Sequence record: JX560968
DNA length: 64,000 bases
Strand: one strand, 5' to 3'
Source of the DNA: Escherichia phage EC6
Shown: positions 1 through 64,000 of the stretch, piece after piece
Position numbering within the stretch: position 1 is the stretch's first letter
Layout of the letters: each line of letters begins with the position of its first letter
Position numbers and translations under genes: made by a program
Notes under the pieces: model-generated
Databases searched by the model: none
What the model saw: the letters and a program-made list of their open reading frames with translations, nothing else
Told to the model about the DNA's origin: nothing

Positions 1-676
1 CTACGCAACCTTCACAGGTTTTGTAGCTGAATCTCGTAATCTCTCTGAAGAAGCTGTAAAGAATACTGAGGCGAATGTTTATTCTGCTCAGGAAGCTCTT
101 GAACTTGGTTTAATTAACTCAATCATGTCTCAAGATGATTTCTTAAATTACTTACAAGGTTCTGAAGAGGCTCCTGTAAGTTTAAACGTTAACAATTCAG
201 GTGAAGAAATGACTGAACAAGAAAAGCAAGAACTAGAAGCTTTGCGTCTTCAGGTTGCTCAAATGAAAGCTAAAGAACAGGAAGCTGCTTTGTCAGATTT
301 GACTAATAAGATTTCTGCTTCTGCTGAAGCTTTTGGATTTGATGCAAAAGAAGCTGCAACGACTATTTTAGGTGCTGGTCTTGATAACCCTCTGAGTGTT
401 CTGTTTATGAATGCTATGGAAGGTGCTAACCAGAAACTTAATGAAACTATCGCATCCCATGCTTCTGCAATGGAAGAAAAAGAATCAGAAATTACCAAGC
501 TGAAAGAAACTGCTGGTGCTGTTCTTGAACATTCCAATGCTATGGAAGAAGTGGGTAATGACGGCGAAGCTGATTTGGTTGAAGAAGAAAAAGAACCAGC
601 TAAGAATGCTTCCGAAGACACCGCTGAACAACGCAAACTGGCTCTCCAGAACGCTCTAAAATCTCTTATCAAATAA
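1..676 (+). CDS. prohead protease C-terminal part fused in frame to an acidic scaffold-like domain (5' end outside window)
   Basis: Frame of ORF 125..676 stays open back to position 2; upstream part reads ...EANVYSAQEALELGLIN (S49/ClpP-type peptidase C-terminal signature); downstream part is Ala/Glu-rich and coiled-coil-like; lies directly upstream of decoration and capsid genes. Confidence 0.5.
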   Translation, partial: YATFTGFVAESRNLSEEAVKNTEANVYSAQEALELGLINSIMSQDDFLNYLQGSEEAPVSLNVNNSGEEMTEQEKQELEALRLQVAQMKAKEQEAALSDLTNKISASAEAFGFDAKEAATTILGAGLDNPLSVLFMNAMEGANQKLNETIASHASAMEEKESEITKLKETAGAVLEHSNAMEEVGNDGEADLVEEEKEPAKNASEDTAEQRKLALQNALKSLIK

Positions 677-687
677 GGAACACAATA

Positions 688-1065
688 ATGGCATATCAAG
701 GTTTTACTAAGTTAGGTAAAAGAGAACCTCTGAATGATATCATTCTTTGGGAACAGATTACCCCAACAGGCCACTCTCGTAAAGAGTACACACCGGTTGC
801 TTCAACAGAATACCGTGTAGGTGAAGTTCTGAAAGCAGATGGTACTAAGGTTACAGCAGGGCAAGAAGCTCAGGCTGACTCTGTATGTATCGTTAACTTT
901 TATGCAGACTCACAACTGTCTTATCACGGTCAGTTGAAAGTTGTAGGTATCTACCGCGATGCAGAACTGAAAGACATGCTGACTCTTGAGTCTGGTGTTG
1001 ATGCTGCCGCAGTCAAGACAGCTCTGGCTGCTAAAGGTATTGATTTCGTACCAACTGGCCTGTAA
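688..1065 (+). CDS. head decoration-like protein (putative)
   Basis: 125-aa ORF with strong RBS between scaffold and major capsid genes; position and size typical of decoration proteins. Confidence 0.35.
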   Translation: MAYQGFTKLGKREPLNDIILWEQITPTGHSRKEYTPVASTEYRVGEVLKADGTKVTAGQEAQADSVCIVNFYADSQLSYHGQLKVVGIYRDAELKDMLTLESGVDAAAVKTALAAKGIDFVPTGL

Positions 1066-1098
1066 TAACAATAATAAGACATTCTGGAGAATTTTACA

Positions 1099-2202
1099 AT
1101 GTTGACTAATTCTGAAAAAAGCAGATTTTTCCTTGCTGACCTGACTGGTGAAGTCCAGTCTATCCCAAATACTTATGGGTATATTTCCAACTTAGGTCTG
1201 TTCCGTTCAGCACCAATCACCCAAACTACTTTCCTTATGGACTTGACTGATTGGGATGTTAGCTTGCTTGATGCGGTAGACCGTGATAGCCGTAAAGCAG
1301 AGACTAGCGCACCTGAGCGTGTTCGTCAAATCAGCTTCCCAATGATGTACTTCAAAGAAGTTGAAAGCATCACTCCTGATGAAATTCAGGGTGTACGTCA
1401 GCCAGGCACTGCAAACGAGCTTACTACTGAAGCTGTAGTACGTGCTAAGAAGCTGATGAAGATTCGTACCAAGTTCGATATTACTCGTGAGTTCCTGTTT
1501 ATGCAAGCTCTGAAGGGTAAAGTTGTTGATGCTCGTGGTACTCTGTACGCTGACCTGTACAAGCAGTTCGATGTTGAGAAGAAGACTGTTTACTTCGACC
1601 TTGACAACCCTAATGCTGATATCGACGCTTCTATTGAAGAACTGCGTATGCACATGGAAGATGAAGCTAAGACTGGCACTGTAATCAACGGTGAAGAAAT
1701 TCACGTAGTTGTTGACCGTGTGTTCTTCAGCAAGCTGACTAAACATCCTAAGATTCGTGACGCTTATCTTGCACAGCAGACTCCGCTGGCTTGGCAACAG
1801 ATTACTGGTTCTCTGAGAACTGGTGGTACTGACGGCGTTCAGGCTCACATGAACACTTTCTACTACGGTGGTGTTAAGTTTGTCCAGTACAACGGTAAGT
1901 TCAAGGACAAGCGTGGTAAGGTTCACACTCTGGTGAGTATTGATAGTGTAGCAGCAACTGTTGGTGTAGGTCACGCTTTCCCTAACGTTTCTATGCTGGG
2001 TGAAGCAAACAACATCTTCGAAGTGGCTTATGGTCCATGTCCTAAGATGGGTTATGCAAATACACTTGGTCAGGAACTGTATGTATTCGAATACGAAAAA
2101 GACCGTGACGAAGGTATTGACTTTGAAGCTCACTCTTACATGCTGCCATACTGTACTCGTCCTCAGTTGCTGGTAGATGTTCGTGCTGACGCTAAAGGCT
2201 AA
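1099..2202 (+). CDS. major capsid protein (lambda gpE-like family, putative)
   Basis: 367-aa ORF after protease/scaffold/decoration genes; size and order typical of E-like major capsid proteins. Confidence 0.6.
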   Translation: MLTNSEKSRFFLADLTGEVQSIPNTYGYISNLGLFRSAPITQTTFLMDLTDWDVSLLDAVDRDSRKAETSAPERVRQISFPMMYFKEVESITPDEIQGVRQPGTANELTTEAVVRAKKLMKIRTKFDITREFLFMQALKGKVVDARGTLYADLYKQFDVEKKTVYFDLDNPNADIDASIEELRMHMEDEAKTGTVINGEEIHVVVDRVFFSKLTKHPKIRDAYLAQQTPLAWQQITGSLRTGGTDGVQAHMNTFYYGGVKFVQYNGKFKDKRGKVHTLVSIDSVAATVGVGHAFPNVSMLGEANNIFEVAYGPCPKMGYANTLGQELYVFEYEKDRDEGIDFEAHSYMLPYCTRPQLLVDVRADAKG

Positions 2203-2223
2203 TATTCTTAAGGAGGGTTATGA

Positions 2224-2673
2224 ATGTGTTATACAGGCGACCCAGCCAATAACCCTCTTGATAGAGTAAGAATCCTCTGCACAGACACCAATAATGATGA
2301 AATTCTTATTGAACAGTCTGTGCTAGAGTGGTTCTATCTAGAATCTGGAAAGGATGAAAAGAAAGCAGCCATCAAAGCTCTTAAATATTTACTCTTTCAA
2401 GTAGCCAAGATGGGAGATGAGAAAGTTGGTGGTGTTTATTTACGTAACTCTTCCAGATTCAAATCTCTGAAAGCTGTTTATGACGACCTTGTTAAAAGCT
2501 CTGTTTCAGGACTACCCTATGCAGGTGGTATTAATCAGTGTGATATTGACATGCGTCGTCATAATCCTTGCTCTGTCAAGAAATACACAGAATATGGTGA
2601 TGCTGCCAGATACGAAGGCAGAGATTACTGCAACCGTGTTAATGGCGTATTTATTATCGAGCGAGATGAATAA
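2224..2673 (+). CDS. hypothetical head-tail joining/neck protein
   Basis: ORF with AAGGAGGG RBS 8 nt upstream; between capsid and sheath genes. Confidence 0.3.
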   Translation: MCYTGDPANNPLDRVRILCTDTNNDEILIEQSVLEWFYLESGKDEKKAAIKALKYLLFQVAKMGDEKVGGVYLRNSSRFKSLKAVYDDLVKSSVSGLPYAGGINQCDIDMRRHNPCSVKKYTEYGDAARYEGRDYCNRVNGVFIIERDE

Positions 2674-3155
2674 TGGTTAAAAGGGTTATTCACCCCGCTA
2701 GAGCAAAATTAGTCGGGGCTATGAAGAACTTGCAAACGGCTAATGCTCAAGTTGGGTATTTTCAAGAACAAGGTCAACATAGCTCTGGTTTTTCTTATCC
2801 TGCTTTAATGTATTTACAAGAAGTTATTGGGGTTCCTTCAGCTTCTGGTAAAGTATATCGTAGGTTGTTTGAAATCACTATGATGCTAAACAAACAGACC
2901 TTGTTAGAGCAGACTAAGAAGAATCTATATAAGCAACTTAGCAGTCTCAACACAGACCCTTCAAATACCTTAGAAGCATTTGCAAAGAATACTCAAAAGG
3001 CAATTAAAAGGGGTTTTGGTAATTCTGCTATCCTCCCTCCTAACGCACCTTCCACAGTCAAGAAAAAAGGCTTTAACGCACCTCTTGTTGAGACAGGTGA
3101 CTTAAGAGATAACCTTGCTTATAAAATTTCTACTAAGAAGGGTATTAAGAAATGA
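2673..3155 (+). CDS. hypothetical head-tail joining/neck protein
   Basis: Start overlaps stop of upstream ORF (translational coupling); morphogenesis module. Confidence 0.3.
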   Translation: MVKRVIHPARAKLVGAMKNLQTANAQVGYFQEQGQHSSGFSYPALMYLQEVIGVPSASGKVYRRLFEITMMLNKQTLLEQTKKNLYKQLSSLNTDPSNTLEAFAKNTQKAIKRGFGNSAILPPNAPSTVKKKGFNAPLVETGDLRDNLAYKISTKKGIKK

Positions 3156-3553
3156 GACTCTTAAACAGACACAGCTTTGTAGTAAAGCGTAAAGTCTCTG
3201 AAGACGGTTATTATAATGATGATGGTGATTGGGTAGCTTCACAAGATATTGTAGAGGTTAACTGTAAAGGTAATATCCAGCCGTATATCAAAGGTTCTGT
3301 AAAGAATGGTACACAGATTGCTTTACCGGAAGGTATTAGACTTACTGATACAAGAATCCTGTATACCACATATAAACTTAGAACTTCAGATGATGTAGAG
3401 TGGAATGAGTCTGATATTGTTATGATTGATGGTCATGAGTATGAAGTATTTATGACTATGGATTGGTCACAGCAATTAGCCCATACATCCCATTATGAGT
3501 ATATCATTATTAGAAGGGATAAAATGAATGCAGTTAGAAACAGCAGAACTTGA
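3152..3553 (+). CDS. hypothetical virion assembly protein
   Basis: Overlapping start/stop with neighbours in structural module. Confidence 0.3.
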   Translation: MRLLNRHSFVVKRKVSEDGYYNDDGDWVASQDIVEVNCKGNIQPYIKGSVKNGTQIALPEGIRLTDTRILYTTYKLRTSDDVEWNESDIVMIDGHEYEVFMTMDWSQQLAHTSHYEYIIIRRDKMNAVRNSRT

Positions 3554-4127
3554 AAAAGGTCTAGTTAGAACCTTAGTGGATGTTATTGGTCACAGACTAG
3601 CTCGTGATAAAAATAATAGACCAAATGTAATTAGAGCTTACCCTTCTGATAACTCAAATGACAAAGGTTTAAAACCTGACCAGCCATTTATTACCGTATA
3701 TTGTCAAGACGCTGCAACACCTTATGGTTGGGTTCTTGATAAGTTTGTTGAGGATGATGTAGTTTGCTACAGAATTGCTTTTCAGATTCCAGTATTAATT
3801 ACGGTAAATGGTAAAGGTGCTCACAGTATTATGCTTGAGCTTAAACAACGATTAGAGATGAGTTCAGTCAGAGATTTAATTCTTGAAGAGACAGGAGCTA
3901 CAGTTTTAGACACTGGAGCTATCCCAAATGACTACACTTATCTTAATACAGATTTCGAAAATTCTGCACCTCTTGTTGTAACTCTTGTAAAAAATTCAGT
4001 CCTGAAAGATGAACGTGGAAGTATTATTGAGCGTGTCATTGTTGATGGTGAATTAGTTTACGAAGAAGGACAAGAGCCACCAGAATATACTATCCATCTA
4101 GATGTAGACTCCAAAGGGGTAAAATAA
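3528..4127 (+). CDS. hypothetical tail completion/terminator-like protein
   Basis: 199-aa ORF immediately upstream of sheath gene. Confidence 0.3.
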   Translation: MQLETAELEKGLVRTLVDVIGHRLARDKNNRPNVIRAYPSDNSNDKGLKPDQPFITVYCQDAATPYGWVLDKFVEDDVVCYRIAFQIPVLITVNGKGAHSIMLELKQRLEMSSVRDLILEETGATVLDTGAIPNDYTYLNTDFENSAPLVVTLVKNSVLKDERGSIIERVIVDGELVYEEGQEPPEYTIHLDVDSKGVK

Positions 4128-5480
4128 ATGTGGAATCCAATTGTTAATGTAGATATTACATTGAACACCGCAGGAACTACAAGAGAAGGTTTTGGGCTGC
4201 CACTATTTTTAGCTTCAACAGATAACTTTGAAGAAAGAGTCCGTGGTTACACTTCCTTAACTGAAGTTGCTGAAGATTTCGATGAAAATTCTGCTGCATA
4301 TAAGGCTGCTAAACAACTTTGGAGTCAGACTCCTAAAGTAACTCAGCTTTATATTGGTAGACGTGCTATGCAGTACACTGTATCAATTCCTGATGAGGTT
4401 ACTGAGAGCACCGACTATTCTTTAACTGTAGCTGTGAGCGGTGGAGTTTCTCAGCCATTCCAGTACACTTCACAGTCAGAAGATACTGCTGAGAAGGTGC
4501 TACAGCAGCTTAAAACTCAGATTGAAGCAGAACCTTCTGTAAAAGACCTTGTTACTGTCAATGTAACTGGTGCTGGCGGTTCAGCAACAATGGTAATCAC
4601 CAAAGCTGGTGTCAACGACTTCGTGAAGGTTACTACTACAGCACAAACAGTGTCAATTGCAAGCACAACTGCTGACACAGCATCGACTGCTCTGGCAGCT
4701 ATTGAAGCGTATTCAACTGACTGGTATTTCATTGCAGCAGAAGACAGAACTCAACAGTTTGTCTTAGCAATGGCTTCTGAGATTCAAGCTCGTAAGAAGA
4801 TTTTCTTTACAGCTAACTCCGATGTAGCAGCACTGCAAGGTACAGAATTAGCGAGTGCAAATGATGTTCCAGCACAGCTTGCTAAGAATCAGTACACTCG
4901 TACAGTTTGCTTGTGGCATCACACAGCAGCAGAAGACTATCCAGAAATGGCTTATATTGCTTATGGTGCTCCGTATGATGCAGGTTCAATTGCTTGGGGT
5001 AACGCACAGCTAACTGGCGTAGCTGCTTCTCTACAGCCATCTAATCAGAGACCTCTGACAAGTATTCAGAAGTCAGCTTTAGATGCACGTCACTGTAACT
5101 TTATTGACCTTGATGGTGGTGTTCCAGTGGTTCGTAGAGGGATTACTTCTGGTGGGGAATGGATTGATATCATCCGTGGTGTTGACTGGTTAGAATCAGA
5201 CCTGAAAACTTCTCTGAGAGACTTGCTAATTAACCAGAAGGGTGGTAAGATTACTTATGATGATACTGGTATTACCCGTATTCGTCAAGTCATTGAAACC
5301 TCTCTGCAAAGAGCAGTCAACAGAAACTTCCTGTCATCTTACACAGTTAATGTTCCTAAAGCCTCTCAAGTTGCTTTGGCAGACAAGAAAGCTCGTATCC
5401 TGAAAGATGTTACCTTCGCAGGTATCTTGGCAGGGGCTATCTTGGATGTTGACTTGAAAGGTACAGTGGCTTACGAATAA
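4128..5480 (+). CDS. tail sheath protein (putative)
   Basis: 450-aa ORF followed by a 148-aa tube-sized ORF, chaperone pair and tape measure: canonical contractile-tail order. Confidence 0.5.
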   Translation: MWNPIVNVDITLNTAGTTREGFGLPLFLASTDNFEERVRGYTSLTEVAEDFDENSAAYKAAKQLWSQTPKVTQLYIGRRAMQYTVSIPDEVTESTDYSLTVAVSGGVSQPFQYTSQSEDTAEKVLQQLKTQIEAEPSVKDLVTVNVTGAGGSATMVITKAGVNDFVKVTTTAQTVSIASTTADTASTALAAIEAYSTDWYFIAAEDRTQQFVLAMASEIQARKKIFFTANSDVAALQGTELASANDVPAQLAKNQYTRTVCLWHHTAAEDYPEMAYIAYGAPYDAGSIAWGNAQLTGVAASLQPSNQRPLTSIQKSALDARHCNFIDLDGGVPVVRRGITSGGEWIDIIRGVDWLESDLKTSLRDLLINQKGGKITYDDTGITRIRQVIETSLQRAVNRNFLSSYTVNVPKASQVALADKKARILKDVTFAGILAGAILDVDLKGTVAYE

Positions 5481-5495
5481 TAGAGGTAAATTGGA

Positions 5496-5942
5496 ATGGC
5501 TATGTATCAGCAATATTCCCCTAAAGACGTTGTGTGTAGCTGGAATGGTATTGCCATTGAAGGCTTTGCCCCAGACTCATTCTTACGTCTACAGAGAACA
5601 TCACCACTTGTGACACCAGTTGTAGGTGCAGGTGGTCAGGTTGCTCTGACAAGAAGTGCAGACAAGACAGGTACTATTGAGATTGAGCTAATGCAGACTT
5701 CTCTCTCTAATCAGATGCTTTCTGCAATTCAAGCTAAACAAGACAATATGGAACTTGAAGAAGATATCTCTTCTAACTTCGTAATCTACGACCCATCAGG
5801 CTCTGTTCTGGCAACTGGTATTAATGCTTGGTTGCAGGAATTACCACAGATTGAACTTGGTCGTGACCAGAACTCTAAAACTTGGATTTTTGGTTGTGAG
5901 AAGCTAGACTACACTTCTACAATTCCAGCGTCAAGTGTTTAA
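5496..5942 (+). CDS. tail tube protein (putative)
   Basis: 148-aa ORF between sheath and chaperone genes. Confidence 0.45.
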   Translation: MAMYQQYSPKDVVCSWNGIAIEGFAPDSFLRLQRTSPLVTPVVGAGGQVALTRSADKTGTIEIELMQTSLSNQMLSAIQAKQDNMELEEDISSNFVIYDPSGSVLATGINAWLQELPQIELGRDQNSKTWIFGCEKLDYTSTIPASSV

Positions 5943-5954
5943 TAAATCCTATAA

Positions 5955-5994
5955 GGGGGAGACTTTAAAAGGTCTTCCCCTTTTTGTTTCTTTT
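5955..5994 (+). terminator. rho-independent terminator
   Basis: GGGGGAGAC...GTCTTCCCC stem (9 bp with one G-U) followed by TTTTTGTTTCTTTT. Confidence 0.6.
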
Positions 5995-6014
5995 AAAAGT
6001 ATTAAGGAATCACA

Positions 6015-6413
6015 ATGAAAACAGAATCTAGAGTAATTAACGGTAAGAAAGTAAATATCGTTCTGCTTGGGGCAAGAGATGGTATTAAGATGTCTATGAA
6101 GTTGGGTAAAATTGTTGTTCCAACATTTGCACAGATGCTGTCAAGCCTGACTGATAAAGATAAGAAAGAAGCTCCAATGGTTCCATTTAAAGAACTTGTT
6201 GAAGCTTGTTTTGACAGAATTGAAGAAATTAACCTTGAAGAAATGGCTACCCTGTTATTTCAAGGTGCAACTGTTGATGACTTCCCACTTAATATTGATA
6301 CATACTTCCAAGCAAACTACGGTGAATTTATTGATTACTTAGCATTTGCGCTGGAGGCAAACTTCGGAAGTTTTTTCGAAGCAAGCATTTTCAAAAGCCT
6401 AACTTCTCAGTAA
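6015..6413 (+). CDS. tail assembly chaperone (gpG/E-like)
   Basis: 132-aa acidic ORF immediately upstream of tape measure gene; followed by -1 frame ORF. Confidence 0.5.
   Translation: MKTESRVINGKKVNIVLLGARDGIKMSMKLGKIVVPTFAQMLSSLTDKDKKEAPMVPFKELVEACFDRIEEINLEEMATLLFQGATVDDFPLNIDTYFQANYGEFIDYLAFALEANFGSFFEASIFKSLTSQ
6371..6377 (+). other. putative -1 programmed ribosomal frameshift slippery heptamer T TTT TTC
   Basis: Heptamer X XXY YYZ in frame of ORF 6015..6413, 12 codons before its stop; -1 frame is open from here through ORF 6416..6655. Confidence 0.45.
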
Positions 6414-6415
6414 AC

Positions 6416-6654
6416 ATGGGTAACACTCTACAGACACCACTGACTGATGCTGCTGTAGAGGCAACCTATGAAGAAGCAGACGAGATGAAATTTGTGCTTG
6501 CTATTTATGGTATGGAAGGGTGTAAAGAAACACTTGACCAACTCTTTGCTATGACATTCTCTGATTTATTATCATTGAGACAATTTCTTGAGATTCAGAG
6601 GTCGTATAAAGAGGAAATTGCTTACAACGAACTTAGAAGAGCAGGAAAAATGTA

Positions 6655-6655
<1 letters not shown>
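6416..6655 (+). CDS. tail assembly chaperone frameshift extension (gpGT/E'-like)
   Basis: 79-aa ORF in -1 frame relative to 6015..6413, ends at tape measure start. Confidence 0.45.
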
Positions 6656-12054
<5,399 letters not shown>

Positions 12055-12055
<1 letters not shown>

Positions 12056-13524
12056 TGGCAGGACTAACTACAACAGGATTACAAACTCTAAGATATCAGG
12101 AGATTTTTGATAATATCAAATCAAGACTTCTTAGAGATATTTCACCAAACCTTGACGTTTCTGAAGATAGTCAATTAGGACTCTTCCTAGCTTCAATTGC
12201 AAGGTCTTTAGCAGATACCCATGAGATTCTATCAGAAGTCTATGACGGTGGAACAATTGACAAGGCCGAAGGCTTTAACCTTGATGATATTACAGCTTTA
12301 AATGCTGTATATAGATATGTTGCTCAGGCAACAAGAGGTCAGGTAGAGTTTACTGGAACGACTGGTGCTACCATTCCTTCAACAACAAGACTAAGAAGTA
12401 CTGCCGGAAATATCTTTTATCCAGTTAACAACATTACCCTAACCCCATCATATTGTGTTGAAGCTGTCCTTGAAGTTAACTCTTTACGAACTGATGCAGA
12501 TTATGTTATTATTATTGATAACGTCATTTTCTCATATAAACCAACCTCATCAGACACAATCACCACACTTCTAACAAAATTAGCAGAAGCTATTAATGGT
12601 GGTATTGTAGCAAAGGCAGAAGTCATTAATGATGGAGCATCATTAAGAGTCTATAAAGATGAGGGTGATATCATTGCCAGAACAAACCCTATGGTTGTCA
12701 CTGCGACAACGTTTCTGACCTTTACAAAAATTACAACTATTTCAGATGTAGTAGCTGAAGAGGTGGGTGCTACTCCTGCTTTGGCTGGTACACTTATTGA
12801 GATTGAGACAACTGTTGATGGTCTTGACAGTATTTATAACAGGTATGACTTAACAACTGGTAGAAACGAAGAAACTGACACAGAACTTAGACAGAGATAT
12901 TTAGAATCCTTAGCAGTTACTGGTGTAGGGACTTTAGATGCAATTGTAGCTGCTGTTAAAAGAGTTCAAGGTGTCTCAGATGCTTCAGGTGTTGAAAATG
13001 ATACTGAAGAGACAAACTCAGAAGGTCTTCCACCAAAATCTTTTAAGATTGTCGTAGTTGGTGGTCAAAATGATAATGTAGCTCAGGCAATCTGGGATAC
13101 AAAACCTGCTGGTATTAGGGCTTATGGCTCAATTTTTGGTACAGCCTATGATTTAGGTGGTTTGGCACATAATATCTATTTTAGCAGACCAACACCAAAA
13201 TACGCATTTGTTAAGGTGTCTTACTCACTATATGATGAAGAAAGCTTGACAATCCCTGAAGAGGATATCAGAGACAGTATTGTACAAGGTATTAATGCCT
13301 ACGGAAGAACTCTTAAGGTTGGTAATGACGTTATCCCTAACAGAATCTATGGATATATCTATGACGTAATTAAAGGTATTGAGATTAATGAAGTTAAAGT
13401 AGCATTATCAAACAGTCAATCAGTTCCACCTAGTGACGGACAATATACTACAGCAAGAATTACTGTTGACGGTGACCAATATACTGTTTGGGAAAGCAGC
13501 CAGTATACCATCACTAAGGAGTAA
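12055..13524 (+). CDS. baseplate J-like protein (putative)
   Basis: 489-aa ORF following W-like ORF. Confidence 0.35.
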
Positions 13525-13526
13525 TA

Positions 13527-14381
13527 ATGTTTGAAAAGATTGATAGTGTTTATTACAAAACACTTGATGAACGAACTGTAACACAGTTTAAAGATAAGTT
13601 TATCTACACAAGCATCTTGAAAGCAATCACTGATGAGTTACAAACACTAGAGGATGTTTGCTGGCAGATGCACACAGAGAGAAATATCAGGACATCAGTA
13701 GGTCAACAACTTGATAATATTGGCTCACTGATTAAAGTTCCTAGACCTTTAGGTGCTGATGATGAAACATATAGAGCTATGCTTTATATCCAAATCTTCC
13801 TAAGACGCTCTGACACTACTCCAACATTCTTGCAAAAAGCAATTATGACACTGTATGGTGCAACTTTCTCTCAGATTTTTGAGCATATTACCCCTAAGAC
13901 TGGGGGTATCGTTATCCGTATCAACACTAGGAAAAGTGTTCTAGATGCTGCATATACACTGTCAAAGATTTCTGCAACAACTACTGGCTCCGCTGTTATC
14001 TTAAGAGATGTTACTTTAAAAGGAACTGCTTGGACTCCTGTAGAGGTTGCTGATTCATCACTTGCTATTGTTGATGATAAAGAGAACTGGTTTGTAACTG
14101 ACGCTAACAGAGGTCTTGTCACAAATAACACTGGTGGCTCTCTGGAGTCCAACATAGTAGGGAGCCTTGCAGATGCTGGTGTTATTGATGGTTACTTTAA
14201 GGTTGACAGAACAGCAAACTCACAGAGTGATGATTATATGACTGTAGATAGGTCTAATAACAGTGGATATTTCATCGTTGGTAAAGAAGCTATCGCAGGT
14301 GGTGCATACGGAATCATGGCTGAGGTTGCACAAATTGTCAAAGGCAGAAAAGATAAATCACAACAAGAAGGAAATTCTTAA
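13527..14381 (+). CDS. baseplate/tail fiber attachment protein (putative)
   Basis: 284-aa ORF between J-like and fiber genes. Confidence 0.3.
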
Positions 14382-14683
14382 TGGCAGTTTTAAATTGGTC
14401 TACAAATGAAGTAGATACTGATGGTAATCAGTTAAAAGTTTTACCACCACCGGAAATTCAAGAGACAGGTCTTTTAAAGGGTGAGCCTATGGGTAGACAG
14501 TGGTTCAACTATATTATCAACTACCTGCTGAATAAAGTAAACGGCACTGTCGGTGAAGTTCGCTCATATGCAACTGAGCAACCAGATTTAGTGGCTAATG
14601 GCTGGAATCTGATTAAGTCTGAGACAGGGACTGCATCAACAAGTACAAGAAACCTTTACACATATGAATATGTAGGAGCTTAA
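14381..14683 (+). CDS. hypothetical tail protein
   Basis: 100-aa ORF with overlapping start. Confidence 0.25.
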
Positions 14684-14685
14684 TA

Positions 14686-15861
14686 ATGGCAGTAGGTGAA
14701 ATTCAAATTAGTGCCTTGCCACAAGCGGCCTTACCAGTTGATTTAAGTGATATCTTCCACCTTAAGCAAGGTGTTGAAGATAAAAGATGTACGCTTGAAC
14801 AGTTGTTAGCACCTCACGCATCTCTGAGGAATAACCCTCATGGTGTAACTAAATCACAAGTTGGTCTTGATAATGTTATTAACTCTCTTCAATTAGTTGC
14901 AGCTAATAACTTATCAGACATTGTGAATGTTGCTGAGGCAAGAGCAAATCTACAAATTATGTCGTCAGAGGAAGTGAATAACTTAATTCAGCAACATATT
15001 GACGACAAAAGTAACCCACACAATACAACGAAAGCACAGGTTGGTTTAAGTAATGTTCAGAACTGGACAACATCTAATCTGTACAATGAAGATGCTGATA
15101 AGTATGCTACCGCGAGAGCAGTGAATAATTTATACAAAGCTATCCAAACATCATATCCAGTAGGGACTATTCATCTATCTGTTAACTCTGCTAACCCGTC
15201 CACTTACTTGCTTTGTGGAGGTACTTGGGAGTTAGTTTCTAAAGGTAGGGCGCTTGTTGGTTATGATACAGAAGCTAGACCTGTTGGTTCAACGTTCGGT
15301 TCTCAGACTGTAGCATTAACAAATAATAATTTACCAGCACACACCCACTCTATCTATTTAACAGGTGGTGGTCATACACACTCTGCAAGTGTATCTATCT
15401 CTAGTTTTGATTATGGTTCAAAGAGTACATCAACTTTTGACTACGGTACGAAGGCAACTAACAGTGCTGGTGCTCACACCCACACATTTAGTGGAACGAC
15501 AAGTAATGAGGGTAACCACAACCATAGAGTACCTCTGAGGGGTAATGATAGAAGTGGGTTAAATGCTATTACCGCATCTGCTGATGCTGGGGTTGGTAAT
15601 GCTTCGTATACTGATTTAGCTGGTGCTCACACCCATAGCTTCTCAGGTACAACTGCATCATCTGGTGCTCATAGTCATACTGTTGCAATTGGTGCTCACA
15701 GCCACACTGTTAATATTGGTTCACACAGTCATACGGGCACTGTTACTGTTTCTAGCTCTGAGCATACACACTCAGGGACATCTGGTTCTGTTGGTGGTGG
15801 TCAAGCTTTCAGTGTTGAGCAGCCATCTTTTGTAGTATATGTGTGGCAGAGAACAGCTTAA
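14686..15861 (+). CDS. tail fiber protein with His-x-His-rich C-terminal tip
   Basis: Repeated NPH(G/N)xTK(S/A)QVGL motifs; C-terminal AHTHSFSGTT, AHSHTVAIGAHSHTVNIGSHSHTG repeats (HxH boxes as in metal-binding fiber tips); ends ...AFSVEQPSFVVYVWQRTA. Confidence 0.5.
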   Translation: MAVGEIQISALPQAALPVDLSDIFHLKQGVEDKRCTLEQLLAPHASLRNNPHGVTKSQVGLDNVINSLQLVAANNLSDIVNVAEARANLQIMSSEEVNNLIQQHIDDKSNPHNTTKAQVGLSNVQNWTTSNLYNEDADKYATARAVNNLYKAIQTSYPVGTIHLSVNSANPSTYLLCGGTWELVSKGRALVGYDTEARPVGSTFGSQTVALTNNNLPAHTHSIYLTGGGHTHSASVSISSFDYGSKSTSTFDYGTKATNSAGAHTHTFSGTTSNEGNHNHRVPLRGNDRSGLNAITASADAGVGNASYTDLAGAHTHSFSGTTASSGAHSHTVAIGAHSHTVNIGSHSHTGTVTVSSSEHTHSGTSGSVGGGQAFSVEQPSFVVYVWQRTA

Positions 15862-15870
15862 TTTCTTTAC

Positions 15871-15893
15871 AGGGGCTTTATAGCCCCTTTTAA
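15871..15893 (+). terminator. rho-independent terminator
   Basis: AGGGGCTTTATAGCCCCTTTT hairpin plus T-tract. Confidence 0.55.
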
Positions 15894-15907
15894 GAGGAAA
15901 ATTTATA

Positions 15908-17533
15908 ATGGCAGATTACAAATTGAGTCAATTAAACTCAATCGACACAATTCGTTCAGAAGACCTATTGCACATCAGAGTTAAGAAAAGACCTGAAATG
16001 TTGGGTGACGAAGACCGTAGAATGACCTATCAAGACTTCTTAGCTTCTTTCAAACTAGAAAGGTTTGTTCAGATTGCTGGGAGCACTATGACGGGGGATT
16101 TAGGTATTGTCAAGTTACTTTACGGTGGTAAGGTAGTATTTGACCCTACAGATTCTTCTGAGATTACTCTTGGGGATATTTTAAAGACTTTTAAAATCAA
16201 CTCAAATGGGCTTAAACTCACTATTGCAGATGCCACAAGGTCAGCAACTGTTTATCATACTTTGAATAAACCAAGTCCTAATGAACTTGGCATGAGAACT
16301 AATGAAGAGAATGATGCAAGATATTCAAGGCTTGCTGTTACAAATAACTTCAGTATTAGGCAAGCAATTGTAACTGATGGTGAGCAGTTAACTCTTAAGA
16401 AGGCAACCAATACAGGTGCTTCATATATTCAAGGTAGAGATGCTAATAACCAGCAAACTTGGTATGTTGGACAGGGAAATGCAAACAGTACTAATGTTTA
16501 TTTGTACAATCATGCTACTGGTGCAATGTTAACCCTTGATGCAACAGCAGCATTTAACAAGTCACTTAGAATCGTTGGTCAAGTTCAACCTTCGGATTTC
16601 TCTAACTTAGATGCTAGATACTTCACTCAGACAGTCGCTAATCAGAGATTTGCACAGTTAGCTGGCAATAATACTTTTACAGGTGCTAATACATTTAATA
16701 ACTATATCAGTGTGAACTCTAATGCTGCTGCTATCGTGCTAAAAAATAAGTCTGCTAATGAGTCTTTGTACATCCTAGCAAAAGATGTTGAAAACAATAA
16801 TCTGTGGTTTATTGGTAAAGGTAGTGCAAATGACAATATCACATTTTATGATTACAAGGGCAATACTTCTATTGTATTAAACTCGTCTGGTGCTGCATTC
16901 AGCAAGACTGTAAAAATCACTGGTCAAGTCCAACCTTCAGATTGGACTAACATTGACTCTAGATATATTCCGGCAGCTACTTTGAGCAATCTTGCTAAAA
17001 TTAATGTAGCTAACACATTTACCTCCCAGCAAATTATCCAAGCAAATGGTGAAGCTATTAGGCTAAAAAACTCTTCTGAGAACTCACCATTGTATATCAG
17101 AGCACAGGACAACACTGGTGCTTATAGGTGGTATGTAGGTAATGGCTCGGGGGGTGATGATGTCACCATCCGCAATCACAAGACAGATTGTGAGGTTATC
17201 CTATCTAGTGTCGTTGCTATTAATAAAACATTAAGCATCACTGGTCAAGTTAAACCCTCAGATTTCTCTAACTTAGATGCTAGATATTACACGCAATCTA
17301 CCGCAAACTCTAGGTATATGCTTGCTTACTCTTCTGGCAGTGGTACAGAGGTGGGTGAGAGTGATGGTATTGTTTGGAATGCTAAAACTGGTCTGTATAA
17401 TGTGTATGATAAATCTGGTGGCGCAACACAGCTAGTCTACCATATGTATCAGGGTGCAAGTTCTACACCATCTGCACAGTTTAAGTTTATCTACAGGAAT
17501 GGTGGTAGTTTTTTACAGGACAGCACGAGATAG
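15908..17533 (+). CDS. tail fiber protein with three internal ~110-aa repeats
   Basis: Each repeat ends ITGQV(Q/K)PSD(F/W)(S/T)N(L/I)D(A/S)RY; near-identical DNA copies at 16576-16620 and 17243-17287. Confidence 0.55.
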   Translation: MADYKLSQLNSIDTIRSEDLLHIRVKKRPEMLGDEDRRMTYQDFLASFKLERFVQIAGSTMTGDLGIVKLLYGGKVVFDPTDSSEITLGDILKTFKINSNGLKLTIADATRSATVYHTLNKPSPNELGMRTNEENDARYSRLAVTNNFSIRQAIVTDGEQLTLKKATNTGASYIQGRDANNQQTWYVGQGNANSTNVYLYNHATGAMLTLDATAAFNKSLRIVGQVQPSDFSNLDARYFTQTVANQRFAQLAGNNTFTGANTFNNYISVNSNAAAIVLKNKSANESLYILAKDVENNNLWFIGKGSANDNITFYDYKGNTSIVLNSSGAAFSKTVKITGQVQPSDWTNIDSRYIPAATLSNLAKINVANTFTSQQIIQANGEAIRLKNSSENSPLYIRAQDNTGAYRWYVGNGSGGDDVTIRNHKTDCEVILSSVVAINKTLSITGQVKPSDFSNLDARYYTQSTANSRYMLAYSSGSGTEVGESDGIVWNAKTGLYNVYDKSGGATQLVYHMYQGASSTPSAQFKFIYRNGGSFLQDSTR

Positions 17534-18278
17534 GTATGGTTTTGAGCAGGCATGGGCTAAAATCTATACAGACCAAGATAAACCAACCCCTTCAGAGATT
17601 GGTGCATACACTAAAGCTGAAACTGACCAGAAGATTGCAGAAGCAATCAGTGACTCTACAGACTTGAATAAAATCTATCCAGTAGGTATTGTAACGTGGT
17701 TTAACAGTAATGTTAACCCTAATACAGCACTTCCTGGTCTAACTTGGACGTACCTGAATAATGGTGTTGGTAGAACTATCAGAATTGCAGCAGCAAATGG
17801 TTCAGATGTTGCTACAACTGGTGGTTCAGACTCTGTAACGTTATCTGTTGGTAACTTACCTTCACATACGCATAGCTTCTCTGCTACCACTTCATCATTT
17901 GATTATGGTACTAAGACTTCTAGTACAACTGGTAACCATAACCATAACAGAGGTACTATGGAAATCTCAGGTGCATTTGGTTGGTTCAGAAGTGACAATA
18001 GTTCATTCTACACTGCGAGTGGAGCATTCGTGATGGGGAGCAGTCAGGCTTCGCATGGCTTCACAGGCTCTAACTTCACTTATGGTGCTCCTGTTGATTT
18101 CCACGCGTCAAGAACTTGGACAGGTGCAACCAACACAACAGGTAACCATAGCCATACTGTAGGTATTGGTGCTCACAGCCACACAGTTAGTGGTAACACA
18201 GGTGGTACTGGTTCTGGTTCAGCATTTAGTGTTACTAACCAGTTCTACAAGTTAATGGCTTGGGTAAGAACTGCTTAA
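17454..18278 (+). CDS. tail fiber C-terminal tip domain (separate ORF, or 3' part of 15908 gene after a +1 frame change at T6 run 17509-17514)
   Basis: HxH boxes (SHTHSFSATT, NHNHNRGT, NHSHTVGIGAHSHTVSG) and C-terminus ...AFSVTNQFYKLMAWVRTA paralogous to tip of 14686..15861; no convincing own RBS/start. Confidence 0.45.
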   Translation: MQVLHHLHSLSLSTGMVVVFYRTARDRYGFEQAWAKIYTDQDKPTPSEIGAYTKAETDQKIAEAISDSTDLNKIYPVGIVTWFNSNVNPNTALPGLTWTYLNNGVGRTIRIAAANGSDVATTGGSDSVTLSVGNLPSHTHSFSATTSSFDYGTKTSSTTGNHNHNRGTMEISGAFGWFRSDNSSFYTASGAFVMGSSQASHGFTGSNFTYGAPVDFHASRTWTGATNTTGNHSHTVGIGAHSHTVSGNTGGTGSGSAFSVTNQFYKLMAWVRTA

Positions 18279-18357
18279 TCCCTTGTTGACTGATTGTTAA
18301 GATGGTGTTAATATTCTTTATGGGTATTCTCACCATCTTGGCTGATGAGGTGATTAA

Positions 18358-18555
18358 ATGCCTACAATCCTAGCAATTCTTCTAAAAAATCTAGGTAGCT
18401 TCTTCTGGAAACTCATTTTATCCCTTCTAAGTGAATACATGATTGAGAAAGTGTTCTTTAGACTTGCAAGATACCTTGCGAGTAAAACAGACACACCTAT
18501 TGATGATGAGTTCGTAGATAACTTAGAAAAAGCTTTTAAGGGGGAGAATAAATGA
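18358..18555 (+). CDS. small hydrophobic protein (possible holin-class or fiber-associated)
   Basis: 65 aa, hydrophobic N-terminus, charged C-terminus. Confidence 0.25.
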   Translation: MPTILAILLKNLGSFFWKLILSLLSEYMIEKVFFRLARYLASKTDTPIDDEFVDNLEKAFKGENK

Positions 18556-18923
18556 AGTGGCTAGAGGAAGCTTTTAAAAATAATATTGGTGCAATTGTAG
18601 TTGGTATTTTTAGTGTTATTGGGATGTATACCACCATGCAAGTTTCGGATGGTAAACAAGAAGTGTCTATCACAACAAAGTTACAGCAGTTAGATAATTA
18701 TTCCAAAAGTAATTATTCAGCTATTCGTGATTTACAGTCTGATATGAGGCTGCTTCAGCTAGGGATGGAGAACCAGAAAGTCCAGTTAGAGAATGTTAAG
18801 GGTGAGAACGCAAAACTTACTAAGACTCTTGATAAATTCTCTGATAGTGTAAACAATCTGGCTCAATCAGTATCAGCCCTCCAAGCTATTACTGAAAAGA
18901 ACACAAAGAATACTGAAAAGTAA
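18552..18923 (+). CDS. membrane-anchored coiled-coil protein
   Basis: 123 aa, one N-terminal TM segment (IGAIVVGIFSVIGMY) then coiled coil. Confidence 0.25.
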   Translation: MKWLEEAFKNNIGAIVVGIFSVIGMYTTMQVSDGKQEVSITTKLQQLDNYSKSNYSAIRDLQSDMRLLQLGMENQKVQLENVKGENAKLTKTLDKFSDSVNNLAQSVSALQAITEKNTKNTEK

Positions 18924-18928
18924 AGTTT

Positions 18929-18960
18929 AAGGCTCCTTTTTACGGGAGCCTTTTTGTTTT
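18929..18960. terminator. terminator hairpin at convergence of plus and minus transcription units
   Basis: GGCTCC-TTTTTAC-GGGAGCC hairpin followed by TTTTTGTTTT; next genes are on minus strand. Confidence 0.55.
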
Positions 18961-19858
18961 ATTTACCTACTGACAAAGGTGCTTCAATCTTTCCTGCATG
19001 TTGATAGTTGCTAATACCACCAATAAAGTCACTTGCAGTGAGATGTTTTAAGTCACTTAAAGTGTTAAGTGGGATACCAATCTCAAAAGTTGGTGCATGG
19101 AACTCTTCATTGTTCATCAGTTCATAAACCTGCTTCATGTGGTTCTGATAAATCTGAGTATCTCCAAAGACACCTATCAAATATCGTGGAGTGTATCCAG
19201 TCATCTTACAAAGAACTTCCAGAATAAAACCATAAGATGCAATATTAAACGGAAGTCCTAAAAAGGTGTCTACAGAACGCTGATACCATTGTAAGTCAAC
19301 TTCACCCTCGTTAGTGATATAAATCTGAAACAGAACATGACAAGGTGCTAGAGCCATTGAGTTTGCTGCAATATCTGCTGCATTCCAAGCATTAACAAGC
19401 ATGTAACGGTCTGTGATATCACCCTTCATCTTCGTTACTAAGGTCTCTAACTGGTCTACAACACAACCATTATGACCTTCAAAGTTTCTCCACTGAACTC
19501 CATAGATTCTTCCACCTGCATCTTCTAACCAATCTTGTTCAGAAGAATAATTAGAGCTTAACCAACGTTTAAAATCATCTGACCAGATAGTCCAGCGTTC
19601 CCCATCATTTTCACTCCAAGTACGATAACGGAGTTCACCCAGTTTATTCTCACCGTTCAGGAACCATAAAGCTTCCCCAATAACTTGCCGTGTAAACACC
19701 TGCTTAGATGTTAAGAGCGGGAAACCAGTTCGCATATCAAAACGAAACTGAGGTGGAGCAAATGCAGAGATAACATCTCCAGTTCGTGTAGTACGTAGTT
19801 CACCAACTGATAAAACATGGTTCAGGATATTTTTGTAACTTGAATCTGCTTGTGACAT
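18959..19858 (-). CDS. thyA: thymidylate synthase
   Basis: 299 aa; ThyA signatures incl. ...LAPCHVLFQIY... (active-site Cys), FPLLT, IWSDD. Confidence 0.85.
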   Translation of the reverse strand: MSQADSSYKNILNHVLSVGELRTTRTGDVISAFAPPQFRFDMRTGFPLLTSKQVFTRQVIGEALWFLNGENKLGELRYRTWSENDGERWTIWSDDFKRWLSSNYSSEQDWLEDAGGRIYGVQWRNFEGHNGCVVDQLETLVTKMKGDITDRYMLVNAWNAADIAANSMALAPCHVLFQIYITNEGEVDLQWYQRSVDTFLGLPFNIASYGFILEVLCKMTGYTPRYLIGVFGDTQIYQNHMKQVYELMNNEEFHAPTFEIGIPLNTLSDLKHLTASDFIGGISNYQHAGKIEAPLSVGK

Positions 19859-19859
19859 A

Positions 19860-20405
19860 TCAAAAGTGTCCTTTTACTTGTGGAACATAAATTTCAAAGG
19901 TTGCTTTACCATCCTCTGATGGTTTTGACTGTACCTTTGTAAATACACGACCATCATACAACTTCTCGAAGAAGTTTTCAAAAGGTAAATGCACAGTGAC
20001 CTCTTCAGTAACTTTATGAAAGACTGTATGGAACACTACATCAGCATACGGTAAAGCATTGACAAGGACACCTGCACCACCAATTACAAAGACATCTTCA
20101 TCAATAGAGCTATCAAGATACTTCAAAAATGCTCCAAATGACTCTTTACTGGCTTTAGCATACATTACACCATCTTTGCCAAAGTCTATGCCTAAGTATG
20201 GTACAGAGTTTGTTAAGATGAGGTTTGCACGTTCTGGTAAAGGTTTACTACCCAGAGTCTTAAAAGTCTCATTACCCATTACCACTAAGTTGTTTTTAGT
20301 GAGTCTCTTAAACTCTTGCATGTCCTGTTTATGTCGAGGCCACGGCATACCAGTTGGAGTACCAAACTCACCATTTTCACCACTTGCAAAGATTAATTTA
20401 ATCAT
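19860..20405 (-). CDS. frd: dihydrofolate reductase
   Basis: 181 aa; MIKLIFASGENGEFG...MPWP, VVMGNETF, LPERANLILT motifs; adjacent to thyA. Confidence 0.8.
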   Translation of the reverse strand: MIKLIFASGENGEFGTPTGMPWPRHKQDMQEFKRLTKNNLVVMGNETFKTLGSKPLPERANLILTNSVPYLGIDFGKDGVMYAKASKESFGAFLKYLDSSIDEDVFVIGGAGVLVNALPYADVVFHTVFHKVTEEVTVHLPFENFFEKLYDGRVFTKVQSKPSEDGKATFEIYVPQVKGHF

Positions 20406-20662
20406 TTTGTAAACCCTCTCTTAATGAACCAGTTGATAACAGTCTTCACAGCTTTATTACTATGGTAGATTAAGTGTGGTGTAGGTTGGTATGAACCATA
20501 AGCCCAGAAAGCAATGATTTCACTACACCCTGTACACCTTGTACTCTCTTCAGCAATATGACCGTTGACTATCTCACTCACCTCACCTTGCAAGTCTGTA
20601 CACCCACAATGTGGACAACGTATAGGTGTTCCATCAGACTCATAGCAGTGTTCAATTTTCAT
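20402..20662 (-). CDS. small zinc-ribbon protein
   Basis: CPHCGC...CTGC cysteine pairs. Confidence 0.3.
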   Translation of the reverse strand: MKIEHCYESDGTPIRCPHCGCTDLQGEVSEIVNGHIAEESTRCTGCSEIIAFWAYGSYQPTPHLIYHSNKAVKTVINWFIKRGFTK

Positions 20663-21178
20663 TTATTTAACCTCAAAAACTGGCTCAAGAGCCAATATAA
20701 AGTCTACACAGTCATCTTCTTCATCCAGAATACCATCAAAGTTTTTAGGAACGAAGTCGAAGAGGCTCATAACAAAACAGTCAGAAGTAACCCTAATAGT
20801 TCCTCCCATATTCTCTACAGTCAACACTGTACGACTTTCTTTTACCTCTCGCAGAAGATTGCTCACAAAGTCATCTAAGAAGTACTTCATCAGTGACTTA
20901 AAACCTTTAGGGTAATCTGTACCAGAGTATGTTTCAATCTGAGGTACAAGCTTAACATTTATACTAGTCTTTGTTAAGAACGTGCTAGAGAACATGCTAT
21001 CAGGTAATTTACAAACAATCTTTCCAGTGCCTTCATGCTCAATCTCAACAAAACCAGCTTCATCGCCACACGTAACTATTTTAAAAGATGCTTCATTCTC
21101 ATACTGTGAAGCCATAAACTTTTTAAGCATTTCTTTAAGGAAATCTGCATGAGCATCTTGTAAGTAGATATCAATCAT
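20663..21178 (-). CDS. hypothetical protein
   Basis: 171-aa ORF co-oriented in minus-strand block. Confidence 0.3.
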   Translation of the reverse strand: MIDIYLQDAHADFLKEMLKKFMASQYENEASFKIVTCGDEAGFVEIEHEGTGKIVCKLPDSMFSSTFLTKTSINVKLVPQIETYSGTDYPKGFKSLMKYFLDDFVSNLLREVKESRTVLTVENMGGTIRVTSDCFVMSLFDFVPKNFDGILDEEDDCVDFILALEPVFEVK

Positions 21179-21191
21179 AATTCATCACCTA

Positions 21192-21551
21192 TTATGGGAA
21201 CAGACACTTAATGTCATCGTTTTTGAAAACGAAGCTTGTGTAGTTGTGACCGTCAACATCCAGCCAAACAGCCTGAACATCTACACCATCAAGATTGTGG
21301 TAAAGCTCTTTGATGAAGAGGTCTTTCACAATCTGGCTGCTAGTTGTTTCCAGCTTAATGTTTGAGATTGCTGAACCTACAGCCATATAACCCATTACAC
21401 GTTTCTTCTCAGTATTCTTAATCTTACCATCTTTGTAAGTCATAATGAGATTGGAAAGAATCTTCACACCATAATACTTCTCAAGGTGAGTAGGTGCACC
21501 ATAAAAGCCTAATGCGAAGTTTTCAGAGTGGATAATGTTTTCACGTTTCAT
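21192..21551 (-). CDS. hypothetical protein
   Basis: 119-aa ORF. Confidence 0.3.
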   Translation of the reverse strand: MKRENIIHSENFALGFYGAPTHLEKYYGVKILSNLIMTYKDGKIKNTEKKRVMGYMAVGSAISNIKLETTSSQIVKDLFIKELYHNLDGVDVQAVWLDVDGHNYTSFVFKNDDIKCLFP

Positions 21552-21552
21552 A

Positions 21553-21882
21553 TTAATCTGCCAACCTTAAGTTAAAATTAACACCAAATTTTTCGCATAC
21601 TTCCAACATAAACTCAAGAGAGACATTACCAGTGAGATTGATTATGTTGGATACACGAGCCTGAGAGATACCACAAATTTTAGCAACTTGCTCTTGAGAA
21701 AGACCTCTGGATTTAATCTCTCTCTTAAAACGATGTGCAACGAAATCTCTCATTTCGTCTACATCCATTGGACAAATATAACTCTCCATTTCAGCTTCTC
21801 TGTCAGCCTCCCAATCATCTTGTGGAGCATAAGGGTCAAAAACCTCATTCATCTTTCTTCTTCCGTTTGCGTGAAGTGTCAA
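21553..21882 (-). CDS. helix-turn-helix DNA-binding protein (putative regulator)
   Basis: LSQEQVAKICGISQARVSNII resembles XRE-type HTH. Confidence 0.4.
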   Translation of the reverse strand: MTLHANGRRKMNEVFDPYAPQDDWEADREAEMESYICPMDVDEMRDFVAHRFKREIKSRGLSQEQVAKICGISQARVSNIINLTGNVSLEFMLEVCEKFGVNFNLRLAD

Positions 21883-22057
21883 TCAATGAATCTATGCTTG
21901 TAGCCCTAACCTTTTCACGTTCATCGTTAAGATAATCATCAAGAGCCTTTTCAATCTGTGAATCATCTTGGCAGATAACTGTAAAGACTGTAAAGCCGTC
22001 TGTATCATCAATTATCTTACCATAACCGCTTCTGGGATGTAACTTTTTAAGAGCCAT
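21845..22057 (-). CDS. hypothetical protein
   Basis: 70-aa ORF, overlapping neighbours. Confidence 0.25.
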   Translation of the reverse strand: MALKKLHPRSGYGKIIDDTDGFTVFTVICQDDSQIEKALDDYLNDEREKVRATSIDSLIDTSRKRKKKDE

Positions 22058-22058
22058 A

Positions 22059-22442
22059 TCAAATACCTGTGCAGCTTCTGTTTTCTAAGAAATACTCAAC
22101 GCCATACATAGCTTTTTGCATCAAATCTTCTTTAAACTGGATGCGATGATTGAGCATAGCCTGTACATCAATATCATCATGGTGCTTCTCTTTAATATTT
22201 GCAGATTGCAGGAAATACTCTGCAAGAACACGATACTGATAGTCAGTCACCTTATCAGTCATCTCTGTCAAAGACTCTTCAGAGATTGGTTTAAGTAACT
22301 CACCATTAGCTAAAGCAACACCTTTAACAATCTGGCAAGTGTCTTCTGGAACACCTGATAAGTCCACATTTGGGAGTTCTGTTGCATTGACTGGTAAATT
22401 CATTGCCATAACCATTGCAGCAGCTAATAAAATCTTTTTCAT
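22059..22442 (-). CDS. secreted/periplasmic protein with signal peptide
   Basis: N-terminus MKKILLAAAMVMAMNLPVNA-TE; GAGGT RBS. Confidence 0.4.
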   Translation of the reverse strand: MKKILLAAAMVMAMNLPVNATELPNVDLSGVPEDTCQIVKGVALANGELLKPISEESLTEMTDKVTDYQYRVLAEYFLQSANIKEKHHDDIDVQAMLNHRIQFKEDLMQKAMYGVEYFLENRSCTGI

Positions 22443-22487
22443 AATGACCTCAAAGCTATATTAAATTTTGTATTACGTTGAGTATAA

Positions 22488-22534
22488 AAATAAGCTATAA
22501 CACCTGACTTGTCAACAGATTTTATAGCTTATTT
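22488..22534. repeat. 13-bp perfect inverted repeat (AAATAAGCTATAA / TTATAGCTTATTT) flanking a minus-strand TTGACA element
   Basis: Arms at 22488-22500 and 22522-22534; loop contains TGTCAA (TTGACA on minus strand). Confidence 0.5.
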
Positions 22535-22680
22535 GGCAGATTTTTTATAAGGCTACTGCCATCCTTCCATACCTTACACTACAAGACCCAACAGCACCGA
22601 GCCACACACTACCTCACTTAAAAACCCTCTTAGAAGACTCTTAAGTGATGCTGGTGAGTACCCGTTGGTTTATGCTGCTC

Positions 22681-22708
22681 AGTATACTCACCAAATTATC
22701 TATGTCAA
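22681..22708 (-). promoter_or_regulatory. sigma70-like promoter (TTGACA-N16-TATACT) on minus strand
   Basis: Minus-strand TTGACA at 22708-22703 and TATACT at 22686-22681, just downstream of ligase stop. Confidence 0.35.
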
Positions 22709-22715
22709 CAACTTT

Positions 22716-23855
22716 TTATTCATAATCCCTAATAACTAGCCCAACAGGGAACTGTAAAGAACCCTTACGAGTCATCTTCTGGAACTGAACCGTTAGAGGT
22801 TTCCCGATAAACTCTTCAGGATGCTCAGCAAGATACTGTTTCTTCTCATGAGTAGTCTTCCATGAGACATCTACAAAGACGTTAGGAAGAGTCTCTACAA
22901 CGAACTTGCCATGACCACGCTTATCAGTCTTTACACCAGTCACTTTAAACTCTTCAGTGTGCATCTTCTTGTGCTTAATCAAGAAGTATGAACGGTGACA
23001 ACACTCATAGAAGGAGTCTTCAGAGATTGAACGGTACATTGCACCTTCAAACTTAGCTTCAACCCACTTATCATGAGCTTCATCAAACTCTTCCCAAGAA
23101 TTTACACGACGAGACTTAACAGGAACAACTTTACAGCCGTCTCTGAAGTCATTCAATGGTGAAGTCTCAATGATATCTCTACGCTCAGGCCACGTCTTAG
23201 TACTATCACAGATATCGTACCAGTAAAACTTGAGTAGGTGTCGGTCAGGATTGTCTTCATTTTTAATCATAGAGACAATATCTTCTAAGTCCCACCCATG
23301 AGCATAAATCTCACCATCAAACTCATCAACATCTTTGTGGAGCCTTAACATTGCCATAATGTCAGGTATTAGTTCAGTAGGGATTTTGTAAACAGTATTC
23401 TCACGAGAGTATGCTGTAAATACACTGCCAATGCTCAAGTTCCTTGAAATCCTACAACGTACACCATCAAGTTTCGGTTGAGCATCAGCAGGGAACTTCA
23501 GATACTTTGTATGGCTAACCTTTGCAGCATCATGAGCAAGCTGTACACCTACCTTCTCAGTATTCTGTGCAGACTCTTTTGTGTAAGCATAACCTTTGCG
23601 GTCAACCTGCTTTTTATACTTTGCAGCAACTTCAAAGAGAGCTTGCTGTTCAGCGTTACGCTCATTCTTTTTACCAATGTTTTTAGGTTCTGCTGTATAC
23701 TCTTCAAACATCATCTTGCCATTTTCTTTACCGTAGGTTGTAATAACTTTGTCACCTACAGCAACGCATGACCAGACGTTGAAAGAGCCATCTTTATTTT
23801 GTTTGTACAGTATTGTCATTTTATTCCTCTGAGTGATACCAAGTATTGCAAGCAT
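22716..23855 (-). CDS. ATP-dependent DNA ligase (nucleotidyltransferase family)
   Basis: KLDGVRC (motif I KxDGxR), DGEIYAHG (motif III-like), EGAMYRS, LIKHKK (motif V-like); true start may be the downstream Met. Confidence 0.6.
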   Translation of the reverse strand: MLAILGITQRNKMTILYKQNKDGSFNVWSCVAVGDKVITTYGKENGKMMFEEYTAEPKNIGKKNERNAEQQALFEVAAKYKKQVDRKGYAYTKESAQNTEKVGVQLAHDAAKVSHTKYLKFPADAQPKLDGVRCRISRNLSIGSVFTAYSRENTVYKIPTELIPDIMAMLRLHKDVDEFDGEIYAHGWDLEDIVSMIKNEDNPDRHLLKFYWYDICDSTKTWPERRDIIETSPLNDFRDGCKVVPVKSRRVNSWEEFDEAHDKWVEAKFEGAMYRSISEDSFYECCHRSYFLIKHKKMHTEEFKVTGVKTDKRGHGKFVVETLPNVFVDVSWKTTHEKKQYLAEHPEEFIGKPLTVQFQKMTRKGSLQFPVGLVIRDYE

Positions 23856-24012
23856 TACATGCGTAAAGCTCTAAGTCATTTTTATCTGGTTTATGGAAAC
23901 AGTTTGCTCCGCAGTGGCAACGAAACGGCTTTCCACCAACTGTCAGGATGAAGGATTGAACCTTTCCATCAGGAGTTCGTACAGCATTTTTATGCTTATC
24001 TTCTTTGTTCAT
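23821..24012 (-). CDS. small zinc-ribbon protein, paralog A
   Basis: FRCHCGANCFHKPD...YACNACN; paralogous to 24337..24540. Confidence 0.35.
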   Translation of the reverse strand: MNKEDKHKNAVRTPDGKVQSFILTVGGKPFRCHCGANCFHKPDKNDLELYACNACNTWYHSEE

Positions 24013-24091
24013 TTATCTCTTGCCTCACAAGCTATGCAGCCTTTTGAGTAGAAGGAGTGCCAAGCGTGTACACCAAAGTCTTCTTTGATAA

Positions 24092-24340
24092 TTAAATTGA
24101 ATTTATAGCTTCCATGTGTTTTTCGTAGAAATCTAAACATTTTTCATCTTGCTCCTTTATGTAACTATCATAAAATTCAGGTGATTCTGGTCTTTCGCCA
24201 AAAGAAATAACCTTCAGGTAGTACTTCCCATATGTGGAGTTATCTAACCAAGAGTCAAATAGTAATTTCTTAGTATTAGTCTTTGGAGGGATTACCAAGC
24301 TTTTCTCATACAATTCCTTCATCTCTTGAGTTATCTTCAT
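24092..24340 (-). CDS. hypothetical protein
   Basis: 82-aa ORF between the two paralogs. Confidence 0.3.
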   Translation of the reverse strand: MKITQEMKELYEKSLVIPPKTNTKKLLFDSWLDNSTYGKYYLKVISFGERPESPEFYDSYIKEQDEKCLDFYEKHMEAINSI

Positions 24341-24540
24341 TGCATATCCTTAATCTTACCTAAGAACCTTACACCACAACTATTACACTCGTATATGTCT
24401 AAATTTGTGTTATCAGGTTTATGGAAACAGTTTGACCCACAACGACACCGGAATAGTTTACCATCAACACGGAGAATGAATGTTTCAAGCTCACCATCTT
24501 CTGTAAGAACTGCATTCTTAAATTTATCTTCTACAGTCAT
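24337..24540 (-). CDS. small zinc-ribbon protein, paralog B
   Basis: FRCRCGSNCFHKPD...YECNSCG; shares (E)DK.KNAV...FIL.V.GK.FRC.CG.NCFHKPD with 23821..24012. Confidence 0.35.
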   Translation of the reverse strand: MTVEDKFKNAVLTEDGELETFILRVDGKLFRCRCGSNCFHKPDNTNLDIYECNSCGVRFLGKIKDMQ

Positions 24541-24743
24541 TTTCTCTTACCACCAATCTCTACGTCGATAACTTGAACATCACCAGCAACATCAAACTTA
24601 TGAATGATGCTTCCCACAGTGTAAGTCCAACCCTCTATGCGAACCAACTCACCTTCTCGTGGGACGATTGGATTACGTTGAGCTACGGTTGTAGTGGAGT
24701 GAACAACATCATAACAATAGATATAGTTTACTAGGACTTCCAT
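24537..24743 (-). CDS. hypothetical protein
   Basis: 68-aa ORF. Confidence 0.3.
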   Translation of the reverse strand: MEVLVNYIYCYDVVHSTTTVAQRNPIVPREGELVRIEGWTYTVGSIIHKFDVAGDVQVIDVEIGGKRK

Positions 24744-24752
24744 ATCTTCACC

Positions 24753-25007
24753 TTAAAAGAATAAGTCAGATGCTTTTGGGTTGATTAAACTCATGCAGTT
24801 TTGAAGCATGGCTTCATTGTATCCATCTTGGCAAACTGCGTAGAGTTTATCGAAAGTTTCTTTTGATACGGGGGAGACTGATAACTCTTGGCATACACTA
24901 AGATACCATTCGTAATCTAAGCCTCTGCTCCAAGCGTCAGCGATTATGGCTGTAGCTTTGTCTTTGCTTCTGATAACTTCATCAGACTTTCCAATTTTAC
25001 TGTTCAC
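24753..25007 (-). CDS. hypothetical protein
   Basis: 84-aa ORF. Confidence 0.3.
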   Translation of the reverse strand: MNSKIGKSDEVIRSKDKATAIIADAWSRGLDYEWYLSVCQELSVSPVSKETFDKLYAVCQDGYNEAMLQNCMSLINPKASDLFF

Positions 25008-25169
25008 GATGTTCTACCTCTCTGTACGTTCGTCGATAGTTTATAATAAGCTGTGCTAACTCGTTACTTTTAACATCTGAACGTAGCAGTTGCCAATCAA
25101 AACCTTTACCGACTCTCCCATATAAACTAAATAATTTTACTTTGCGTTTCATTTTGATGTTTCCAATAC

Positions 25170-25382
25170 TCAGAGGTCAATACTAATACGTTCACCCTTA
25201 AGAACACCTGTGCGGTCTCTTGCAATCTTTCCGTCAATGATAATGATATGCGCAGACATTAAGGAATCACGATTAAAACCTTTTACGAACTTACTAGGCA
25301 TCACCACAATAAGCATCTCTTGAATCAACTCTGGAGTGTAGCAGTTGTTGTGAAGTTGCTGAATAACGTCTGAAAGTGTCAT
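25170..25382 (-). CDS. hypothetical protein
   Basis: 70-aa ORF. Confidence 0.3.
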   Translation of the reverse strand: MTLSDVIQQLHNNCYTPELIQEMLIVVMPSKFVKGFNRDSLMSAHIIIIDGKIARDRTGVLKGERISIDL

Positions 25383-25443
25383 ATAACCTCCTATATAAGA
25401 TATTGTATAAGGTACTCTTCCATGAGCACCTTGTCAATACTAA

Positions 25444-26000
25444 TTAGTGTACTTCAAGCCAGCTTTTACCAACCTTACCAGTACCTGTAACAAGCGTTTC
25501 TTTCTTAAGACCTAAGTTTTTAGAAGCTTGCCCATAATACCAGTCAGTAACTGCTTTCACTTCTGCCGTCATACTTTCTGGACATTCCCAACTCGTCTCG
25601 TCGTGATAGGAGCACAATAAACGAGCACCTATAGCTGGTTTGCGACCGTTCAACTTCATCAAACCTTCGTCAATCATACGACGGCAAGCAAGGTTAATTG
25701 CTTCATTCTGAACCTGCGCCTCACTACCCATTAGGGTATAGTTTAATAGTTTATGCGGTGATTTACACCATAACCACGCCCCAGCGACCTGAATGTACCC
25801 ACCCTTAGCGATTGCAGCACTCTTGCCGAAAACCTCTTCTAATGCCTTCTTAGTGGCCTTAAAATCGGCTTCTAAGTTATCAAGTAGTTTCTTAATCTTT
25901 GGTAGACGCATATAGTAGGTCTGCTTAGTTAATGCACCTTCCTCTGTAGAAGCTGCCTTAATGGTCTTGGCAAACTTCTCATCACCTGCACCGAACAATA
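25444..26000 (-). CDS. family A DNA polymerase, exon 2 (C-terminal part incl. motif C)
   Basis: Begins ..LFGAGDEKFAKTIKA (second half of Pol A motif B, cf. T7 ...YGAGDEK) and contains LLCSYHDETSWECP (motif C HDE); track ORF starts at TTG. Confidence 0.7.
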
Positions 26001-26805
26001 CATCTGGTCAATACACTCGCAAGGTGTACCAGTTCTCTTATGAACTTCTCCGCATTTCTACGGAGTGTCGGACTATATCACGCAGTAGTAATACTACCGT
26101 TGCACTTGGGAATGGTCATTAGCTTACCACCCTACTCTACTCAGTTCATACATTAAGTATGCTTTTCGATAGTCTCTGAACGTTTCTCTGTTAGGAACTC
26201 TAAAATACTATTATTTACTAAGGTATGCAATTGCTCTCTTCATGTTCTCTATACTATCTGAGAACAGCCCAAGACCTCTGTTACAGTTGTGACACAGCAT
26301 ACCTCTTACCTGTCCTGTTTTGTGGTCATGGTCAACAACCAGCTTGGCTTTATGTCTTGAACCATCCATGATAAAACCTTCACCACCGCAGATTTGACAC
26401 TTGTGACCACACTTACTTAGTAACTCTTCGACCTCTTCTCTTTCTAAGCCGTAAGTCCTTAAGTAATAGTTCTTTACCCTTCCCTTTTCTCCACAAGCAG
26501 AACTGCAATACGTCTGTCTTGCTGTTCTAGGTGTAAACTGGTTATTGCAGCTTGGACATATTTTCTCTATGACACGACTTGCTGCTCTTCTGTCTACTTC
26601 AAGAACGCAGTTTCTACAACGTTTTTGATTGTACTGATATGGCTTAAACTCTTCGCCACATCTGGAACAAACTCTTTCTTTATAACCTGCCATTGTCTCT
26701 CTCCCATTTCTACTATAGGAGTCCTAACAGAGACTTCGCTGCTGATTACCATATCTTTACAGACTTAGGCTTCCAGCAATTCACAACGTTTTACATGCGC
26801 CACTG
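26001..26805 (-). mobile_element. group I intron (about 805 nt) in DNA polymerase gene, carrying an HNH homing endonuclease ORF
   Basis: Exon 1 ends ...AUCUAUGCGU; intron starts CAGUG-GCGCAU (P1: exon AUGCGU pairs with GCGCAU, U-G at splice site); intron ends ...GACCAGAUG; 3' part has GACUAUCG, GUAGGGU, GAUAUAGUCC elements like T4 td-type introns; joined exons restore ...KAKNGIYA-LLFGAGDEK. Confidence 0.6.
26211..26693 (-). CDS. HNH homing endonuclease (endonuclease VII-like) inside the intron
   Basis: Cys-rich zinc-binding N-terminus and HNH core LVVDHDHKTGQVRGMLCHNCNRGLG. Confidence 0.7.
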   Translation of the reverse strand: MAGYKERVCSRCGEEFKPYQYNQKRCRNCVLEVDRRAASRVIEKICPSCNNQFTPRTARQTYCSSACGEKGRVKNYYLRTYGLEREEVEELLSKCGHKCQICGGEGFIMDGSRHKAKLVVDHDHKTGQVRGMLCHNCNRGLGLFSDSIENMKRAIAYLSK

Positions 26806-28948
26806 ACGCATAGATACCATTCTTAGCCTTCTTACGGCCTTTAGTTATCTCGTGAAGAAGTTCTTCATCCTGAGTTTCTCTACAACGAATAATGTCATCC
26901 TCTTTGTTCAATGCAAAGTAGATGCTGTTAAGCGTATGTGCATCAGTACCTGTATACACCTCATATAAGTCATTATCCATATCGTAACGACAATACTTGT
27001 CAGTCTCTGGATTGAGGTACTTGTCAAGATGTTTGCAGTAGTACCGTCCATCATCCTGTTTAGTGAACTCGACAAACTCTTTACCTTCAGTTACTGCTTT
27101 AGTGAACTCTTTATCACCCATAAAGTTACACAGTAAAACAAGCTGTGCAGAGTTCTGGTCAACTGAAACGATGTTAGTCCCTTCCTCACAAATCCACACC
27201 TCCCTCATAGGTGCTCCATAGACAGCAGCACCAGATGGTACGTTTACAATACCATACTGCGTCATACGTCCAGTTGAAGTACCAAACACCATTGCACCAG
27301 CACTAAGGCGACCATCTGGACGAATCTGGTTCAACCAACCTTTTTCATCATCCTTTGAGTTCTCAATAGTTCTGCGTCGGTGCATCAAAGTATAGTACTT
27401 AGCAATCTTCTGTCCAAGTTCACCTTCAATCGTATCATAAGATGATTCAGTAAGTTTTGGTGAAGTACGGATTAAGCAAGGCTCAAGCAAATCTGTGTAC
27501 TTCTTCACAGACCAGTTATGCTCAATGTACTGTACACCTTCATGTTCAACATAACTCAAACCACACCGCTCAACCATTTCCTGCCACTTAGGATGCTTTG
27601 TAATCATCTTTTTATTGTCTTTGAAACGACAAACTTTGACAGGGTGACCATCTGAGTCTTTCTTGTAGTTCCAGTCATCTGGAATCCAACCAACTGATTT
27701 CAAGTAGTCTTTAACAACTGCTACCTGAGTCATACGAGAAACTTCAAACTCAATTGGTGTATATGGTGCATCAATCAAACCTGTGTAGCGACTTGACTCA
27801 AGTTCAAAGTGGTTAACAACGTGGCTGTTATAGTACTTCACAGTTTTGACTGTTTTTACTGGCTTCCAGTCTTTGCATTTCTTACCAATCTTTGCATTCA
27901 ACTCATTGCAAATTGCACGAGCATCCTTCATTGCTACAAAGCCTTCCTTGTACTCTTCACCAGTTACAGAGTTGGTTGGTGTATAGCAATTTCTCTTTTC
28001 AATGTTAAAAATCTTTGTAGTTGGCTTACCAAATGGCTTGATTTCGTATGTCTGCATCTCACCGTTACGTACCTGCTGACGATACTTTGTCTTAGGATAC
28101 TTGGTAATCCTCTTCAGTCCATCTGCATGACCAAATGTTTCAACATACTCATTCCAAGCTTTTGCAAACTCTTCTCCAGTGACTTTACCTTTGGTCTTAA
28201 TAGTTGGAGGAAGATGTGGTTCAACCTCTGAAGCAAGCTCATTAGTCAACTTGTCAAGTTCCTTTACATGGAACTCCATAAGCTCTTTATCAGCTTTCCA
28301 ACCATTGATAGCTTGTTGACTCATCCAGAAAGATGTTTCTTTAGCTCGCATGTAAGTTTCATAAGTGTCTATACCACACTTCTTAAGCTTGAGATACTCG
28401 TTATCAAGTGCCCGTTTAGTTTTGGCGTTAATACGGATATCTTCTACAACACGAGTGAAGATTTCTGCATTCCACACACCCCAATGTTCAATCTCTGGTT
28501 TACGAACACCAACACGAGCACCCCATGCAGCCAAACCATGAGCACCTTTATAACCCTTTGGAGTTGGTCTATCCATCCACTGAACACGAGACTGGATAAG
28601 AGAATCCTGAAAGAAATTACTCCACGGTTTACACTTTGGATTATCAAAGTTCCATAAATCAGGTGCAATGTGATTGAAAACCCACCAGTCATAACCGAGA
28701 CCGTTGTGGATGCAAAGACGTTTTGCCTTTAACGCAAACTCAATACCTTCACGTAAGCCACCCTTGATGTACTTGGTATACTTGTGACCGAGGATAGGCT
28801 CATCTGTAAAGACCCATACAGGTGGCTCTTCATCATCAGATTTATAGTCTGCGAAAGCCATTACGTGCACTTTAGTGAACTCAAGGAGTAAACCATCAGT
28901 TTCTGTATCACCAACTAAATGTAAGTTTTTAAAATCTACGTTTTCCAT
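26806..28948 (-). CDS. family A DNA polymerase, exon 1 (3'-5' exonuclease and N-terminal polymerase domains)
   Basis: Exo motif LVGDTETDGL (cf. Pol I DTETDSL); ends ...GRKKAKNGIYA (first half of motif B); likely start is ATG at 28948 (GAGGGAG RBS) rather than track start 28978. Confidence 0.75.
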
Positions 28949-28978
28949 TTTTACTCCCTCTAAAATCATTAACCTCAT

Positions 28979-29205
28979 ACATTACTGCAAAAAATTATAA
29001 AAAGCAAGTTGACAATGCACTTGACAAGGTGTTAATCTTTGCGAAGTGGGTTTTTACTTAAAAGGTTACTTAACAGTTTAACTATACAGATACTTTAAAA
29101 CTCTTAAAAGATTATTTAATAGCTTTTAAAAAGCTTTAAAGTATAACGTATAGAATACGTTAAGATAAAAGATTAAAACTTAATAGTTACTTAAAAGAGG
29201 CTTAC
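28979..29205. promoter_or_regulatory. AT-rich divergent control region between minus-strand DNA polymerase and plus-strand gene block
   Basis: Tandem TTGACA elements at 29028-29033 and 29040-29045; palindromes AGCTTTTAAAAAGCT (29121-29135) and TAACGTA-N5-TACGTTA (29144-29162). Confidence 0.35.
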
Positions 29206-29628
29206 ATGCAGAAAATGTTTGCTCACCCAGACATAGCTGACTTTGTTAGAGCTTTGCAGAAGTTGGAAGAACTTGACATTGCTGCTCAACGGGAATATGC
29301 TCACCATCACAGGAGAATGGTTGATATACAACATGAAATAGAGTTGTCTGAAAACTATGAAGATGACTTAAAATGCTCTGTATTTGAGCATATGAAAGAT
29401 GTTGCTACAGCGAGACGCAAAGCTAAAGACACAGTTGCTTTACTAGATTCTCTTAAAAAGAGGTTGCAAAGTGGTACAGACCTGTGTAATCTAGCGTCAC
29501 TGATTAACGATGTTGAAACTTCTTGGGATAGGCACTATTATCCACGTTCTGAAAAGACACTTGACTTTTCTTCATCCGAAAACTTAAAATGTTCTAGAAA
29601 GAAACTTAACCAACTGAGAGAGAAATAA
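29206..29628 (+). CDS. hypothetical protein
   Basis: 140-aa ORF, first gene of plus-strand block. Confidence 0.35.
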   Translation: MQKMFAHPDIADFVRALQKLEELDIAAQREYAHHHRRMVDIQHEIELSENYEDDLKCSVFEHMKDVATARRKAKDTVALLDSLKKRLQSGTDLCNLASLINDVETSWDRHYYPRSEKTLDFSSSENLKCSRKKLNQLREK

Positions 29629-29629
29629 T

Positions 29630-29893
29630 ATGAATATCGATGTAGAAAAGATGCTTGAAGAGAAAGGTGTTGATGAAGCATTCTTAATCAATGCCGTAGA
29701 AAGCATGGCTATGATTCTTCGTGGTAATAACTACACAGAACAGTTTATGCCTGCAAGCTATAACTTGCCTGAAGACAAGTCTGATAACGGTGCTTTTGCA
29801 GAACAGGTTAATATGATGTTGACAGACACTACACTTGCTCTGGCATCTATTGCGGTTGGTGTTGATGCACTTGCTGAGTTCAGTTTTTTATGA
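29630..29893 (+). CDS. hypothetical protein
   Basis: 87-aa ORF. Confidence 0.3.
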   Translation: MNIDVEKMLEEKGVDEAFLINAVESMAMILRGNNYTEQFMPASYNLPEDKSDNGAFAEQVNMMLTDTTLALASIAVGVDALAEFSFL

Positions 29894-29894
29894 A

Positions 29895-30440
29895 ATGCAA
29901 AAGAATGACTATATCAGGATGTCAGACGAAGATAAGGAACTGTTGCTGACTAAGGACACTGATTTCATTATTGATACACTTATCTCATCAACAAGTGCTG
30001 TTATGGCTGTTCTTGAGAAGCGTATGGAAGAGAAACTTTCACGATATGAAAAACTTGATTGGGGCGTAGAAGAATTAAACCCACGAATCAAAGAGATTAT
30101 CCAGCAAACTAAAGAGTCTTTGGAAGAAGCTGTTGAAAATGACTCTGTAGCTGACATTGAACCACTTCAGGTGAAAGTTGCACTGATGATTCCAGCTATC
30201 TCTACGATGATGAATATCGTTGCACTAATCCAACTGTCACAGATGATGGGTGTGAGTATTGAGTTCATTGAGGAAATGACTGGTGGCGTTAGTATGCAAG
30301 CAATCAATGATGTTTTGGTGAACATTGGTGCTTCAATCATTGAAGAGAAACTACGCATTAACTTCGGTGATGATTTTGTGAAGCAAATCTCAGCTATGGC
30401 TGAAAAGAGTCTGCTGAGCAACTGCACTAAGTCTTTATAA
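29895..30440 (+). CDS. hypothetical protein
   Basis: ATG at 29895 overlaps upstream stop (ATGA-type coupling); track ORF 29835 starts further upstream. Confidence 0.3.
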   Translation: MQKNDYIRMSDEDKELLLTKDTDFIIDTLISSTSAVMAVLEKRMEEKLSRYEKLDWGVEELNPRIKEIIQQTKESLEEAVENDSVADIEPLQVKVALMIPAISTMMNIVALIQLSQMMGVSIEFIEEMTGGVSMQAINDVLVNIGASIIEEKLRINFGDDFVKQISAMAEKSLLSNCTKSL

Positions 30441-30447
30441 ATCTTAC

Positions 30448-30473
30448 AAGCCTCCTTAGTTGGGGGCTTTTTA
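30448..30473 (+). terminator. rho-independent terminator
   Basis: AAGCCTCC-TTAGTT-GGGGGCTT hairpin then TTTTT. Confidence 0.5.
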
Positions 30474-30491
30474 GTAATTAAGGGAGATAAA

Positions 30492-31235
30492 ATGAGTAAT
30501 ATTATCGCATTTACTGGAAAGGCACGTTCTGGAAAAGACACCTCATGTTCTATTGTGAAGAACATCTTAGAGGATGAGTATGGCTACAATGTTGCTGTAA
30601 TGGCCTTTGCAGACAACCTTAAACTATCTGCATCAAAGATATTTGACTTGACTTGGAATGACCTGTACGGTGAAACTAAAGAGACTCCACAGGTATTTGA
30701 CTTATCATATTATGAACTGATGTTTAAAGTTACGGAAGCTATGGAGTTCACCTTCAGAGATGAACGTTATCATATGGACTTCAAGCTTATGTCAGAGTTA
30801 ACCGGACGATTAATCATGGAGCTTAAGAAGGTTGCTAAACCTACCATACTAACACGTCTGGGATTTAGTAAAAAGTATAAATTCTCATCAAGACAAATTC
30901 AACAAATTTGGGGTACTGAAGTTGTCCGTAAGGTAATGGGCGACAAGTTCTGGTCTAAAGACCTTGAAAAAAGAATGGTTAGATTCCATGAAATGTGCTC
31001 ACTTAGAAATCAGTATGGTTTTGTCTTAATCAGTGATTTAAGATTTGACTCTGAAGCTGAATGGCTGAGTAGATTTGCACACCAAACTATTGAAGTAAAA
31101 AGAGACAATGTGGACAAAGTTTCATCACATGTTTCAGAAAATGGGATTTCTACAAAATATGAGCGTGACATTATTCATAATAATGGTACTCTTGCAGACC
31201 TTGAGAACAAGCTAAGAGCCATCATTAAAGTTTAA
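30492..31235 (+). CDS. deoxynucleoside monophosphate kinase (T4 gp1-like)
   Basis: N-terminal Walker A IIAFTGKARSGKDT closely resembling T4 gp1; 247 aa. Confidence 0.6.
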   Translation: MSNIIAFTGKARSGKDTSCSIVKNILEDEYGYNVAVMAFADNLKLSASKIFDLTWNDLYGETKETPQVFDLSYYELMFKVTEAMEFTFRDERYHMDFKLMSELTGRLIMELKKVAKPTILTRLGFSKKYKFSSRQIQQIWGTEVVRKVMGDKFWSKDLEKRMVRFHEMCSLRNQYGFVLISDLRFDSEAEWLSRFAHQTIEVKRDNVDKVSSHVSENGISTKYERDIIHNNGTLADLENKLRAIIKV

Positions 31236-31243
31236 AAGAGAGA

Positions 31244-31444
31244 ATGAAGATGAGAGTAAAAGACAATTTTAAAGTTATTGACCACCGTTTAGTGGAACTC
31301 TCATCTCTTTCCAATGAGGTAATGATTGAACGTCTTAAGAGAGTTGAATCACGAAGGAAAGAGATTGCAGATGAAATTCATGAACTGGACAAGATTGAAA
31401 ATGGATTGAAGGCAGAACTACAACGAAGAGGTGCTAATGTCTAA
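31244..31444 (+). CDS. hypothetical coiled-coil protein
   Basis: 66-aa ORF. Confidence 0.3.
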   Translation: MKMRVKDNFKVIDHRLVELSSLSNEVMIERLKRVESRRKEIADEIHELDKIENGLKAELQRRGANV

Positions 31445-33422
31445 AGGTCGTAAATTGAAAGAGGCTGGTCAGTTTGTTGGTCATTGCGCATGTCCACGTT
31501 GTGGTTCATCAGATGCTGGTTCAATCTACCATCATGACGATGATTCTTATTCAATGACTTGCTTTAGCTGTAACAAAGGTTTCCCAGAGTGGGATTTTGA
31601 TAAAGGACAAATCGTGAGCACTTATTCTACTGGTTCAGATAATAAAAACCGTACTTTTCGTGGAATGGATTTAGACGATGTAAAAGAAAACCTAGAAGCG
31701 ATGGACTTGAAAGACAGGAAGATTCCTGCAAAAGTTCTTGAGCGTTTGGGTATTAAGGTTGACATTGACAGTGATGGTGAAATTGACGCGCATTTCTACC
31801 CAACTTACAAACGCAATGAAGATGGCAAGCTAGAGCATGTTGGCTACCGTGTTCGTCACCGTTACCCAGAAGACCATCCAAAAGAGCACCTACGAGGTAA
31901 GTTAAAAGACTTTTCTGGTGGTGTTGGAGACATTAAAGGTGAACTGGCAATGTTCGGTTCATGGATTGCTCCAGAAGGTGGTAACCGTCTATTCATCTGG
32001 GAAGGTGAGATGGAATGTGCGACAGCAATCTATATGACTTCTCTTGCGATTAAGGACAAATCTCGTCGTAAGAATTACTGTCATGTATCTGTTCCGTCAG
32101 GTGCAAACATCAAGTCTATCAAAGATAACTATCAGTACATCACATCATTTGATGAAATTTACTTGTGCTTTGATAACGATGAAGCAGGTGCTAAAGCTAC
32201 CAAAGAGGCTGCTGGTATCTTACCTATTGAGAAAGTTCGTTTATTCCAGTATCCAGAGGGTGTAAAAGACCTTAACGAATGGTGGACAAAGTTCTATAAA
32301 GAGAAAGACACAGTTCTGGAAGGATTTAAGCAGCGTATCTACAACGCACCTCGTTATTGCCCTGCTGGTATCAAGAACTTTGCAGATGGTTTTGAGGCAA
32401 TGAAGAACCGTGGTCAGATTCCATTGATTCCTTTCCCAGAATCTTTCGGGGATTTGAACAGACTGACTTATGGTGGTTACGGTTTAGGCGAGATTACGAC
32501 TATCGCAGCACCATCTTCAGTAGGTAAGTCAGCTTACACTCGTGAGATGATTTATTCAGCTTGGAAAGAAACTGATTATAATATCGGTGTAATTCCTGTA
32601 GAAGATACCTATGAAGAGTTGATGGAGATGCTCTGTGCAATCCACCTAAGCAAGCAGATTTCTGAGATTCCTTATGACGAACGTGATTGGGATGAATTGA
32701 AGGAAGCACACGCAGAGCTATCTAAAGGTCGTCGTATCCATATCGTTGACCATCAAGGGGCAATTGACCAAGATAACCTGCTGGAGTTTGTTGACTATCT
32801 TGTTAATAGCTTAGACTGTAAGATTATTATTCTTGACCCTATTACGTTGGCTCTGTCACGTTCTGATACGGATGAAGAGGAAGTTTTGTCTGAGCTATTG
32901 CGTCGTTGCAAACGCTACCAGTATGCGCAGGTAAACGTATGTCACGTTCGTAAGAGTGCAGGTGGTCAGAAAGCCAACTCTGAAGGTGGAGATATCTCTG
33001 AAGAGGATATTAAGGGTTCTGGTGCATACTTCCAGATTTCTATGAACAACATTCTGTTAATGCGTAACAAGGTTGACCCAGACCCTGTTAAGAAAAACTT
33101 GACAAAAATCAAGTTAACTAAGTGTCGTCGTCATGGTAAGTCAACAGGTATTGCTGGCCATACTTGGTACAATCCAGATACAGGACGTCTCATCAAAGCT
33201 TCTGGATGTGGTGTTGACATTGATGGTGCAGCAGAAAATATTCGGCAACAGTTTGGTATTGGTGAAGCTGAAGACCATTACGATGACTCTTTACCTCATT
33301 ATGAGGATGAAGTGTTTGACCGTGAGACTGGTGAAGTCTATACTGAAGAACAGCGTCAAAGCTCAACGATTCCACCTGTATTAATTGAGGATGCAGATGA
33401 CTGCCCGTTTGAAACTGAGTGA
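31437..33422 (+). CDS. DNA primase-helicase (T7 gp4-like)
   Basis: Zinc-ribbon CPRCGSSD...CFSCN; TOPRIM FIWEGEMECA and LCFDNDEAG; helicase Walker A APSSVGKSAYT; start taken at ATG 31437. Confidence 0.7.
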   Translation: MSKGRKLKEAGQFVGHCACPRCGSSDAGSIYHHDDDSYSMTCFSCNKGFPEWDFDKGQIVSTYSTGSDNKNRTFRGMDLDDVKENLEAMDLKDRKIPAKVLERLGIKVDIDSDGEIDAHFYPTYKRNEDGKLEHVGYRVRHRYPEDHPKEHLRGKLKDFSGGVGDIKGELAMFGSWIAPEGGNRLFIWEGEMECATAIYMTSLAIKDKSRRKNYCHVSVPSGANIKSIKDNYQYITSFDEIYLCFDNDEAGAKATKEAAGILPIEKVRLFQYPEGVKDLNEWWTKFYKEKDTVLEGFKQRIYNAPRYCPAGIKNFADGFEAMKNRGQIPLIPFPESFGDLNRLTYGGYGLGEITTIAAPSSVGKSAYTREMIYSAWKETDYNIGVIPVEDTYEELMEMLCAIHLSKQISEIPYDERDWDELKEAHAELSKGRRIHIVDHQGAIDQDNLLEFVDYLVNSLDCKIIILDPITLALSRSDTDEEEVLSELLRRCKRYQYAQVNVCHVRKSAGGQKANSEGGDISEEDIKGSGAYFQISMNNILLMRNKVDPDPVKKNLTKIKLTKCRRHGKSTGIAGHTWYNPDTGRLIKASGCGVDIDGAAENIRQQFGIGEAEDHYDDSLPHYEDEVFDRETGEVYTEEQRQSSTIPPVLIEDADDCPFETE

Positions 33423-33491
33423 TAGTTATAAAAGAGAGGGGTTCATACCCTTCTTTGAAGAAAAAGTTTAAATGAATTTCAGGAAGAGTGT

Positions 33492-33520
33492 TTGACAAAG
33501 GTTGATAGGTTCTATAGAAT
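33492..33520 (+). promoter_or_regulatory. sigma70-like promoter TTGACA-N17-TAGAAT
   Basis: TTGACA 33492-33497, TAGAAT 33515-33520. Confidence 0.5.
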
Positions 33521-33673
33521 GCTCTACATGAAATGTGATGGAGGCGTTGAGGTAGAAGAAAAGTTCCATCACAGTATAATAACAGTCACTATTACTATAC
33601 CTCGACATAATATTGGTTGGCTGTTTATAATTAAAGAAAATGTGTTTGAATATCAAGTATATCGGAGAATATC

Positions 33674-33823
33674 ATGAAACACTCTAAAGCATTTGAAAAA
33701 GTTTTTGGGGATTCCTTAAAAGCCACTGCTGGTAAACCAGCAAAATACTATGAAGAGAAGCGTGTAAGAACTGGAAAAACTGCACGTAAAGCAGCTTCTA
33801 AAGATAAGCACAACTTCCAGTAA
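33674..33823 (+). CDS. small basic protein (49 aa), not in ORF track
   Basis: ATG with GGAG RBS 9 nt upstream; MKHSKAFEKVFGDSLKATAGKPAKYYEEKRVRTGKTARKAASKDKHNFQ. Confidence 0.3.
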   Translation: MKHSKAFEKVFGDSLKATAGKPAKYYEEKRVRTGKTARKAASKDKHNFQ

Positions 33824-33830
33824 TTAATGT

Positions 33831-33859
33831 TTGACAATAGAGTATCAACAAATTAGAAT
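33831..33859 (+). promoter_or_regulatory. sigma70-like promoter TTGACA-N17-TAGAAT
   Basis: TTGACA 33831-33836, TAGAAT 33854-33859, upstream of 33896 gene. Confidence 0.55.
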
Positions 33860-33895
33860 TGGTACTCTTCATAAATTGAGATAGAGGTTTAAATA

Positions 33896-34753
33896 ATGTC
33901 TAAAGTTGTTAAAATGAAAGCTCCGGTAGAGAAGTACAATGGTACTGAGCGTCAAACTCTGCGTTACCTGTTGAAAGATGTTTGGTTTTATTACCTGAAC
34001 ACTTCACCACGTCCGGCAAAAGGTAAATCCATTGATAAGAAATTCCCAGGAAAAGATTGTAACTACAGTGTTTCAATTCTGGCAGAAGATGGTAACAAAC
34101 TATTTAAAGAGTTTACTAAGTCTAAGAAAAACCCAGAAGGTTGGGATAAAGTTACTACTGAAGCAGTTGATGCAGATGACTTCGAAGAGAAGTTTGGTTG
34201 CAAACCACCATTTGAAGCAGACACTTACCACATCTTGAAAGTAAGTCGTGCAGCAGCTTATAAAGATGGTGCTGTGTGGACAGCTAAACAGTCATTCCCT
34301 GTGATGCTGATTGAAGAAGTAAATGGTAAGCGTGTAGCTGTTAAACAGCCGATGAAGAAAATCAAAGCTCAAGCATCTGACAAACATGAAGATGACAAGA
34401 ACTATGATGTAATTCATCCAGATATTGCAGTTGGTAACGGTTCTTTTGGTAGTGTGATTCTTTCTACTCACTTCTACACTTTTGAGAACAATGTTCTGAC
34501 AAAACCTATTCAGGAACAGTTTATCATTGATACTCTTGTACCTTACACTGGTGGTAACGGTGCTAATGGCGAACCTGAACTGGATGAAGACGAACTGGCT
34601 ATGCTTGGTCTTGATGGTGTTGAAGATAACGGTGAAATCACTGAAGAAGACGCAAAAGACCACAAACCTTCGAATGATTCTGATGATGGTGACGATGAAG
34701 ACTTGCCAGACCCAGATGACGAAGAAGATGAAGACTTCGATACAGAAGACTAA
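33896..34753 (+). CDS. single-stranded DNA-binding protein (putative; acidic C-terminal tail)
   Basis: 285 aa; C-terminus DDGDDEDLPDPDDEEDEDFDTED typical of phage SSBs; strong promoter and RBS; among replication genes. Confidence 0.4.
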   Translation: MSKVVKMKAPVEKYNGTERQTLRYLLKDVWFYYLNTSPRPAKGKSIDKKFPGKDCNYSVSILAEDGNKLFKEFTKSKKNPEGWDKVTTEAVDADDFEEKFGCKPPFEADTYHILKVSRAAAYKDGAVWTAKQSFPVMLIEEVNGKRVAVKQPMKKIKAQASDKHEDDKNYDVIHPDIAVGNGSFGSVILSTHFYTFENNVLTKPIQEQFIIDTLVPYTGGNGANGEPELDEDELAMLGLDGVEDNGEITEEDAKDHKPSNDSDDGDDEDLPDPDDEEDEDFDTED

Positions 34754-34770
34754 TCTCTAAAAGTTACTTT

Positions 34771-34800
34771 AAAGCCCTGTACTTAGTATGGGGCTTTTTC
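34771..34800 (+). terminator. rho-independent terminator
   Basis: AAAGCCC...GGGGCTTT hairpin then TTTTC. Confidence 0.5.
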
Positions 34801-34815
34801 ATATGGAGAGTCACA

Positions 34816-35863
34816 ATGGAGAAGTACACATTAAAAAAACCTTCCCGATTCAGTTACACATGTTTTTATCGACTCTGACAGTATTGCCTATAAAGGGGCT
34901 TGTGTAGTTGAGAAAGCAAAATATAAATACGTCAATAAACTCACAGCAGAAGAGTCTGAACCATTTGATAATGCAAAAGATGCTGCAAGATGGTTAGCAG
35001 ACCAGAGAATCCTTGTGGAAGAGCTTGGCCTAGCATTTGATGAAGATGAATGGGAAAGACAGACTTGGAAAGAAGCTAAGAGTGAAAAAGAAGCTATCAT
35101 GGCTACTCAACAGGTGCTTCAGGAATGGCTTAAGGTTGTTGGTAAAGAAAGAACTTGGGTAGGTTATTTAACAGAGAAAGGTGTGCATAAACATAAAGAC
35201 ATTAAAGGTCTTGAGCACCAATATCAAGGTAACCGCAAAGATGCTGTCACACCAACACACTTAGTTGCTTGTCGTGAATATCTTCTGTCAAGACCAGAGT
35301 TCAAACTAATTCTTGATGGATTTGAAGCTGACTCTATCGTGATTGCTAAAGCTGAAAAGATGGGTAAAAAGGCTGCCTTAATGAGTATTGATAAAGACCT
35401 TCGACAAGCTGAAGGTACTTACTGTATTGATATGACTTATGAAAAGTCGCCTTTGATTTTCATTGCTGATAACAACGTTGGTGAAATTTGGGATTGTCCA
35501 ATAAAATCGACACCAAAAGCTAAGAAGACAGTTGGGGTAGGTTTTAAATTTCTTTGCTATCAAGCCGTGGCTGGTGATAATGCGGATAATTATTTCGGTT
35601 TAAAGGGTGTTGGTAAGGTTACTATAATGAAAGCCCTTGAAGGTAAAACCACTTACAAAGAGTGTCTTGATGCAATTTATGAGCTTTATGCTAAGAAAGA
35701 GTCATACACTTATGTCTCGTGGGATGGTCAAACAATTACCAGAACACCTTTAGAGTTAATGCAGCAACACTTTTTCTTAGCTTATCAGGAAAGAAACAAG
35801 AAAGATGATTTCACTTTTGATAAGTATGGGTGGACACCAAATGTTAACTCAACAAACTCTTAA
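34816..35863 (+). CDS. 5'-3' exonuclease / flap endonuclease (RNase H-like), reading frame interrupted at A7 run 34833-34839
   Basis: ATG 34816 gives MEKYTLKK then stop; +1 frame continues ...VFIDSDSIAYKGAC (FEN N-terminal motif) into track ORF 35015..35863 with H3TH motif AGDNADNYFGLKGVGKVT. Confidence 0.6.
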
Positions 35864-36332
35864 AGAATACCTACACTATGACCCCGAAACAGGGGTCTTT
35901 ACTTGGATTAAGAAGTCTGCTAAGCACACAAAAATTGGTTCTGTTGCAGGTACAAACTTAAAAGGTTACATCCGAATTTACTTGTTTGGTAAAGGGTACT
36001 ATGCGCATTCATTAGCTGTCCTATATATGGATGGTTATCTTCCTGAGTGTGTTGACCACAAGAACCATGTAACTCTAGACAATCGTTGGTTAAATCTGAG
36101 GGCATGTACACTATCAGAGAACCAATGCAATAGGTTGCTTAACAAAAACAATAAATCCGGTGTCAAAGGTGTGTACTACAACAAGAGGTATGGTAAGTGG
36201 TCTACACAGATAACTTTTCAGAAGAGAGTTTACTTCTTCGGCAACTATGACACGATTGAGGAAGCAGCAGAAGTTGTGAATAGAGAACGTCAACGTTTAC
36301 ACAAAGAGTTTGCTAATAAAGGTGATGAATGA
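35841..36332 (+). CDS. free-standing HNH homing endonuclease with AP2 DNA-binding domain
   Basis: HNH core VDHKNHVTLDNRWLNLRACTLSENQCN; AP2-like SGVKGVYYNKRYGKWSTQITFQKRVYFFGNYDTIEEAA. Confidence 0.6.
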   Translation: MLTQQTLKEYLHYDPETGVFTWIKKSAKHTKIGSVAGTNLKGYIRIYLFGKGYYAHSLAVLYMDGYLPECVDHKNHVTLDNRWLNLRACTLSENQCNRLLNKNNKSGVKGVYYNKRYGKWSTQITFQKRVYFFGNYDTIEEAAEVVNRERQRLHKEFANKGDE

Positions 36333-36830
36333 GAAAAATTAAAGGTTTTGGTAATTGCCCTGAGTATGGACATTGGATTTCACTTTGTGGGGAAATTGAC
36401 CCAGCAAAGCATTTTGGTTTTGTCTACCTAGTGTACTGCAAAAAGACTGGGCAGTACTATTTGGGTAAGAAACAGTTTAACAGTGTGACCAAAAGAAAAG
36501 TTGCTGGGAAGACTCGGAAGAAGGTAGTCACTAAGGAGAGTGATTGGATGACTTATGAGACTTCTTCTGAGTATATTAAAAAACGATATTGAGAGCTTTG
36601 GAAAAGAATTTTTTGACTTTTACATTATTCAAACCTACTACACAAAAGGTGGCCTAGTCTATGGTGAAGCAAACCTTCAACATAAATTCGATGTAATGAC
36701 AAAAAGGATTGACTCTAAGCTCAGACTCTTCTACAATGCCAACATTGCAGCAATTAAGTTTATCACTAAAGAAACTTATGAAGATGCTGAAAAAAGAATC
36801 CATAAGGTAATGAAAGCAAATTGTGCTTGA
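36329..36830 (+). CDS. GIY-YIG-like endonuclease, two overlapping ORFs (36329..36592 and 36555..36830) separated by a frame change at A6 run 36578-36583
   Basis: N-terminal GFVYLVYCKKTGQYYLGKK resembles GIY-(10)-YIG motif; second ORF continues in +1 frame. Confidence 0.35.
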
Positions 36831-36851
36831 TAACTATTGAGAGAGAATAAA

Positions 36852-37100
36852 ATGTTTAACAAAAGTAAAGCTGTGAGTCATGTAGCAAAGGTTGACAGCA
36901 AGATTGAAGAACTTGAGCGCATCCTTGCAAATGCCAGAGAGTCAATAATTAAAGAAGTTGAAGCTGTTGAATCTCAAATGCAGCACCTAATGCTTAAACG
37001 CCAAGAGCTACGTGAGCATCTAGAATATATTGAAACACGAGAGCTAAAAGTTAACAGATATTTTAAGGAGTCCGAATGTTTAACTCAAGAGAATCAGTAA
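36852..37100 (+). CDS. hypothetical coiled-coil protein
   Basis: 82 aa from ATG 36852. Confidence 0.3.
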   Translation: MFNKSKAVSHVAKVDSKIEELERILANARESIIKEVEAVESQMQHLMLKRQELREHLEYIETRELKVNRYFKESECLTQENQ

Positions 37101-37831
37101 AAAACTGGAACCTTCGTTGTGGAAACACTCAAAAGCAACCTTACAGTAATGAGTATTGGGAATCTTTAAAATCTCAATCTCTGTGTATGCTTGAAGAAGC
37201 AAAAGAGCTTGTAAAAGCAATTGAAGAGAAAGACCCCATTGAGACACTGGATGCTCAGGCAGATTTGCAATATGTTCTTGACGGTCTGATTTATCTGTCA
37301 CAGCATGACCATAATGGTGCTATGAAAGCTGTTTGCCATAATAATGACCTGAAGTACACAGATGACTATGAAGAAGCTTTAAAACGTCTTGCAGATATTG
37401 AGAAGCGTACTGGTCAAGAGTGTATTATCAGAATGTCAGTGGTTGATGGTAAAGAGTGGTATGCGATTGTCCGTGCAGCCGATGGGAAGATTATGAAGCA
37501 ATCAAATCTCCCTAAAGTACAGCTTGGTGAATACATTGTAGAGCTTGAAAGCCAAGAACTTTTTGTGGTAGTATCTGATACATGCGTTATCTGCAAAGGT
37601 ATTGTAGGTAGCTTAAAGGATTTGGGTGTAGATGGTTTTGTAGAAGTTAATCCAATTACCTCTAAAGCAGATAAAGATTTCTGTAAAGAGAATGGACTAT
37701 GGATTGCAGATATTGTCTACTACGATGGTGAGCAGTTCCATGTAACCTCATACCCGAAACTGAATTATGATGCTAATAACCTGAAGTGCTGGTTAAAAGG
37801 GGTTGGTTATAATGGATTCACAGAACATTAA
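37076..37831 (+). CDS. MazG-like nucleotide pyrophosphohydrolase (putative)
   Basis: EEAKELVKAIEE...LDAQADLQYVLDGL matches the all-alpha NTP-PPase EExxE...D pattern. Confidence 0.35.
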   Translation: MFNSRESVKNWNLRCGNTQKQPYSNEYWESLKSQSLCMLEEAKELVKAIEEKDPIETLDAQADLQYVLDGLIYLSQHDHNGAMKAVCHNNDLKYTDDYEEALKRLADIEKRTGQECIIRMSVVDGKEWYAIVRAADGKIMKQSNLPKVQLGEYIVELESQELFVVVSDTCVICKGIVGSLKDLGVDGFVEVNPITSKADKDFCKENGLWIADIVYYDGEQFHVTSYPKLNYDANNLKCWLKGVGYNGFTEH

Positions 37832-38135
37832 TAAAGAAGGTGTGGCTCAGAAGAGCCACTTCTCAAACTATAATATTTCTATGACGGTGTTTATGTATGA
37901 CCCGTTACTTGAGAAGTATGGTGAGACTCCAGATACACTTCTGGATAATGAACAAGTTTTAAAAGCAGTCCTGTACAAATATGGGATTGATATTGAGAAA
38001 GAGTATTCCTTTGAAATCTGCCAACACAGAAATACTTTTGGTAAGGTTGTGATGGCTCCACTCTTTATGGGTGTAGAAAGGACTGACTACGGTTGGTTAT
38101 ATCTAAAAAGAAACTTGGAGAAATACCGTGTCTAA
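37803..38135 (+). CDS. hypothetical protein
   Basis: 110-aa ORF. Confidence 0.3.
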   Translation: MVIMDSQNINKEGVAQKSHFSNYNISMTVFMYDPLLEKYGETPDTLLDNEQVLKAVLYKYGIDIEKEYSFEICQHRNTFGKVVMAPLFMGVERTDYGWLYLKRNLEKYRV

Positions 38136-38463
38136 AGTAAAAAAGCTATCTTATGATGACATTATCTCAGGTGCTAAGTTAGGTGTTGATAGTATAGGAC
38201 AAGATATCAAGCACGGAGACACAGTTATGTACTGTGATGACCGAAGAGGAAGAAGTGCAATCTTGTTTGGAAGAATTGTTTGCAAGATACGAGGCAATTA
38301 CGTTGTTGCAGACATGTGTGAGAACACTACACAAGAGCTTGAAGCAATTATGAATGGCAACACATCATCGTGGTTCCTGGATTGTATGCACACTTCTTCA
38401 GTCACAAAAGTAAGTGATAAGTTTTACGATATGTGGCAGAATGAGCAAATTTTCAAGATTTAA
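38128..38463 (+). CDS. hypothetical protein
   Basis: 111-aa ORF. Confidence 0.3.
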   Translation: MSKVKKLSYDDIISGAKLGVDSIGQDIKHGDTVMYCDDRRGRSAILFGRIVCKIRGNYVVADMCENTTQELEAIMNGNTSSWFLDCMHTSSVTKVSDKFYDMWQNEQIFKI

Positions 38464-38469
38464 ACTAGG

Positions 38470-38492
38470 GAGCCTCTTCGGAGGCTCTTTTC
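38470..38492 (+). terminator. rho-independent terminator with UUCG tetraloop
   Basis: GAGCCTC-TTCG-GAGGCTC then TTTT. Confidence 0.6.
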
Positions 38493-38509
38493 ACCTGTAG
38501 GATTTAAAA

Positions 38510-40744
38510 ATGATTAAGACAATTAAAAAATCAAACGGTACAGTAGTAAGCTTTGACCCAGAAAGACTGAATAAGTGGGCATCATGGGCAGATAAGCGTG
38601 GTATTATTTGGTCAGAAGTCACTATGGAAGCCATGAAACGTGTCTATGAAGGTTGCACTACAAAAGAGATGCACCAAGCTATGATTGATGTTTGTGTTGA
38701 TAAACAAACTCAAGAGTACTCAGACATGGCTGGACGGCTACTTCTAGGGATTATCTACAAAGAAGCCTTTGGAGGCTTTACTAAGGTTCCTACGCTGGTT
38801 ACCTTCGTTAAAAATATGGAGAGAGCAGGACTTTGGGAGAAGATGGACTATTCTCAGGAAGAGCTTGAATACCTGCAAGGATACATTGTGCACTCAAAAG
38901 ATATCTCTTATGGTTATGCAGTCCTGAAACAGTTCAGAGATAAATATGGAATCCGTGATATTAAAACGGGAAGACTTTTTGAGTCACCACAATTTATGTT
39001 TATGGGTATGGCTATGAAAGCCTTTGAGAAGCAACCAAAGCACCGTAGACTACAAGATGTTATTAAGCTGTACACTTACCTATCTGACCTGAAGATTAAT
39101 GCTCCTACGCCTTATCTGAATGGTTTAAGAGCTACTAAATCAGGTTATGCGTCATGCTGTTTGATTAAAGCGAATGATACTGCTGAATCTCTAGGTATTG
39201 CCGCAAAGGTTGCCTATGACATGACCACAAAGCAAGCTGGTATTGGTATGCTGATGGAGACTCGCACTATTGGTGATGGTATCCGTCAAAATACTATTGA
39301 GCATATGGGTAAACTGCCTTATTACAAGCTTGTACGTTCATCTGTAGAGGCAAACAAACAGAAGAGCCGTGGTGGTTCAGCTAACAACTTCTACACTGCT
39401 CTAGACCCGCAGATTGAAGATTTACTGCGTTTGAAGCACCCTACAACGGTTCCTTCTAAACGTATTAATGAGATGGACTACTCATTCGGTACAAATGATT
39501 ATTTCTGGCAGTGTGTTCAATATGATACAGACTGGTTGCTATTCTCTTACAAGGATGCACCAAAGCTCTATGACATGTTCTACACAGCATCTGCTGATGA
39601 GTTTGCTATGGCAGTTGGTCACGCAGTACATTCAGGTGTTAAGCACAGACGGGTGAAGGCTCGTGAAATTGCTAAACTGTTTATCCAGCAGCGTTATGCA
39701 ACAGGCCGTGTGTACCCATTCTTTACGAATAATGCAAACACACATACACCATTTAAAGAACCTTTGAAGATGTCAAATCTTTGTATGGAAATTGTGTTGC
39801 CAGTGTACGGCTTTGAGAAAGAGACAGACCTTTACAGAGACGCTGCTGTGAAAGAGGATGGTGAGGTAGCTCTTTGCTTCCTAGCTAGTTTGGTTGCAGG
39901 GAGAATTTCAGAAGATGAATACGCTGACGTTGCTTATTATGCTCTTGCAATGGTTGACTCCGTTATTGACCTTATGGATTATCCGTATCCGTCGATGCGC
40001 AACCATGTTCAGAAGCGTCGTTCTGTTGGTATTGGCCTTACAAATGTGGCTCATTACCTTGCAAAAAACTACGTGAACTACTCTTCAAGAGCAGGTAAGA
40101 CGAAGCTTCATGAGCTTGCTGAAATGCACTCTTACTACTTACACGAAGCTTCTTTAAGGCTTGCTAAAGAACGTGGTGTGCCTGAGTATATGCAGTTCAC
40201 TAAGTATCCTGAAGGTTGGGTTCCTCCGAAGACAGCTAACAGGAAGATTGATGAGAAGCATGATGCAAAACTAAGATATGATTGGGATGACTTAGCACAA
40301 CGTATTAAAGAAAATGGTGGAATCCGCAACTCTGTATTAGAAGCTTACATGCCTAATGAGAGTTCTTCACTGGCAACTAATACGACAAACGGCTTGTACC
40401 CAATTCGTGACTTTATTTTAACTAAAAAGTCTGCAACTGGTAACGTGCTGTTTATTGTTCCAGATTATGAAGAGTTGAAGTATGTCTATGAAATTGCTTG
40501 GGGTATTGACACCTTTGACCTGATTGATTGTTATGCAATTGTTCAAAAGTTCACTGGTCAAGCTATCTCTTCAGATTTCTATGTTGACTACGCAAAAGCT
40601 AAGAAGGTATCATTGGCTCAAGCTTTGAAGTACATGATTTATGCCAACTCAGTAGGTATGAAAACCATGTACTACCTTAACAGTCGCATCGGTGTAGGTA
40701 AATCTGCACTGCAAGATGCTTATTGCGAGGGTTGTGGTGTTTAG
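38510..40744 (+). CDS. nrdA: ribonucleotide reductase class Ia large subunit
   Basis: 744 aa; N-terminal ATP-cone; active-site SNLCMEI; C-terminal Cys pair. Confidence 0.85.
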   Translation: MIKTIKKSNGTVVSFDPERLNKWASWADKRGIIWSEVTMEAMKRVYEGCTTKEMHQAMIDVCVDKQTQEYSDMAGRLLLGIIYKEAFGGFTKVPTLVTFVKNMERAGLWEKMDYSQEELEYLQGYIVHSKDISYGYAVLKQFRDKYGIRDIKTGRLFESPQFMFMGMAMKAFEKQPKHRRLQDVIKLYTYLSDLKINAPTPYLNGLRATKSGYASCCLIKANDTAESLGIAAKVAYDMTTKQAGIGMLMETRTIGDGIRQNTIEHMGKLPYYKLVRSSVEANKQKSRGGSANNFYTALDPQIEDLLRLKHPTTVPSKRINEMDYSFGTNDYFWQCVQYDTDWLLFSYKDAPKLYDMFYTASADEFAMAVGHAVHSGVKHRRVKAREIAKLFIQQRYATGRVYPFFTNNANTHTPFKEPLKMSNLCMEIVLPVYGFEKETDLYRDAAVKEDGEVALCFLASLVAGRISEDEYADVAYYALAMVDSVIDLMDYPYPSMRNHVQKRRSVGIGLTNVAHYLAKNYVNYSSRAGKTKLHELAEMHSYYLHEASLRLAKERGVPEYMQFTKYPEGWVPPKTANRKIDEKHDAKLRYDWDDLAQRIKENGGIRNSVLEAYMPNESSSLATNTTNGLYPIRDFILTKKSATGNVLFIVPDYEELKYVYEIAWGIDTFDLIDCYAIVQKFTGQAISSDFYVDYAKAKKVSLAQALKYMIYANSVGMKTMYYLNSRIGVGKSALQDAYCEGCGV

Positions 40745-40799
40745 TTTTAACAACTATGAGGGTCGTAAAAGACCCTCTAAAAATAACTTTGGAGAGACC

Positions 40800-41057
40800 A
40801 TGAAAGATTTAATAGAAAAACATGAGCGACCTATATACTTGCTCCATAAGCCTCGGAAAACGATGTACTATGTGAGTAGCACAGACATGATGATAAAACA
40901 AAATGATGACTCATGGGTTGCTGGTATCTCTTACATCTCTACAGCAGATGGTAAAATCTACGCAAGACCTTATGAGATGTTTAACAAAGAAAACTGGGAA
41001 GTTTTAGACAGAAAACAAGCCTTAGAAATGATAAAGAAAGGAGAAATCACGCTATGA
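40800..41057 (+). CDS. hypothetical protein
   Basis: ATG 40800 with GGAGAGACC RBS; preceded by GAGGGTC-GTAAAA-GACCCTC hairpin. Confidence 0.3.
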   Translation: MKDLIEKHERPIYLLHKPRKTMYYVSSTDMMIKQNDDSWVAGISYISTADGKIYARPYEMFNKENWEVLDRKQALEMIKKGEITL

Positions 41058-42127
41058 TTAACCAGCACCCAATCTTTTTAGGTGGTGAGAGAAAAACTTT
41101 TGACTCACTTAATAAACACTACCCAAAAATCTTTGAGCTTTATAAGCAACAAAAAGCACAAGACTGGTCAGAAGATGAGTTCCCTTTTGAACAATCACGT
41201 CTTGATTTTGAGAGTGTCCCAGCATCAATGTCAGGTGTAATGCTTGAGATTCTTAAGTGGCAATGGGAAGCAGATACCCAAGTTGCTAAGAGCTTGGCAT
41301 TCGCCTTTGCACCATTCATCTCTGATGACATCTATGCAACTGCAATTATGAAGCAGTCTGAGATTGAAAACCTACATGCTCTTACTTACTCAGAGATTGT
41401 AAGGCAATGTATTAAAAATCCTGAAACAATCTTAGATGAGATTAACCAGAATGTTGCTGTGCAAGACCGATTAAAAACTGTGAATCGTGTTCTTGAAGAA
41501 TTACTGGATGAAGGTATAAACTATCGTCTGAGTTATGTGCGTGATTCACTTCTGGACAAAGACCCTTTACACTTCCATAAAGTGATTCTGAAAGGGCTGT
41601 TTGCAGTGACTGCGCTTGAAGGTATATCTTTTATGGCATCCTTTGCATGTACTTTTGCACTTGATGCTCAAGATAAATTTCAGGGTATTGCTCAAGCTGT
41701 CCAGAAAATTATGCTTGACGAAATCCTTCACACTAAAATTGATATTGAAGTTTTAAAAGAAACTTTAAGAGATGATGAGTGGCAGAAAGCTTTTCAACAA
41801 ATTCTTCCAGAGATTAAAGTAATCTTAGATGAAGTAGTTGAAAGTGAAGAGAAATGGTCGTATTATATCTTCTCCGAAGGACGTGCTGTAGTTGGTTTAA
41901 ATACAAAGCTTCTTCATGAGTGGGTTTACTATAATGCTGCCCCACTGTATGATATGTTTGGCATTCAAAGAGACTTTGTAGCTCCTAAAGAACCACCTTT
42001 GAAGTACATGATTAAGAAGATGGAAATTGATAAAGAGCAGAATGCTAATCAGGAGCAACAGAACGGTGCGTACCTATTGAATACTGTTGTAGATGACTTA
42101 AATAGTGGATTTTTAGAGGTTCCTTAA
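41054..42127 (+). CDS. nrdB: ribonucleotide reductase class Ia small subunit
   Basis: 357 aa; ferritin-like motifs incl. VTALEGISFMASFA; directly after nrdA. Confidence 0.75.
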   Translation: MINQHPIFLGGERKTFDSLNKHYPKIFELYKQQKAQDWSEDEFPFEQSRLDFESVPASMSGVMLEILKWQWEADTQVAKSLAFAFAPFISDDIYATAIMKQSEIENLHALTYSEIVRQCIKNPETILDEINQNVAVQDRLKTVNRVLEELLDEGINYRLSYVRDSLLDKDPLHFHKVILKGLFAVTALEGISFMASFACTFALDAQDKFQGIAQAVQKIMLDEILHTKIDIEVLKETLRDDEWQKAFQQILPEIKVILDEVVESEEKWSYYIFSEGRAVVGLNTKLLHEWVYYNAAPLYDMFGIQRDFVAPKEPPLKYMIKKMEIDKEQNANQEQQNGAYLLNTVVDDLNSGFLEVP

Positions 42128-42369
42128 TGACTTATGTAATTTACTCCAAAACTGGATGCCCTCAGTGTGAGACTGCAAAGAATTTTGCAAAAGCTCGTGG
42201 TATTGACCATGTTGTGAGAATGTTAGGGCAGGACTATGAACTATCAGACCTGATTGATATTGCACAGATGCCAGTTCGTCAGATGCCATTCATCATGAAA
42301 ACTGATGGTCAAAATCTAAAACCTGTTGGGACGCTACAGAATTTTATGGCAGAGGTGAATAATGCTTAA
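42127..42369 (+). CDS. glutaredoxin/thioredoxin-like redoxin (NrdC/NrdH-like)
   Basis: 80 aa, N-terminal CPQC active-site motif; adjacent to nrdAB. Confidence 0.55.
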   Translation: MTYVIYSKTGCPQCETAKNFAKARGIDHVVRMLGQDYELSDLIDIAQMPVRQMPFIMKTDGQNLKPVGTLQNFMAEVNNA

Positions 42370-42568
42370 ACGCCTTTGGGAAGGTTTGGTTATTGATGCA
42401 CCAGTTATTGTAATTGGTATGCTTATTGCTAACCTATTTACTGACTTTAAACAAGGTTTGTTGTTTGGAGTCATGTTACTATGGGTTATATTTGAAATTC
42501 TAGAGATACATCTGGGCATCACTGAAAAACTAAGAGAACTCTTTTCTAAGTTTTCTAAAAAGATTTAA
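42362..42568 (+). CDS. small membrane protein
   Basis: 68 aa, two hydrophobic segments. Confidence 0.3.
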   Translation: MLKRLWEGLVIDAPVIVIGMLIANLFTDFKQGLLFGVMLLWVIFEILEIHLGITEKLRELFSKFSKKI

Positions 42569-42575
42569 AATGAAA

Positions 42576-42597
42576 GGGTCTCTTCGGAGACCTTTTT
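42576..42597 (+). terminator. rho-independent terminator with UUCG tetraloop
   Basis: GGGTCTC-TTCG-GAGACC then TTTTT. Confidence 0.6.
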
Positions 42598-42616
42598 AGC
42601 ATGTAAAGGGGCAATA

Positions 42617-43813
42617 ATGAACAAAGTACAAATTATTAAAAAGAATGGCTCACTTGAAGAACCGGATATCAAAAAAGTTTTAGCAGCAGTCACAAAGTCG
42701 GCTAATAGGGTTGGTTATAAAGAGCTTCCACCAGATGTTACTCAAGCTCTTGAGTCAGCATTTATGAGGATTCTGGTAAAATCTACTAAACAGAATAATT
42801 TGCTAATCTCGGTAAATGATATCCACAGTATTGTTGAGGGTGCTTTGGCAGAAGTCAATCATGAGATTTATGAGTCTTACTCAACATATAGAAATTACCG
42901 TAAAGAGGTTGCTCAAAATTGGGATGAGCTTTACCAAAAGACTAAAGACACACTCTTCTTAGGTGACCGTGAAAACGCTAACTTTGACAGTAGTTTAATT
43001 TCTACAAAAGGTTCAATTATTCGTGGTTACCTGACTAAAGAAATCTTTAAACAGTACCATTTAACACCAGAGGAACTTGAAGCCATTGAAAAAGGGTTTA
43101 TCTATATTCATGATTTAAGAGACCTGATTTTTGGTGGTATCAACTGTTGCCTGTTTGACATTGGTAAAGTGCTGAAAGGTGGCTTTGAAATGTCTGGCAT
43201 TGAATACTGTGAACCAAAGTCTGTACTGTCAGCTTTACAGGTTATTGGTGATGTAGTTCTTTCAGCAACTGCACAGCAATTTGGTGGCTTTACTTTAGCA
43301 GAGATTGATAAGGTACTTGTACCGTATGCTAAGAAGTCTCTACGTTACCATGCTGAAAAAGCAACAGCTTATGGTATTCCTAAAGAACATTACCACAACT
43401 ATGTCATGGAGCAGCTACAGATTGAATTAACTCAAGGTTTTCAGTCTCTTGAAATGAAGCTCAATACCGTACCTTGTAGCCGTGGTGATTTTGCATTCAC
43501 AACTTTAACATTTGGTTTACTTGACCCAGACATGTCTAATGAAGACAACCGATTACAATACATGATTGCAAGTACCCTCCTAGATGTTCGTATGAATGGA
43601 CAAGGTAAGAGCAAGAAGCCTGTTGTATTTCCTAAACTGGTTTATATTTATGACCAGAAGAGACACGATGAGAATATCTGTCAAGGACACCTGTACAGTA
43701 AAGCCATTGAGTGTTGCTCTAAAGCAATGTATCCAGATTTCTTAAGTGTATCTGGTCATGGTGCTGTAGCAGAGGCTTTTGAGCGTTCTGGTAAGGTTAT
43801 TTCACCGATGGGT
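42617..43813 (+). CDS. nrdD: anaerobic ribonucleoside-triphosphate reductase, exon 1
   Basis: N-terminal ATP-cone (IIKKNGSLEEPDIKKV); ORF ends ...ISPMG where intron begins with UAA. Confidence 0.75.
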
Positions 43814-44129
43814 TAACAAGCTCTATAGCTCATCTAAAACGTGCCTAAACAGGGAAACTCTACAGATGTAGACAATCCTGTGCTAAATGATGTATGATGT
43901 AAGAAACTATACAACATAGGAGTCTTACATGCCAAATAACTTCGAATATGAGTTTGAATACATCTAAATGCCGAACGACTAACCGTGATGAATGTAGCGG
44001 TGTAGGGTCAAGCGACTCGAAATGGTACGCTACTTAGAAATAAGTAGAAGATATAGTCTGGACTTACTGGCGACAGTAAGCAGCTTGAATAAAGCGGGGT
44101 AAGCTTAGCGAACTTACCTGAACAACAAG
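43814..44129 (+). mobile_element. ORF-less group I intron (about 316 nt) in nrdD
   Basis: Starts UAACAAGCUC right after exon AUGGGU (P1 with intron GCUCAU at 43828-43833); core resembles T4 td-type introns (CUAAACAGGGAAACUCUACAGAUGUAGACAAUCCUGUGCUAAAU; GUAGGGUCAAGCGACUCGAAA; GAUAUAGUCUGG); ends ...CUGAACAACAAG; exon 2 resumes in frame. Confidence 0.7.
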
Positions 44130-45077
44130 TGTAGAGCATTTTTATCACCATACCATAACGAATATGGCGAAGAGTTTTATGTAGGTCGTGCTAACATCGG
44201 TGCTGTTTCTTTGAACTTACCAATGATTTACCAGTATTCTAAAGAGAATGGTTTAGATTTCTGGAAGGAGCTTGATAAGTACCTAGAGATGATTCGCAGC
44301 TTCCACAAGAAACGCTACGAAATGATTGCTAACATGCCAGCAAGTTCTAACCCTCTGGCATTCACACAAGGTGGTCTGTACAAAGGGACTAAGAAACCTA
44401 CTGACAAGGTTGGTTGGGATATCGTGAAGTCCTTCACAGCTTCTTTTGGGGTTACTGCGCTTGATGAACTATCTGTTCTTGCTGAAGGTAAACGACTTCA
44501 TGAAGTTGGAAGTTCTAGTTTTGCATACGATGTTCTGGCATACATTAACATGAAAACTGAAGAGTTTAAGAATGAAGATGGCTTCCTGTATGCAGTATAT
44601 GGCACTCCAGCAGAGTCATTGTGTGGAACTCAGCTAAAACAGTTCAGAGATATGTTTGGCGTTATCAAAGGCGTTTCTGATAAGGAATATTTTACAAACA
44701 GTTTCCATATGAATGTTGCAGCAGATATCTCACCATTTGAGAAGCAGGACTTAGAAGAGCCATTCTTCCATATCTGTAGAGGCGGCAGAATCCAGTATGT
44801 GAGGGTAGCTAACCCAGAAAACTTACCAGCACTTAAAAGTTGTATTACAAGAGGGATGTTGAAAGGCTTTTATCAGGGACTTAACTTTGACTTAGCAATC
44901 TGCGAACATTGTGGCAACAGGCCAAAGGCTGATGTTGAAGAATGTGAGGTTTGCCATTCACATGACATCTCTGTGATTAACAGAGTGTGTGGATATCTTG
45001 GGTGGACTAAGATTAAAGGTGAATCCCGAATGAATGATGCAAAAATTGCTGAGATTCGTGATAGGGTTTCTATGTAA
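44130..45077 (+). CDS. nrdD: anaerobic ribonucleoside-triphosphate reductase, exon 2
   Basis: Begins CRAFLSPYHNEYGEEFYVGRANIGAVSLNLP; C-terminal zinc ribbon CEHCG...CEVCH and glycyl-radical motif RVCGYLG; spliced product about 714 aa. Confidence 0.75.
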   Translation, partial: CRAFLSPYHNEYGEEFYVGRANIGAVSLNLPMIYQYSKENGLDFWKELDKYLEMIRSFHKKRYEMIANMPASSNPLAFTQGGLYKGTKKPTDKVGWDIVKSFTASFGVTALDELSVLAEGKRLHEVGSSSFAYDVLAYINMKTEEFKNEDGFLYAVYGTPAESLCGTQLKQFRDMFGVIKGVSDKEYFTNSFHMNVAADISPFEKQDLEEPFFHICRGGRIQYVRVANPENLPALKSCITRGMLKGFYQGLNFDLAICEHCGNRPKADVEECEVCHSHDISVINRVCGYLGWTKIKGESRMNDAKIAEIRDRVSM

Positions 45078-45087
45078 AACTTGACAA

Positions 45088-45126
45088 GGTGGTGTGAGTC
45101 TTGATAGGCTTACATCACCTTTTTAT
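45088..45126 (+). terminator. rho-independent terminator
   Basis: GGTGGTGTGAG...CTTACATCACC stem (11 bp incl. two G-U) then TTTTTATT. Confidence 0.5.
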
Positions 45127-45230
45127 TGGATGTTAGATATGGCAGAGAGCATCATTGGCCTGTTCATAGGTTCTGTCTTACTGGGGTTCTTTTTAGGACT
45201 CTCTTATTGTGAGTTGAGAGATAAGTTAAA

Positions 45231-45431
45231 ATGTTTAAAATATCAAAAACGTTGATATACATACTTCACATTCTAATCTTCTTCTTTGGAGTTAGCGTTA
45301 TGGTATGGGGTTTTTCAGACCCACAATGGAGTTTCACATATCATGGTCAGATGGATTTATGGTCATGCTTCAAACCATTTTTAGGGTTAGCTATAGCATT
45401 CAGTGCATTGCCAGCTAAGGTGAAATTATGA
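45231..45431 (+). CDS. small membrane protein
   Basis: 66 aa, two hydrophobic segments. Confidence 0.3.
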   Translation: MFKISKTLIYILHILIFFFGVSVMVWGFSDPQWSFTYHGQMDLWSCFKPFLGLAIAFSALPAKVKL

Positions 45432-45537
45432 TTAAGTTGAACAAAAACAGTTAGAGTGGATTAAAGATTACGCCTCAGAGTGTGGCTCTTGCGAAAAGAA
45501 TCACGTAAGATACTCAACATTTCATACGGTCTTCACA

Positions 45538-45822
45538 TTGTACATAGGTGACAACGTTCTAAGTGATTCCGTAGAAGATGGTGTAGCGTTGCCTAAGGAA
45601 TTGCTTGACAAATTAGCTATAGTCACTGGAACTTGGTCTGAAGAAGACGGTCATGAATTATTTGACAATGTTGTCTTCTACAACATTGAAAATATTATGA
45701 ATCCAGAGTACATTATGCTAATGACTTGTGCACAAGACTGTGTGCCATTACAAAACTTCATTAAAGAACACTGTGAAGAATTTATTACTAAACAAGTTCC
45801 TTGTCATGTGGTGTTTGAATGA
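45538..45822 (+). CDS. hypothetical Cys-containing protein (possibly starts at ATG 45428 with a frame change at A5 run 45443-45447)
   Basis: Frame is open upstream to 45433; ATG 45428 overlaps previous stop but is in another frame. Confidence 0.25.
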   Translation: MYIGDNVLSDSVEDGVALPKELLDKLAIVTGTWSEEDGHELFDNVVFYNIENIMNPEYIMLMTCAQDCVPLQNFIKEHCEEFITKQVPCHVVFE

Positions 45823-45857
45823 GTAAAAGGCTTAAATAATATTGGTGAGGTAACTAG

Positions 45858-46342
45858 ATGAATTACATGGAGATTAGACCATTTGACACAGCTAATGGTG
45901 AAGGGGTTCGTGTAAGCCTCTTCGTAGCTGGCTGCAAACATCACTGTGAAGGCTGCTTTAACAGGGAGTCTTGGAAATTTAATGCTGGTAAAGAGTTTAC
46001 TTATGCAAACCTCTATGGCATCATCAAGTTAATGGATGATAATGCTATCAGTGGGCTGTCAATACTTGGTGGGGAGCCTCTGGATGATAGAAACATTCAA
46101 GACGTTACCAATATATGTAAACGTATTAAAACTGTTTACCCAGAAAAATCTATATGGCTTTGGACAGGTTTTCAGTTACACGAAAAATCCACCTCGATGT
46201 GATGAAATATGTTGACGTGGTGATTGATGGTAAGTATGATTCTTCTAAACCAACAGTTAAACCTTATCGTGGTTCTGATAACCAAAACCTCTGGAGAAAA
46301 GAGTATGGATGGCAAGGTGATTGTCAATGGCGAGCAGAATGA
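45858..46342 (+). CDS. nrdG: anaerobic ribonucleotide reductase activating protein (radical SAM), frame interrupted at A5 run 46184-46188
   Basis: N-terminal half has CKHHCEGC (CxxxCxxC) and IWLWTGFQLHE; -1 frame continues KIHLDVMKYVDVVIDGKYD...RGSDNQNLW, matching NrdG C-terminus. Confidence 0.65.
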
Positions 46343-46580
46343 TTATTCTGGTAAGTGGACTTACGACATTAACAAGTTAGATGCTTGGATGATTTATACG
46401 AGAGAAAAATTTGGTGAACGTTCATTATGTGCTCTTGCAACGATGGTGAAGAACGTTACCTTTGTCATAAACGAGTCAGATAAGTTTGGAGACTTCTACA
46501 GGATTCAAAACATCAGAGAAGGTATAACTCCAATCGGTATCACTGAAGAAGAACTTCATAAGTTCTGTATTAAACTTTAA
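46305..46580 (+). CDS. hypothetical protein
   Basis: ATG 46305 with GGAG RBS; 91 aa. Confidence 0.3.
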   Translation: MDGKVIVNGEQNDYSGKWTYDINKLDAWMIYTREKFGERSLCALATMVKNVTFVINESDKFGDFYRIQNIREGITPIGITEEELHKFCIKL

Positions 46581-46595
46581 TGAGAGAGACTAAAA

Positions 46596-46862
46596 ATGGG
46601 AATTTTAGGTAATATGAAAGCTGGCTTTTTGAAGGCACTGGCAAAAGCAGCAGCAATCATTGCTATGACTGGGAAGCAGGTTGGTGTAGATGCTTCAGCA
46701 ATTGCACAAGTTCTTGCAAGCCAAATTGAACAGCAGCCTTACATCCACGTTGGACGTGGTAAAGGTGGTAAAAAACAAGCACATCGACCAACTGGTGCAG
46801 CAGCAATTAAACGTGCAGCTAAAAAAGCTAGTAACCATAAACGTAACAAGAAGGCTAAATAA
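46596..46862 (+). CDS. hypothetical basic protein
   Basis: 88 aa, Lys/Ala-rich C-terminus. Confidence 0.3.
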   Translation: MGILGNMKAGFLKALAKAAAIIAMTGKQVGVDASAIAQVLASQIEQQPYIHVGRGKGGKKQAHRPTGAAAIKRAAKKASNHKRNKKAK

Positions 46863-46864
46863 TC

Positions 46865-47185
46865 ATGAGCAAAGTTTATAACACTCGTAAATTACAGATT
46901 TTCGTACTGTGCCAGTTTATGGCTAAAGAGTATAACTACTACTATTGTGGTACAGGATTCATTAGTGATAATGACGGCTCATATCTACCATTCAAAGAGG
47001 CTGTAAAACTCTTCAATGAAGAGAAAAGCTCTAAGAAAGATATTGAAAAGGTTAAGCTAACCTACAGTAAGAAAGATAAGAAGATTATCTGCCTAGATAA
47101 CTTTGTGAAAGTTACTGGAGAAGCAAAAGAGTTTATGGATGAGAGTGAAATCTCATTCACAAGCATCTTGAAAGTAGCTCAGTAA
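46865..47185 (+). CDS. hypothetical protein
   Basis: 106-aa ORF. Confidence 0.3.
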   Translation: MSKVYNTRKLQIFVLCQFMAKEYNYYYCGTGFISDNDGSYLPFKEAVKLFNEEKSSKKDIEKVKLTYSKKDKKIICLDNFVKVTGEAKEFMDESEISFTSILKVAQ

Positions 47186-47197
47186 ACAGATACTATA

Positions 47198-47230
47198 AGG
47201 GGACTGTAAAGGTTCCCTTTTTATTTTTAT
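47198..47230 (+). terminator. rho-independent terminator
   Basis: AAGGGGAC...GTTCCCTT hairpin then TTTTTATTTTTAT. Confidence 0.5.
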
Positions 47231-47239
47231 GGAGATACT

Positions 47240-47755
47240 ATGTACCTGTCAAACCTGAAACGTTCGGCTGCAATGTCAGTTCTAAGACTCAGCTTTGAGG
47301 AACGTCAAGAGTTCATTGACTCCCACCAATATGACCCTTCCAACTCCAATCACATGATTCTCTGGAATCGTGAGAGTACTCGTGAAAGAGCATTATTCCG
47401 ATATTACCCATACTACACCATAGACAACCTGTATGAATGTTTTGTTGTGAAGAACACCATTACAGTACTCAATAAACTTTGCAGATACACAGGTAGTCAA
47501 TCCTTCACATTAGGCCACCACAAACCTGTTACAAAGGGTGGTGAGCATCACTGTGCAAACTGGTTTATCCAGACTAAACTTGATAATCAGAAGCAAGGAG
47601 ATAGTCTTTTAAGCACCTCTAAGATGACCTATGAAGAGCAAGAGAAATATATCAAAAATAATATGCCAGATGTGCTTGACAACAACTATACAGATTTGGC
47701 AATATCTCTCCTGTTGAAGTTCGAGACAGTTTATAGGGCAACTTATAATGGCTAA
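47240..47755 (+). CDS. HNH-motif nuclease-like protein (putative)
   Basis: LGHHKPVTKGGEHHCANWFIQTKLDNQKQGD resembles an HNH core. Confidence 0.35.
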   Translation: MYLSNLKRSAAMSVLRLSFEERQEFIDSHQYDPSNSNHMILWNRESTRERALFRYYPYYTIDNLYECFVVKNTITVLNKLCRYTGSQSFTLGHHKPVTKGGEHHCANWFIQTKLDNQKQGDSLLSTSKMTYEEQEKYIKNNMPDVLDNNYTDLAISLLLKFETVYRATYNG

Positions 47756-48026
47756 AGAAAAGTGGGAGATTTTACCATTAGTCAGTGAAGGAGGTAATGG
47801 TTGTGAAATGTACATGATACGTGGTCATGTTCCAGAGCCAATTGCACTTGAGATGGTAAACAACTTTACAGATGGTTCTTACAAAGACTTAGGCGAACCA
47901 ACTGTCAAGCAACAATGGGTTAAACCTGTACCAGACAGCACAGGTAACTGTAGTGTACTTTATCACGTTGTAGACCCTGCAAAATGCAAATCTGCAATGG
48001 CAGTAACAAACGTAACTTTTGATTGA
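47748..48026 (+). CDS. hypothetical protein
   Basis: 92-aa ORF. Confidence 0.3.
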   Translation: MAKEKWEILPLVSEGGNGCEMYMIRGHVPEPIALEMVNNFTDGSYKDLGEPTVKQQWVKPVPDSTGNCSVLYHVVDPAKCKSAMAVTNVTFD

Positions 48027-48037
48027 GAGAGAAAACT

Positions 48038-48919
48038 ATGAAAACATCTATCCGTGTTACAGTTCATTCACCAACTAAAGGGACTCATGAAGAAGAGTTT
48101 AACATCGTCCAATTCCCTTCTGGTGAGATTGGTGGACACTTTTCGCCAGAGTTTGTTGATTTTACTGCTTATGCAGCATCATCCATCAACAATGTGATTA
48201 TGATTGTAAAAGGTTATGACAAGGACACATTGTTTGCTGTGGCACTTGCTAAAGAAGCAATTGATGATTTAATTCCTCATGATTATGCTTTAAAGACTGT
48301 CATCTTTTACTACTTACCAAATGCACGATATGACCGTCACATGTTTAAAGGTGACGCAGCAGCTTTAAAGGTTTTTGCTAAACAGATTAATGCAATGGGA
48401 TTTGGCGCAGTCTGTGCAGTTGACCCTCACAGCTATGTACCAGATAACCTGTTTAACTGCTTCCAGAGTATTCCTCAAAAGGAGATTGCAGTTCACTATG
48501 CAAATGACCCACTGGTTGATTACTTAGTAGCCCCAGATGCAGGTGCTGCTAAGAAGGTTGCAGAGACCGCTAAAGAGGTGGATAAACCATATATCACAAT
48601 GTCTAAGGTGCGTAACCTTAAGACTGGTGAAATTACTGGTATGCGAATCCTTGATGATGTTGATTTGACAGATAAAACCGTCATGATTCTGGATGATATC
48701 TGTGATGGTGGTCGAACCTTCATAGAAGCAGCTAAGCATCTCCGTGAAGCAGGTGCAAAACGTGTGGAACTCTATGTAACACATGGTATCTTCTCTAAAG
48801 ATGTTGAAAACCTTCTTGACAATGGCATTGACCACATCTACACTACAAACTCTTTAGGGGAAGCTAAAGACCGTGGCTTAACACATTATAGCCAAGTTAC
48901 TGTAGCAAACCTTGATTAA
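48038..48919 (+). CDS. ribose-phosphate pyrophosphokinase-like protein (Prs-like; candidate ADPR-pyrophosphate synthetase)
   Basis: PRPP-synthetase-type nucleotide-binding loop VMILDDICDGGRT; about 293 aa; directly upstream of NAMPT-like gene. Confidence 0.6.
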   Translation: MKTSIRVTVHSPTKGTHEEEFNIVQFPSGEIGGHFSPEFVDFTAYAASSINNVIMIVKGYDKDTLFAVALAKEAIDDLIPHDYALKTVIFYYLPNARYDRHMFKGDAAALKVFAKQINAMGFGAVCAVDPHSYVPDNLFNCFQSIPQKEIAVHYANDPLVDYLVAPDAGAAKKVAETAKEVDKPYITMSKVRNLKTGEITGMRILDDVDLTDKTVMILDDICDGGRTFIEAAKHLREAGAKRVELYVTHGIFSKDVENLLDNGIDHIYTTNSLGEAKDRGLTHYSQVTVANLD

Positions 48920-48928
48920 AACTTTATA

Positions 48929-48950
48929 GGGGGCTTCAAAGCCCCATTTT
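48929..48950 (+). terminator. hairpin with short U-tract (weak terminator/attenuator) between Prs-like and NAMPT-like genes
   Basis: GGGGC-TTCAAA-GCCCC then ATTTTG. Confidence 0.4.
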
Positions 48951-48965
48951 GAGAGAGATTAAAAG

Positions 48966-50747
48966 ATGACTAAATCACTTTATGCAGTACCAGCAGGTCT
49001 TAATGCAGATGCTTACAAGGCATCACATATATATCAGTATCCAGATGTCACACAGTACCTTATGCTGAACCTGACACCACGTAGTGATAAATGGTTTAAC
49101 AGCCCTTTAGCAATTGATGGTGTAGTAGCTTTTGGTATTCAACGTTTTATTAAAGATTACTTGATAGACCACTGGAATGCCACCTTCTTTGGACGTGACA
49201 AAAAAGAAGTAATTGACGAAATCTTAGAAGTCATGAACGGTGTTCTGGGTAAAGATGCTATTGGTCGAGAACATTGGGAAGCACTTCACGACTTAGGTTA
49301 TCTACCAGTTGAAGTATACGCTGTAGAAGAAGGTACAGTTGTCCCTATGCGTGTACCAATGATTGTCTTCCAGAACACTGTTTCAGGTTTCCATTGGGTA
49401 GCAGGGTATCTAGAAGATGCTTTCTCTGCTGAGATTTGGAAGGCTTGTACCATTGCAACTATTGCATTGCACTACAAACGTATCTGTAAGAAGTGGTCTG
49501 ACCTTACTTGTGATAACGACTTACATTTGCCTTATCAGTGCCATGACTTTGCTATGCGTGGTATGTCCGGCTTTACTGATGACGCATTTAACGCTGTAGG
49601 CCACTTAACCAGCTTTAAAGGTACTGACAGTTTCCCTACTGTGTATACGGCTAAACGAATCTATGGACAGTCCTACCCAATCTCTGATATTGGCAGCTCT
49701 GTACCAGCCACTGAACACTCTGTAATGTGTGCAAACATTGCTTGGGAAGGTGGTAATGAGTTGATTGAAGAAGAAAGACGCTTTAAAGGTGAGTTACAAA
49801 CCTTCCGTCGTTTCTTAACAGAAACTTACCCAACTGGTATTGCAAGTGTTGTTTCAGACACTTATAATTTCTGGAGAACTGTATCAGAAATCTTACCAGC
49901 GCTTCGTAAAGAGATTATGGAACGTGATGGCAAACTGGTCATCCGTCCTGACTCTGGTGACCCTGTACATATTGTCACAGGTTATAAAGCAATCCACTTA
50001 GAGTGTGCTAAAAAGGCTTATTATGAACATCTTAGCAAGCTGGAAGCTAGTGATACAATGCTGAATGCTGTTCTGAACATGAAGCTTGAAAACATCAGCT
50101 ATGGTATTGCTGGATGGCTACTGTCAGAAGGCTACGAAATGGTTGTTGACCGAGAAGACTTTGAAGTTGCTGATACAGTGATGTTGAAAAATGCTTATAT
50201 GGTTGGCTCTGCAAACGTTGTAACACGTCCTGTAGCAGAGATTGATGGAGCTATTAAGACCCTGTACAACATCTTCGGAGGGACTATCAACTCTAAAGGT
50301 TTTAAGGTACTGGATGAGCACATTGGACTTATCTATGGTGACTCTATCACGTTGGAACGTGCAAACGAAATCCTGAAGCGTCTGTATGAAATGGGTTTTG
50401 CAAGCTCTAACGTAGTTTTTGGTGTAGGTTCTTACACTTATCAGTATATGACTCGTGACACCTTTGCATTTGCTGTTAAAGCAACTCTTGCAAGCATCGG
50501 TGGTAAAGAGATTATGCTTGCAAAAGACCCTAAAACAGATAGTGGTGTTAAGAAATCTGCCTTTGGTGGTGTAGCACCTATGTGGGATGGTGATAAGCTG
50601 AAAGCTGTAGATGGCTACGGATTCCAGAGTTTTGCAGATGTACTTGACCACCCAGCTTGTGCTTTACGTTTAGTCTTTAGTGACTCTGAGCAGTTTGGTT
50701 ACACAACTCTTGGTGATATTCGAAATAATATTGACAAGCAGCTTTAA
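48966..50747 (+). CDS. nicotinamide phosphoribosyltransferase-family protein (NAMPT/NadV-like; candidate nicotinamide ADPR transferase)
   Basis: NAMPT signatures IRPDSGDPV, GLIYGDS, NVVFGVGSYTYQ; 593 aa. Confidence 0.65.
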   Translation: MTKSLYAVPAGLNADAYKASHIYQYPDVTQYLMLNLTPRSDKWFNSPLAIDGVVAFGIQRFIKDYLIDHWNATFFGRDKKEVIDEILEVMNGVLGKDAIGREHWEALHDLGYLPVEVYAVEEGTVVPMRVPMIVFQNTVSGFHWVAGYLEDAFSAEIWKACTIATIALHYKRICKKWSDLTCDNDLHLPYQCHDFAMRGMSGFTDDAFNAVGHLTSFKGTDSFPTVYTAKRIYGQSYPISDIGSSVPATEHSVMCANIAWEGGNELIEEERRFKGELQTFRRFLTETYPTGIASVVSDTYNFWRTVSEILPALRKEIMERDGKLVIRPDSGDPVHIVTGYKAIHLECAKKAYYEHLSKLEASDTMLNAVLNMKLENISYGIAGWLLSEGYEMVVDREDFEVADTVMLKNAYMVGSANVVTRPVAEIDGAIKTLYNIFGGTINSKGFKVLDEHIGLIYGDSITLERANEILKRLYEMGFASSNVVFGVGSYTYQYMTRDTFAFAVKATLASIGGKEIMLAKDPKTDSGVKKSAFGGVAPMWDGDKLKAVDGYGFQSFADVLDHPACALRLVFSDSEQFGYTTLGDIRNNIDKQL

Positions 50748-50761
50748 AAGTATATGATAAG

Positions 50762-50784
50762 AGGCTCCTACGGGAGCCTTTTTA
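50762..50784 (+). terminator. rho-independent terminator
   Basis: AGGCTCC-TAC-GGGAGCCT then TTTTAATTT. Confidence 0.6.
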
Positions 50785-50800
50785 ATTTCTGGAGAAGACT

Positions 50801-51136
50801 ATGAAAATCAAAGAGATGAACATTAACATTGTCCTAGAAGAACGCTGGGATAACATCAAGAAGCCTGAAAATGGTCATAAGTTCCTCAACAAAATCTTAG
50901 TAGCAGCTAAAGAAGAACTGACTGGCAAGGTTGCAGCGGCAATCACAATAAAGGTCTGTGTAAAAGGTCTTCCAGATAATCACCAATTTGCACTTGACGA
51001 GTTTAAAGAAAGCTTCTACAATCCAAACAAACAGATGCTTGAAAGTAACTTTGCAGTATCTACAAGTATCGTCCATGACAGAAGCTTTATCCTTTACAAA
51101 AATATGAGAGGTGAGTCATGCAAGCATATTGGATAG
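50801..51136 (+). CDS. hypothetical protein
   Basis: 111-aa ORF. Confidence 0.3.
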   Translation: MKIKEMNINIVLEERWDNIKKPENGHKFLNKILVAAKEELTGKVAAAITIKVCVKGLPDNHQFALDEFKESFYNPNKQMLESNFAVSTSIVHDRSFILYKNMRGESCKHIG

Positions 51137-51294
51137 AAATTTTACTGTCACTTGGTAGTGTAGCAGTATTTGTTTACCTTCTTTGCAAGTACTATGCAGA
51201 GTACAAAAAATGTGACTACTGTAATGGGGAAGGTTATACAAGAGCAGGTTGTTGCCCTATGTGTGGTGGTTCTGGTAAAATGTTTAACAAGTAA
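51118..51294 (+). CDS. small membrane protein with DnaJ-type zinc finger (58 aa), not in ORF track
   Basis: MQAYWIEILLSLGSVAVFVYLLC (TM) followed by CDYCNGEG...CPMCGGSG (CxxCxGxG repeats). Confidence 0.3.
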   Translation: MQAYWIEILLSLGSVAVFVYLLCKYYAEYKKCDYCNGEGYTRAGCCPMCGGSGKMFNK

Positions 51295-51322
51295 TTTAAC
51301 AGTAAACTAAGAGGAAAGTATT

Positions 51323-53690
51323 ATGCGCATGGTAAACGACCACGCAGAAGTGATTAAGAGTTCAACTTCTTTAGAGACGTCTCAGGCACAGATTACAATG
51401 ACACCTGAAATGTTCAGCCTTTTGAGTTCTGGTGTATATACCTTTAAAGAAAGGGCAGTCATTCGTGAACTGTCATGTAACGCAGTAGATGCTCAGAAAG
51501 AAGCTGGAAAAGAGAACATCCCTTTCCATGTGCATTTACCTACTCGTTTTGAGCCTTACTTTGAAGTTCGTGATTTTGGAACTGGATTGACTCATGATAA
51601 AGTTATGAGTTTGTATCTAAACTACGGGGCTTCTACGAAGAATGACTCTAATGACTACATTGGTGCAATGGGTATCGGCTCAAAATCTCCATTTGCAATT
51701 GCTCAGTCATTCACAGTATCTAGCTATGTTGATGGTGTTGTTAATAAGTACTCTGTTTATCTTGAGAATGGTATCCCTCAAGTAACTAAGCTGACTACTA
51801 ACCCAATAAAAGAACCTAATGGTTTAGCTGTACGTGTAGCAGTTGCTGACCATCGTATCTCAAAGTTCTTTGAAGAGGCTGGTCACGTATACTCATACTT
51901 TGCTGTAAAACCAGAAAGTAATATCGAGTATGACGATATATTAGCAGATATGAACGTCATTGCCCGTGAAGAAGGTGTTTATGATGCCATGATTCATAAG
52001 CAAAGCTGGCGTTCTAGTGGTAACAGGACAGAGTTTAATGTGGTGATGGGTAATATTGCCTATCCAGTGAACATGGAAGCATTACTTGGTGATGATTTCT
52101 TCAAAGTATTGCCAGAATTTTTCCGTAGGAGCGTAGACCTTGTAAACATCTACATGCCTATTGGTTCAGTTGCTATTGCAGCTTCTCGTGAAGCATTGCA
52201 GATGAATGACACGACAAAAAACTGTTATCATTGAGGCTACTAAAAAGATAACTGAAGCAATTACAAAGGATGTTATCAAGAAAGTTAACAGTCAACCTAC
52301 ACTTATGGATGCTGCACAGGCTTATGCTGAGTTACGTTTGAACTCACGAGAGATGTTTAATGCTGTGTGTCCAAAGCTAGAGTGGGGTGGTGTTAAGCTT
52401 GATTCTCTGGAAGAAGAATTACTAAACATTCGTCGTGGAATTATCTACGCAGAAGACGGCTCAGTTATCTATGAACGTGATGGTAAAGGTAATATTAAGG
52501 TTGATAGGAACGGAAACAATATCCCTAAAGTAGATTATCTTTATAATCCAGTTGCTTATGTTAAGTTCAACTCTTTAGAAAGTAAGATTCGTGCAACAGC
52601 ACTTTCCTACACTCAAGAGGCAAGTATGTTCAATATCTTTGGCGCAATGCGTAAAAGTCAAATTGAACAGTTTTTGTTTGTTATAAACGACCGTCGCAAT
52701 AAAAATGGTACTGAGAAGACTGTAGGACGCAATCAGATTCTGCGTGGTGCATGTCGAGACTATGCCAGTGAGTCTAGTCTGTTTCACAGATACAACGGTA
52801 TCGTCTTTGTATTCTCGACTGAAAAAGAGTTAGACAACCTAATCAATCTGCACAAACTTGATAAAAGCTTGTTAAAGATTGTGAAGATGTCTGATAAGGA
52901 ACATCATTATCAGCGTAAAGAAGCTGTAAGAGGTGTTGTAAAACTTTGGAAAGCTGTTCCAGCAGAAGGTGTAGCTTCATACAAAGAGGTGTCAGAGGAC
53001 TTAGATACGATTGAAGAACCTCAGCTTTACATTAAGGCAATTGGTGACACAGTTGATGGTGAATGTTTTTGCTCATCTCCAGAAGATGTAGCTAAGTCAG
53101 TTGCTAATGTTACAGGTAAGACAGTCTATGTTTTCCGAAAAGCAAATTGGAAAAAGATACCAGAAGATTGGATTGAAGTAGATGAGAAACTCTTGAACGA
53201 CAGCTTAACTGATGTTCACTGGATTAACCATAACAGATATATGACGCGTATCTATATGAATGGTGTCCTTGACCTTACAAGCAGTTGGATTATTGCCAGA
53301 AACTTTACATTCAATAACAGGAAGATTTCTCGTGGTTATTGCTATTCACGGGATACAAACAAAACTATCTTCCTAGAAGGAAATGAAGAGGCTGTAGAGG
53401 CAATGTTCGGTAAAATCCAATACGTTGCTGCACCGTTTGCATACACTTATACTATTAGTAGATTGCAAACTTTGAAAGAATGTCTTGACAACGATACAAA
53501 GCTGTACAAGAAAATCAAGAAAGCTGGTGACCGTATGGTCATTAAGGTGACAAACTACCTTTCAAAAAGAAAACAAGAAAACTTCTTGCTTTCTCATTTA
53601 GATTGGAATAAAGTGTCACCCATCGAAGTGAGTAAGTTCTTGGGCTTTGATGTGAAGTGTGTTCCAGAAGGGACTACAATTTACGATTAA
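51323..53690 (+). CDS. rIIA: rIIA-like protein with GHKL ATPase N-terminal domain; two overlapping ORFs (51323..52234, 52206..53690) joined by a frame change at A6 run 52216-52221
   Basis: Bergerat-fold motifs ELSCNAVDA, RDFGTGL, GAMGIGSKS; combined about 797 aa; followed by rIIB-like gene as in T4. Confidence 0.5.
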
Positions 53691-53769
53691 AGTATTTGAC
53701 AAGGGGCTTTGAAGCCCCTTAAAATAGCATCACAAAATGATTTATTAACTAACAAGAGAGAGTAATAAG

Positions 53770-54879
53770 ATGACTACTAAAACTAAAGCACAGATTGACG
53801 CAGAAATTTACAAACTGGTTAAAGAAGGTAAGCTGACTAAAACAGCTATTGCACAGAAATTTAATACTTCAACCCGTTCAGTCGGTCGTGCTGTAGAGCG
53901 TCATGAAGCAACCTTAAAAGGGAATAAGAAGGCAACTTCTACACCAGCTACGAAGACTTTGAAACAAGTTGCTAAGACCTTTAAGAAGAAAGCTGGAAAA
54001 CCAGTTGAAAAGGTAGTTAAAGACGCTGTACAGAAAGCTCCAGTAAATAAACTGCACGAAGCTATGCAGAAAGATGACAAGATTGAGTACATGATTACTG
54101 GTGACTCTGTAATTATGACTTACGGTTCAGAATCTGAAATTGTTGAGTCTACTCATCCGAACTATCAAGAGATTGTAGTTCATGTTGTGAAAGGTGAGTT
54201 CAAGAAAGCTTTCGAACTGATGAACATTCGTAAATCTATCGAAAACTTCACTCAGGGTGCTATCACAATCAAAGGTGACAAGTTATTCTACGGTGCTGTT
54301 GAGATGCGTTCTACTCTGGTTGACCGTATTCTTCACATGATGAAGACTGGTGATAAAGGTTTTGAACGACTTGTAATGTTCTTCGAAAAACTGATGGAAA
54401 ACCCATCTAAAGACTCTGTAGAACAACTTTGGGGATTTGTATCTCACCTTGATGTTGAAATTGATGAAGAAGGCTACATCATTGGTTGGAAGAAAGTCTC
54501 TACTCGTGAAGGCAAGCTGGTTGACTCTCACACCTACAAAGTACCTAATGATTTGGGTAACATTGTAGAAATGCCACGTTGGATGGTTGATAACAACCGT
54601 AACGTGACTTGCTCTCAGGGTCTTCATGTTGGTGCTTGGGATTATGTCCGTTGCTTCTCAGGTGATACAATTCTGAAGGTTCGTGTCCATCCACGAGATG
54701 TTGTATCTGTTCCGACTGATTACAACGATATGAAGATGCGTTCATCCCGTTATGAAGTTGCAGCAATCGTTGATAATCAACGTAAAGTGTTGAAAGCATG
54801 GGACGGTAAGACTGACGCTTTGCATGTCATCGTTGGCACTGCTGGTGAACTCATCTCTCAACGTAAACGTGAAATCTAA
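53770..54879 (+). CDS. rIIB: rIIB-like protein
   Basis: 369 aa directly after rIIA-like gene; C-terminal region incl. VHPRDVVSVPTDYNDMKMR recalled as rIIB-like (from memory, unverified). Confidence 0.45.
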   Translation: MTTKTKAQIDAEIYKLVKEGKLTKTAIAQKFNTSTRSVGRAVERHEATLKGNKKATSTPATKTLKQVAKTFKKKAGKPVEKVVKDAVQKAPVNKLHEAMQKDDKIEYMITGDSVIMTYGSESEIVESTHPNYQEIVVHVVKGEFKKAFELMNIRKSIENFTQGAITIKGDKLFYGAVEMRSTLVDRILHMMKTGDKGFERLVMFFEKLMENPSKDSVEQLWGFVSHLDVEIDEEGYIIGWKKVSTREGKLVDSHTYKVPNDLGNIVEMPRWMVDNNRNVTCSQGLHVGAWDYVRCFSGDTILKVRVHPRDVVSVPTDYNDMKMRSSRYEVAAIVDNQRKVLKAWDGKTDALHVIVGTAGELISQRKREI

Positions 54880-54896
54880 TAAGTAATTTCTTAAAA

Positions 54897-54918
54897 GGCT
54901 GCTTCGGCGGCCTTTTTT
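54897..54918 (+). terminator. rho-independent terminator with UUCG tetraloop
   Basis: GGCTGC-TTCG-GCGGCC then TTTTTTATTT. Confidence 0.55.
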
Positions 54919-54979
54919 ATTTGTATTTTGTGCAGAGTGCTGTATAATTGTTGTCACGATAAACTAAACAGGAGAACCA

Positions 54980-55528
54980 ATGAAGAAGTTGATTCTAGGT
55001 TTGTGCTTAATGTTTACAGCACACTTATCTTATGCAGTTGACTGCCCAGAGCTATCAATTAGTCAAAAAGTAAACATGTTAAAAGCTTACCAGTATGGTG
55101 AGAATAATATGGGTAAAGGTTGGGGTATCACTCTAGCTGCTATAGCCTTACAAGAGTCAGAGTTAGGTCTGAAGGTAGAGAATAAAAAGACCCATGACTA
55201 TGGTATCTTCCAGAATCACTTGAAGACTGTTGTAAAGCGTAACAAAATCAGTCCTAATGTGGCTAAAAAGAAACTCTTAAAAGATTTTGACTATGCTGCA
55301 AAGGAAACACACAAAGAGCTTGAGTTTTGGACGAAGGTACATGGTCAACCAAAGTCAAAGAAGACTTTACAAAAAGTTTTAGCATCATATAATGCTGGGT
55401 ATTCGTACAAAATTCCTAAAGCTAAGAAATACTCTCAGGATGTCTATAACAATATGAAAGTTATCGCTCAATGTGAATTTGCAACAAACATTTCTAAGGT
55501 AAATCATGAAAAAATTAAGAAAGTCTGA
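54980..55528 (+). CDS. secreted lytic transglycosylase-like protein (SLT domain; candidate endolysin)
   Basis: Signal peptide MKKLILGLCLMFTAHLSYA; SLT-like AIALQESELG...DYGIFQ. Confidence 0.45.
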   Translation: MKKLILGLCLMFTAHLSYAVDCPELSISQKVNMLKAYQYGENNMGKGWGITLAAIALQESELGLKVENKKTHDYGIFQNHLKTVVKRNKISPNVAKKKLLKDFDYAAKETHKELEFWTKVHGQPKSKKTLQKVLASYNAGYSYKIPKAKKYSQDVYNNMKVIAQCEFATNISKVNHEKIKKV

Positions 55529-56201
55529 TGAAGTACTGTGTCATGCTTATGACTTGCATCCTCATGAGTTAGGTCTTGATTCCTGTGTATGGACTCCAGA
55601 ACAGTGCAGAGATTTTGAAGATACTGCAAGAGAAGTTGTATGTTCACTTGAAGAGTTCCACACGCCAGAAACAATTGTGAACGTTGTGGACAAAGAGACT
55701 GGACAATCTATAGGTGTAAGACGTGACAGTTTAGTTATAGTCAATAAAGACCTTGTAGAAAAAGGTAACCTCATCTTAGCAGATATTGATGGTGTTCTTA
55801 CAAATTTTAATCACGAAGACTGCTCAACGGAACTGATTGATGGGTCATTTTCACAGTACACTAATTTGCTTGACTCTGTAAGTGCAAAACCAACGTATGT
55901 TTTCAATATTATTGATGCAATTGCTAACCATGCTGCCATTGGACTCTTGACAGCGAGGGGTGAATCTCAGAGAATACCTACTGAGATGTTTTTAAGGCAT
56001 TACATAGAGCATGATTACATGCTTTTCATGCGTGGTTTTGGAACTAACTCTATAAGTGCAGAAAGTTTAAAAGTTAGGATGATTCAGTCTTGCATTCTTC
56101 CTTACTTTAATATAGTATGCTTTATAGAAGATACAGAGAAGAATGTTCAGAAGGTAAACAGAATCCTTCCACACATTAAAACCATGTTAGTTAAACATTG
56201 A
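55506..56201 (+). CDS. HAD-superfamily hydrolase-like protein (putative)
   Basis: LILADIDGVLTNF resembles HAD motif I DxDG. Confidence 0.3.
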   Translation: MKKLRKSDEVLCHAYDLHPHELGLDSCVWTPEQCRDFEDTAREVVCSLEEFHTPETIVNVVDKETGQSIGVRRDSLVIVNKDLVEKGNLILADIDGVLTNFNHEDCSTELIDGSFSQYTNLLDSVSAKPTYVFNIIDAIANHAAIGLLTARGESQRIPTEMFLRHYIEHDYMLFMRGFGTNSISAESLKVRMIQSCILPYFNIVCFIEDTEKNVQKVNRILPHIKTMLVKH

Positions 56202-56212
56202 GAGAAAAACTT

Positions 56213-56677
56213 ATGAACAATATCATTACGGTAGCACTGGACGATACGACAAACAAATCTGTAGTAGTTCGTAAATTGATTCAAGGTAACTTTGAAGGTA
56301 AAATTTTTCGTGCTGTCAATGTAAAAGCTGATGGCAGCATTCGTGAATATCGTGCATTGTTGAATGTTAAAAAGCACGTAAAAGGTGCTGGTTCAACGAC
56401 TGCACACAAAGAAAACCTGATGACTATTTATGATATGGGTAAGGCTTCAGAGTTAGGTGCTGAAGGTATCGTTAAAGAAGGTGCTCCGTATCGCTCTTTC
56501 AATCTGGAAACTACTCTTATGCTTTCCTTTACAAGTGGTTCTAAAACAATCACTTACCTCTTTACTGATGCTGCAACGGTATCTGCTATTAAGGATGGCA
56601 CTGTCAAAGCTGGCGTAGTTGCTGCTGCAAAAGCTTCTTCGATGGCTGCGAATATCCTTGCTAAAGTCCTCAGTTAA
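56213..56677 (+). CDS. hypothetical protein
   Basis: ATG 56213; 154 aa. Confidence 0.3.
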   Translation: MNNIITVALDDTTNKSVVVRKLIQGNFEGKIFRAVNVKADGSIREYRALLNVKKHVKGAGSTTAHKENLMTIYDMGKASELGAEGIVKEGAPYRSFNLETTLMLSFTSGSKTITYLFTDAATVSAIKDGTVKAGVVAAAKASSMAANILAKVLS

Positions 56678-56688
56678 GGTTAAGATAC

Positions 56689-56710
56689 AGGCTCCTTCGG
56701 GAGCCTTTTT
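56689..56710 (+). terminator. rho-independent terminator with UUCG tetraloop
   Basis: AGGCTCC-TTCG-GGAGCCT then TTTTTC. Confidence 0.6.
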
Positions 56711-56729
56711 CATTTCAGGAGATTGTTAA

Positions 56730-57077
56730 ATGACATTTAAAGAGTTCTGCCAAGATACTTTCATAATTGTTTTCTTAGTTGGAGCAGGTGTCTGGGGAGG
56801 ATACTCTTACAGAGACTACCAAGTTGCTGAAGCTGAGCTAAATAATGAGAAACTAATAAGTGTTGCTAAAGATGCTTATCAGGAAGGTTTAGCCACACTC
56901 AGCACCAATTACAAAAATGATTTGAAAGACGTGCTTGCTAAGAATAAGCACACAAAAGAGGTACTAACATATGAAAAGACTAAGCCAGAGTTTTATAATG
57001 TTTGTGTTACTGATAATTATGTCAGGGTGTTCAACGAACAAAGTGAACAGTACATTCAAAAACTCCCAAGTAAGTGA
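56730..57077 (+). CDS. i-spanin-like protein (Rz-like)
   Basis: N-terminal TM FIIVFLVGAGVWGGY then coiled-coil periplasmic domain; overlapped by a lipoprotein ORF in another frame. Confidence 0.4.
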   Translation: MTFKEFCQDTFIIVFLVGAGVWGGYSYRDYQVAEAELNNEKLISVAKDAYQEGLATLSTNYKNDLKDVLAKNKHTKEVLTYEKTKPEFYNVCVTDNYVRVFNEQSEQYIQKLPSK

Positions 57078-57240
57078 GAGTGACAAGTACACTCAAGAAG
57101 AGTCAAGATTCACTGTCAAAGGTAATACTGGTAGTGATGTGGCAGCAGCCCTTGAGTTTTATCGTGATGGTTTTTACCAGTGCACAATCAAAGCTAATAA
57201 CCTTATTGACATGATTTTATTAGGGAACAAACAGCAATGA
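56971..57240 (+). CDS. o-spanin-like lipoprotein (Rz1-like), overlapping 3' end of i-spanin gene
   Basis: Signal peptide with lipobox-like IMSGC (MKRLSQSFIMFVLLIIMSGCS); AGAGG RBS; starts inside 56730..57077. Confidence 0.4.
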   Translation: MKRLSQSFIMFVLLIIMSGCSTNKVNSTFKNSQVSESDKYTQEESRFTVKGNTGSDVAAALEFYRDGFYQCTIKANNLIDMILLGNKQQ

Positions 57241-57506
57241 CAGAGAATGAAGACACTTTCTATGTAGAAGGGTACTTACTGCTACCACGACCAAAAGAAA
57301 CTTATATGCGGGTTGATTTCTCACCAACCATTATGGATAATGTGATGTGTCATATCTTTATGCAAGGTGTCACAGCACAGCTTAATCATGTTGGTAAAGA
57401 GTGCAAAATAAAGGTTGACACTCATCCAGAAATCAAAGAGAATCACTACACATGGTTCTTACCAGACTCTAAAGAAATCTTAGCAATTCTTAAAACGAGG
57501 AAATGA
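57237..57506 (+). CDS. hypothetical protein
   Basis: 89-aa ORF. Confidence 0.3.
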   Translation: MTENEDTFYVEGYLLLPRPKETYMRVDFSPTIMDNVMCHIFMQGVTAQLNHVGKECKIKVDTHPEIKENHYTWFLPDSKEILAILKTRK

Positions 57507-57817
57507 TTATGCAATTCCAGCCAACAAATCGTGGATTTTCTTATGCAGAATTTAAAGATGCTAAAGGAGAGATTTGTACTTTACAAGAAAGTTCATCATA
57601 TGAACCATGTATCTGGTTAGGTGCTAAAGAGGTCTCTGTTCAGTACCTAGATGGTGGCTGGAAAACACTTGATATCCCAGCATTAGTAGGCAAAGATTTT
57701 GTAGGTAACCAAAGAATGAAACTCAACCAAGAACAGGTGAAAGAGTTGTTACCGTACCTTCAATACTTTGCTGAAAATGGTGAATTACCAACAGAGGAAC
57801 TTACAAATGCAGATTAA
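57503..57817 (+). CDS. hypothetical protein
   Basis: 104-aa ORF. Confidence 0.3.
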   Translation: MIMQFQPTNRGFSYAEFKDAKGEICTLQESSSYEPCIWLGAKEVSVQYLDGGWKTLDIPALVGKDFVGNQRMKLNQEQVKELLPYLQYFAENGELPTEELTNAD

Positions 57818-58130
57818 TGGAAGAGACTTTGTAGCCGTTTACTACGAGAAAGATAAAGAAGTTGGCGTAGCACAAGTATCTTATGGTAATGGTAAGTGGT
57901 TGTATGGGACAATCGCAGTAGTCGGGGCAAGAAGTGATACAAAAACTTTTAAAGATTGTGTTGACCTTCTTGAAGAATCCATCCACAATCATTGGTGTCT
58001 GATATGGATGACTGACAACGAAGTGGTAGAACGCTTCAAAAAGATTGGTATCAACATTGATAGCATTGAGCATGTTGATTTATATGAACTAACCGAAAAG
58101 GTAAGCTATGAAAGCTCTAGAGGTAATTGA
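57807..58130 (+). CDS. hypothetical protein
   Basis: ATG 57807 overlapping upstream stop. Confidence 0.3.
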   Translation: MQINGRDFVAVYYEKDKEVGVAQVSYGNGKWLYGTIAVVGARSDTKTFKDCVDLLEESIHNHWCLIWMTDNEVVERFKKIGINIDSIEHVDLYELTEKVSYESSRGN

Positions 58131-58335
58131 TAAAGACACTGGAGAAGTCACATCAGCATGTGTTTTCGTTAGTAACGACACAGTGATACCATTTTACAAT
58201 CTCGATAGTTTTAGCTTTACAGGGATAACTCCAGAAGAATACTTTGAAGACCTTACCTTTGCCAGAATTTCTATAGATACATTCTATAAATGCTTCTATG
58301 ATGAAGGTAAAGAATTACGAGAAACTGAACTATAA
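58108..58335 (+). CDS. hypothetical protein
   Basis: 75-aa ORF. Confidence 0.3.
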   Translation: MKALEVIDKDTGEVTSACVFVSNDTVIPFYNLDSFSFTGITPEEYFEDLTFARISIDTFYKCFYDEGKELRETEL

Positions 58336-58347
58336 GGTGTATATTAT

Positions 58348-58548
58348 ATGGCTGACTTCTGCAAAGACTGTTCTATCGAAATGTTCGGACGTGATACAGG
58401 TGACTTAAAAGGTCTTATCACTGAAGATGACTTTAAAGCTGGCTATGCAATGCCAGTAATCTGTGAAGGTTGTGGATGTATCTGGGTAGACCACGAAGGA
58501 CAACGTGTAAAACCTTCAGAAGACAAAGAATCTTGGGAGAGATGTTAA
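58348..58548 (+). CDS. small zinc-ribbon protein
   Basis: CKDC...CEGCGC cysteine pairs. Confidence 0.3.
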   Translation: MADFCKDCSIEMFGRDTGDLKGLITEDDFKAGYAMPVICEGCGCIWVDHEGQRVKPSEDKESWERC

Positions 58549-59334
58549 ATGGGTATTGTAAAAATAATCAATGGTGATATCTTTTCCGCCTTTGATAAAG
58601 GTAAGTTTGACATCATTGGTCACGGCTGCAACTGTATGAACTTAATGGGTGCAGGTATCGCTGACAAGATTTCTAAACTTTACCCAAAAGCATATGAGAC
58701 CGATACAGAAGTTTATTTGTATGCAGGTGGCATAGGCCACAAACCCTGTGAAAATTTACTAGGTAATTTCTCTGTAGCACGTTTAGAACAAGGCCGTATA
58801 GCTAACCTTTACACTCAGCTTAAGACTGGTAAAGATGCCCGATATAGTGCTTTAGAGTCATCTTTGAAACAGCTTAACAGATACTGTGAAGTCAATCAGT
58901 TGAAGAAAGTTGGGTTACCTATGATTGGTGCAGGTATCGGTGGGCTAGACCCTCAAGCAGTCACCGTTATCATTAATCAGGTGATGAAGAGTGTAGATGT
59001 GTATCTGTATGTCTACGAAGGAGAGATGTACCACAAGTTACGCTCAGGTTGGAAGAACTACTGTGAACCAGAATACTTTGCAGGTGTAGTAGTATTCACG
59101 GATGATGCAGTTACCCTCTTCAGACGAAGAAAAGGTAAGATACATCAAAGTAACCCTCCGGTTGAAAAGATGTCTCTAAGTAACGCTCTAGTTACCCACC
59201 TGTCGAAGAGCAATCACAGGATTGCAGTAACATTTGGCAGTGATGCAGATACATATATCTATGCAAGAACTGATGAGGATGTTGAGGAAATTTTCTCTTC
59301 ACAGGAAGTTACCTTCTTAGACGCAAAGAACTAA
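58549..59334 (+). CDS. macro-domain-like protein (ADP-ribose binding/processing, putative)
   Basis: N-terminus INGDIF...FDIIGHGCNCMNLMGAGIADKI aligns by eye with macro motif GDIT...DAIVNAANxxLLGGGGVDGAI. Confidence 0.45.
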   Translation: MGIVKIINGDIFSAFDKGKFDIIGHGCNCMNLMGAGIADKISKLYPKAYETDTEVYLYAGGIGHKPCENLLGNFSVARLEQGRIANLYTQLKTGKDARYSALESSLKQLNRYCEVNQLKKVGLPMIGAGIGGLDPQAVTVIINQVMKSVDVYLYVYEGEMYHKLRSGWKNYCEPEYFAGVVVFTDDAVTLFRRRKGKIHQSNPPVEKMSLSNALVTHLSKSNHRIAVTFGSDADTYIYARTDEDVEEIFSSQEVTFLDAKN

Positions 59335-59365
59335 GATACTCTGTAGAATATTCACAATAGACTAA

Positions 59366-59411
59366 GCCTTTCTTATCTGGGAAATCTTTCAGGTAAGGAG
59401 GGCTTTTTCAT
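59366..59411 (+). terminator. imperfect long hairpin with U-tract (terminator-like)
   Basis: AGCCTTTCTTATCTGG...CAGGTAAGGAGGGCT then TTTTTCATTTC. Confidence 0.35.
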
Positions 59412-59592
59412 TTCAGGATTGTGCAGGTAGAGTTCTGTAGAGAAATCTGTAGAGAAAATTTTGAACTCCAAAGAGAAAATTCATTTTCAAACTGTGCAGG
59501 TAATCTCCAAAGAGCTTTTTCATTTTCAAAACGTGCAGATAAAAATCAGGTCGGGCAAGAAAAATCATTTTAGAATTGTGCAGGTAGGTGGG
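59404..59592 (+). repeat. array of four ~26-nt direct repeats (consensus TCATTTTCAAAAnTGTGCAGGTA)
   Basis: Copies at 59404-59430, 59477-59503, 59516-59543, 59560-59590 with 40-70 nt spacing; extra AGAGAAA sub-repeats. Confidence 0.6.
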
Positions 59593-59763
59593 TGTAGGTG
59601 GGGATGTCGCCATTTCTCACAAGGCTACCACATCTGGAAATAAAAGTCAACAGAAAAATTTGTAGCGGATTGAAAAATAATTCTTGATTGTAGTTCTGTT
59701 TTGTGGTAGTCGCGTGCGCCCGTTTCATTACAGTTTTTTGCAAAAATATTTTTAAAATTTTTC

Positions 59764-59859
59764 TTGACTCCTCGAACGGGTTTTTATAGTATTTGCATCA
59801 GACGGGGAGGGAGTGACCTTCCCCACTAAATAACTAACCTTAAACTAGGAGATTCAAAA
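59764..59859 (+). promoter_or_regulatory. promoter + 5' stem-loop + SD cassette (type I variant)
   Basis: TTGACT-N17-TAGTAT, then GGGGAGGGAGTGACCTTCCCC hairpin, then AACTAGGAGATTCAAAAATG. Confidence 0.55.
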
Positions 59860-60240
59860 ATGGCTTATCGTGCACCTAAATTCATCAATAAAGACAACTT
59901 CCGCAACGCACTGGAAAAATCACTTGATGAGAACTTTACAGGTCAGATTATTATTGTTCACGCATATAATTTTAAGTATGATATTAACGGGAATAAAATC
60001 AATCATTACACGGCAACAATGGTAGATGGTACACTATCAAGTGAAAAAGCCGTACTGAATGCACTTGCAGGACGTGGCAAAAACCTGATAAAATGCAATA
60101 AGAGACGTTATCAAGGCGGCGCATATGGTTATGATGATGCTGTTTACCATCTTGAAAATATGGGCTATCAGGTGGAAAAAGCCGGAATATCTCAAATAAT
60201 TGGCAGTGATGGATATGTGACAATTTTCAAAATTAAATAA
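59860..60240 (+). CDS. early hypothetical protein
   Basis: 126 aa; own promoter/stem-loop cassette and AGGAGA RBS. Confidence 0.45.
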   Translation: MAYRAPKFINKDNFRNALEKSLDENFTGQIIIVHAYNFKYDINGNKINHYTATMVDGTLSSEKAVLNALAGRGKNLIKCNKRRYQGGAYGYDDAVYHLENMGYQVEKAGISQIIGSDGYVTIFKIK

Positions 60241-60247
60241 AAAGTAC

Positions 60248-60329
60248 TTTACAAGGGGCTTATAGTTCGATAAAGTAAGCCCCAGATAAAGAGCTTTACC
60301 ACTAAATCCTTAAACTAGGAGATTCAAAA
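60248..60329 (+). promoter_or_regulatory. promoter-hairpin-SD cassette (type II)
   Basis: TTTACA-N17-TAAAGT with GGGGCTTA...TAAGCCCC hairpin spanning spacer and -10; then CCTTAAACTAGGAGATTCAAAAATG. Confidence 0.5.
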
Positions 60330-60842
60330 ATGAAAACTGTAGACGCTACCTTTGAAGTTGTAAAAGAAAAATTTTCCATCATTTACGAAGCGGTTAACTG
60401 CTACGAAGCAAGTCATAGCCTTGATAATTGGGAATTTACAGATAATCATCAAGGTGGTGTTACTGTTAAAAATCCTAACTATCAGCGTAATGAGTTTAAA
60501 TATGCAATCCCTTTACATTACAGCCTGAAACAGCTTTCGAGTGACTATGCAAAACAAGGACGGGCAAATCCATCAAAAGAGGCTTATATCAGCTTACAGG
60601 AAGAACTAGAAAGGGATTTGGAGGCTTCAGAGTATAATATCTCTGCAAAAGTTGTGGATGTAAACGGGAAAACGGTTTTAGACAGCTTTTACATTGGTTA
60701 CGCTTTCGATTGGTGCTACAGTGACGGCGATGATTTAGATGAAAGACTAAAAGAGGAAGTGAACAACGCAGACGCAGAATCTGAAGTATTAGAACGCTTG
60801 GAAGCCTTAAAAGATTCAGTGATGAATATCTTTAAAAATTAA
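60330..60842 (+). CDS. early acidic hypothetical protein
   Basis: 170 aa, acidic C-terminal half (DGDDLDERLKEEVNNADAESE). Confidence 0.45.
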   Translation: MKTVDATFEVVKEKFSIIYEAVNCYEASHSLDNWEFTDNHQGGVTVKNPNYQRNEFKYAIPLHYSLKQLSSDYAKQGRANPSKEAYISLQEELERDLEASEYNISAKVVDVNGKTVLDSFYIGYAFDWCYSDGDDLDERLKEEVNNADAESEVLERLEALKDSVMNIFKN

Positions 60843-60858
60843 ATTAAGAGGGAACACC

Positions 60859-61191
60859 ATGTTAATGATGGGTATCACTGCAATCATCGCCATTATAGCA
60901 CTTTATAAGGCTTACAGCGCCTATAATCTGGCAAGTAAGGCAATCACGCAACAGGTTAACAATAATCTCGTGATGAGCTTTCTCGAGCGTTTAAGCGATG
61001 AGCAATTGAAACGGTTAGAAATGAGCTTCAGATTTCAATCAAAAACTTATCAAATCAGCGACATTTTCAAAGAGGATTTTCAGCTTGTCGATGATTATAA
61101 CGCACTGATAAATGCTTTAAATATCAGTGACTTAAAAGACTACTATGCTGTAATTGTTCAAGAAATGAGCAAACGAAAAAATTCCTCTTGA
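60859..61191 (+). CDS. early membrane-anchored hypothetical protein
   Basis: 110 aa, N-terminal TM MLMMGITAIIAIIALY. Confidence 0.4.
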   Translation: MLMMGITAIIAIIALYKAYSAYNLASKAITQQVNNNLVMSFLERLSDEQLKRLEMSFRFQSKTYQISDIFKEDFQLVDDYNALINALNISDLKDYYAVIVQEMSKRKNSS

Positions 61192-61281
61192 TTTTGGTTT
61201 TTAAAGCAAGTAAATTACTAATCAACGGGGAGGGGATGACCTTCCCCACTAAGTAAAACCCTTAAACTAGGAGATTCTAAA
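61188..61281 (+). promoter_or_regulatory. promoter + 5' stem-loop + SD cassette (type I)
   Basis: TTGATT-N17-TAAATT, ACTAATCAACGGGGAGGGGATGACCTTCCCCACTAAGTAAAACCCTTAAACTAGGAGATTCTAAAATG. Confidence 0.55.
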
Positions 61282-61554
61282 ATGTATACTACTAACAACG
61301 GTCGCACCTTAAACGTAACCCTTCGCCACTATGTGAACGGTGTAATGCACTTCGAAGATTTACAAGCTGAACAACATATTCTGAATTGGCAACTTGCAGG
61401 ATTCCAAAAAACTGCTACCGGATACGGGAAAAAGATTCCAACTAGTTGGAAAGTATACTACGAAGGACGTTTGCGCAGAATTTATCAGGATGTTTACAGC
61501 AATAGCGCAACAAGTTACATCATGGTAAAAGGTAAAAAATTGCACTTAGTGTAA
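61282..61554 (+). CDS. early hypothetical protein
   Basis: 90 aa. Confidence 0.4.
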   Translation: MYTTNNGRTLNVTLRHYVNGVMHFEDLQAEQHILNWQLAGFQKTATGYGKKIPTSWKVYYEGRLRRIYQDVYSNSATSYIMVKGKKLHLV

Positions 61555-61559
61555 AGTAC

Positions 61560-61641
61560 TTTACAAGGGGCTTATAGTTCGATAAAGTAAGCCCCAGATA
61601 AAGAGCTTTACCGCATTAACCTTAAACTAGGAGATTCAAAA
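61560..61641 (+). promoter_or_regulatory. promoter-hairpin-SD cassette (type II)
   Basis: Near-identical copy of 60248..60329. Confidence 0.5.
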
Positions 61642-62046
61642 ATGGCTATCAATAAACGCGAATTATCAATTTTAAAAGCACGTTTGACCGTTAACCGGAT
61701 TAATGTTATTACGTCATCAGCACCAGACGAGACACTGCAAAACATTATTGGGAAGATTCAAAGTGTTATCTTAGACGTTGAAAGCGTAAAAAACTCACTG
61801 ACTGACGTTGCAGCAGGTATCACCTTAAACGGTGCACAATATGAAATGGCTGACATGTTAGGCAAATCTAAGGTAATGAATAAAGAGCTTGATTTGAAAA
61901 TGTTCAGATTCGCCGTAAAAGTATGGTTATCCGTCGATTATGACGCAAATTTTGCAATCGCTGACTTTTTCGCAACATGGTTACAACGTAATTTGACAAA
62001 TCACGATTTTCGTGATATCTGCGATGCAATTTATGCAGAACTTTAA
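61642..62046 (+). CDS. early hypothetical protein
   Basis: 134 aa. Confidence 0.4.
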   Translation: MAINKRELSILKARLTVNRINVITSSAPDETLQNIIGKIQSVILDVESVKNSLTDVAAGITLNGAQYEMADMLGKSKVMNKELDLKMFRFAVKVWLSVDYDANFAIADFFATWLQRNLTNHDFRDICDAIYAEL

Positions 62047-62061
62047 AAAAAAAAACTTTTG

Positions 62062-62156
62062 TTGACACTGGTTTTTAAATAGATTAAATTGTCAATCAAC
62101 GGGGAGGGAATGACCTCCCCCACTAAGTAAAACCCTTAAACTAGGAGATTCAAAAA
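62062..62156 (+). promoter_or_regulatory. promoter + 5' stem-loop + SD cassette (type I)
   Basis: TTGACA-N17-TAAATT; hairpin GGGGAGGGAATGACCTCCCCC (compensatory T-to-C change gives a perfect stem). Confidence 0.55.
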
Positions 62157-62357
62157 ATGGCTATTATTAACGGTTTAAATATTGAGACTACTCACATCAA
62201 AGACATTAAAGTTGGCGATATAGTCCTTTTTCACGGCGTAGAAAAAACCGTCACCGCAAAGGATATCAAAGAGGATTCATTCATGGGCCGGTCTCTCTTC
62301 GGTGATTCGTATTGCTTAGGTTACCGTGCAGTTTTAAAAGTTGTCAAAAATAACTAA
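62157..62357 (+). CDS. early hypothetical protein
   Basis: 66 aa. Confidence 0.35.
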   Translation: MAIINGLNIETTHIKDIKVGDIVLFHGVEKTVTAKDIKEDSFMGRSLFGDSYCLGYRAVLKVVKNN

Positions 62358-62365
62358 TAAAGTAC

Positions 62366-62447
62366 TTTACAAGGGGCTTATAGTTCGATAAAGTAAGCCC
62401 CAGATAAAGAGCTTTACCACTAAATCCTTAAACTAGGAGATTCAAAA
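62366..62447 (+). promoter_or_regulatory. promoter-hairpin-SD cassette (type II)
   Basis: Third near-identical copy (TTTACAAGGGGCTTATAGTTCGATAAAGTAAGCCCC...). Confidence 0.5.
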
Positions 62448-62990
62448 ATGAAATGCTTTCACGGTACTACTCAAGAAAACTTCACCAACCTGATTAATAA
62501 CGGCGATAAGCCATCAGGTGCATGGAATTGTTCGGATATGGACGGCAATTTTTACGTGTATCCAGAAAATAAAATCTATGGCGACGATGCGGAAGAGATA
62601 GCATCCGAAGGTATCCAGCAAGCTCTGGGCAATGCCACTATCACCGCAGCTTTCCAGATGAAAACTCAAAACATTGTTATCTTGGAACTTGATATTCCAG
62701 AAGACGAGTTAAATGATGATTATTCTTGCGATAATATGTCTGGCGTGGCAAGTTTTACGGAATATTTCGATTTAAACTGGATTAAAAAGGTTTACACCAC
62801 TGAATTTAATGCCATGTTTTCACCATTTTGTCTGCCTTCACTGGATAACCCGAATTTAAACTATATTGATGAGTCTCTGGAACTCCTCGCTAAAAGCGTT
62901 CAACAGTCCGACAGTATTCAGGTTTTTTGTGACATCATGGACACACTGACGGAAAACATCATAGAAAGAGATTTGAAGGGCTTTTTCTGA
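62448..62990 (+). CDS. early acidic hypothetical protein
   Basis: 180 aa, Asp/Glu-rich. Confidence 0.4.
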   Translation: MKCFHGTTQENFTNLINNGDKPSGAWNCSDMDGNFYVYPENKIYGDDAEEIASEGIQQALGNATITAAFQMKTQNIVILELDIPEDELNDDYSCDNMSGVASFTEYFDLNWIKKVYTTEFNAMFSPFCLPSLDNPNLNYIDESLELLAKSVQQSDSIQVFCDIMDTLTENIIERDLKGFF

Positions 62991-63022
62991 AAACCTATAC
63001 AATCACCTTATAAACACTATTC

Positions 63023-63043
63023 AGCCCCTTGCAGGGGCTTTTA
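63023..63043 (+). terminator. rho-independent terminator
   Basis: AGCCCCT-TGC-AGGGGCT then TTTT. Confidence 0.45.
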
Positions 63044-63056
63044 AAGGGCTTTAATC

Positions 63057-63290
63057 ATGCTTACAACCGTTTACCTTATCCTTTCCATCTGTAATGGACA
63101 TTCATGTGATTTTAAAGGTCTCGAGGAGTTTACAGGGAGTAAAGAAAATGCTATTCAGGTTTGCCAGATAGCAAGACAAGACTACCCCGCCAGTGATGAT
63201 ATTCAATGTTACTTTAAGACAGAAGACAGCGACGGCGTTTATTTTGACAGCGTTGATGGTCAATATGAAATTATCATTGATAAAGACTAG
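63057..63290 (+). CDS. early hypothetical protein with hydrophobic N-terminus
   Basis: 77 aa; MLTTVYLILSICNG. Confidence 0.35.
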   Translation: MLTTVYLILSICNGHSCDFKGLEEFTGSKENAIQVCQIARQDYPASDDIQCYFKTEDSDGVYFDSVDGQYEIIIDKD

Positions 63291-63380
63291 ACAAGCCGGA
63301 TAAAAGTCTGTAAATTACTAATCAACGGGGAGGGGATGAACTTCCCCACTAAGTAAAACCCTTAAACTAGGAGATTCAAA
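63288..63380 (+). promoter_or_regulatory. promoter + 5' stem-loop + SD cassette (type I)
   Basis: TAGACA-N17-TAAATT overlapping upstream stop; GGGGAGGGGATGAACTTCCCC hairpin. Confidence 0.5.
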
Positions 63381-63722
63381 ATGGCTTATGTAACTGTAAT
63401 TACTGATAAAGCTGATTCATCTTGGCCAACTCAAGTAAGCGATAAGATGACACCTATGCAGTGCCTAAAATACTTTGAGCAATGGAATAAAGGAGAAGGT
63501 GTCAGCCCCTTTCAAGTGATGCAGGTTATCCATGTAAGCGATAAAGGGATTAAAACAGTTTTAAACAGTGAACACTATACAACACGATTTGAAACGAGAT
63601 GTAAAACGATGAAACTGTTACGCGAATCCGGTTATTCTCATATTGCCGCGCTAATCTGGGATGACTTGCTAAAAAATCAGCGTATCAGCTACGTAAAACC
63701 TGAAAAAATATTCATCAGTTAA
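63381..63722 (+). CDS. early hypothetical protein
   Basis: 113 aa. Confidence 0.4.
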   Translation: MAYVTVITDKADSSWPTQVSDKMTPMQCLKYFEQWNKGEGVSPFQVMQVIHVSDKGIKTVLNSEHYTTRFETRCKTMKLLRESGYSHIAALIWDDLLKNQRISYVKPEKIFIS

Positions 63723-63754
63723 TCAATAACTTACAAAAAACTTCTAAAAAAGTG

Positions 63755-63783
63755 TTGACAATACCCCTTGACATTGGTAACTT
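63755..63783 (+). promoter_or_regulatory. sigma70-like promoter TTGACA-N17-TAACTT
   Basis: TTGACA 63755-63760; second overlapping TTGACA at 63768-63773. Confidence 0.35.
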
Positions 63784-63852
63784 TGTTCGAGGGGGTTTAT
63801 CTTAAAGGGATTCACTTAAAAGATTTCTTTAAAGATAAACTTAAAAAATTGC

Positions 63853-63946
63853 TTGCAATCAGATATCAAAACAAGTAAATTACTAATCAACGGGGAGGGA
63901 ATGACCTTCCCCACTAAGTAAAACCCTTAAACTAGGAGATTCTAAA
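63853..63946 (+). promoter_or_regulatory. promoter + 5' stem-loop + SD cassette (type I)
   Basis: TTGCAA-N17-TAAATT; GGGGAGGGAATGACCTTCCCC hairpin; AGGAGATTCTAAAATG. Confidence 0.5.
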
Positions 63947-64000
63947 ATGAACAAATTTCAAGCTATCAACTATATTCGTTCCGTCAATGTCATGTCTAAA
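63947..64000 (+). CDS. early hypothetical protein (3' end outside window)
   Basis: ATG after type I cassette; reads MNKFQAINYIRSVNVMSK to window end. Confidence 0.35.
   Translation, partial: MNKFQAINYIRSVNVMSK

Follow-up and report, generated by a model that had tools for sequence, protein, structure and literature searches.

Slots of fast-evolving phage accessory genes, in which variable small genes are found between two core genes, have been described by Silas et al. (10.1101/2023.04.06.535777) and serve here as a conceptual framework; within the part of that study available to us, neither the slot nor the gene family considered below is named. The locus of the present study is likewise composed of variable small genes between two core genes, and a further parallel is that one of its members interacts with a defence system. 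This member, g40 of Bas63 (JohannRWettstein), was reported in the PhageMaP preprint to be toxic only to cells with the Hhe helicase-nuclease system, of which it is a trigger, and to be 'more nonessential' in several defence strains (PMC11482910). The Hhe evidence comprises one unreviewed screen and one growth-curve test, both on the hybrid form of the gene described below, and neither the zinc motif nor the family of g40 is mentioned (PMC11482910). The trigger role furthermore tells nothing of the protein's own function. The gene numbers used in the preprint agree with the Bas63 locus tags at genes 65, 79, 80 and 84, while the label 'gene 74' has no clean fit to a locus tag, and from this numbering we infer that g40 is bas63_0040. 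Its 72-aa product, encoded directly upstream of the DNA ligase, is a hybrid member of phrog_5768 (E = 4e-40), a family which also accommodates both proteins studied here and which represents a catalogue entry without a function, a structure or a Pfam/NCBIfam model.

The window, the whole 64-kb stretch of DNA that was analysed, derives from a Felixounavirus (Felix O1-like). It encodes two phrog_5768 members, ZnR1 and ZnR2, and no further member of this family was found in the 64 kb. The pair occupies a hypervariable, cassette-like accessory slot, which extends from a conserved 68-aa gene to an ATP-dependent DNA ligase gene:

24537..24743, minus strand: conserved 68-aa gene (phrog_4427), which borders the slot upstream
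24337..24540, minus strand: ZnR2, upstream copy, 67 aa, 'B-type' phrog_5768 allele
24092..24340, minus strand: 82-aa ORF (phrog_32421, no assigned function), first cassette gene between the copies
24009..24140, minus strand: micro-ORF, 43 aa as read (phrog_20095; E = 3.9e-14)
23821..24012, minus strand: ZnR1, downstream copy, 63 aa, 'A-type' phrog_5768 allele
22716..23819, minus strand: ATP-dependent DNA ligase, 367 aa (Pfam DNA_ligase_A_M and DNA_ligase_OB_2), downstream border of the slot

Within the slot each gene joins the next by means of an ATGA stop/start overlap: the start of the 82-aa ORF overlaps the stop of ZnR2, and the stop of the micro-ORF overlaps the start of ZnR1. The 82-aa ORF and micro-ORF also overlap each other, the end of the 68-aa gene (...AAGAGAAAATGA) overlaps the start codon that follows it, and the ZnR1 stop codon is located 1 nt ahead of the ligase ATG at 23819, the true start of this gene. 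A promoter and terminator scan revealed none inside the slot, suggesting that its genes are read within the polymerase-to-ligase operon.

The original prediction held that the two small proteins form a paralogous pair with the core EDK.KNAV...FIL.V.GK.FRC.CG.NCFHKPD...Y.CN.C, and both the relationship and the quoted core are confirmed. The two proteins are identical at 34/59 residues (58%; 75% positives) in a gapless BLASTP alignment (E = 1e-27), a similarity therefore far above chance, and both match phrog_5768 over their full length (ZnR1: E = 1.6e-40, residues 1-63 on profile positions 1-63 of 66; ZnR2: E = 3.4e-36, residues 1-65 on 1-65 of 66). The pair was, however, further interpreted as a recent duplication, and this reading is refuted by sequence comparison. 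At the DNA level the copies share 115/177 nt (65%) over 59 codons and differ at 32/59 third codon positions, with a dN of 0.28 and a saturated dS, on account of which the NG86 estimate is undefined. Each copy is more closely related to genes in other phages than to its partner: the ZnR1 protein is 97-100% identical to single-copy genes in other Felixounaviruses, while the 5′ half of ZnR2 shows 97% DNA identity to the Felix O1 gene (gp88), as opposed to 65% to ZnR1, and an identity of 80% links its 3′ half with the Suspvirus allele. These closer relatives elsewhere, together with the saturated dS, indicate that the divergence of ZnR1 and ZnR2 is much older than the phages which carry them. Several phages of Salmonella and of E. 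coli furthermore carry the already-diverged tandem, and a second form of tandem exists with an S-type upstream copy. Although the homologous genes lie on the same strand, 528 bp apart, as would be expected if one small gene had recently been duplicated in place and an unrelated ORF had inserted later between the tandem copies, the probability of such an event is negligible in the light of these comparisons. Orthologue dN/dS values of ~0.07 for ZnR1, and likewise for ZnR2, indicate that purifying selection acts on each copy.

Where a single unrelated ORF had been predicted between the copies, two genes are in fact present. In phage L27 this slot contains a homologue of the 82-aa ORF (51% identity), accompanied by the micro-ORF and by no ZnR gene. 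The conserved core of the micro-ORF, which ranges in length from 32 to 43 aa, is formed by the last 32 codons (24009-24107), contains a CxxC motif and is homologous to the annotated gp045 of Citrobacter phage Michonne (32 aa). This core is also kept in L27, where 6/10 of the codons changed relative to the window are synonymous. In L27 and L013 the micro-ORF shows 81-91% identity, whereas the 82-aa ORF shows just 51-76%. No match to the PADLOC models was obtained for ZnR1, ZnR2 or the 82-aa ORF.

The 68-aa border gene could be identified in 255 phage records, and the slot states observed in relatives include an empty slot, one ZnR gene, the 82-aa ORF with the micro-ORF, extra small ORFs and the tandem. 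Among 25 related IMG/VR contigs, seven slots are empty, sixteen contain one gene (seven A-type, eight hybrid and one S-type) and two harbor the tandem pair, which is also found in 7-9 of about 224-260 phage records. The ZnR gene is absent from the slot, with the ligase retained, in about 28-30% of relatives. In REP10 and Sf17 the 68-aa gene directly abuts the ligase, the ZnR copy of phage bumzen is 5′-truncated and the complete L27 genome contains no phrog_5768 member, suggesting that ZnR is dispensable. Seven phage records contain a gene with ≥90% identity to ZnR2, and seven contain one with ≥90% identity to the 82-aa ORF; whether these are the same records was checked by name for part of the lists, and the matching counts (seven each) suggest that near-identical B-type alleles are limited to tandems. 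The genes flanking the slot are themselves mosaic, as judged from the ligase of the window, which is 98-99% identical to those of hybrid-carrying phages and 94% identical to that of the tandem phage BPS17W1.

Felix O1 and Bas63, like about a third of relatives, carry a single hybrid gene, with a ZnR2-type 5′ half and a ZnR1-type 3′ half. The longest in-register identical stretch between ZnR1 and ZnR2 is a 19-nt run which encodes NCFHKP:

23888..23906, minus strand: 19-nt run CAAACTGTTTCCATAAACC in ZnR1, identical in ZnR2
24416..24434, minus strand: copy of the run in ZnR2, with the same letters

In Felix O1 gp88, 38/39 informative sites located 5′ of this core correspond to ZnR2, while 31/34 sites 3′ of it correspond to ZnR1 (half-by-half allele match, Fisher p = 5e-16). 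An independent hybrid, P0005, a single-copy gene flanked by the 68-aa gene and the ligase, matches the two copies of the second form of tandem (L013) at 42/42 and 35/35 sites (p = 1e-22). The breakpoints of both hybrid alleles fall within the 19-nt run, which thus appears to be their crossover site, and ZnR1 and ZnR2 look like the parental forms of the Felix O1/Bas63 hybrid. Both hybrids also share the same polarity, with the 5′ half contributed by the upstream copy and the 3′ half by the downstream copy, which is the outcome expected from a deletion between tandem copies. We suggest that the tandem is an old arrangement, and not the product of a fresh duplication, and that homologous recombination between the copies at the common 19-nt run would have resulted in loss of the intervening cassette. 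Such a deletion would leave a hybrid of the ZnR2 5′ half and ZnR1 3′ half, precisely the gene that Felix O1, Bas63 and the other hybrid-carrying relatives have in single copy. The direction from tandem to hybrid is inferred from the polarity and the allele distribution, rather than from a rooted phylogeny.

Alternatively, the tandem may be the derived state, formed when two co-infecting phages, one with a ZnR(B)-ORF82-microORF arrangement and the other with ZnR(A), were joined at their common ...AAGAGA(A/T)AAATGA gene junctions by an unequal or illegitimate crossover. The hybrids would then have arisen separately, those of Felix O1 and Bas63 by ordinary allelic recombination of single-copy A and B genes. 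Junction microhomology is indeed observed upstream of both ZnR1 and ZnR2, and the rarity of the tandem, the mosaic flanking genes and the plain swapping of cassettes in the slot (L27, CL1 and the 52-55-aa ORF variants) are likewise in keeping with this course. However, the parents that it requires, a full B-type allele in single copy and a ZnR-ORF82-microORF-ligase gene order, were both missing from 50,697 phage records and from the IMG/VR sample, and both independent hybrids show the sole polarity predicted by deletion, and as such a derived tandem is considered rather unlikely.

The phrog_5768 family comprises 550 clusters (E ≤ 1e-3), among which are distant Pseudomonas and Cupriavidus prophage members and fused forms. 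The original description of ZnR1 and ZnR2 as small Cys4 proteins is accurate in part, in that each contains five cysteines, of which four are invariant across the family. The residues C32, C34, C52 and C55 (CxC...CxxC) are present in 235-237 of the 238 family domains compared, in which N37, F39 and N53 are also invariant, while the fifth cysteine, C38, is replaced by Val in most of the family. The family is defined by a roughly 55-residue β-rich domain around four invariant cysteines, which, given their conservation, are predicted to hold Zn(II). Pfam, NCBIfam, PADLOC and PDB sequence searches returned no match for the family core. The DUF7129, CSL, ECs_2282 and RpoP matches in the Pfam, NCBIfam and PADLOC libraries represent sub-threshold noise, and the PDB profile matches are spurious, pairing 'Y-x-C-x-x-C-G-x-x-F' with C2H2 finger linkers. 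An initial structure model, derived from a 10-sequence alignment, reached a pLDDT of 65, at which a fold search is meaningless, while a model based on a 74-sequence alignment (pLDDT 90) predicts a zinc-ribbon-like fold. In this model the C52-N-x-C55-(G) knuckle is canonical and located between predicted strands 49-52 and 58-60, while the first pair, C32-x-C34-G, shows non-canonical spacing and is followed by a strand at 38-40.

The best structural neighbors of ZnR are the classical zinc ribbons, such as the C-terminal domains of TFIIS, TFS and Rpb9 and the ribosomal proteins eL43/L44e, with non-significant scores. Like these, ZnR is predicted to be a small β-hairpin domain, with two Cys pairs and a canonical C-N-x-C-G second knuckle; unlike these, it has a CxC first pair, an extra N-terminal hairpin and a conserved NVFHKPD loop. 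That ZnR would be a transcription factor-like ribbon, which docks on RNA polymerase as the C-terminal ribbons of TFIIS, Rpb9 and TFS do and thereby redirects host transcription, is nevertheless highly improbable. Fold searches with the pLDDT 90 model gave no significant match (Foldseek E ≥ 0.57, which is noise level for a model of ~60 residues), the first knuckle is CxC and not CxxC, and no sequence-level relationship was found. The zinc-binding domain of T7-type primase-helicases (PF08273) is a further Cys4 domain of similar size from a replication module, and its pattern, C..C-G ... C-x-x-C-x-x-W/Y, superficially resembles that of ZnR, but neither the Pfam search with PF08273 nor the PDB sequence search produced a match for the window proteins. 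A role for ZnR as a primase zinc domain in trans was rejected because the primase-helicase (31431-33422) carries its own zinc domain at the N-terminus (CACPRCG...CFSC). The Lar protein (PF14354, phrog_599) is similarly a small cysteine-rich phage accessory protein, and in P0018 a Lar domain is fused N-terminal to the ZnR domain. The PF14354 profile does not match ZnR1 or ZnR2 at E ≤ 1, and Lar is a fusion partner of the ZnR family, not a homologue.

In Felixounavirus and Suspvirus, the ZnR gene is immediately upstream of, and translationally coupled to, the ligase gene. Furthermore, it is found near the SSB gene in the Chaseviridae phage Fifi44 and near ERF/RecT-exonuclease-SSB genes in prophages, and GenBank records even name the small ORF 'DNA ligase', all of which would agree with a replication or repair cofactor of the adjacent ligase, for example a DNA-binding zinc module acting in trans. 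Such a cofactor is, however, very unlikely, given the relatives with a ligase and no ZnR in the slot, the absence of any ZnR from the L27 genome, and the location of the gene away from a ligase in Kolesnikvirus, Stephanstirmvirinae and metagenomic phages. No ligase fusion is found among 158 representative proteins, and ZnR has a net charge of about zero. The 63- and 67-aa proteins lack a Pfam ligase domain, both domains being present in the neighboring 367-aa gene product. A fusion to the ligase is likewise not observed in Fifi44, DE17 and BPS17W1, in which the 61-67-aa genes are separate; gp41 of Fifi44, labeled 'DNA ligase', is a 61-aa ZnR. The label therefore represents annotation carry-over, and its propagation among 61-67-aa proteins without a ligase domain is corrected here.

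We propose instead that ZnR is a probably dispensable, zinc-stabilised binding module, made alongside the replication genes, with a component of the host or of DNA metabolism as its probable target, and that host defences sense either this activity or the protein itself. Pressure from such defences would account for the turnover of alleles at the locus, the formation of hybrids, the frequent losses and the occasional carriage of two copies. An old tandem, hybrids made by deletion, a probably dispensable, zinc-stabilised and defence-sensed module, and defence-driven turnover jointly form the explanation that we consider probable. The Bas63 g40 protein belongs to the same family, is encoded in the same place upstream of the ligase, and is identical to ZnR2 at 42/43 of residues 1-43 and to ZnR1 at 18/19 of residues 44-62. 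It differs in being a single hybrid with a 10-residue C-terminal extension, whereas the window phage has two unhybridised parental forms. The ZnR pair belongs to a phage accessory gene family which is ordinary in itself but informative in its history, and provides the evolutionary context for an experimentally flagged defence trigger, in that g40 would represent a naturally formed chimera between two alleles which survive side by side, unhybridised, in the window phage and a few relatives. Alleles A, B and S, hybrids of the B/A and S/A kinds and slots devoid of the gene together constitute a ready panel for mapping recognition by Hhe and the other screened defences.

More speculatively, the phrog_5768 domain may be a widespread effector detected by Hhe-like defences, the halves of which are exchangeable, with the tandem as a reservoir for escape. 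The N-terminal hairpin and C-terminal knuckle would in that case be separately exchangeable specificity modules and the invariant 19-nt core a built-in crossover point, and two alleles could yield new hybrids or clean deletions which escape recognition while keeping function. We consider this extension unlikely; if true, it would give a protein that is sensed by defences a simple means of diversifying through recombination.

The literature on Felixounavirus zinc and ligase proteins and on Felix O1 early genes yielded nothing specific to ZnR, and the present analysis delineates a Cys4 domain which is uncharacterised, comprises no fewer than 550 sequence clusters and lacks a Pfam model. Its fusion partners include Lar, NUDIX, MazG-like (dATP/dGTP pyrophosphohydrolase), Tad2-like and RyR domains, and such recurrent fusions, in which the partners have anti-restriction, nucleotide-hydrolase or signal-sponge roles, make the domain a sensible candidate for studies of host takeover or counter-defence. 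In three large metagenomic phage contigs the gene is surrounded by arrays of small uncharacterised genes, with no conserved neighbor. The YdaE 'zinc-binding protein' of the Rac prophage, found in an early-left position, is unrelated, with a different Cys pattern. In Pseudomonas and Cupriavidus prophages the ZnR gene occupies this same early-left accessory region, which extends from the repressor to the recombination genes.

The pair of paralogues, putative zinc ribbons, originally predicted in this region of the EC6 genome is real, and lies at the coordinates first given. ZnR1, the downstream copy, and ZnR2, the upstream copy, align without gaps over residues 1-59 (34/59 identical; 75% positives; BLASTP E-value: 1e-27), and both whole proteins are covered by the phrog_5768 profile, of unknown function (E-values: 1.6e-40 and 3.4e-36, respectively). 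In the 64-kb window, tblastn and a six-frame scan with the family HMM detected exactly these two members. Identity of the region to many genomes of Felixounavirus (Felix O1-like myoviruses, Ounavirinae) is 90-95%, the nearest genome for the ZnR stretch being that of Escherichia phage vB_EcoM_DE17. On the minus strand, several small ORFs follow the 3′ piece of the split DNA polymerase gene, and after them come, in order:

24537-24743, minus strand: conserved 68-aa gene (phrog_4427)
24337-24540, minus strand: ZnR2, 67-aa ORF
24092-24340, minus strand: 82-aa ORF (phrog_32421)
24009-24140, minus strand: 43-aa ORF (micro-ORF)
23821-24012, minus strand: ZnR1, 63-aa ORF
22716-23819, minus strand: ATP-dependent DNA ligase

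Genes for DHFR and thymidylate synthase lie farther along this strand, beyond the ligase. A scan from the polymerase fragment to the ligase revealed no promoter-like or terminator-like sites, and successive genes are joined by an ATGA overlap or a 1-nt gap; the genes are therefore read as one operon, which is part of a replication and nucleotide-metabolism block. A near-consensus sigma-70-like promoter (TTGACA, 16-nt spacer, TATACT; 11/12 positions) is found at 22681-22708 (-), just 3′ of the ligase gene. The family A DNA polymerase gene itself (minus strand; 25444-25998, 26211-26693, 26765-28978) is interrupted, giving 737-aa and 184-aa parts, by a 160-aa Endonuclease VII/HNH-type ORF that is probably a homing endonuclease; HNH or AP2-HNH ORFs occupy the same site in related phages. 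A primase-helicase with Toprim and DnaB_C domains, listed with a GTG start, is encoded at 31431-33422 (+) and carries its own N-terminal CxxC...CxxC zinc-binding domain.

Two genes separate the copies, rather than the one unrelated ORF first described. The 43-aa ORF begins inside the end of the 82-aa ORF and its stop runs into the ZnR1 start; its final 27 residues match phrog_20095. Compared with phage L27, it is 81% identical, the 82-aa homologue only 51%, and six of the ten changed codons among its last 30 are synonymous. Furthermore, the 32-aa product of gp045 (MSILHIISEDFGGCSWHSFFTKGCLACEARNK), a gene annotated at the same position in Citrobacter phage Michonne, is clearly homologous to the window ORF end ...IIKEDFGVHAWHSFYSKGCIACEARDK. 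The 43-aa ORF is therefore a real micro-gene.

The original prediction of a recent duplication does not hold. In register, ZnR1 and ZnR2 share 115/177 nt (65%) and differ at 32/59 third codon positions; dN is 0.28 (Nei-Gojobori), with dS saturated and hence undefined. ZnR1 shares 97-100% protein identity with genes that are single-copy in many other Felixounaviruses, so that the split between the copies is old. Orthologue dN/dS is approximately 0.07 both for ZnR1, compared with other A-type genes, and for ZnR2, compared with its BPS17W1 and DE17 orthologues, and thus both copies are maintained by selection.

The gene was extracted from about 45 loci for an allele survey. A-type (63 aa, as ZnR1), B-type (67 aa, as ZnR2) and S-type (61 aa) alleles were distinguished, the last being the allele of Suspvirus SUSP1 and of the upstream gene in another tandem form (IMG/VR contig L013), along with a CL1 variant and hybrids. 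The 3′ part of ZnR2 and the Suspvirus allele share 80% identity. The Felix O1 gene (FO1a gp88) matches ZnR2 at 113/117 nt 5′ of the motif CATAAACC, against 65% for ZnR1, and matches ZnR1 at 56/56 nt 3′ of it, against 54% for ZnR2; among informative sites, 38/39 on the 5′ side are ZnR2-like and 31/34 on the 3′ side ZnR1-like (Fisher p=5e-16). This common single-copy allele is thus a chimera of the two copies. A second, independent hybrid, P0005, present as a single copy between the 68-aa gene and the ligase, agrees at 42/42 sites with the S-type upstream copy of L013 and at 35/35 with its A-type downstream copy (p=1e-22). Both breakpoints fall within the 19-mer CAAACTGTTTCCATAAACC (23888-23906 in ZnR1, 24416-24434 in ZnR2), which encodes NCFHKP and is the longest run identical between the two genes.

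Both hybrids join the 5′ half of the upstream copy to the 3′ half of the downstream copy, the polarity expected of homologous recombination between direct repeats that deletes the intervening DNA. At 90% identity or more, ZnR2 is matched in seven phage records and the 82-aa ORF likewise in seven; this count match (with names checked for part of the lists) suggests that the B-type allele in its full length is confined to tandem phages. From the polarity and this match we infer that the tandem is probably the older state, and the Felix O1/Bas63 gene its deletion product. Conversely, the tandem could have been made by unequal crossover and the hybrids by allelic recombination, a less likely course of events which draws some support from the mosaic nature of the genes flanking the slot.

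This slot, the interval between the 68-aa gene and the ligase, takes up diverse cassettes. The 68-aa gene always ends in ...GGTAAGAGAAAATGA, the ATG of which starts the next gene, and the gene following the micro-ORF likewise starts at the ATG of its end, ...GGCAAGAGATAAATGA.

Contents of the slot between the 68-aa gene and the DNA ligase gene
Empty, flanking genes overlapping by ATGA: REP10, Sf17
Micro-ORF alone: Michonne
82-aa ORF and micro-ORF, without ZnR: L27
Single ZnR: many phages
ZnR and 174-176-aa ORF: CL1, L067
52-55-aa ORF and ZnR: L054, L055, L059, L062
Tandem: window, BPS17W1, DE17, KEP2, pSJ21, L013

Of 25 IMG/VR contigs with the 68-aa gene, seven have an empty slot, seven an A-type allele, eight a hybrid, one an S-type allele and two a tandem. 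The 68-aa gene occurs in 255 GenBank phage records and ZnR in about 178 Felix-like records. No family member was found anywhere in the L27 genome. Phages can clearly do without the ZnR protein, which also has no fixed association with the ligase. The 52-55-aa cassette gene (MKPKQTMTDATFTV...HFIKRRS...) lies between the 68-aa gene and ZnR in its four IMG/VR contigs, and the 174-176-aa ORF between ZnR and the ligase. Escherichia phage bumzen (L037), which is missing the 68-aa gene, retains an unannotated, 5′-truncated ZnR gene (1501-1671) that resembles a naturally occurring pseudogene of this family; its ligase annotation extends across this remnant.

When 1.84 billion representative proteins were searched with the family profile, 550 clusters passed E<=1e-3, of which 119 reached E<=1e-10. 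Among the best 158 matches, 67 are stand-alone proteins (<=80 aa), while the domain is C-terminal in 81 (proteins of 90-200 aa) and N-terminal in 12. Its fusions are promiscuous: most partners have no recognised domain, and the N-terminal partners identified by Pfam/PHROGs include Lar restriction alleviation, NUDIX, dATP/dGTP pyrophosphohydrolase, Tad2-like, RyR and DUF2934 domains. Four cysteines, C32, C34, C52 and C55, are invariant (235-237/238 domains), followed by N37, F39 and N53 (232-234/238) and G27, H40 and P42 (209-221/238). The fifth cysteine, at position 36 in most members and 38 in Felix-like ones, is missing in 30/238 and is therefore unlikely to be a ligand. Pfam, NCBIfam and PADLOC contain no model for the family core, and the matches from a PDB profile search were all spurious, to C2H2 linkers. 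The gene is found in the early-left accessory region of Pseudomonas and Cupriavidus prophages, with a CI-like repressor on one side and ERF/RecT-exonuclease-SSB genes on the other; in large virulent-phage contigs it sits within arrays of small unknown genes.

The family was already catalogued, though uncharacterised, and the tandem was present, unremarked, in a handful of GenBank phages. The 'DNA ligase' label on some 61-72-aa ZnR genes (BPS17W1_66 and _68, DE17 WAX24963, Fifi44 gp41, fjerdesal_96 and others) is a propagated misannotation, as they contain no ligase domain. What is new is the age of the pair, the chimeric nature of the widespread Felix O1/Bas63 gene, and the link of this chimera to a reported defence trigger. 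In the PhageMaP preprint, knock-outs were made across the whole genome of Felixounavirus Bas63; g40 was 'more nonessential' in several defence-system strains, and plasmid-borne expression of g40 was harmful to growth solely in Hhe-carrying cells; the authors, who describe Hhe as one gene that combines helicase and nuclease domains, term g40 a trigger of this system (PMC11482910). Seven class II DNA-metabolism genes of T7 were possible Hhe triggers by score (PMC11482910). The paper's numbering agrees with GenBank locus tags at 65 (glutaredoxin), 79 and 80 (NAD+ synthesis) and 84 (rIIA), by which g40 would be bas63_0040, a 72-aa protein encoded directly upstream of the ligase (MTVEDKLKNAVLTEDGELETFILRVDGKLFRCRCGSNCFHKPDKNDLELYACNACYTWYHSEVKNDNSVQTK; phrog_5768 E-value: 4e-40) and, judged by its sequence, a B/A hybrid. 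The zinc motif and family pass without comment in the paper (PMC11482910). Coming from one unreviewed data set and concerning the hybrid form only, the result is a lead and not proof. Bas63 gene 32 is named 'Lar' ('90% homology') in the same paper (PMC11482910); the Pfam Lar model finds neither bas63_0032 nor its window equivalent (20402-20662, minus strand), and among PHROGs bas63_0032 hits phrog_2993 (unknown function) and no Lar family.

We suggest that ZnR is probably a zinc-stabilised binding module, produced alongside the replication genes and targeting some component of the host or of DNA metabolism. ZnR1 and ZnR2 have a near-neutral net charge, read from their sequences, which is a slightly better fit to protein binding than to DNA binding or mimicry of DNA. 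Defences such as Hhe may sense its action, or ZnR itself, and the resulting selection could drive allele turnover, hybridisation at the conserved core, frequent loss and occasional two-allele carriage.

Elsewhere in the window, intergenic modules of approximately 110 nt are repeated at 59800-64000 (+). A GC-rich hairpin, ACGGGGAGGG...CCTTCCCCAC, occurs five times (59802, 61225, 62099, 63325 and 63890) and is followed by a conserved RBS/start box, CCTTAAACTAGGAGATTCAAAAATG, found eight times ahead of successive small ORFs; four further repeats of 31-38 nt each are located at 59399-59587.

Follow-up and report, generated by a model that had tools for sequence, protein, structure and literature searches.

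A probable mobile group I intron carrying an endonuclease VII-type gene in motif B of the DNA polymerase gene of Escherichia phage EC6

How does Escherichia phage EC6 encode its DNA polymerase? In the 64,000-nt stretch of its genome analyzed here (sequence record JX560968; hereafter, the window), the minus strand carries an ORF for the N-terminal part of a family A polymerase (26765..28978), an ORF for a protein of 160 amino acids (26211..26693), and an ORF for the polymerase C-terminal part (25444..25998). The locus may thus hold either two polymerase genes with a third gene between them or a single gene interrupted by an insert that is removed from its RNA. We conclude with high confidence that the insert is a mobile group I intron of subgroup IA2, which bears a putative homing endonuclease gene of the endonuclease VII (Endo VII) type and resides in motif B of the polymerase. 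The host belongs to the genus Felixounavirus (Felix O1-like myoviruses); the 3.6 kb around the insert are 95-97% identical to many such phages, with Escherichia phage Barry as the best match (97% identity in the polymerase region).

The family A polymerase gene is interrupted by 805 nt, the borders lying at 26806|26805 and 26001|26000. Exon 1 (26806..28978, minus strand, as are all features described below) is defined by its ORF and a partial match to Pfam DNA_pol_A, its end being set by intronless alleles; GenBank relatives use an alternative start, the ATG at 28948. The exon terminates with ...AAGAATGGTATCTATGCGT at 26806 (codons ...GGT ATC TAT GCG T), that is, with ...RKKAKNGIYA and the first base of the codon that follows. 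The insert (26805..26001) reads CAGTGGCGCATG...GACCAGATG. Exon 2 (25444..26000), recognized by its ORF and by Pfam, opens with TATTGTTCGGTGCAGGTGATGAGAAG at 26000 (TA TTG TTC GGT GCA GGT GAT GAG AAG) and runs from (L)LFGAGDEK... through motif C (YHDE) to the stop; it covers Pfam DNA_pol_A positions 218-379 and is colinear with residues 722-906 of the Felix O1 polymerase. The insertion splits the codon that follows ...GIYA and lies in the O-helix, motif B, of the only family A polymerase gene of the phage.

In the intronless relative EcSzw-2, the DNA reads ...TATGCGT|TACTGTTCGG... with no bases between (DNA alignment, one allele of each class). Because intronless relatives are without exactly these bases, both boundaries are fixed to the base. 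Conceptual ligation of the exons produces the junction ...GGTATCTATGCGT-TATTGTTCGG... (also written ...ATCTATGCGT-TATTGTTCGG...) and yields ...RKKAKNGIYALLFGAGDEK..., in which the motif B typical of family A is whole, with the YHDE of motif C later in exon 2. Felix O1 has a single, uninterrupted polymerase CDS of 906 amino acids, to which the conceptual spliced protein aligns with 0 gaps across ...KNGIYA|LLFGAGDEK...; the 29 residues around the junction (EITKGRKKAKNGIYALLFGAGDEKFAKTI) are identical in the two proteins. With Pfam DNA_pol_A (PF00476; threshold, 34.3 bits), the spliced protein obtains 54.7 bits and a single stretch of the match spans the junction, whereas the two fragments alone reach 18.3 and 26.5 bits and both stay below that threshold. 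With this profile score, with motif B as RKKAKNGIYALLFGAG and motif C as YHDE, the spliced protein is a member of family A, and it matches the T7 and Taq polymerase structures. The first-pass annotation of this DNA had split the gene at the same positions on the grounds of RKKAKNGIYA, LFGAGDEK and YHDE. All three are present in the sequence, the splice boundaries it proposed prove exact on both the EcSzw-2 DNA and the Felix O1 protein, and the alignment of the reconstructed protein with polymerases that it suggested is gapless against Felix O1, the Pfam score lying above threshold.

A truly split polymerase would be another way to read these ORFs. A free-standing endonuclease gene would then have been inserted, and the two polymerase pieces, one ending ...GIYASVAHVKRCELLEA and the other starting MFGAGDEK, would be translated separately and assemble; some T4-like phages indeed have a split gp43. 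GenBank relatives are annotated with two polymerase CDSs plus an endonuclease, and the frames would permit it, as the N-terminal ORF reads 13 codons into the insert to an in-frame TAA (26767..26765) and exon 2 has a TTG close to its start. However, no Shine-Dalgarno-like sequence precedes this TTG, and the insert interrupts a codon in the middle of motif B. Moreover, the non-coding flanks of the endonuclease ORF constitute a conserved group I core, and alleles devoid of the ORF retain a 268-nt insert, which would be senseless for a free-standing gene. We give separate translation of two pieces very little credence. An intein or a group II intron, both of which also interrupt conserved motifs of phage replication genes, has a probability close to nil: the insert is out of frame for an intein, its 805 nt not being divisible by 3 and the TAA coming 13 codons in; RF00028 was the sole Rfam intron family matched, and no group II domain was found in the insert; and the ORF encodes a nuclease, neither a reverse transcriptase nor an intein. 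Reading frame, Rfam, the group I core and the ORF-less alleles led us to reject the intein, the group II intron and the truly split polymerase alike.

Is the RNA of the insert that of a group I intron? A scan of the whole window against Rfam at curated thresholds did not report the polymerase insert, its sole match being an nrdD intron, which also lies within the same 64 kb. A sensitive scan with RF00028, whose curated threshold is 50 bits, returned two pieces of the window copy in the expected order, one of 22.9 bits (26665..26778, P4-P6, model positions 60-140) and one of 14 bits (26048..26222, 3' core), both below that threshold. The match is split and sub-threshold because a 525-nt, ORF-bearing P6a loop divides the model. 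Natural ORF-less orthologues of 268 and 311 nt, the core of which is near-identical to that of the window copy, score 61.7 bits (REP10) and 62.9 bits (EC106), respectively. Thus, the Rfam search of 26001-26805 that had been proposed as a check gave two ordered, sub-threshold pieces for the window copy itself, and matches above threshold for its ORF-less orthologues.

The intron (26001..26805, 805 nt, CAGUGGCGCAUG...GACCAGAUG), identified as an IA2-type element from the intronless alleles, the RF00028 matches of ORF-less orthologues and its structure, can be drawn by hand from P1 to P10, including P7.1 and P7.2, with 100% standard pairs; energy minimization alone recovered 50 of 75 hand-drawn pairs, and P7 in addition. 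The P1 hairpin (26795..26811) joins the exon sequence AUGCGU (26811..26806) with the internal guide GCGCAU (26800..26795) around a CAGUG loop, and it was also recovered by the minimum-free-energy fold. A U•G pair occupies the 5' splice site (26806), and the intron ends with a G at 26001; P1, the U•G pair and the terminal G are identical in all 11 copies examined. The 5' half of the core (26722..26788), supported by the partial Rfam match, pairing and covariation, comprises the P3 5' strand, P4, P5/P5a, P4' and the 5' strands of P6 and P6a. A 12-bp P6a stem (UCUCUGUUAGGA/UCCUAACAGAGA) flanks the terminal loop of 525 nt (26197..26721), which contains the endonuclease gene; in REP10 and EC106, both without the ORF, only a few bases of this loop are left. 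The 3' half (26005..26196), placed by the partial Rfam match, covariation and helix coordinates, holds the P6a/P6 3' strands, P7, P7.1 (26161..26147), P7.2 (26132..26108), the P3 3' strand, P8, the P7 3' strand (GAUAUAGUCC), P9 with a GAAA loop, P9.1 and P9.2. P7 itself is GACUA/UAGUC and adjoins the conserved GAUAUAGUCC. The first five bases of exon 2, which read UAUUG (25996..26000), would form P10 with intron bases 1-5 (CAGUG, 26805..26801) through three Watson-Crick and two G•U pairs.

Subgroup IA2 is defined by the extra hairpins P7.1 and P7.2 and does not require P2 (PMC3428280). Both hairpins are found here between the P7 and P3 3' strands, both show covariation in the family-wide alignment (helices 8 and 9), and they place the intron in the phage-type subgroup IA2, for which 'T4 td-type' is a reasonable label. 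The first-pass annotation had compared the core to T4 td-type introns, and the presence of P7.1 and P7.2, as in IA2, agrees with that comparison; the P1 pairing (AUGCGU/GCGCAU), the U-G at the splice site and the terminal G, which it had also listed, are all seen in the sequence.

Among eight distinct Felixounavirus copies, 489/489 pair cells are standard pairs. Pairing is kept in all seven stem columns that vary, compensatory U-A to C-G changes occur in P6a and P8, and the remaining variable positions map to loops, bulges or junctions; P7, checked in this eight-sequence set only, is invariant. Within the genus the core hardly varies, so that covariation there amounts to few events, and for this reason a P3-P9 covariance model was built for a wider search. 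The model contains Felixounavirus copies only, relatives being aligned to it by Infernal. A MAFFT alignment with the intron of Erwinia phage MIF8 misaligned P7.2-P8 and was kept out of the model, and GE_vB_NS7 was excluded for its many single-base indels, present even in the exons of an 'UNVERIFIED', low-quality-looking assembly. The search set consisted of 100 loci, namely 99 viral contigs sharing a 16-nt core motif and the MIF8 locus, and it yielded 98 matches (91 distinct) from very diverse viral contigs. In the 91 distinct relatives, 91.6% of cells pair, as opposed to 39-46% with the partners slid; fitting the alignment to the model favors pairing, yet the margin over the slid control is still large. 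Double changes were found at 57 of the 57 modelled pairs. This covariation supports a group I fold of the RNA core, with P3-P9 and the P3/P7 pseudoknot. Together with the intronless alleles and the RF00028 matches of ORF-less orthologues, it upholds the original interpretation of the insert as a group I intron with an endonuclease gene.

The ORF within the P6a loop (26211..26693) matches Pfam Endonuclease_7 (PF02945) with 71.4 bits against a cut-off of 23.6 (E 5.9e-20), PHROG 307 'endonuclease VII' (E 8e-43) and, in the PDB, Hpy99I (E 2.5e-7) and also T4 endonuclease VII. The C-terminal part of its 160-amino-acid product is a beta-beta-alpha-metal nuclease of the Endo VII type (VVDHDH...R...CHNCN). 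Alignment to Hpy99I retains vvDHdHktG..R..ChnCN.glG, with the D-H-x-H...R...N residues and zinc-binding Cys. The N-terminal part contains two zinc-ribbon-like CxxC...CxxC repeats that probably form the DNA-binding part. Judged by these motifs, the product is a member of the Endo VII-type (DHHRN) branch of the His-Me/HNH superfamily; because the Pfam match is Endonuclease_7, it is not a canonical HNH family member. The first-pass annotation had called it an HNH endonuclease, which was right as to the ORF and the superfamily but wrong as to the classical HNH family, PF02945 placing it with the Endo VII type. A Shine-Dalgarno-like GGGAGAGAG (26697..26705) ends 3 nt before the ATG and is kept as GG(A/G)GAGAGA in divergent copies. 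A scan for sigma-70-like promoters or terminators found none inside the insert; this is consistent with one transcript and leaves no separate promoter to be proposed for the endonuclease gene.

The ORF is intact, at about 79% amino acid identity, in divergent phages; VpaE1 has a frameshift in it, and the 268-nt and 311-nt alleles have lost it. Homing elements commonly degenerate, the VpaE1 gene is frameshifted, and a single substitution, a P8 pair changed from U-A to U•G, is private to the window copy; the EC6 intron might accordingly be a decayed relic that splices poorly, so that the polymerase would rely on residual splicing or on a helper. However, the P8 substitution keeps the pair, all core helices are intact, and the core is more conserved than the neighboring exons. 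In addition, the interrupted gene is the only polymerase gene of the phage, and the intact endonuclease ORF is 100% identical to the copy in phage Barry. A relic of this kind is therefore very improbable.

Natural alleles bear on the mobility of the intron. About 260 related records match the polymerase region, and three states occur among them. The full 805-nt insert is present in about 39 records, and about 57 have an ORF-less intron, a 268-nt or 311-nt insert that consists of only the two ends and has no long ORF. Several further records were confirmed as intronless, with one continuous polymerase gene, and most of the remaining ones are expected to be intronless as well. As a series of alleles, these states fit invasion, decay and loss in the classic homing cycle. 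The exon flanks are mosaic. In distal exon 1, the window is 94-100% identical to REP10 or EC106, and identity falls to 64-88% toward the end of the exon, over its final ~300 nt for REP10 and ~400 nt for EC106. Relative to REP10, identity is again 96-99% in the intron core and over the initial ~100 nt of exon 2, beyond which exon 2 shows 50-86% identity; the match of exon 2 to EC106 is patchy (64-100%). This pattern would fit recombination centered on the intron; the divergent stretch of exon 1 may be variable for other reasons, and some of the patchiness in the distribution of the intron could stem from vertical descent followed by loss. That close relatives have or lack the intron at one identical site, that the ORF is decayed or missing in some alleles, and that the exon flanks are mosaic lend indirect support to a role as a homing endonuclease.

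From the mapped boundaries, the fold of the RNA, the family of the nuclease and the three allelic states seen in nature, we can outline how the element would work. Exon 1, intron and exon 2 would be transcribed into a single minus-strand RNA, which would adopt the P3-P9 catalytic core. In the guanosine-initiated self-splicing that we infer, an external guanosine would attack 3' of the U in the U•G pair of P1; the freed exon 1, kept on the internal guide sequence, would then attack after the terminal G, with P10 aligning exon 2. The ligated mRNA would thereby be restored to encode a continuous polymerase of ~900 amino acids. The gene in the P6a loop, with its own ribosome-binding site, would give rise to the 160-amino-acid Endo VII-type endonuclease. 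By analogy with phage intron endonucleases that have been characterized, this enzyme is predicted, in mixed infections, to cut or nick intronless polymerase alleles near the insertion site (...GGTATCTATGCGTTACTGTTCGG...), and repair templated by intron-carrying genomes would copy the intron in.

Comparable introns are found in other phages. In the T7-like Yersinia phages Berlin and Yepe2 and Pectobacterium phage Jarilo, motif B of a family A polymerase is likewise interrupted by a group I intron, again with the ORF in a peripheral loop after P6 and again with an Endo VII-type endonuclease. The endonuclease is homologous to the EC6 one (46% amino acid identity for the Yepe2 copy; 71% nucleotide identity over 125 nt for Jarilo), and the P9.1 hairpin GUUCAUAAGAGAAC is common to T7-like and Felix-type introns; in the Yepe2 record, the polymerase is entered as a joined CDS. 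However, the P3-P6 core sequences of the T7-like introns are clearly unlike the Felix-type core, and their site lies 11 nt upstream (...AAGACGTT|T ATC TAC... versus ...TATGCGT|TATTG...). The PhiI/W31 intron with I-TslI, grouped with these, was reportedly described in 2004 by Bonocora and Shub, who are reported to have demonstrated splicing and homing experimentally for PhiI. PMC3428280 assigns the PhiI/W31 intron to Pol I position 881, which is at odds with the motif B location of the T7-like introns examined here (Yepe2 and Jarilo). The LUZ24-like phage vB_Pae_WS1160, a podovirus, also carries a group I intron in motif B of its family A polymerase, at a site 6 nt upstream of the Felix-type one (...TTCATCT|ATGCGTTC...), and its endonuclease is the closest non-Felix homologue of the EC6 protein (52% amino acid identity). 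A polymerase intron of LUZ24-like Pseudomonas phages is said to have been described by Ceyssens and colleagues in 2008. Counted from the start of the conserved Lys codon, the T7-like, LUZ24-like and Felix-like insertions follow after 8, 13 and 19 nt, respectively, at three distinct sites within 11 nt. The Felix-type site adds a third insertion point in motif B for one endonuclease family; it does not imply a new mechanism.

Further counterparts differ in site or in enzyme. The phages SPO1, SP82, Bastille and Pf-WMP3 (I-HmuI, I-HmuII, I-BasI and I-PfoP3I) also have IA2 introns in family A polymerase genes, with endonucleases of the HNH superfamily. I-PfoP3I is a 161-amino-acid protein with a C-terminal nuclease motif, encoded in P6a (PMC3428280), while the I-HmuI-type enzymes have an N-terminal HNH domain and hence another architecture than the EC6 endonuclease. 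By the numbering of E. coli Pol I, the introns of SPO1, Bastille and Pf-WMP3 are at 674-676 (PMC3428280), far from motif B, whereas the EC6 site corresponds to about codon 764 (alignment to RxxxKxxxFxxxYG). The td, nrdB and nrdD (sunY) introns of T4, likewise an enterobacterial myovirus, are built on the IA2 plan as well, with P7.1/P7.2 and a peripheral helix from which an ORF loops out. They differ in their host genes and in their enzymes, which are of the GIY-YIG type (I-TevI, I-TevII) or a defective HNH (I-TevIII) and not of the Endo VII type. The catalytic motif family of the EC6 ORF is also that of F-CphI (DHHRN, Endo VII-motif family); F-CphI, however, is free-standing beside the intron-containing psbA, whereas the EC6 enzyme, whose activity is putative, is encoded within its intron. 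In the tree of Fang et al. 2018, JH2 gp58, FSL SP-010 gp255 and an EC6 protein are labelled as intron-encoded (PMC6083498); these proteins are orthologues of the 160-amino-acid ORF.

A second endonuclease gene occurs at this locus. Many genomes with an ORF-less intron have a free-standing HNH+AP2 endonuclease gene of the REP10 type directly after the polymerase gene, EC106 has a more divergent version, and the gene is also found in some intronless genomes including Felix O1. Among the ~39 genomes with the intron-borne Endo VII-type gene, none had a full-length (≥80%), near-identical match to the REP10-type gene, an apparent mutual exclusion of the two endonucleases. Collaborative homing has been proposed for F-CphI/psbA and for T3 gene 5.3/PhiI. 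If the free-standing enzyme were to target the motif B region, a genome with the ORF-less intron would be protected, and the intron would be carried along in such a manner; the intron-borne enzyme would represent a competing solution. Homologous endonucleases on introns at three motif B sites within 11 nt, in three phage lineages, would fit the notion that nuclease and intron arrive at one conserved target independently. That the polymerase locus of Felix O1-like phages is a contest of two selfish nucleases, with the intron RNA as a shield, nevertheless strikes us as a rather unlikely conjecture.

Earlier work had touched on parts of this picture. The genome paper on Felix O1 found no introns (PMC3185647), in agreement with the intronless state of its polymerase locus. 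Moreno Switt et al. described endonuclease genes inserted into genes (PMC3728262), and a 2023 paper mentions 'two introns' in a Felixounavirus, with no detail (PMC9951933). Our literature search returned no description of structure, insertion site or splicing for the Felix-type polymerase intron. The element is an already recognized, ordinary kind of phage intron, its orthologous endonucleases having been called intron-encoded in 2018. It does offer a natural series of intronless, live-endonuclease, frameshifted and ORF-less alleles in which to follow the homing life cycle in therapeutic-type coliphages and Salmonella phages.

The chief value of the finding lies in the correction of annotations. 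Dozens of Felixounavirus genomes in GenBank list two 'DNA polymerase' CDSs, one of which runs into the intron while the other begins at a false TTG, and at least one record names the endonuclease 'DNA polymerase I'. Recognition of the intron replaces them with a single correct polymerase of ~900 amino acids and keeps pangenome and phylogeny pipelines from splitting a core gene. Small plus-strand ORFs of 40-53 amino acids in 25793..26768 overlap the conserved minus-strand features and were treated as spurious.

The polymerase exons around the intron are mosaic. When minus-strand positions 26806..27100 and 25444..25900 of the window were compared with the corresponding loci of phages REP10, EC106, and Barry, exon 1 over its final ~300-400 nt and exon 2 over much of its length fell to 50-88% identity between phages whose polymerase genes are 94-100% identical further upstream. 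The intron core remained 96-99% identical; in REP10, the same held for exon 2 over its initial 100 nt.

Phages carrying an ORF-less polymerase intron possess a free-standing HNH_3+AP2 endonuclease gene immediately 3' of the polymerase gene (2329-2862 of the REP10 locus and 2368-2880 of the EC106 locus). Some phages that lack the intron have this gene in the same place, Felix O1 among them (20288-20791 of its locus). The window and Barry lack the gene, and none of the ~39 genomes with an intron-borne endonuclease was among its 55 full-length matches. This pattern could reflect selfish elements that compete or collaborate, or simply shared ancestry.

In motif B of the polymerase, group I introns with homologous Endo VII-type endonuclease genes occupy three distinct positions (T7-like, LUZ24-like, and Felix-like) spread over no more than 11 nt. 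Such genes reside in group I introns of Jarilo (2650-3350), Yepe2 (1320-2010), and WS1160 (1325-2015; coordinates of the fetched loci), and two polymerase CDSs are annotated in both Jarilo and WS1160. The published placement of the PhiI/W31 intron at Pol I position 881 (PMC3428280) disagrees with the T7-like introns that we examined, which interrupt motif B.

Outside Felixounavirus, the closest relative found for the core of the Felix polymerase intron was a group I intron of the N4-like Erwinia phage MIF8 (PP700702; 2455-2702 of the fetched locus), which lacks an ORF, is not annotated and scores 94.4 bits against RF00028. It occupies the interval separating the CDS of the 'RNAP2-like protein' from the one that follows, and probably splits the RNA polymerase gene. 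Several viral contigs from IMG/VR (L048, L049, L017, L060, and L075) matched the intron core model at 3-5 places only a few kb apart, with five between positions 1344 and 4789 of L048; these clusters suggest that some genes hold several group I introns in tandem.

The window itself harbors a second group I intron, a plus-strand, ORF-less element of 316 nt (43814..44129) that interrupts the anaerobic ribonucleotide reductase gene nrdD, with nrdD ORFs on either side (42617..43816 and 44211..45077). Rfam detected it as an RF00028 match at 43756..44080 (53.6 bits). Alignment with nrdD of Felix O1, which is uninterrupted, placed the boundaries between ...CCGATGGGT and TAACAAGC... at the 5' end and between ...AACAACAAG and TGTAGAGC at the 3' end. 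In relatives, for example UAB_Phi87, this locus holds an endonuclease gene (PMC4837284).

Public records of these loci contain annotation problems. The frameshifted intron endonuclease gene of VpaE1 (259-719 of its locus) is annotated as two overlapping CDSs, and the Barry endonuclease (2613-3095) is labeled 'DNA polymerase I'. Most records extend polymerase exon 1 by 13 codons into the intron and set the start of exon 2 at a TTG.

Follow-up and report, generated by a model that had tools for sequence, protein, structure and literature searches.

The question raised by this locus was whether the AT-rich DNA between the DNA polymerase gene and gp97 starts transcription in both directions, as an earlier note on the sequence had proposed, and which elements would do so. 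The window, 64,000 nucleotides of Escherichia phage EC6 (record JX560968), is a Felixounavirus genome with approximately 97% identity to known isolates. The region corresponded to the spacer of Felix O1 genes 96 and 97, with the family-A DNA polymerase gene on the left and the primase-helicase block on the right. This spacer of Felix O1 was already proposed as a divergent early promoter site by Whichard et al. (2010, PMC3185647), who found no sigma-70-like sequence in it. The spacer of the window was the same locus as in the predictions of that paper and of the AYO145A record (NC_028825), with 99.4% identity.

The spacer extended from 28949 to 29205 (257 bp), between the ATG at 28948 on the minus strand and the ATG at 29206 on the plus strand. 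The interval had been given before as 28979-29205 (227 bp). Its right end was correct, but its left end had to be moved to 28949, since the in-frame ATG at 28948 has a Shine-Dalgarno sequence, GAGGGAG (28954-28960, minus strand), and the stretch further upstream showed frame-breaking indels in other genera. The spacer was 257-259 bp long in Suspvirus and Mooglevirus. Its richness in AT was borne out by a G+C content of 25.5% at 29000-29199, compared with approximately 39% in the flanks. In 134 of 257 phage records, a 361-bp piece had an identity of at least 99%, and the surrounding 4.6 kb was at most 97.6% identical. The identity of the spacer with other genera was 80-86%, which equalled that of the DNA polymerase coding sequence (83-86%) and was above that of gp97 (65-76%). 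PHROG and Pfam searches with gp97 gave no function and no DNA-binding domain, and its single-sequence AlphaFold model was a helical bundle of low confidence (pLDDT 64). On these grounds gp97 was rejected as a regulator or initiator. The next product, gp98, had no match in Pfam or PDB. From the sequence, we consider it rather probable that two transcription units of a Felix O1-like phage, early or middle in timing, start in the 257-bp spacer and diverge from it.

The predicted rightward promoter and its second hexamer

The promoter candidate P97 was laid out on the plus strand as an A-tract, TTGACA, N18 and TGn-TAATCT. The A-rich tract AAAAAATTATAAAAAGCAA (28990-29007), directly 5' of the -35 box, was UP-element-like, and we take it to resemble the UP-element consensus. 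The -35 hexamer TTGACA (29009-29014) matched the consensus at 6/6 positions, and the hexamer TAATCT of the TGn-extended -10 TGTTAATCT (29030-29038) lay 18 bp past it. Transcription is predicted to start near 29045. P97 scored 11.8 bits and ranked 29th among 639,720 positions, for which the 99.99th percentile was 10.7. A simple consensus scan for promoters did not list P97, and its -10 agreed with TATAAT at only 3/6 positions. The site scored 11.8-12.4 bits in all nine distinct sequences, which came from three genera. The -10 hexamer was TAGTCT in Mooglevirus, and the equivalent promoters were TTGACA-N17-TAGGCT in Arno162 and TTGACA-N17-TACATT in Kolesnikvirus. The AYO145A record (NC_028825) annotates a plus-strand promoter, TTGACA...TAATCT, exactly at 29009-29038 of the window, together with a minus-strand feature. 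The proposed switch point of transcription direction with an early promoter was thus upheld, in that a credible host sigma-70 promoter was located at the first TTGACA and matched both the published prediction and the AYO145A annotation.

Literature searches found no transcript 5'-end or transcription-start mapping for Ounavirinae. RNA of ORF96 was detected by RT-PCR at or before 5 min after infection, ORF96 and ORF97 both peaked at 25 min (Table 3 of that paper), and RT-PCR showed that ORF97 was transcribed, without locating the start (PMC3185647). Felix O1 was rebooted in E. coli cell-free extract (PMC10933291), which means that the host polymerase is enough to start the programme.

A second TTGACA was located within the spacer of P97 (29021-29026, plus strand, about -24 to -19) and was invariant. 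The two TTGACA elements that had been reported were both present, at 29009-29014 and 29021-29026. Their reading as tandem promoters did not hold, because the second falls between the first and its -10 and is itself followed by no usable -10; the best, GAAGTG or AAGTGG, scored 4.1-4.4 bits. No -10 of its own was found for the second hexamer in the paralogues either. The 6 nt between the hexamers varied while the second hexamer did not. Within the genus, variation was concentrated at three places, namely the 4-6 nt that separate the hexamers, positions 29101/29102 and the loop of the hairpin. The exact arrangement TTGACA-N6-TTGACA occurred once in the 64-kb window. The second TTGACA is part of the promoter module and not a separate promoter, and it might give RNA polymerase or an accessory factor one more contact or an additional register in which to dock. 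We know of no described promoter class with a second conserved TTGACA in the spacer.

In Felix O1, three perfect doubled-TTGACA modules were found, at 11269, 21515 (P41) and 63532, and an AT-rich leader came after each of them. P41 sits at the other divergent junction of Felix O1. The sequence AAAAAAG upstream of the -35 was common to all three paralogous modules, and both of the other doubled-TTGACA modules were conserved in other genera. In the window, a paralogous promoter-leader module (around 63755; 63740-63947, plus strand) consisted of an A-tract, TTGACA-N7-TTGACA and TGn-TAACTT, and it also had a G-rich start, CTTAAAAG/CTTTAAAG units and a hairpin. It was placed away from any divergent junction. 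Since the genome has three paralogous modules of this kind, P97 with its leader among them, the module looks like a generic transcription-unit head that is not specific to divergence. A doubled-hexamer promoter with a leader was also present in metagenomic phage contigs unrelated to Ounavirinae, which gave no megablast match to the phage collection and were characterised by PHROG hits only.

Of the divergent promoters that the earlier note had proposed, a credible candidate was found on the plus strand, and on the minus strand only weak conserved candidates (7.3 and approximately 6 bits) were present. The spacer scan gave no minus-strand promoter above about the 99.9th percentile. One weak conserved candidate (28979-29007, minus strand) comprised TTGCTT (29007-29002), N17 and TAATGT (28984-28979) and stood back to back with P97. 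This layout matched that of TTGACT-N17-TACCAT upstream of gene 40 in the other divergent spacer. The alternative (29081-29109, minus strand), with TTTTAA (29109-29104), N17 and TATAGT (29086-29081), scored 7.3 bits and was invariant in nine sequences. A perfect minus-strand TATAAT (28999-28994) was rejected, as it was not conserved outside Felixounavirus and had no -35 at 15-19 bp. The polymerase gene is probably served by the weak TTGCTT-N17-TAATGT promoter back to back with P97.

The predicted leader, its repeat units and its possible hairpins

The predicted 5' leader (29045-29205, plus strand) was approximately 160 nt long with approximately 23% G+C, and ended in the ribosome-binding site of gp97, whose Shine-Dalgarno sequence was AAGAGG (29195-29200). 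The leader was built from roughly ten CTTWANAG units. An array of units ending in AG (CTTAAAAG, CTTAACAG, CTATACAG, TTTAAAAC, CTTAAAAG, TTTAATAG, TTAAAAAG and CTTTAAAG) occupied 29054-29141. A second group (GATAAAAG, TTAAAAC, CTTAATAG and CTTAAAAG) occupied 29164-29200 and ran into the Shine-Dalgarno sequence of gp97. The units of the array at 29054-29141 stood 8-13 nt apart, and the unit spacing was 10-14 nt over all arrays. CTTWANAG occurred six times in the leader against 0.19 expected, and none of 2000 local dinucleotide shuffles reached six. Leader-type units numbered 97 across the window against 31 expected, and CTTWANAG occurred 133 times across Felix O1 against 65 expected from a fourth-order Markov model. 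The array was kept in Arno162 and Kolesnikvirus despite the loss of sequence alignment. Units of the CTTWANAG type were also present in a 1.6-kb non-coding, ORF-free region of Felix O1 that is bracketed by terminators.

The RNA folding z-scores of the leader were weak (-2.0 and -2.4). An Rfam scan of 28000-30200 at a permissive threshold gave chance hits only, with E of at least 1 and far under the gathering scores. Two larger folds were rejected. Sequestration of the Shine-Dalgarno sequence by the G-rich 5' end was seen in the fold of the window, and the partner bases were not conserved in other genera. A long inverted repeat at 29090-29144 with 27-nt arms was seen in the single-sequence fold, and the substitutions at 29101/29102 were uncompensated. 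With low confidence, we suggest that the leader might act in cis on the transcript as it is made, by affecting the stability or translation of the mRNA or by binding a factor.

Both palindromes named before were present, AGCTTTTAAAAAGCT at 29121-29135 and TAACGTAT-AGA-ATACGTTA at 29144-29162, and their dyad symmetry was confirmed. The element described as TAACGTA-N5-TACGTTA is the second palindrome, which has an 8-bp arm and a 3-nt centre. Their starts were 83 and 106 bp past the P97 -10, within the predicted transcript (about 85-125 bp downstream). The AGC/GCT ends of the first were invariant, and its variant A29130G gave a U.G pair in plus-strand RNA and broke the DNA symmetry. The loop of this 15-nt hairpin was UAA or UUAAA. 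In the second, seven pairs were conserved, two pairs had changed on both sides, and none of 500 shuffles reached the observed covariation score. Its centre varied, being AGA, TCT in phiST56 (an exact inversion) or AAC in Mooglevirus. For the same reason TAGAAT inside this palindrome was rejected as a -10; no -35 fits it either. Because the stem was kept by two compensatory changes while the centre was free to vary, a hairpin fits better than an operator. With a cis-acting leader, the palindromes would be RNA or DNA hairpins and not repressor operators.

Replication, protein binding and antitermination as alternative readings

The duplex stability of the leader raised the alternative that the spacer is also, or mainly, a T7-type transcription-activated replication origin. 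The least stable duplex of the 64-kb window and of all 86 kb of Felix O1 was a 160-bp segment at 29049, immediately past P97, with a free energy of -173 kcal/mol against a mean of -204 (sd 6.5). With 100-bp segments too, the genome minimum of stability was in the P97 leader. In T7, which served as the control, the least stable 60-bp segments started at 417, 5932, 18561 and 39243, just downstream of phiOL, phi1.1B, phi6.5 and phiOR, respectively, so the same measure recovers origin-associated promoters. We take phi1.1A/B to be the primary origin of T7, and phiOL and phiOR to be secondary origins. The T7 origin, too, has an AT-rich part that is a leader of CTTAAG/CTTTAAG-type units, and this part shares GTTTAACT with the window. 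A strong promoter would fire into the DNA that melts most easily in this genome, its transcript or an R-loop would prime the T7-like polymerase and let the gp4-like primase-helicase load, and the short repeated units could be iteron-like sites. The location, with the family-A DNA polymerase gene on one side and the primase-helicase block on the other, fits this, as do the polymerase, primase-helicase and exonuclease of Felix O1, which are T7-like (PMC3185647). However, GC skew as an origin signal only mirrored gene orientation, similar promoter-leader modules stand at two other places, and no initiator protein candidate was found, gp97 being a helical protein without PHROG or Pfam function. 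An AT-rich leader would also be expected from the needs of transcription or translation alone. Literature searches found no mapping of a replication origin for Ounavirinae. By analogy with T7, an origin here seems possible but rather doubtful, and it is compatible with the promoter reading. The CTTWANAG arrays could instead be DNA-level binding sites for some phage or host protein that coats the starts of transcription units and the 1.6-kb non-coding region, and for example shuts off early promoters or builds a nucleoprotein complex. The spacing is near one helical turn in all arrays, units fill the ORF-free region of Felix O1, the array persists in Arno162 and Kolesnikvirus without alignable sequence, and the units are over-represented genome-wide. 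The spacing and the 1.6-kb region fit a DNA-level array as well as an RNA-level one. On the other side, the units of all leaders follow the direction of transcription and begin just past the predicted start, which an RNA-level role fits equally; TWANAG(A/G)G is the usual ribosome-binding context for the genes of this phage, so that the units may be degenerate copies of it; and no candidate binding protein is known. We regard such a coating array as quite improbable. A joint version would make the spacer a Felix O1-type origin, in which the doubled-hexamer promoter fires into CTTWANAG units of about 12 nt read by a putative protein, and which forms an undescribed cis-element system with the 1.6-kb region. 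This appears unlikely. If it were true, the system would tie the initiation of replication to early transcription, and possibly to functions of the genome ends as well, across Ounavirinae.

Two further readings concerned the hairpins. The earlier note took the palindromes for plausible operator sites. On this reading, a dimeric phage or host regulator would bind there and switch the divergent promoters on or off. Their strong conservation agrees with this, two lineages show joint changes in both half-sites of 29144-29162, as co-evolution with a dimeric protein could produce, and ORF96 and ORF97 share their expression peak (PMC3185647). However, the palindromes lie past the P97 -10, where they overlap no strong promoter candidate on either strand. 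A search of the 64-kb window found each of them once, even with 2-3 mismatches allowed. The A-to-G variant of the first was tolerated in RNA at the expense of the DNA symmetry, the central 3 bp of the second vary freely and can be inverted, and the adjacent gp97 has no detected DNA-binding domain. Operators at these positions are very unlikely. The leader could also be a lambda-type nut site, in which a boxA-like element followed by a boxB-like hairpin loads an antitermination complex, and polymerase would read through the many intrinsic terminators downstream. The sequence CTCTTAAAA at 29101-29109 is identical to 9 nt of lambda nutL (GCTCTTAAAAATTAA, then the boxB hairpin), the 15-nt hairpin stands 14 nt after it, and the paralogue P41 has CTCTAAAAAGGCTATTTAAA followed by a hairpin. 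Terminator read-through is unexplained in the Felix O1 paper (PMC3185647). Against this, the boxA-like bases were CTCTT in the window, CCCTT in Suspvirus and Sf13 and GTCTT in other Mooglevirus sequences, and 29101/29102 was polymorphic within the genus. No conserved boxA of the CGCUCUUA type was found, as the CUCUU positions varied between and within genera. The hairpin spacing differed from that of lambda, the loop was not GNRA-like, and the Rfam scan gave no match. The resemblance was downgraded after comparison with the real lambda sequence, because the matching bases were the variable ones, and a nut site is highly improbable.

Overall reading and comparison with known systems

Under the preferred reading, in which two diverging transcription units start in the spacer, host sigma-70 RNA polymerase would use P97 and transcribe rightward from near 29045. 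The transcript would carry a leader of approximately 160 nt (approximately 77% A+U) with about ten CTTWANAG units, two small hairpins and the ribosome-binding site of gp97. What was observed are the sequence features with their conservation, paralogy and promoter scores, and the transcription start sites and all functional roles are predictions. The element is of a common type, with a few details that had not been described, and the idea of divergent control was already published. The discovery is modest. Felix O1 is the classic Salmonella typing and biocontrol phage, and testable coordinates are now given for its main rightward early promoter candidate. P97 is one of a family of three that share a conserved second -35 box, which is also found in unrelated phage contigs, and the adjacent leader is the best origin candidate by a criterion that recovers T7 origins. 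For phage engineering, which cell-free systems now allow with Felix O1, it matters which non-coding segments are strongly constrained.

Among known systems, lambda nutL resembled the locus in the 9-nt identity and the following 15-nt hairpin in a promoter-proximal leader, but the boxA-like bases were not conserved between genera, and spacing and loop were different. The translational operator of T4 gene 32 is an unstructured A/U-rich leader with UUAAA repeats. The P97 leader was similarly long and A/U-rich, with many UUAAA(A) repeats, before the first gene of the replication block. However, it had no 5' pseudoknot, similar leaders here precede unrelated genes, and the downstream gp97 was not a recognisable single-strand-binding protein. 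The T7 primary origin was alike in that at least one promoter points into a duplex stretch that ranks among the least stable of the genome and in that its AT-rich part doubles as an mRNA leader of CTTAAG/CTTTAAG-like units; the replication enzymes are T7-like in Felix O1 as well (PMC3185647). In contrast, P97 is a predicted host-polymerase promoter and those of T7 are phage-polymerase promoters, and the two -35 boxes 12 bp apart differ from the two complete promoters of T7, which are 75 bp apart. The second hexamer, the covarying hairpin and the make-up of the leader from repeats are described neither in the Felix O1 paper nor in the AYO145A record, and the likeness of the doubled hexamer in the 96/97 spacer to that paper's own P41 went unnoticed (PMC3185647).

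Strong sigma-70 promoters of E. coli and its phages are known for the UP element, as in rrnB P1, and for the TGn-extended -10. P97 was similar to these in its upstream A-tract, perfect TTGACA, 17-18-bp spacer and TGn followed by TAnnnT, but it differed in that it keeps a second perfect TTGACA in the spacer, 12-13 bp after the first.

The divergent spacer and its neighbours

The surrounding DNA was compared with known phages by megablast. The 26700-31300 query matched 260 phage records, nearly all from Felixounavirus, and the top match was 97.6% identical over the full length. The spacer separated a minus-strand gene for a family-A DNA polymerase from a plus-strand hypothetical gene of 140 aa (gp97). 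Beyond gp97 lay a homologue labelled 'minor tail protein', then genes for a dNMP kinase and a primase-helicase. In Felix O1 (AF320576), the counterpart was the spacer between ORF220/gene 96 and ORF229/gene 97, with 99.4% identity to the 361-bp query 28900-29260. The earlier note had placed the left border of the interval at 28979, and the ORF tool gave the 5' end of the polymerase ORF as the ATG at 28978. However, an alternative in-frame ATG at 28948 had a strong SD (GAGGGAG), and the equivalent start was annotated in other genera, where 1-nt indels lay immediately upstream. The border was therefore corrected, and the spacer was defined as 28949-29205 (257 bp). Its length was 257-259 bp in Suspvirus and Mooglevirus. 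The proposed AT richness was confirmed, as the GC content was 25.5% at 29000-29199 compared to approximately 39% around it. No recognisable function was found for gp97, and its single-sequence structure model was a low-confidence helical bundle.

The polymerase gene (25444-28948, minus strand) was split into 25444-25998 and 26765-28948, with an endonuclease ORF between the pieces (26211-26693; the nearly identical record JLBYU32 names it 'endonuclease VII'). The Felix O1 gene was single and intact, with 906 aa. The pattern resembles that of an inserted mobile endonuclease or of a split gene. The gp98 homologue (29630-30440) belonged to phrog_4251, labelled 'minor tail protein' despite its location in the replication block. 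It consisted of two overlapping ORFs (29630-29893 and 29835-30440) in place of the one 266-aa ORF of its relatives, which a frameshift or else a sequencing error would explain.

The 361-bp piece showed 99% identity or more in 134 of 257 records, compared to a maximum of 97.6% for the surrounding 4.6 kb. Against Suspvirus and Mooglevirus, identity was 80-86% for the spacer, 83-86% for the first 900 nt of the polymerase gene, 65-76% for gp97 and 55-61% for the next 700 nt. When 25 distinct spacer versions taken from GenBank and IMG/VR were compared, substitutions within the genus clustered in the 4 nt between the TTGACA pair, at 29101/29102 and in the loop of palindrome 2, and nearly all the rest was invariant. 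Judged from these comparisons, the spacer was clearly under selection.

The predicted rightward promoter and its doubled hexamer

The description of the interval as a divergent control region was reasonable and had been made before, both in print and in a GenBank annotation. Divergent promoters were assumed for this spacer when the Felix O1 genome was published, but no sigma-70-like sequence was found; ORF96 RNA appeared within 5 min, and both ORF96 and ORF97 peaked at 25 min (PMC3185647). A simple consensus scan gave no site of at least 10/12 within the spacer. A position-weight scan permitting a TGn extension identified P97, a predicted rightward sigma-70 promoter with TTGACA (29009), N18 and TGn-TAATCT (29033-38). 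Its score of 11.8 bits placed it 29th among 639,720 combinations of position and spacer across the window, for which the 99.99th percentile was 10.7 bits. The A-tract AAAAAATTATAAAAAGCAA lay immediately upstream. Across three genera, nine distinct sequences had this site at 11.8-12.4 bits, with TAATCT or TAGTCT as the -10. The equivalents were TTGACA-N17-TAGGCT in Arno162 and TTGACA-N17-TACATT in Kolesnikvirus, and the phage AYO145A record carried a promoter annotation at exactly the P97 coordinates. Elsewhere in the window, four near-consensus sigma-70 promoters lay within approximately 550 bp (33316-33860) upstream of a gene at 33896: TTGACC-17-TATACT, TTGACA-17-TAGAAT (twice) and TCGACA-18-TATAAT. 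The two best-scoring sites of the window were among them.

The two TTGACA elements reported earlier were present at 29009 and 29021, but their reading as two tandem promoters did not hold. The best -10 at 15-19 bp past the second hexamer reached only 4.1-4.4 bits. This second hexamer was invariant although it had no usable -10. Perfect doubled-hexamer sites numbered exactly three in Felix O1, and each was on the plus strand: 63532 in the spacer under study, 21515 in the other divergent spacer (genes 40/41), and 11269 (window 63755) upstream of ORF50, with no divergent junction. The promoter at 21515 is P41 of the 2010 paper (PMC3185647). All three modules had AAAAAAG upstream, TTGACAA-N4-5-CTTGACA, TAnnnT 17-18 bp past the first hexamer (TAATCT, TAGGCT, TAACTT) and an AT-rich leader of 120-190 nt. 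The third module (63740-63947), upstream of a gene starting at 63947, comprised an A-tract, TTGACA-N7-TTGACA, TGn-TAACTT and a G-rich start, and its leader contained CTTAAAAG/CTTTAAAG units and the hairpin GGGGAGGG-AATGA-CCTTCCCC. In Suspvirus and Mooglevirus, both hexamers were kept in the two modules outside the spacer under study, and the intervening bases differed.

A pattern scan of IMG/VR gave 70 loci, among them Ounavirinae and two contig groups with other gene content (L066, L057, L043, L056, L085 and L081, L024, L045). One group carried SbcCD-like genes, a helicase and a phrog_138 head protein, and the other an hmC glucosyltransferase and TerL. These contigs had no megablast match in the phage collection. 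Both groups showed the same arrangement of A-tract, doubled hexamer and GGTG-TAnnnT. The doubled hexamer is a recurrent design of predicted promoters, since it also occurred in paralogues, other genera and non-Ounavirinae contigs.

Partial repeats of the spacer were also observed. At 45079 (within 45079-45115), ACTTGACAAGGTG had 13 nt in common with 29019-29031 and formed TTGACA-N18-TAGGCT, which ranked 11 in the promoter scan. At 47685 (within 47676-47696), near the end of ORF 47240-47755, AACTATACAGAT repeated 12 nt of 29080-29091 immediately past a TTGACAA. In the genes 40/41 spacer of Felix O1, TATAAATA (21538-21550) lay directly past the P41 -10, where the structural gene block begins. 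It is identical to the T4 late-promoter consensus. Suspvirus and Mooglevirus had TAATAAAA or TAATAAAT at this position.

In the case of leftward transcription, a perfect minus-strand TATAAT (28999-28994) was rejected as a -10 because it had no -35 at a usable distance and was absent from other genera. Two weak minus-strand candidates were conserved in position. TTTTAA-N17-TATAGT (-10 at 29086-29081) scored 7.3 bits, and TTGCTT-N17-TA(A/G)(T/G)GT (-10 at 28984-28979) scored approximately 6 bits. The latter was back to back with P97, and its layout matched that of a better site, TTGACT-N17-TACCAT, which precedes gene 40 in the genes 40/41 spacer. We infer that this second candidate may be the leftward promoter, and we favour it.

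Units and hairpins of the predicted leader

The predicted leader, from approximately 29045 to the SD AAGAGG (29195-29200), consisted of short units with AG ends, mostly spaced 8-13 nt apart: CTTAAAAG (three times), CTTAACAG, CTATACAG, CTTTAAAG, CTTAATAG, TTTAATAG and similar. Six exact copies of CTTWANAG fell within the 161-nt leader, where local dinucleotide shuffles predicted 0.19 (none of 2000 reached six), and this cluster was the densest on the plus strand of the Felix O1 genome. The motif was over-represented in the window (97 versus 31 expected) and in Felix O1 (133 versus 65; 4th-order Markov model). Both paralogous leaders showed the same kinds of unit and one hairpin each. The Arno162 and Kolesnikvirus leaders were unalignable, yet they contained arrays of 11-14-nt units with ACAG or AAAG ends beginning just past the predicted transcription start. 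Since TWANAG(A/G)G was the usual ribosome-binding context in this phage, the units could be degenerate copies of it. Units also occurred just outside the window, in a 1.6-kb ORF-free stretch between terminators in Felix O1 (12300-13950). Its minus strand was packed with CTTAACAG/CTAACAAG/CTTTACAG units 10-12 nt apart, and the DNA segments ranking second and third for low stability in the genome lay within this stretch. A relation between it and the genome ends, which carry short terminal repeats (PMC3185647), is possible.

Both reported palindromes were present, AGCTTTTAAAAAGCT at 29121-29135 and TAACGTAT-AGA-ATACGTTA at 29144-29162, and neither recurred in the window with 2-3 mismatches allowed. 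They had been proposed as operators. However, they lay 83-125 bp downstream of the -10, and their properties were nearer to those of leader hairpins. In palindrome 2, seven pairs were kept in all sequences and two were changed on both sides: A:T to T:A in Suspvirus and Mooglevirus, and C:G to T:A in Mooglevirus except Sf13. The covariation score exceeded all 500 shuffles, with only two events behind it. In palindrome 1, the AGC/GCT ends were invariant, and an A-to-G variant in AYO145A and Suspvirus gave U.G on the plus-strand RNA. The alignment fold supported these two hairpins and nothing else in the leader, and the whole-leader folding z-scores (-2.0 and -2.4) were not decisive. Binding by a dimeric protein is possible, but the sequence evidence suggested that small leader hairpins fit better than repressor operators. 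The 3-nt centre of palindrome 2 was AGA, AAC or, in Salmonella phage SLAM_phiST56 (equivalent to window 29152-29154), TCT. This exact inversion between unchanged arms is, by its sequence, a signature of template-switch or hairpin-mediated inversion.

Antitermination and origin readings

A lambda nutL-type element was also considered for the leader, as comparison with the real lambda sequence showed nine identical nucleotides, CTCTTAAAA, with a hairpin after them. The matching bases were exactly those varying between and within genera, and the probability of this reading was therefore rated low. The points that appear to be new are the doubled -35 design common to three modules per genome and to unrelated phage contigs, the repeat-built leader, whose array character is conserved throughout the subfamily, the hairpin with covariation, and the coincidence of the segment with the duplex-stability minimum of the genome. 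These are details of a known element type, and their significance is modest unless an origin or a binding array is truly present.

A transcription-primed replication origin, which would be compatible with the promoter, is a serious possibility because of this minimum and several likenesses to T7. No 160-bp duplex in the window or anywhere in the Felix O1 genome was less stable than the one starting at 29049 (-173 kcal/mol; mean -204, sd 6.5; runner-up -177). However, similar modules occurred at two other sites, and GC skew was uninformative. The polymerase, primase-helicase and exonuclease of Felix O1 are T7-like (PMC3185647). When T7 was scanned as a control in 60-bp windows, its four lowest-stability stretches began at 417, 5932, 18561 and 39243, directly downstream of phiOL, phi1.1B, phi6.5 and phiOR, respectively. 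In T7, phi1.1A/B is the primary origin, and phiOL and phiOR are secondary origins. Like the predicted leader of the spacer, the AT-rich part of the T7 origin is an mRNA leader built of short units, in T7 of the CTTAAG/CTTTAAG-like type.

Follow-up and report, generated by a model that had tools for sequence, protein, structure and literature searches.

Does Escherichia phage EC6 carry a broken exonuclease gene, a recoded one, or an ordinary one seen through an error in its deposited sequence? The question arises within the window, by which we mean the whole 64,000-nt stretch of record JX560968 analyzed here. An earlier note, made from the letters alone, had described a FEN/RNase H-like gene interrupted at a run of seven adenines. 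A real break would point either to a Felix O1-like phage that lives without its flap endonuclease or to a replication gene with a recoding site not known before.

We began from the sequence as deposited. On the plus strand, a Shine-Dalgarno-like GGAGAG (34805-34810; CATATGGAGAGTCACAATGG), conserved in relatives, lies 5 nt upstream of an ATG at 34816. The codons from this ATG read ATG GAG AAG TAC ACA TTA AAA AAA CCT TCC. The frame spans 20 codons (product MEKYTLKKPSRFSYTCFYRL) and ends at TGA 34876-34878. The A7 run occupies 34833-34839 and is followed by CC at 34840/34841. In the +1 frame, TAA 34832-34834 is followed by KNLPDSVTHVFIDSDSIAYKGAC..., and the exonuclease body then continues without a stop for 342 codons up to TAA 35861-35863 (34835-35863, plus strand). 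As these stops set the open limits of the two frames, any switch between them must occur between 34835 and 34875. The earliest ATG, GTG, or TTG in the +1 frame after its upstream TAA is GTG 35015, beyond the N-terminal acidic motif. The earlier note had read these features correctly: the ATG frame stops after 20 codons, no canonical start codon separates the upstream stop from the FEN motif, and the +1 frame runs to 35863 with an H3TH motif. Runs of seven or more A/T were depleted across the window (6 overlapping matches, where dinucleotide shuffles predict 42 +/- 8), as would be expected if selection disfavoured long homopolymers in this densely coding phage genome. The A7 run is no statistical anomaly per se; the informative fact is the frame break.

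Homology searches placed the gene in a familiar setting. A 1.5-kb query matched 254 phage records at 80-97% identity, nearly all from phages of the Felix O1 type, with Escherichia, Salmonella, Shigella, and Citrobacter as hosts; the window therefore belongs to a Felixounavirus, one of the Felix O1-like myoviruses. In this group the locus corresponds to the conserved "gene 6 exodeoxyribonuclease" (346-348 aa; 348 in Felix O1), and the +1-frame translation was 99% identical to the vB_EcoM-VpaE1 exodeoxyribonuclease cluster. Orthologous coding sequences are annotated as 'exodeoxyribonuclease' or '5'-3' exonuclease' in Felix O1, pinkbiff, CRP22, and UAB_Phi87.

Assignment to the FEN superfamily was facilitated by profile and structure comparisons. 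The protein with its frame repaired matched PHROG_107 'exonuclease' over residues 2-345 (E 4.4e-66). Pfam searches returned PF01367 (H3TH/SAM fold) at 21.4 bits, under the cut-off of 40, and no match to the N-terminal model; several homologs carry precomputed hits to PF02739 or PF01367. A profile built from 30 homologs matched the Taq 5' nuclease (1.9e-7), mycobacterial FenA, Pol I, and T5 exonuclease. The H3TH-like stretch YQAVAGDNADNYFGLKGVGKVT aligned with the H3TH of the Taq polymerase 5' nuclease (Taq residues 180-214), and the FEAD and DKDL motifs aligned with Taq GYEADD and DKDL. Residues D13, D15, E164, D166, D186, D188, D248, and D251 were invariant in a 30-sequence alignment with identities down to 36%. 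An AlphaFold2 model was obtained with a mean pLDDT of 92.5 and a pTM of 0.85. When this model was compared to the PDB using Foldseek, the top 25 matches were all FEN-superfamily nucleases (TM about 0.4-0.57), including plastid Exo1, T5 FEN, FenA, T4 RNase H, and ExoIX (E 3e-8 to 1e-3); Rad2/XPG was also matched. Judged by its profile matches, its putative metal-binding acidic residues, and its modelled PIN-like fold with an H3TH, the protein belongs to the FEN / 5'-3' exonuclease superfamily and is predicted to be a structure-specific 5' nuclease. The FEN/RNase H-like label given earlier from the letters alone is thus well founded, agreeing with PHROG_107, the homolog profile, the invariant acidic residues, and the AlphaFold model.

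The invariant residues bear directly on where translation begins. The gene could be intact but shorter, with translation beginning at GTG 35015 or from a near-cognate start, for example ATC 34868. GTG 35015 does open the longest canonical-start ORF in the FEN frame (35015-35863, plus strand; 282 aa). A start there would cost the protein about 60 residues, which include the metal-binding pair as well as the modelled fold's first beta-strand and first helix. Lacking the invariant N-terminal Asp pair (D13/D15, +1-frame numbering), the 282-aa product would not be expected to be an active nuclease. All 29 of 29 aligned homologs, with identities down to 36%, begin upstream of this pair. No Shine-Dalgarno sequence precedes ATC 34868 or GTG 35015, and either start would ignore the strong Shine-Dalgarno and ATG at 34805-34818 that are conserved in all relatives. 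We therefore give a downstream start a negligible probability.

Comparison with orthologs, which the earlier note had named as a check, located the lesion. Felix O1, pinkbiff, CRP22, and UAB_Phi87 each contain an unbroken ORF from the equivalent of ATG 34816, with a single C after the A-run. This common ATG lies 62 nt after an acidic 285-aa gene, and the ORF it opens measures 1041 nt (346 aa) in UAB_Phi87 and 1047 nt (348 aa) in each of the other three. Most relatives read TTA ACA AAA CTT (Leu-Thr-Lys-Leu). A sub-lineage consisting of UAB_Phi87, LF110P4, and three IMG/VR contigs shares with the window the TCACA before the ATG and reads TTA AAA AAA CTT, an in-frame A7 plus one C encoding Lys-Lys (MEKYTLKKLPDS). 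The window alone reads TTA AAA AAA CCT T. Among the 31 relative loci fetched, 21 contained ACAAAAC, 6 AAAAAAC, and 4 ACAAAGC, with AAAAAACC unique to the window; the six A7C loci represent at most five distinct sequences, as L021 and L022 overlap in UAB_Phi87. Deletion of one C in silico restored a 1047-nt, 348-aa ORF.

The lesion is thus most simply described, from the aligned sequences, as one extra C beside a native A7: one of the two C's at 34840-34841 would be the frame-shifting base. A change in run length from A6 to A7 was considered and rejected, given that the nearest relatives carry A7 in frame. The earlier placement of the interruption at the A7 run was accurate to within one or two bases, while the altered element is the following C and not the run itself. 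In the same terms, the 20-aa ORF (34816-34878, plus strand) comprises the true start and first 8 codons of the exonuclease, followed by 12 out-of-frame codons and TGA.

We then asked how widely the extra C occurs. Site searches were performed by blastn (word size 11) with 70-nt queries. The extra C was absent among the 60 matches listed of 217 phage records, each of which spanned 69 nt against the 70-nt query, and the best identity among these 60 was 95.7%. A gap-tolerant pattern search found the shorter form, and not the extra C, in 15 of 15 IMG/VR contigs, and the exact A7CC site string had zero matches in GTDB genome contigs and JGI metagenome contigs. Ten contigs encoding an identical upstream 285-aa protein all (10 of 10) carried an intact 346- or 348-aa exonuclease gene. 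Along 4.9 kb, the window differed from these ten contigs by only two indels, the extra C at 34840 and an A missing near 33460. The block that follows had a single 1-nt indel common to the ten comparisons, an extra C at 36584, accompanied by an in-frame 3-nt difference.

This distribution also bears on programmed recoding, in which full-length FEN would be made at lowered dosage from the sequence as it stands. Two routes can be envisaged: a +1 ribosomal frameshift on A-AAA-AAC-C, with the P-site tRNA-Lys re-pairing from AAA to AAC, or slippage of RNA polymerase on the A7 run such that one A is dropped. Either would give a near-native protein, MEKYTLKKLPDS (MEKYTLKK-LPDS) by the ribosomal shift or MEKYTLKNLPDS (MEKYTLKN-LPDS) by loss of one A from the mRNA, and the interval 34835-34875 in which the shift must fall contains the only A7 run of the window. 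Conservation is the rule for genuine recoding sites, yet the two-frame arrangement was found in none of the 60 listed of 217 phage records, none of the 15 IMG/VR contigs, and none of the 10 contigs sharing the upstream gene.

Local features were examined for elements that might drive a frameshift. On A-AAA-AAC, tRNA-Lys could in principle re-pair, either at two of three positions after a +1 shift or completely if it stays inside the run, though not in a specific way. The sole Shine-Dalgarno is the initiation element, 22 nt upstream of the run, and no such element lies at a frameshift-stimulating distance. Downstream structure was rejected as a stimulator, as the 91 nt following the site fold at -16.3 kcal/mol, with no extra stability compared to shuffles (z = -0.78). 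The A-site codon would be CCU, which is not known as a hungry or stop codon. Efficient transcriptional slippage occurs on runs of about 9 or more, and A7 is shorter. Nor was a long conserved A/T run present at this locus, with A7 here and ACAAAA in 21 of the 31 fetched relative loci. Finally, an extra C of this kind recurs in three unrelated genes of the window, which fits an artefact better. Programmed recoding at this site is accordingly very improbable.

To place the FEN lesion in context, the whole window was searched for private indels against two complete relatives, LF110P4 and UAB_Phi87. Nine 1-nt indels were private to the window. All nine lay at A/T homopolymers (runs of 4-7), and seven of them break six conserved genes: FEN, rIIA, nrdG, a GIY-YIG endonuclease, a 266-aa gene, and a homolog of Felix O1 ORF102. 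The signature of the FEN site (extra C after A7, 34840/41, plus strand) was repeated at three others as an extra C after A6, on either strand. In the GIY-YIG/SegE-like homing-endonuclease gene (36329-36830, plus strand), labelled 'NAD synthetase' in many records, the site at 36578-36584 reads TATTAAAAAA[C]GATATT, where brackets mark the extra base at 36584, and the 166-aa gene is split into ORFs of 87 and 91 aa. In rIIA (from 51323, plus strand), the site at 52216-52222 reads GACAAAAAA[C]TGTT, and the extra C at 52222 cuts a 788-aa product to 303 aa. The third lies in the 266-aa gene (from 29630, plus strand), called 'minor tail protein' or hypothetical in relatives, where an extra G precedes T6 at 29883, equivalent to A6 plus C on the minus strand.

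The remaining indels altered run length. The 266-aa gene carries a second private indel, a lost A in an A5 run at 30408. Loss of an A from an A6 run at 46183 cuts the product of nrdG (anaerobic ribonucleotide reductase activase; from 45858, plus strand) from 161 to 114 aa. The Felix O1 ORF102 homolog (33396-33677) has lost an A at 33463, reducing A6 to A5 (33460-33465). Two indels were intergenic: a lost T in a terminator-like tail (T6 to T5, 5980) and an extra A in the spacer between a Shine-Dalgarno and an ATG (A4 to A5, 56205).

For the sites at 36584, 52222, 29883, and 46183, between 214 and 256 phage records matched the 70-nt surroundings; the best of them differed only by the indel base, and none shared the indel. 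The extra C had no counterpart among 224 records at 36584 or among 224 at 52222, nor did the lost A at 46183 among 256. Neither the 87-aa GIY-YIG fragment nor the 303-aa rIIA fragment had an entry in the gene index. Reversal of the indels restored ORFs of 348, 166, 788, 266, and 161 aa, the lengths found in relatives, with the 266-aa ORF requiring both of its reversals. As a control, UAB_Phi87 was compared to LF110P4, and frame splits were confined to ORFs of 83-106 aa; in the window they affected FEN, rIIA, nrdG, the 266-aa gene, and the GIY-YIG gene. Outside a divergent tail-fibre region that contains the site at 17508, the window's remaining A6C and GT6 sites are native in relatives. Four of the five private insertions fell on the 3' edge of one of the 46 A/T runs of six or more in the 64 kb, for which the probability by chance is ~1e-12. 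Aside from these lesions, the proteins of the broken genes were 97-100% identical to intact orthologs.

The same data weigh on whether the insertion is genuine. The isolate or stock might carry a real +1 insertion, produced by slippage or misincorporation beside A7, that leaves a loss-of-function or leaky exonuclease allele for which host Pol I or another nuclease substitutes. The extra base is, after all, present in the sequence as given, and mutations do concentrate at homopolymer edges. A FEN knockout need not be lethal, given that T4 rnh mutants are viable. A further truncated annotation also exists: P0024 of Citrobacter phage BSwM KMM2 is a 190-aa 'hypothetical protein' that is 89% identical to about half of the exonuclease, which suggests another public record with the gene split or truncated, at a different position. 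Genuine mutation would, however, require simultaneous frame breaks in six conserved genes, four of them with the identical 'A-run + C' signature. These breaks were not seen in related genomes (214-256 records at the four other sites and the 60 listed of 217 at FEN). Moreover, the downstream FEN frame remains 99% identical to intact orthologs and shows no decay. We consider a genuine insertion unlikely.

A more elaborate biological account would take A7CC and the three 'A6 + extra C' sites all as real. Full-length proteins would then arise through low-level loss of an A in transcription of the A6-7 tracts or +1 ribosomal slippage on them, as a lineage-specific form of multi-gene recoding or dosage tuning; otherwise, the phage polymerase itself would have to leave an 'add C after an A-run' signature. 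We assign this account only a very slight chance.

Our data instead suggest that a homopolymer-linked error of sequencing or assembly is the best explanation of the FEN frameshift, and we hold this with high confidence. Six genes are broken simultaneously, all at homopolymers and four with one strand-symmetric signature, while their proteins remain 97-100% identical to orthologs; a systematic sequencing or consensus error is therefore indicated. As the FEN break is one of nine private homopolymer indels, it is best regarded as an artefact rather than as a pseudogene or a recoding site. Compared across the available sequences, the FEN indel appears private to one assembly, lies at a homopolymer, and is accompanied by further ORF-breaking indels, the pattern that an assembly artefact would be expected to leave.

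We infer a technical cause for the extra C from its position and uniqueness, the identity of the gene, and the eight further private indels. The real phage most likely has one uninterrupted 348-aa exonuclease ORF from ATG 34816, reading MEKYTLKKLPDSVTHVFIDSDS.... The spurious second C, directly after the native A7, was probably introduced at a homopolymer-sensitive step of sequencing or consensus calling. In the 454 flow order T-A-C-G, C comes after A. A spurious call in the base position or flow following a long, strong A signal would thus yield A(n)C. Indels linked to homopolymers, among them insertions of a single base after a homopolymer, have been documented as a class of error in flow-based sequencing (PMC2323236, PMC3764156), described there as run-length miscalls and same-base 'carry-forward' insertions near a homopolymer.

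Some points stand against an error. A C after A's is not the textbook over-call or 'carry-forward'; classic 454 'carry-forward' was rejected as the exact mechanism, as the inserted base differs from that of the homopolymer. In addition, phages grown in the laboratory may be able to do without rIIA and nrdG, and perhaps without FEN, which would leave room for real mutations. Taking both sides together, the FEN frame break is most likely not a real feature, and the gene an ordinary, known Felixounavirus exonuclease seen through an assembly error. The biological reading, an interrupted gene or possible recoding, is most likely wrong.

These results affect how the record should be used. Felix O1-like phages serve Salmonella typing and phage therapy. 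With at least nine homopolymer-linked consensus errors in the window, an automatic annotation would break up or shorten six genes. Further findings of a 'frameshift' or 'pseudogene' in the window should first be compared to the error sites given here. The longest homopolymer of the window, an A11 run at 62045-62055, is a case in point, as its length is unreliable because of the homopolymer error pattern. This run is intergenic. It begins within the TAA that ends a 134-aa ORF, and a promoter-like pair, TTGACA ... TAAATT, follows about 7 nt downstream. The tract may be UP-element-like; no fetched relative aligned there.

Several further features of the window were noted. The exonuclease gene overlaps at its 3' end with an HNH-type homing-endonuclease gene (175 aa; 35805-36332, plus strand). 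Felix O1 and some relatives carry this HNH gene, and in those that lack it the GIY-YIG gene comes immediately after a 346-aa exonuclease gene; by this comparison, we interpret the difference as a homing-endonuclease presence/absence polymorphism. A terminator and promoter scan of 34500-35100 returned nothing; a hairpin after the upstream gene, with a 12-nt loop, fell outside the limits of the scanner. At 59582-59728 (minus strand), a 111-aa ORF of LF110P4 is split in the window by a 20-nt deletion (GTAGGTGGGGGT...). The surroundings vary and are mostly non-coding; nearby, CTTAAACTAGGAGATTCAA ribosome-binding modules recur.

The protein and its gene were also compared with known systems. T5 D15 FEN, T4 RNase H, and the Pol I 5' nuclease share with the window exonuclease a PIN-like domain, an H3TH, and conserved carboxylates. 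Solved FEN-superfamily structures are only 11-15% identical to it, and relative to T5 FEN its family carries extra inserts at residues about 25-110. The known recoding sites of prfB, Thermus dnaX, and IS elements likewise combine a short upstream ORF, an A tract at the frame junction, and the need for a one-base shift. In contrast to them, the window site has no conservation, stimulatory Shine-Dalgarno, stop codon, or structure, and its run is short.

Homopolymer-associated indel errors of flow-based (454 / Ion Torrent) or nanopore sequencing offer a further parallel (PMC2323236, PMC3764156). The nine private indels, all at A/T runs of 4-7, likewise mix under-calls with single-base edge insertions, on both strands. 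The resemblance is imperfect in that classic homopolymer errors change run length or add the same base, whereas four insertions in the window are a C 3' of an A-run. The last comparison is with the orthologs. Felix O1 gene 6 (NP_944975.1), VpaE1, and UAB_Phi87 Phi87_89 have the same gene position, Shine-Dalgarno, and ATG as the window, which also attains the 1047-nt length of Felix O1 (348 aa) once one C is removed. Most orthologs encode Thr-Lys (ACA AAA) where the lineage of the window has Lys-Lys (AAA AAA), and the window differs from Felixounavirus orthologs only by the extra C at 34840/41 and ordinary substitutions.

Follow-up and report, generated by a model that had tools for sequence, protein, structure and literature searches.

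The nine single-base frame breaks found in the window, by which we mean the whole 64-kb stretch of DNA analysed here, are, judging from sequence comparison, very probably errors of base calling or of the consensus, made in reading the DNA of a viable and otherwise ordinary Felixounavirus, and not features of the phage DNA. We favor this reading because the breaks lie at A/T runs, are with one exception not found in relatives, and are unaccompanied by gene decay. The genome in the window is that of a FelixO1-like myovirus (Felixounavirus), and more than 200 GenBank phages are about 95% identical to it. The breaks affect eight conserved genes (Table 1), and consist of five insertions and four deletions, so that the mixture of +1 and -1 directions reported in the initial annotation holds. 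That annotation had named the FEN, GIY-YIG, nrdG, rIIA and tail fiber genes, plus a possible sixth site at 45443-45447. All six breaks are present at the positions it gave, where the relatives have single, intact ORFs, and the doubtful sixth is an A5 run, one base short by comparison with 25 of 25 relatives, that breaks a conserved 131-aa gene. The list was incomplete, however, as there are three further private breaks, at 29883, 30403 and 33461.

Table 1. Single-base frame breaks in the window, the corresponding state in relatives, and the products of the corrected genes.
Gene	Extent	Break	Strand	State in window	State in relatives	Corrected product	Profile match
Tail fiber	15908-18278, split into 15908-17533 and 17454-18278	17508..17514	+	Insertion: G added at 17508, immediately 5' of T6 (17509-17514), i.e. 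extra C 3' of A6 on minus strand	Extra base not in PHB11, SME50 (97% identical locally) nor 13 more distant relatives	789 aa, stop-free; 757/789 identical to PHB11	Both halves match phrog_4277 (tail fiber) end to end
'Minor tail protein', break 1	29630-30440	29883..29889	+	Insertion: G added at 29883, immediately 5' of T6, i.e. extra C 3' of A6 on minus strand	Extra base in 0/23 alignments	Stop-free ORF once base removed	phrog_4251, E = 4e-145
'Minor tail protein', break 2	29630-30440	30403..30406	+	Deletion: A4; last ~12 codons altered	A5; length difference not divisible by 3 in 22/23 alignments		
93-aa protein	33397-33677	33461..33465	+	Deletion: A5	A6; 31/32 relatives one base longer (second count, 45/45 alignments)	88/93 identical to REP8	phrog_4982
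FEN/RNaseH-like 5'-3' exonuclease	34816-35863	34833..34841	+	Insertion: A7 (34833-34839) then CC, extra C at 34840/34841; broken at codon 9	Single C; 32/32 relatives one base shorter, 3 exactly A7+C	348 aa; 342/348 identical to CRP22	phrog_107 exonuclease, E = 4e-66; PF01367 weak, below cut-off
SegE-like GIY-YIG endonuclease	36329-36830, split into 36329-36592 and 36555-36830	36578..36584	+	Insertion: A6 (36578-36583) then extra C at 36584	Extra C in 0/33 relatives	166 aa; 162/166 identical to relative	PF19835, E = 4e-27
131-aa protein	45428-45822	45442..45447	+	Deletion: C+A5, C/A run one base short; broken at codon 5-6	CC+A5 or C+A6; 25/25 relatives one base longer (second count, 38/38 alignments)	118/131 identical to relative	phrog_4382
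nrdG (anaerobic RNR activase)	45858-46342	46183..46187	+	Deletion: A5	A6 in 33/33 relatives	161 aa; 159/161 identical to relative	PF13353, E = 3e-43
rIIA	51323-53690, split into 51323-52234 and 52206-53690	52216..52222	+	Insertion: A6 (52216-52221) then extra C at 52222	Extra C in 0/27 relatives	788 aa; 777/788 identical to relative	Halves match phrog_612 (RIIA) at profile positions 1-287 and 286-716

When the window is set beside closely related genomes, a comparison the initial annotation had in mind, eight of the nine alleles have no match in any relative compared: none of 15 relatives shares the tail-fiber allele, and elsewhere the count is zero among 23-46 alignments per site, which represent 14-21 distinct local sequences. 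For two of the sites, rIIA and SegE, the comparison was extended to 213 GenBank Felixounavirus records, in which neither 51-mer has an exact match; the best match is 98.0% in each case (50 versus 51 bases for rIIA, 50 of 51 bases for SegE). The ninth allele is that at 30403. There all distinct relative alleles but one read GCTGAAAAAGAG, and the one exception also has A4, adjoining a 12-base length variant. Wherever the run is present, the run lengths at the nine sites are invariant among relatives. No independent assembly with the same alleles was found, the phage records and IMG/VR contigs being at most about 95.6% identical to the window, and a search of the contig index for exact protein matches gave none for the truncated rIIA ORF and none for intact NAMPT.

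Could the indels be real and very recent, the result of mass pseudogenisation, or of sequencing a clone or population with defective genomes? We consider this very unlikely. It is true that homopolymers are natural indel hotspots, and that a phage grown in laboratory hosts can probably do without rIIA, nrdG and the homing endonuclease, so that real mutations in these genes could be tolerated. Occasional private single-base indels are also seen in relatives, as in SWJM-02 at the window equivalents of 41001 and 46309. Nine independent frameshifts are another matter. In the interval 32200-53900 (21.7 kb), the window has seven private indels of a length not divisible by three, whereas 20 of 26 relatives with at least 92% identity have none, and the most uncompensated ones in any of the 26 is two. 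Moreover, the broken genes include the tail fiber along with other conserved genes, such as the 'minor tail' protein and the FEN-like exonuclease, and the tail fiber is presumably among the genes that a lytic phage cannot lose. The break is at about residue 534 of 789 and would leave a truncated product of 541 aa, and loss of the C-terminal part should abolish infectivity. Felixounaviruses are strictly lytic, so that defective genomes could not be sheltered as prophages.

A number of other sites were considered and rejected as private to the window. Those at 41001 and 46309 are the private deletions of SWJM-02; relatives vary among themselves at 45120 (T5/T6); two relatives share the window's state at 48929 (G5), and two at 59733; and 5981 and 22713, which like 48929 lie between ORFs, were rejected as frame-breaking private sites. 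The stretches at 45120 and 59733 have small or inconsistently annotated ORFs, and length-variable runs elsewhere, at 45120, 48929 and 62045, are in non-coding DNA. The 723-nt nrdG of SWJM-02 was rejected as the intact form of that gene, being a fusion that arose through the deletion in SWJM-02 itself; at its normal length the gene has 486 nt, as in REP8, CRP22, P219 and BPSELC-1. Introns were also rejected as a cause, as they explain none of the nine breaks. Elsewhere in the window a group I intron explains the split of nrdD, and the split of the DNA polymerase gene is probably due to an intron or endonuclease insertion.

What has become of the coding sequences beyond the breaks? One single-base edit per site, and hence two in the 'minor tail' gene, yields eight full-length ORFs with no internal stops, all of the length found in relatives and with 90-99% amino acid identity. 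Downstream of the breaks, 20 of the window-private substitutions scored in the restored frame are synonymous and 5 nonsynonymous, matching a control set of seven intact genes (29 and 8), and there is therefore no pseudogene decay. That is, the signature of purifying selection is kept in the original frame downstream of the breaks, with neither relaxed selection nor, after correction, secondary stops, which argues against real loss of these genes. The proposal of the initial annotation, that these are homopolymer indel errors and not biology, is supported by the privacy of the alleles, the restoration of the ORFs, the purifying selection, and the outlying number of breaks.

The form of the breaks is less simple than changes in homopolymer length, as had been supposed. 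The four deletions do shorten runs, but the five insertions leave the run length unchanged and place a different base beside it. On whichever strand reads poly-A, all five insertions are a C directly 3' of an A6-7 run, although the true base after the run is T at three of these sites, G at one, and C at one. Counting both strands, only 46 positions in the 64 kb are directly 3' of an A run of six or more, and these hold five of five insertions; the placement is far beyond chance. There is also a dependence on run length, in that about 8 of about 50 true A/T runs of at least six are affected, versus 1 of about 190 runs of five. Replication slippage alters run length, and would not add an adjoining C five times out of five, and we know of no mutational or selective process that predicts a C after an A-run in every case. 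That a C is added beside the A-run, and the run itself is not lengthened, strengthens the case for artefact.

What sort of error might leave this pattern? The miscalling looks flow-based and 454-like, though the platform is something we infer from the pattern. The 454 flow order is T-A-C-G, and in all five insertions the A-run is followed by a spurious C, which fits that order; this signature is what one would predict if the flow that follows A were over-called. With such a fixed-order chemistry, a very large A incorporation might be under-called, giving a shortened run, or residual A signal in the next flow, C, might be read as one spurious C. Modest or strand-biased coverage could then allow systematic errors to persist into the consensus. 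Among the nine indels there is no A after a T-run and no T after a G-run, and the missing A-after-T-run class needs an A-specific explanation, which the behavior of dATP-alpha-S in pyrosequencing might provide. Ion Torrent is a less likely platform, as C follows A in only three of eight cases in its default flow order, and five C's in five insertions would be less expected. Flow-based platforms are known to under- and over-call homopolymers and to insert single bases near them, causing frameshifts in assemblies (PMC2323236, PMC3116506, PMC3623719). The window resembles assemblies in which Roche 454 or Ion Torrent homopolymer miscalls and CAFIE errors have reached the consensus: its indels are of one base, include insertions as well as under-calls, and cluster at long A/T runs, with a steep length dependence, a normal substitution profile, and frameshifts in otherwise intact genes. 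It differs in that the C-after-A6-7 insertions are unlike classical 454 carry-forward, which Huse et al. (2007) define as the insertion of a base before a run of that base still to come, and carry-forward so defined was rejected as the mechanism. Two sites are arguable fits to that definition, the tail-fiber site, where a CC lies two bases beyond the C, and the FEN site, where the C precedes CCC.

A further possibility is that genuine frameshifts are overcome during expression, by programmed ribosomal frameshifting or by transcriptional slippage on the A/T runs. We regard this as more improbable still than recent mutation. We give as little credence to the related notion that the indels are truly present in the phage DNA and that the phage stays viable because some full-length tail fiber, exonuclease, rIIA and other products are made, the A-runs permitting a low level of slippage in transcription or of +1/-1 frameshifting by the ribosome. 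At the break points in three genes there is an A_AAA_AAC or A_AAA_AAA, resembling the -1 slippery heptamers of programmed frameshifting as in the λ G/GT tail chaperone and dnaX (A_AAA_AAG), and in rIIA a +1 shift after AAC would be predicted to give exactly the protein of the relatives. However, the direction is wrong: the insertion sites need +1 (or -2), while the heptamers support -1, and the deletion sites, which need -1, are without the canonical X_XXY_YYZ motif. Shifts of both directions would be needed among eight genes that are unrelated. Programmed sites that are known are conserved, whereas eight of the nine alleles occur in no relative and that at 30403 differs in 22 of 23 alignments. 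Nor do the relatives have a two-frame architecture at the break sites, where all have single uninterrupted ORFs; rIIA, nrdG, the FEN-like exonuclease and the tail fiber are single ORFs throughout the genus. Efficient transcriptional slippage typically needs runs of at least 8-9, and the runs here are 5-7. As in slippage systems and the phase-variable tracts of contingency loci, frame in the window depends on a mononucleotide run, but here the runs are short and do not vary in length between relatives, and the window itself departs from that length at none of the insertion sites.

It is worth asking what the alternatives would entail. Real indels would leave a lytic phage, its tail fiber and replication genes broken, in need of a recoding mechanism without precedent, and a recoding explanation would imply a lineage-specific, genome-wide dependence on recoding. 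In other assemblies, a search for C directly after A6-7 is an easy way to look for this artefact. The present record can be repaired from the positions and corrections in Table 1; left as it is, it would lead to eight genes being wrongly annotated as split, as truncated or as pseudogenes. As sequencing errors in the genome of an ordinary Felixounavirus, the breaks carry no biological significance.

The window is a Felixounavirus genome, that of a FelixO1-like myovirus. A megablast of 34000-53000 matched 326 phage records, 203 of them with at least 80% query coverage and ~94-96% identity, all Ounavirinae/Felixounavirus, and the gene order is that of phages REP8, SWJM-02, CRP22, P219 and BPSELC-1. 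For comparison we used 114 loci from ~30 IMG/VR Felixounavirus contigs, which tile the window from ~2040 to 64000, and four GenBank tail-fibre loci. A whole-window scan sought indels, of lengths not divisible by three, that set the window apart from 75-80% or more of the relatives aligned there, and a separate scan covered 321 homopolymers one by one. Combined, the scans give nine window-private single-base indels within coding sequence; genes were identified from Pfam and PHROG matches of the corrected or partial proteins and from annotations in relatives.

Window-private single-base indels in coding sequence
Position	Change	Gene	Gene coordinates
17508	extra G before T6	tail fibre	15908-18278
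29883	extra G before T6	'minor tail protein'	29630-30440
30403	A5 to A4	'minor tail protein', last ~12 codons	29630-30440
33461	A6 to A5	93-aa protein	33397-33677
34840	extra C after A7	FEN/RNaseH-like exonuclease	34816-35863
36584	extra C after A6	SegE-like GIY-YIG endonuclease	36329-36830
45442	one base lost in C/A run	131-aa protein	45428-45822
46183	A6 to A5	nrdG	45858-46342
52222	extra C after A6	rIIA	51323-53690

The initial annotation had named frame breaks in five genes and a possible sixth at 45443-45447. All of these are present, each interrupting what in relatives is one ORF; the sixth is borne out by 25/25 relatives that are one base longer, and three further sites bring the total to nine. 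The four deletions shorten A or C/A runs; the five insertions directly adjoin a run and leave its length unchanged.

Comparison with related genomes, which had been proposed as a check, finds the alleles of eight sites lacking in all or nearly all relatives. The FEN site is one base shorter in 32/32, the extra C is missing in 33/33 at SegE and 27/27 at rIIA, nrdG has A6 in 33/33, and 33461 is one base longer in 31/32. The base at 29883 is missing in 23/23 alignments, and the tail fibre G in two close and 13 distant relatives, that is, in all. At 30403, 22/23 alignments show a difference that is not a multiple of three, and one distinct relative allele is also A4, adjoining a 12-base length variant. 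A 51-mer with the rIIA insertion at its centre, and another built likewise on the SegE insertion, each matched 213 GenBank records; the best match always aligned 50 record bases with 51 query bases (98.0%), and therefore none of the matching records has the extra C.

Might these genes be decaying in earnest? Real pseudogenisation is contradicted, in the first place by numbers. Across 32200-53900 we counted the indels that occur in a single genome and whose length is not divisible by three. Of 26 relatives of at least 92% identity, 20 have none and no relative has more than two uncompensated ones, far below the seven of the window, six of them within coding sequence. SWJM-02 (L002, OQ594353) carries two single-base deletions of its own, at the counterparts of window 41001 and 46309. 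Through one of them nrdG is fused to the ORF that follows, giving a 723-nt 'activating protein' annotation (a 'long' nrdG), and the other leaves a small ORF ahead of nrdB shorter; other public Felixounavirus genomes thus have isolated frame errors or mutations too.

Decay downstream of the breaks is likewise lacking. One single-base edit per site restores ORFs of the lengths seen in relatives, with no internal stops, and compared with relatives the corrected products have 757/789 identical amino acids for the tail fibre, 342/348 for the FEN-like exonuclease, 162/166 for the SegE-like endonuclease, 159/161 for nrdG, 777/788 for rIIA, 88/93 and 118/131 for the 93-aa and 131-aa proteins. Window-only substitutions 3' of the breaks, read in the restored frame, show no sign of pseudogene decay: 20 are synonymous and 5 nonsynonymous, against 29 and 8 in seven intact control genes, so selection has been at work on the original frame until the present. 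Moreover, replication slippage would alter run length, which the insertions do not, and the genes affected include the tail fibre of a strictly lytic phage, cut at residue ~534 of 789.

Could the breaks instead be decoded, by programmed frameshifting or transcriptional slippage? This too is contradicted, as the sites are not conserved in relatives and the runs are merely 5-7 long; the insertions would require +1 shifts where A_AAA_AAC/A motifs favour -1, and the canonical heptamer is missing at the deletions. We consider pseudogenisation and recoding, even taken jointly, very improbable. The private alleles, the intact restored genes and the abnormal count support what the initial annotation had proposed, assembly or sequencing error.

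The errors have a signature. On the poly-A strand, all five insertions are a C directly 3' of A6-7, with the run as long as in relatives; the base that should follow the run is T at three sites and G and C at one each. Both strands together hold 46 runs of at least six A, none followed by a spurious G or T; C is next in 18, and in five of these it is missing from all relatives. True runs of at least six are affected in ~8 of ~50 cases, runs of five in 1 of ~190. The 454 flow order is T-A-C-G, and with that fixed order a repeated 'C after poly-A' is what over-calling of the flow next after A would yield. Flow-based platforms are known for homopolymer under- and over-calls and for single-base insertions via carry-forward or incomplete extension, which lead to frameshifts in assemblies (PMC2323236, PMC3116506, PMC3623719), so the general error class is a published one. 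The carry-forward of Huse et al., however, places the extra base before a run of that base, a pattern that differs from a C after an A-run, and a 454-type source is therefore only what we infer.

Length differences also occur outside the nine sites. The A11 run at 62045-62055, apparently non-coding, ranges from A4 to A10 among relatives and, unlike the coding sites, is a genuinely polymorphic or hard-to-sequence homopolymer. Single-base length differences that set the window apart from all or nearly all relatives, apparently outside ORFs, lie at 5981-5985, 26198 and 60237-60243, each private, and at 48929-48933, common to two relatives. Those at 5981, 48929 and 60237 are at T5, G5 and A5 runs, the first two within terminator-like stem-loops; that at 26198 (TCTAAAATAC) is not at such a run. 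They may be the same class of artefact or natural variation. In the 61-64 kb region an intergenic unit, ATCAACGGGGAGGGRATGA ... CCCCACTAA ... CCTTAAACTAGGAGATTC(A)nATG, recurs upstream of successive small ORFs at 61221, 62095, 63321 and 63886 (+), with a variant near 59800. It is conserved, with four exact copies against none expected by chance, and probably serves the early region as a terminator/promoter/RBS cassette.

Between ORFs 42617-43816 and 44211-45077, a group I catalytic intron (43756-44080, +; Rfam RF00028, 53.6 bits, exceeding the gathering score) splits nrdD, which encodes the anaerobic ribonucleotide reductase; an HNH homing-endonuclease ORF is found there in SWJM-02 and CRP22 and is absent from the window. 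The family A DNA polymerase gene (25444-28978, -) lies in two parts, 26765-28978 and 25444-25998, with ~770 nt between that hold an Endonuclease VII-like ORF (26211-26693; PF02945, E = 6e-20) with sub-threshold group I intron half-matches on either side (E = 0.002 and 0.9). The gene is split in BPSELC-1, which lacks this ORF, and unbroken in CRP22 and P219. Between the FEN-like and SegE-like genes, an HNH_3 and AP2-domain homing-endonuclease-like ORF (35805-36332, +), present in SWJM-02 and BPSELC-1 and not in REP8 or P219, adjoins a second free-standing endonuclease gene, the SegE-like one.

The nine-site pattern of frame breaks, then, is not a biological feature of this phage. Its useful yield is nine corrections to the sequence, and 'C after A6-7' as a diagnostic.
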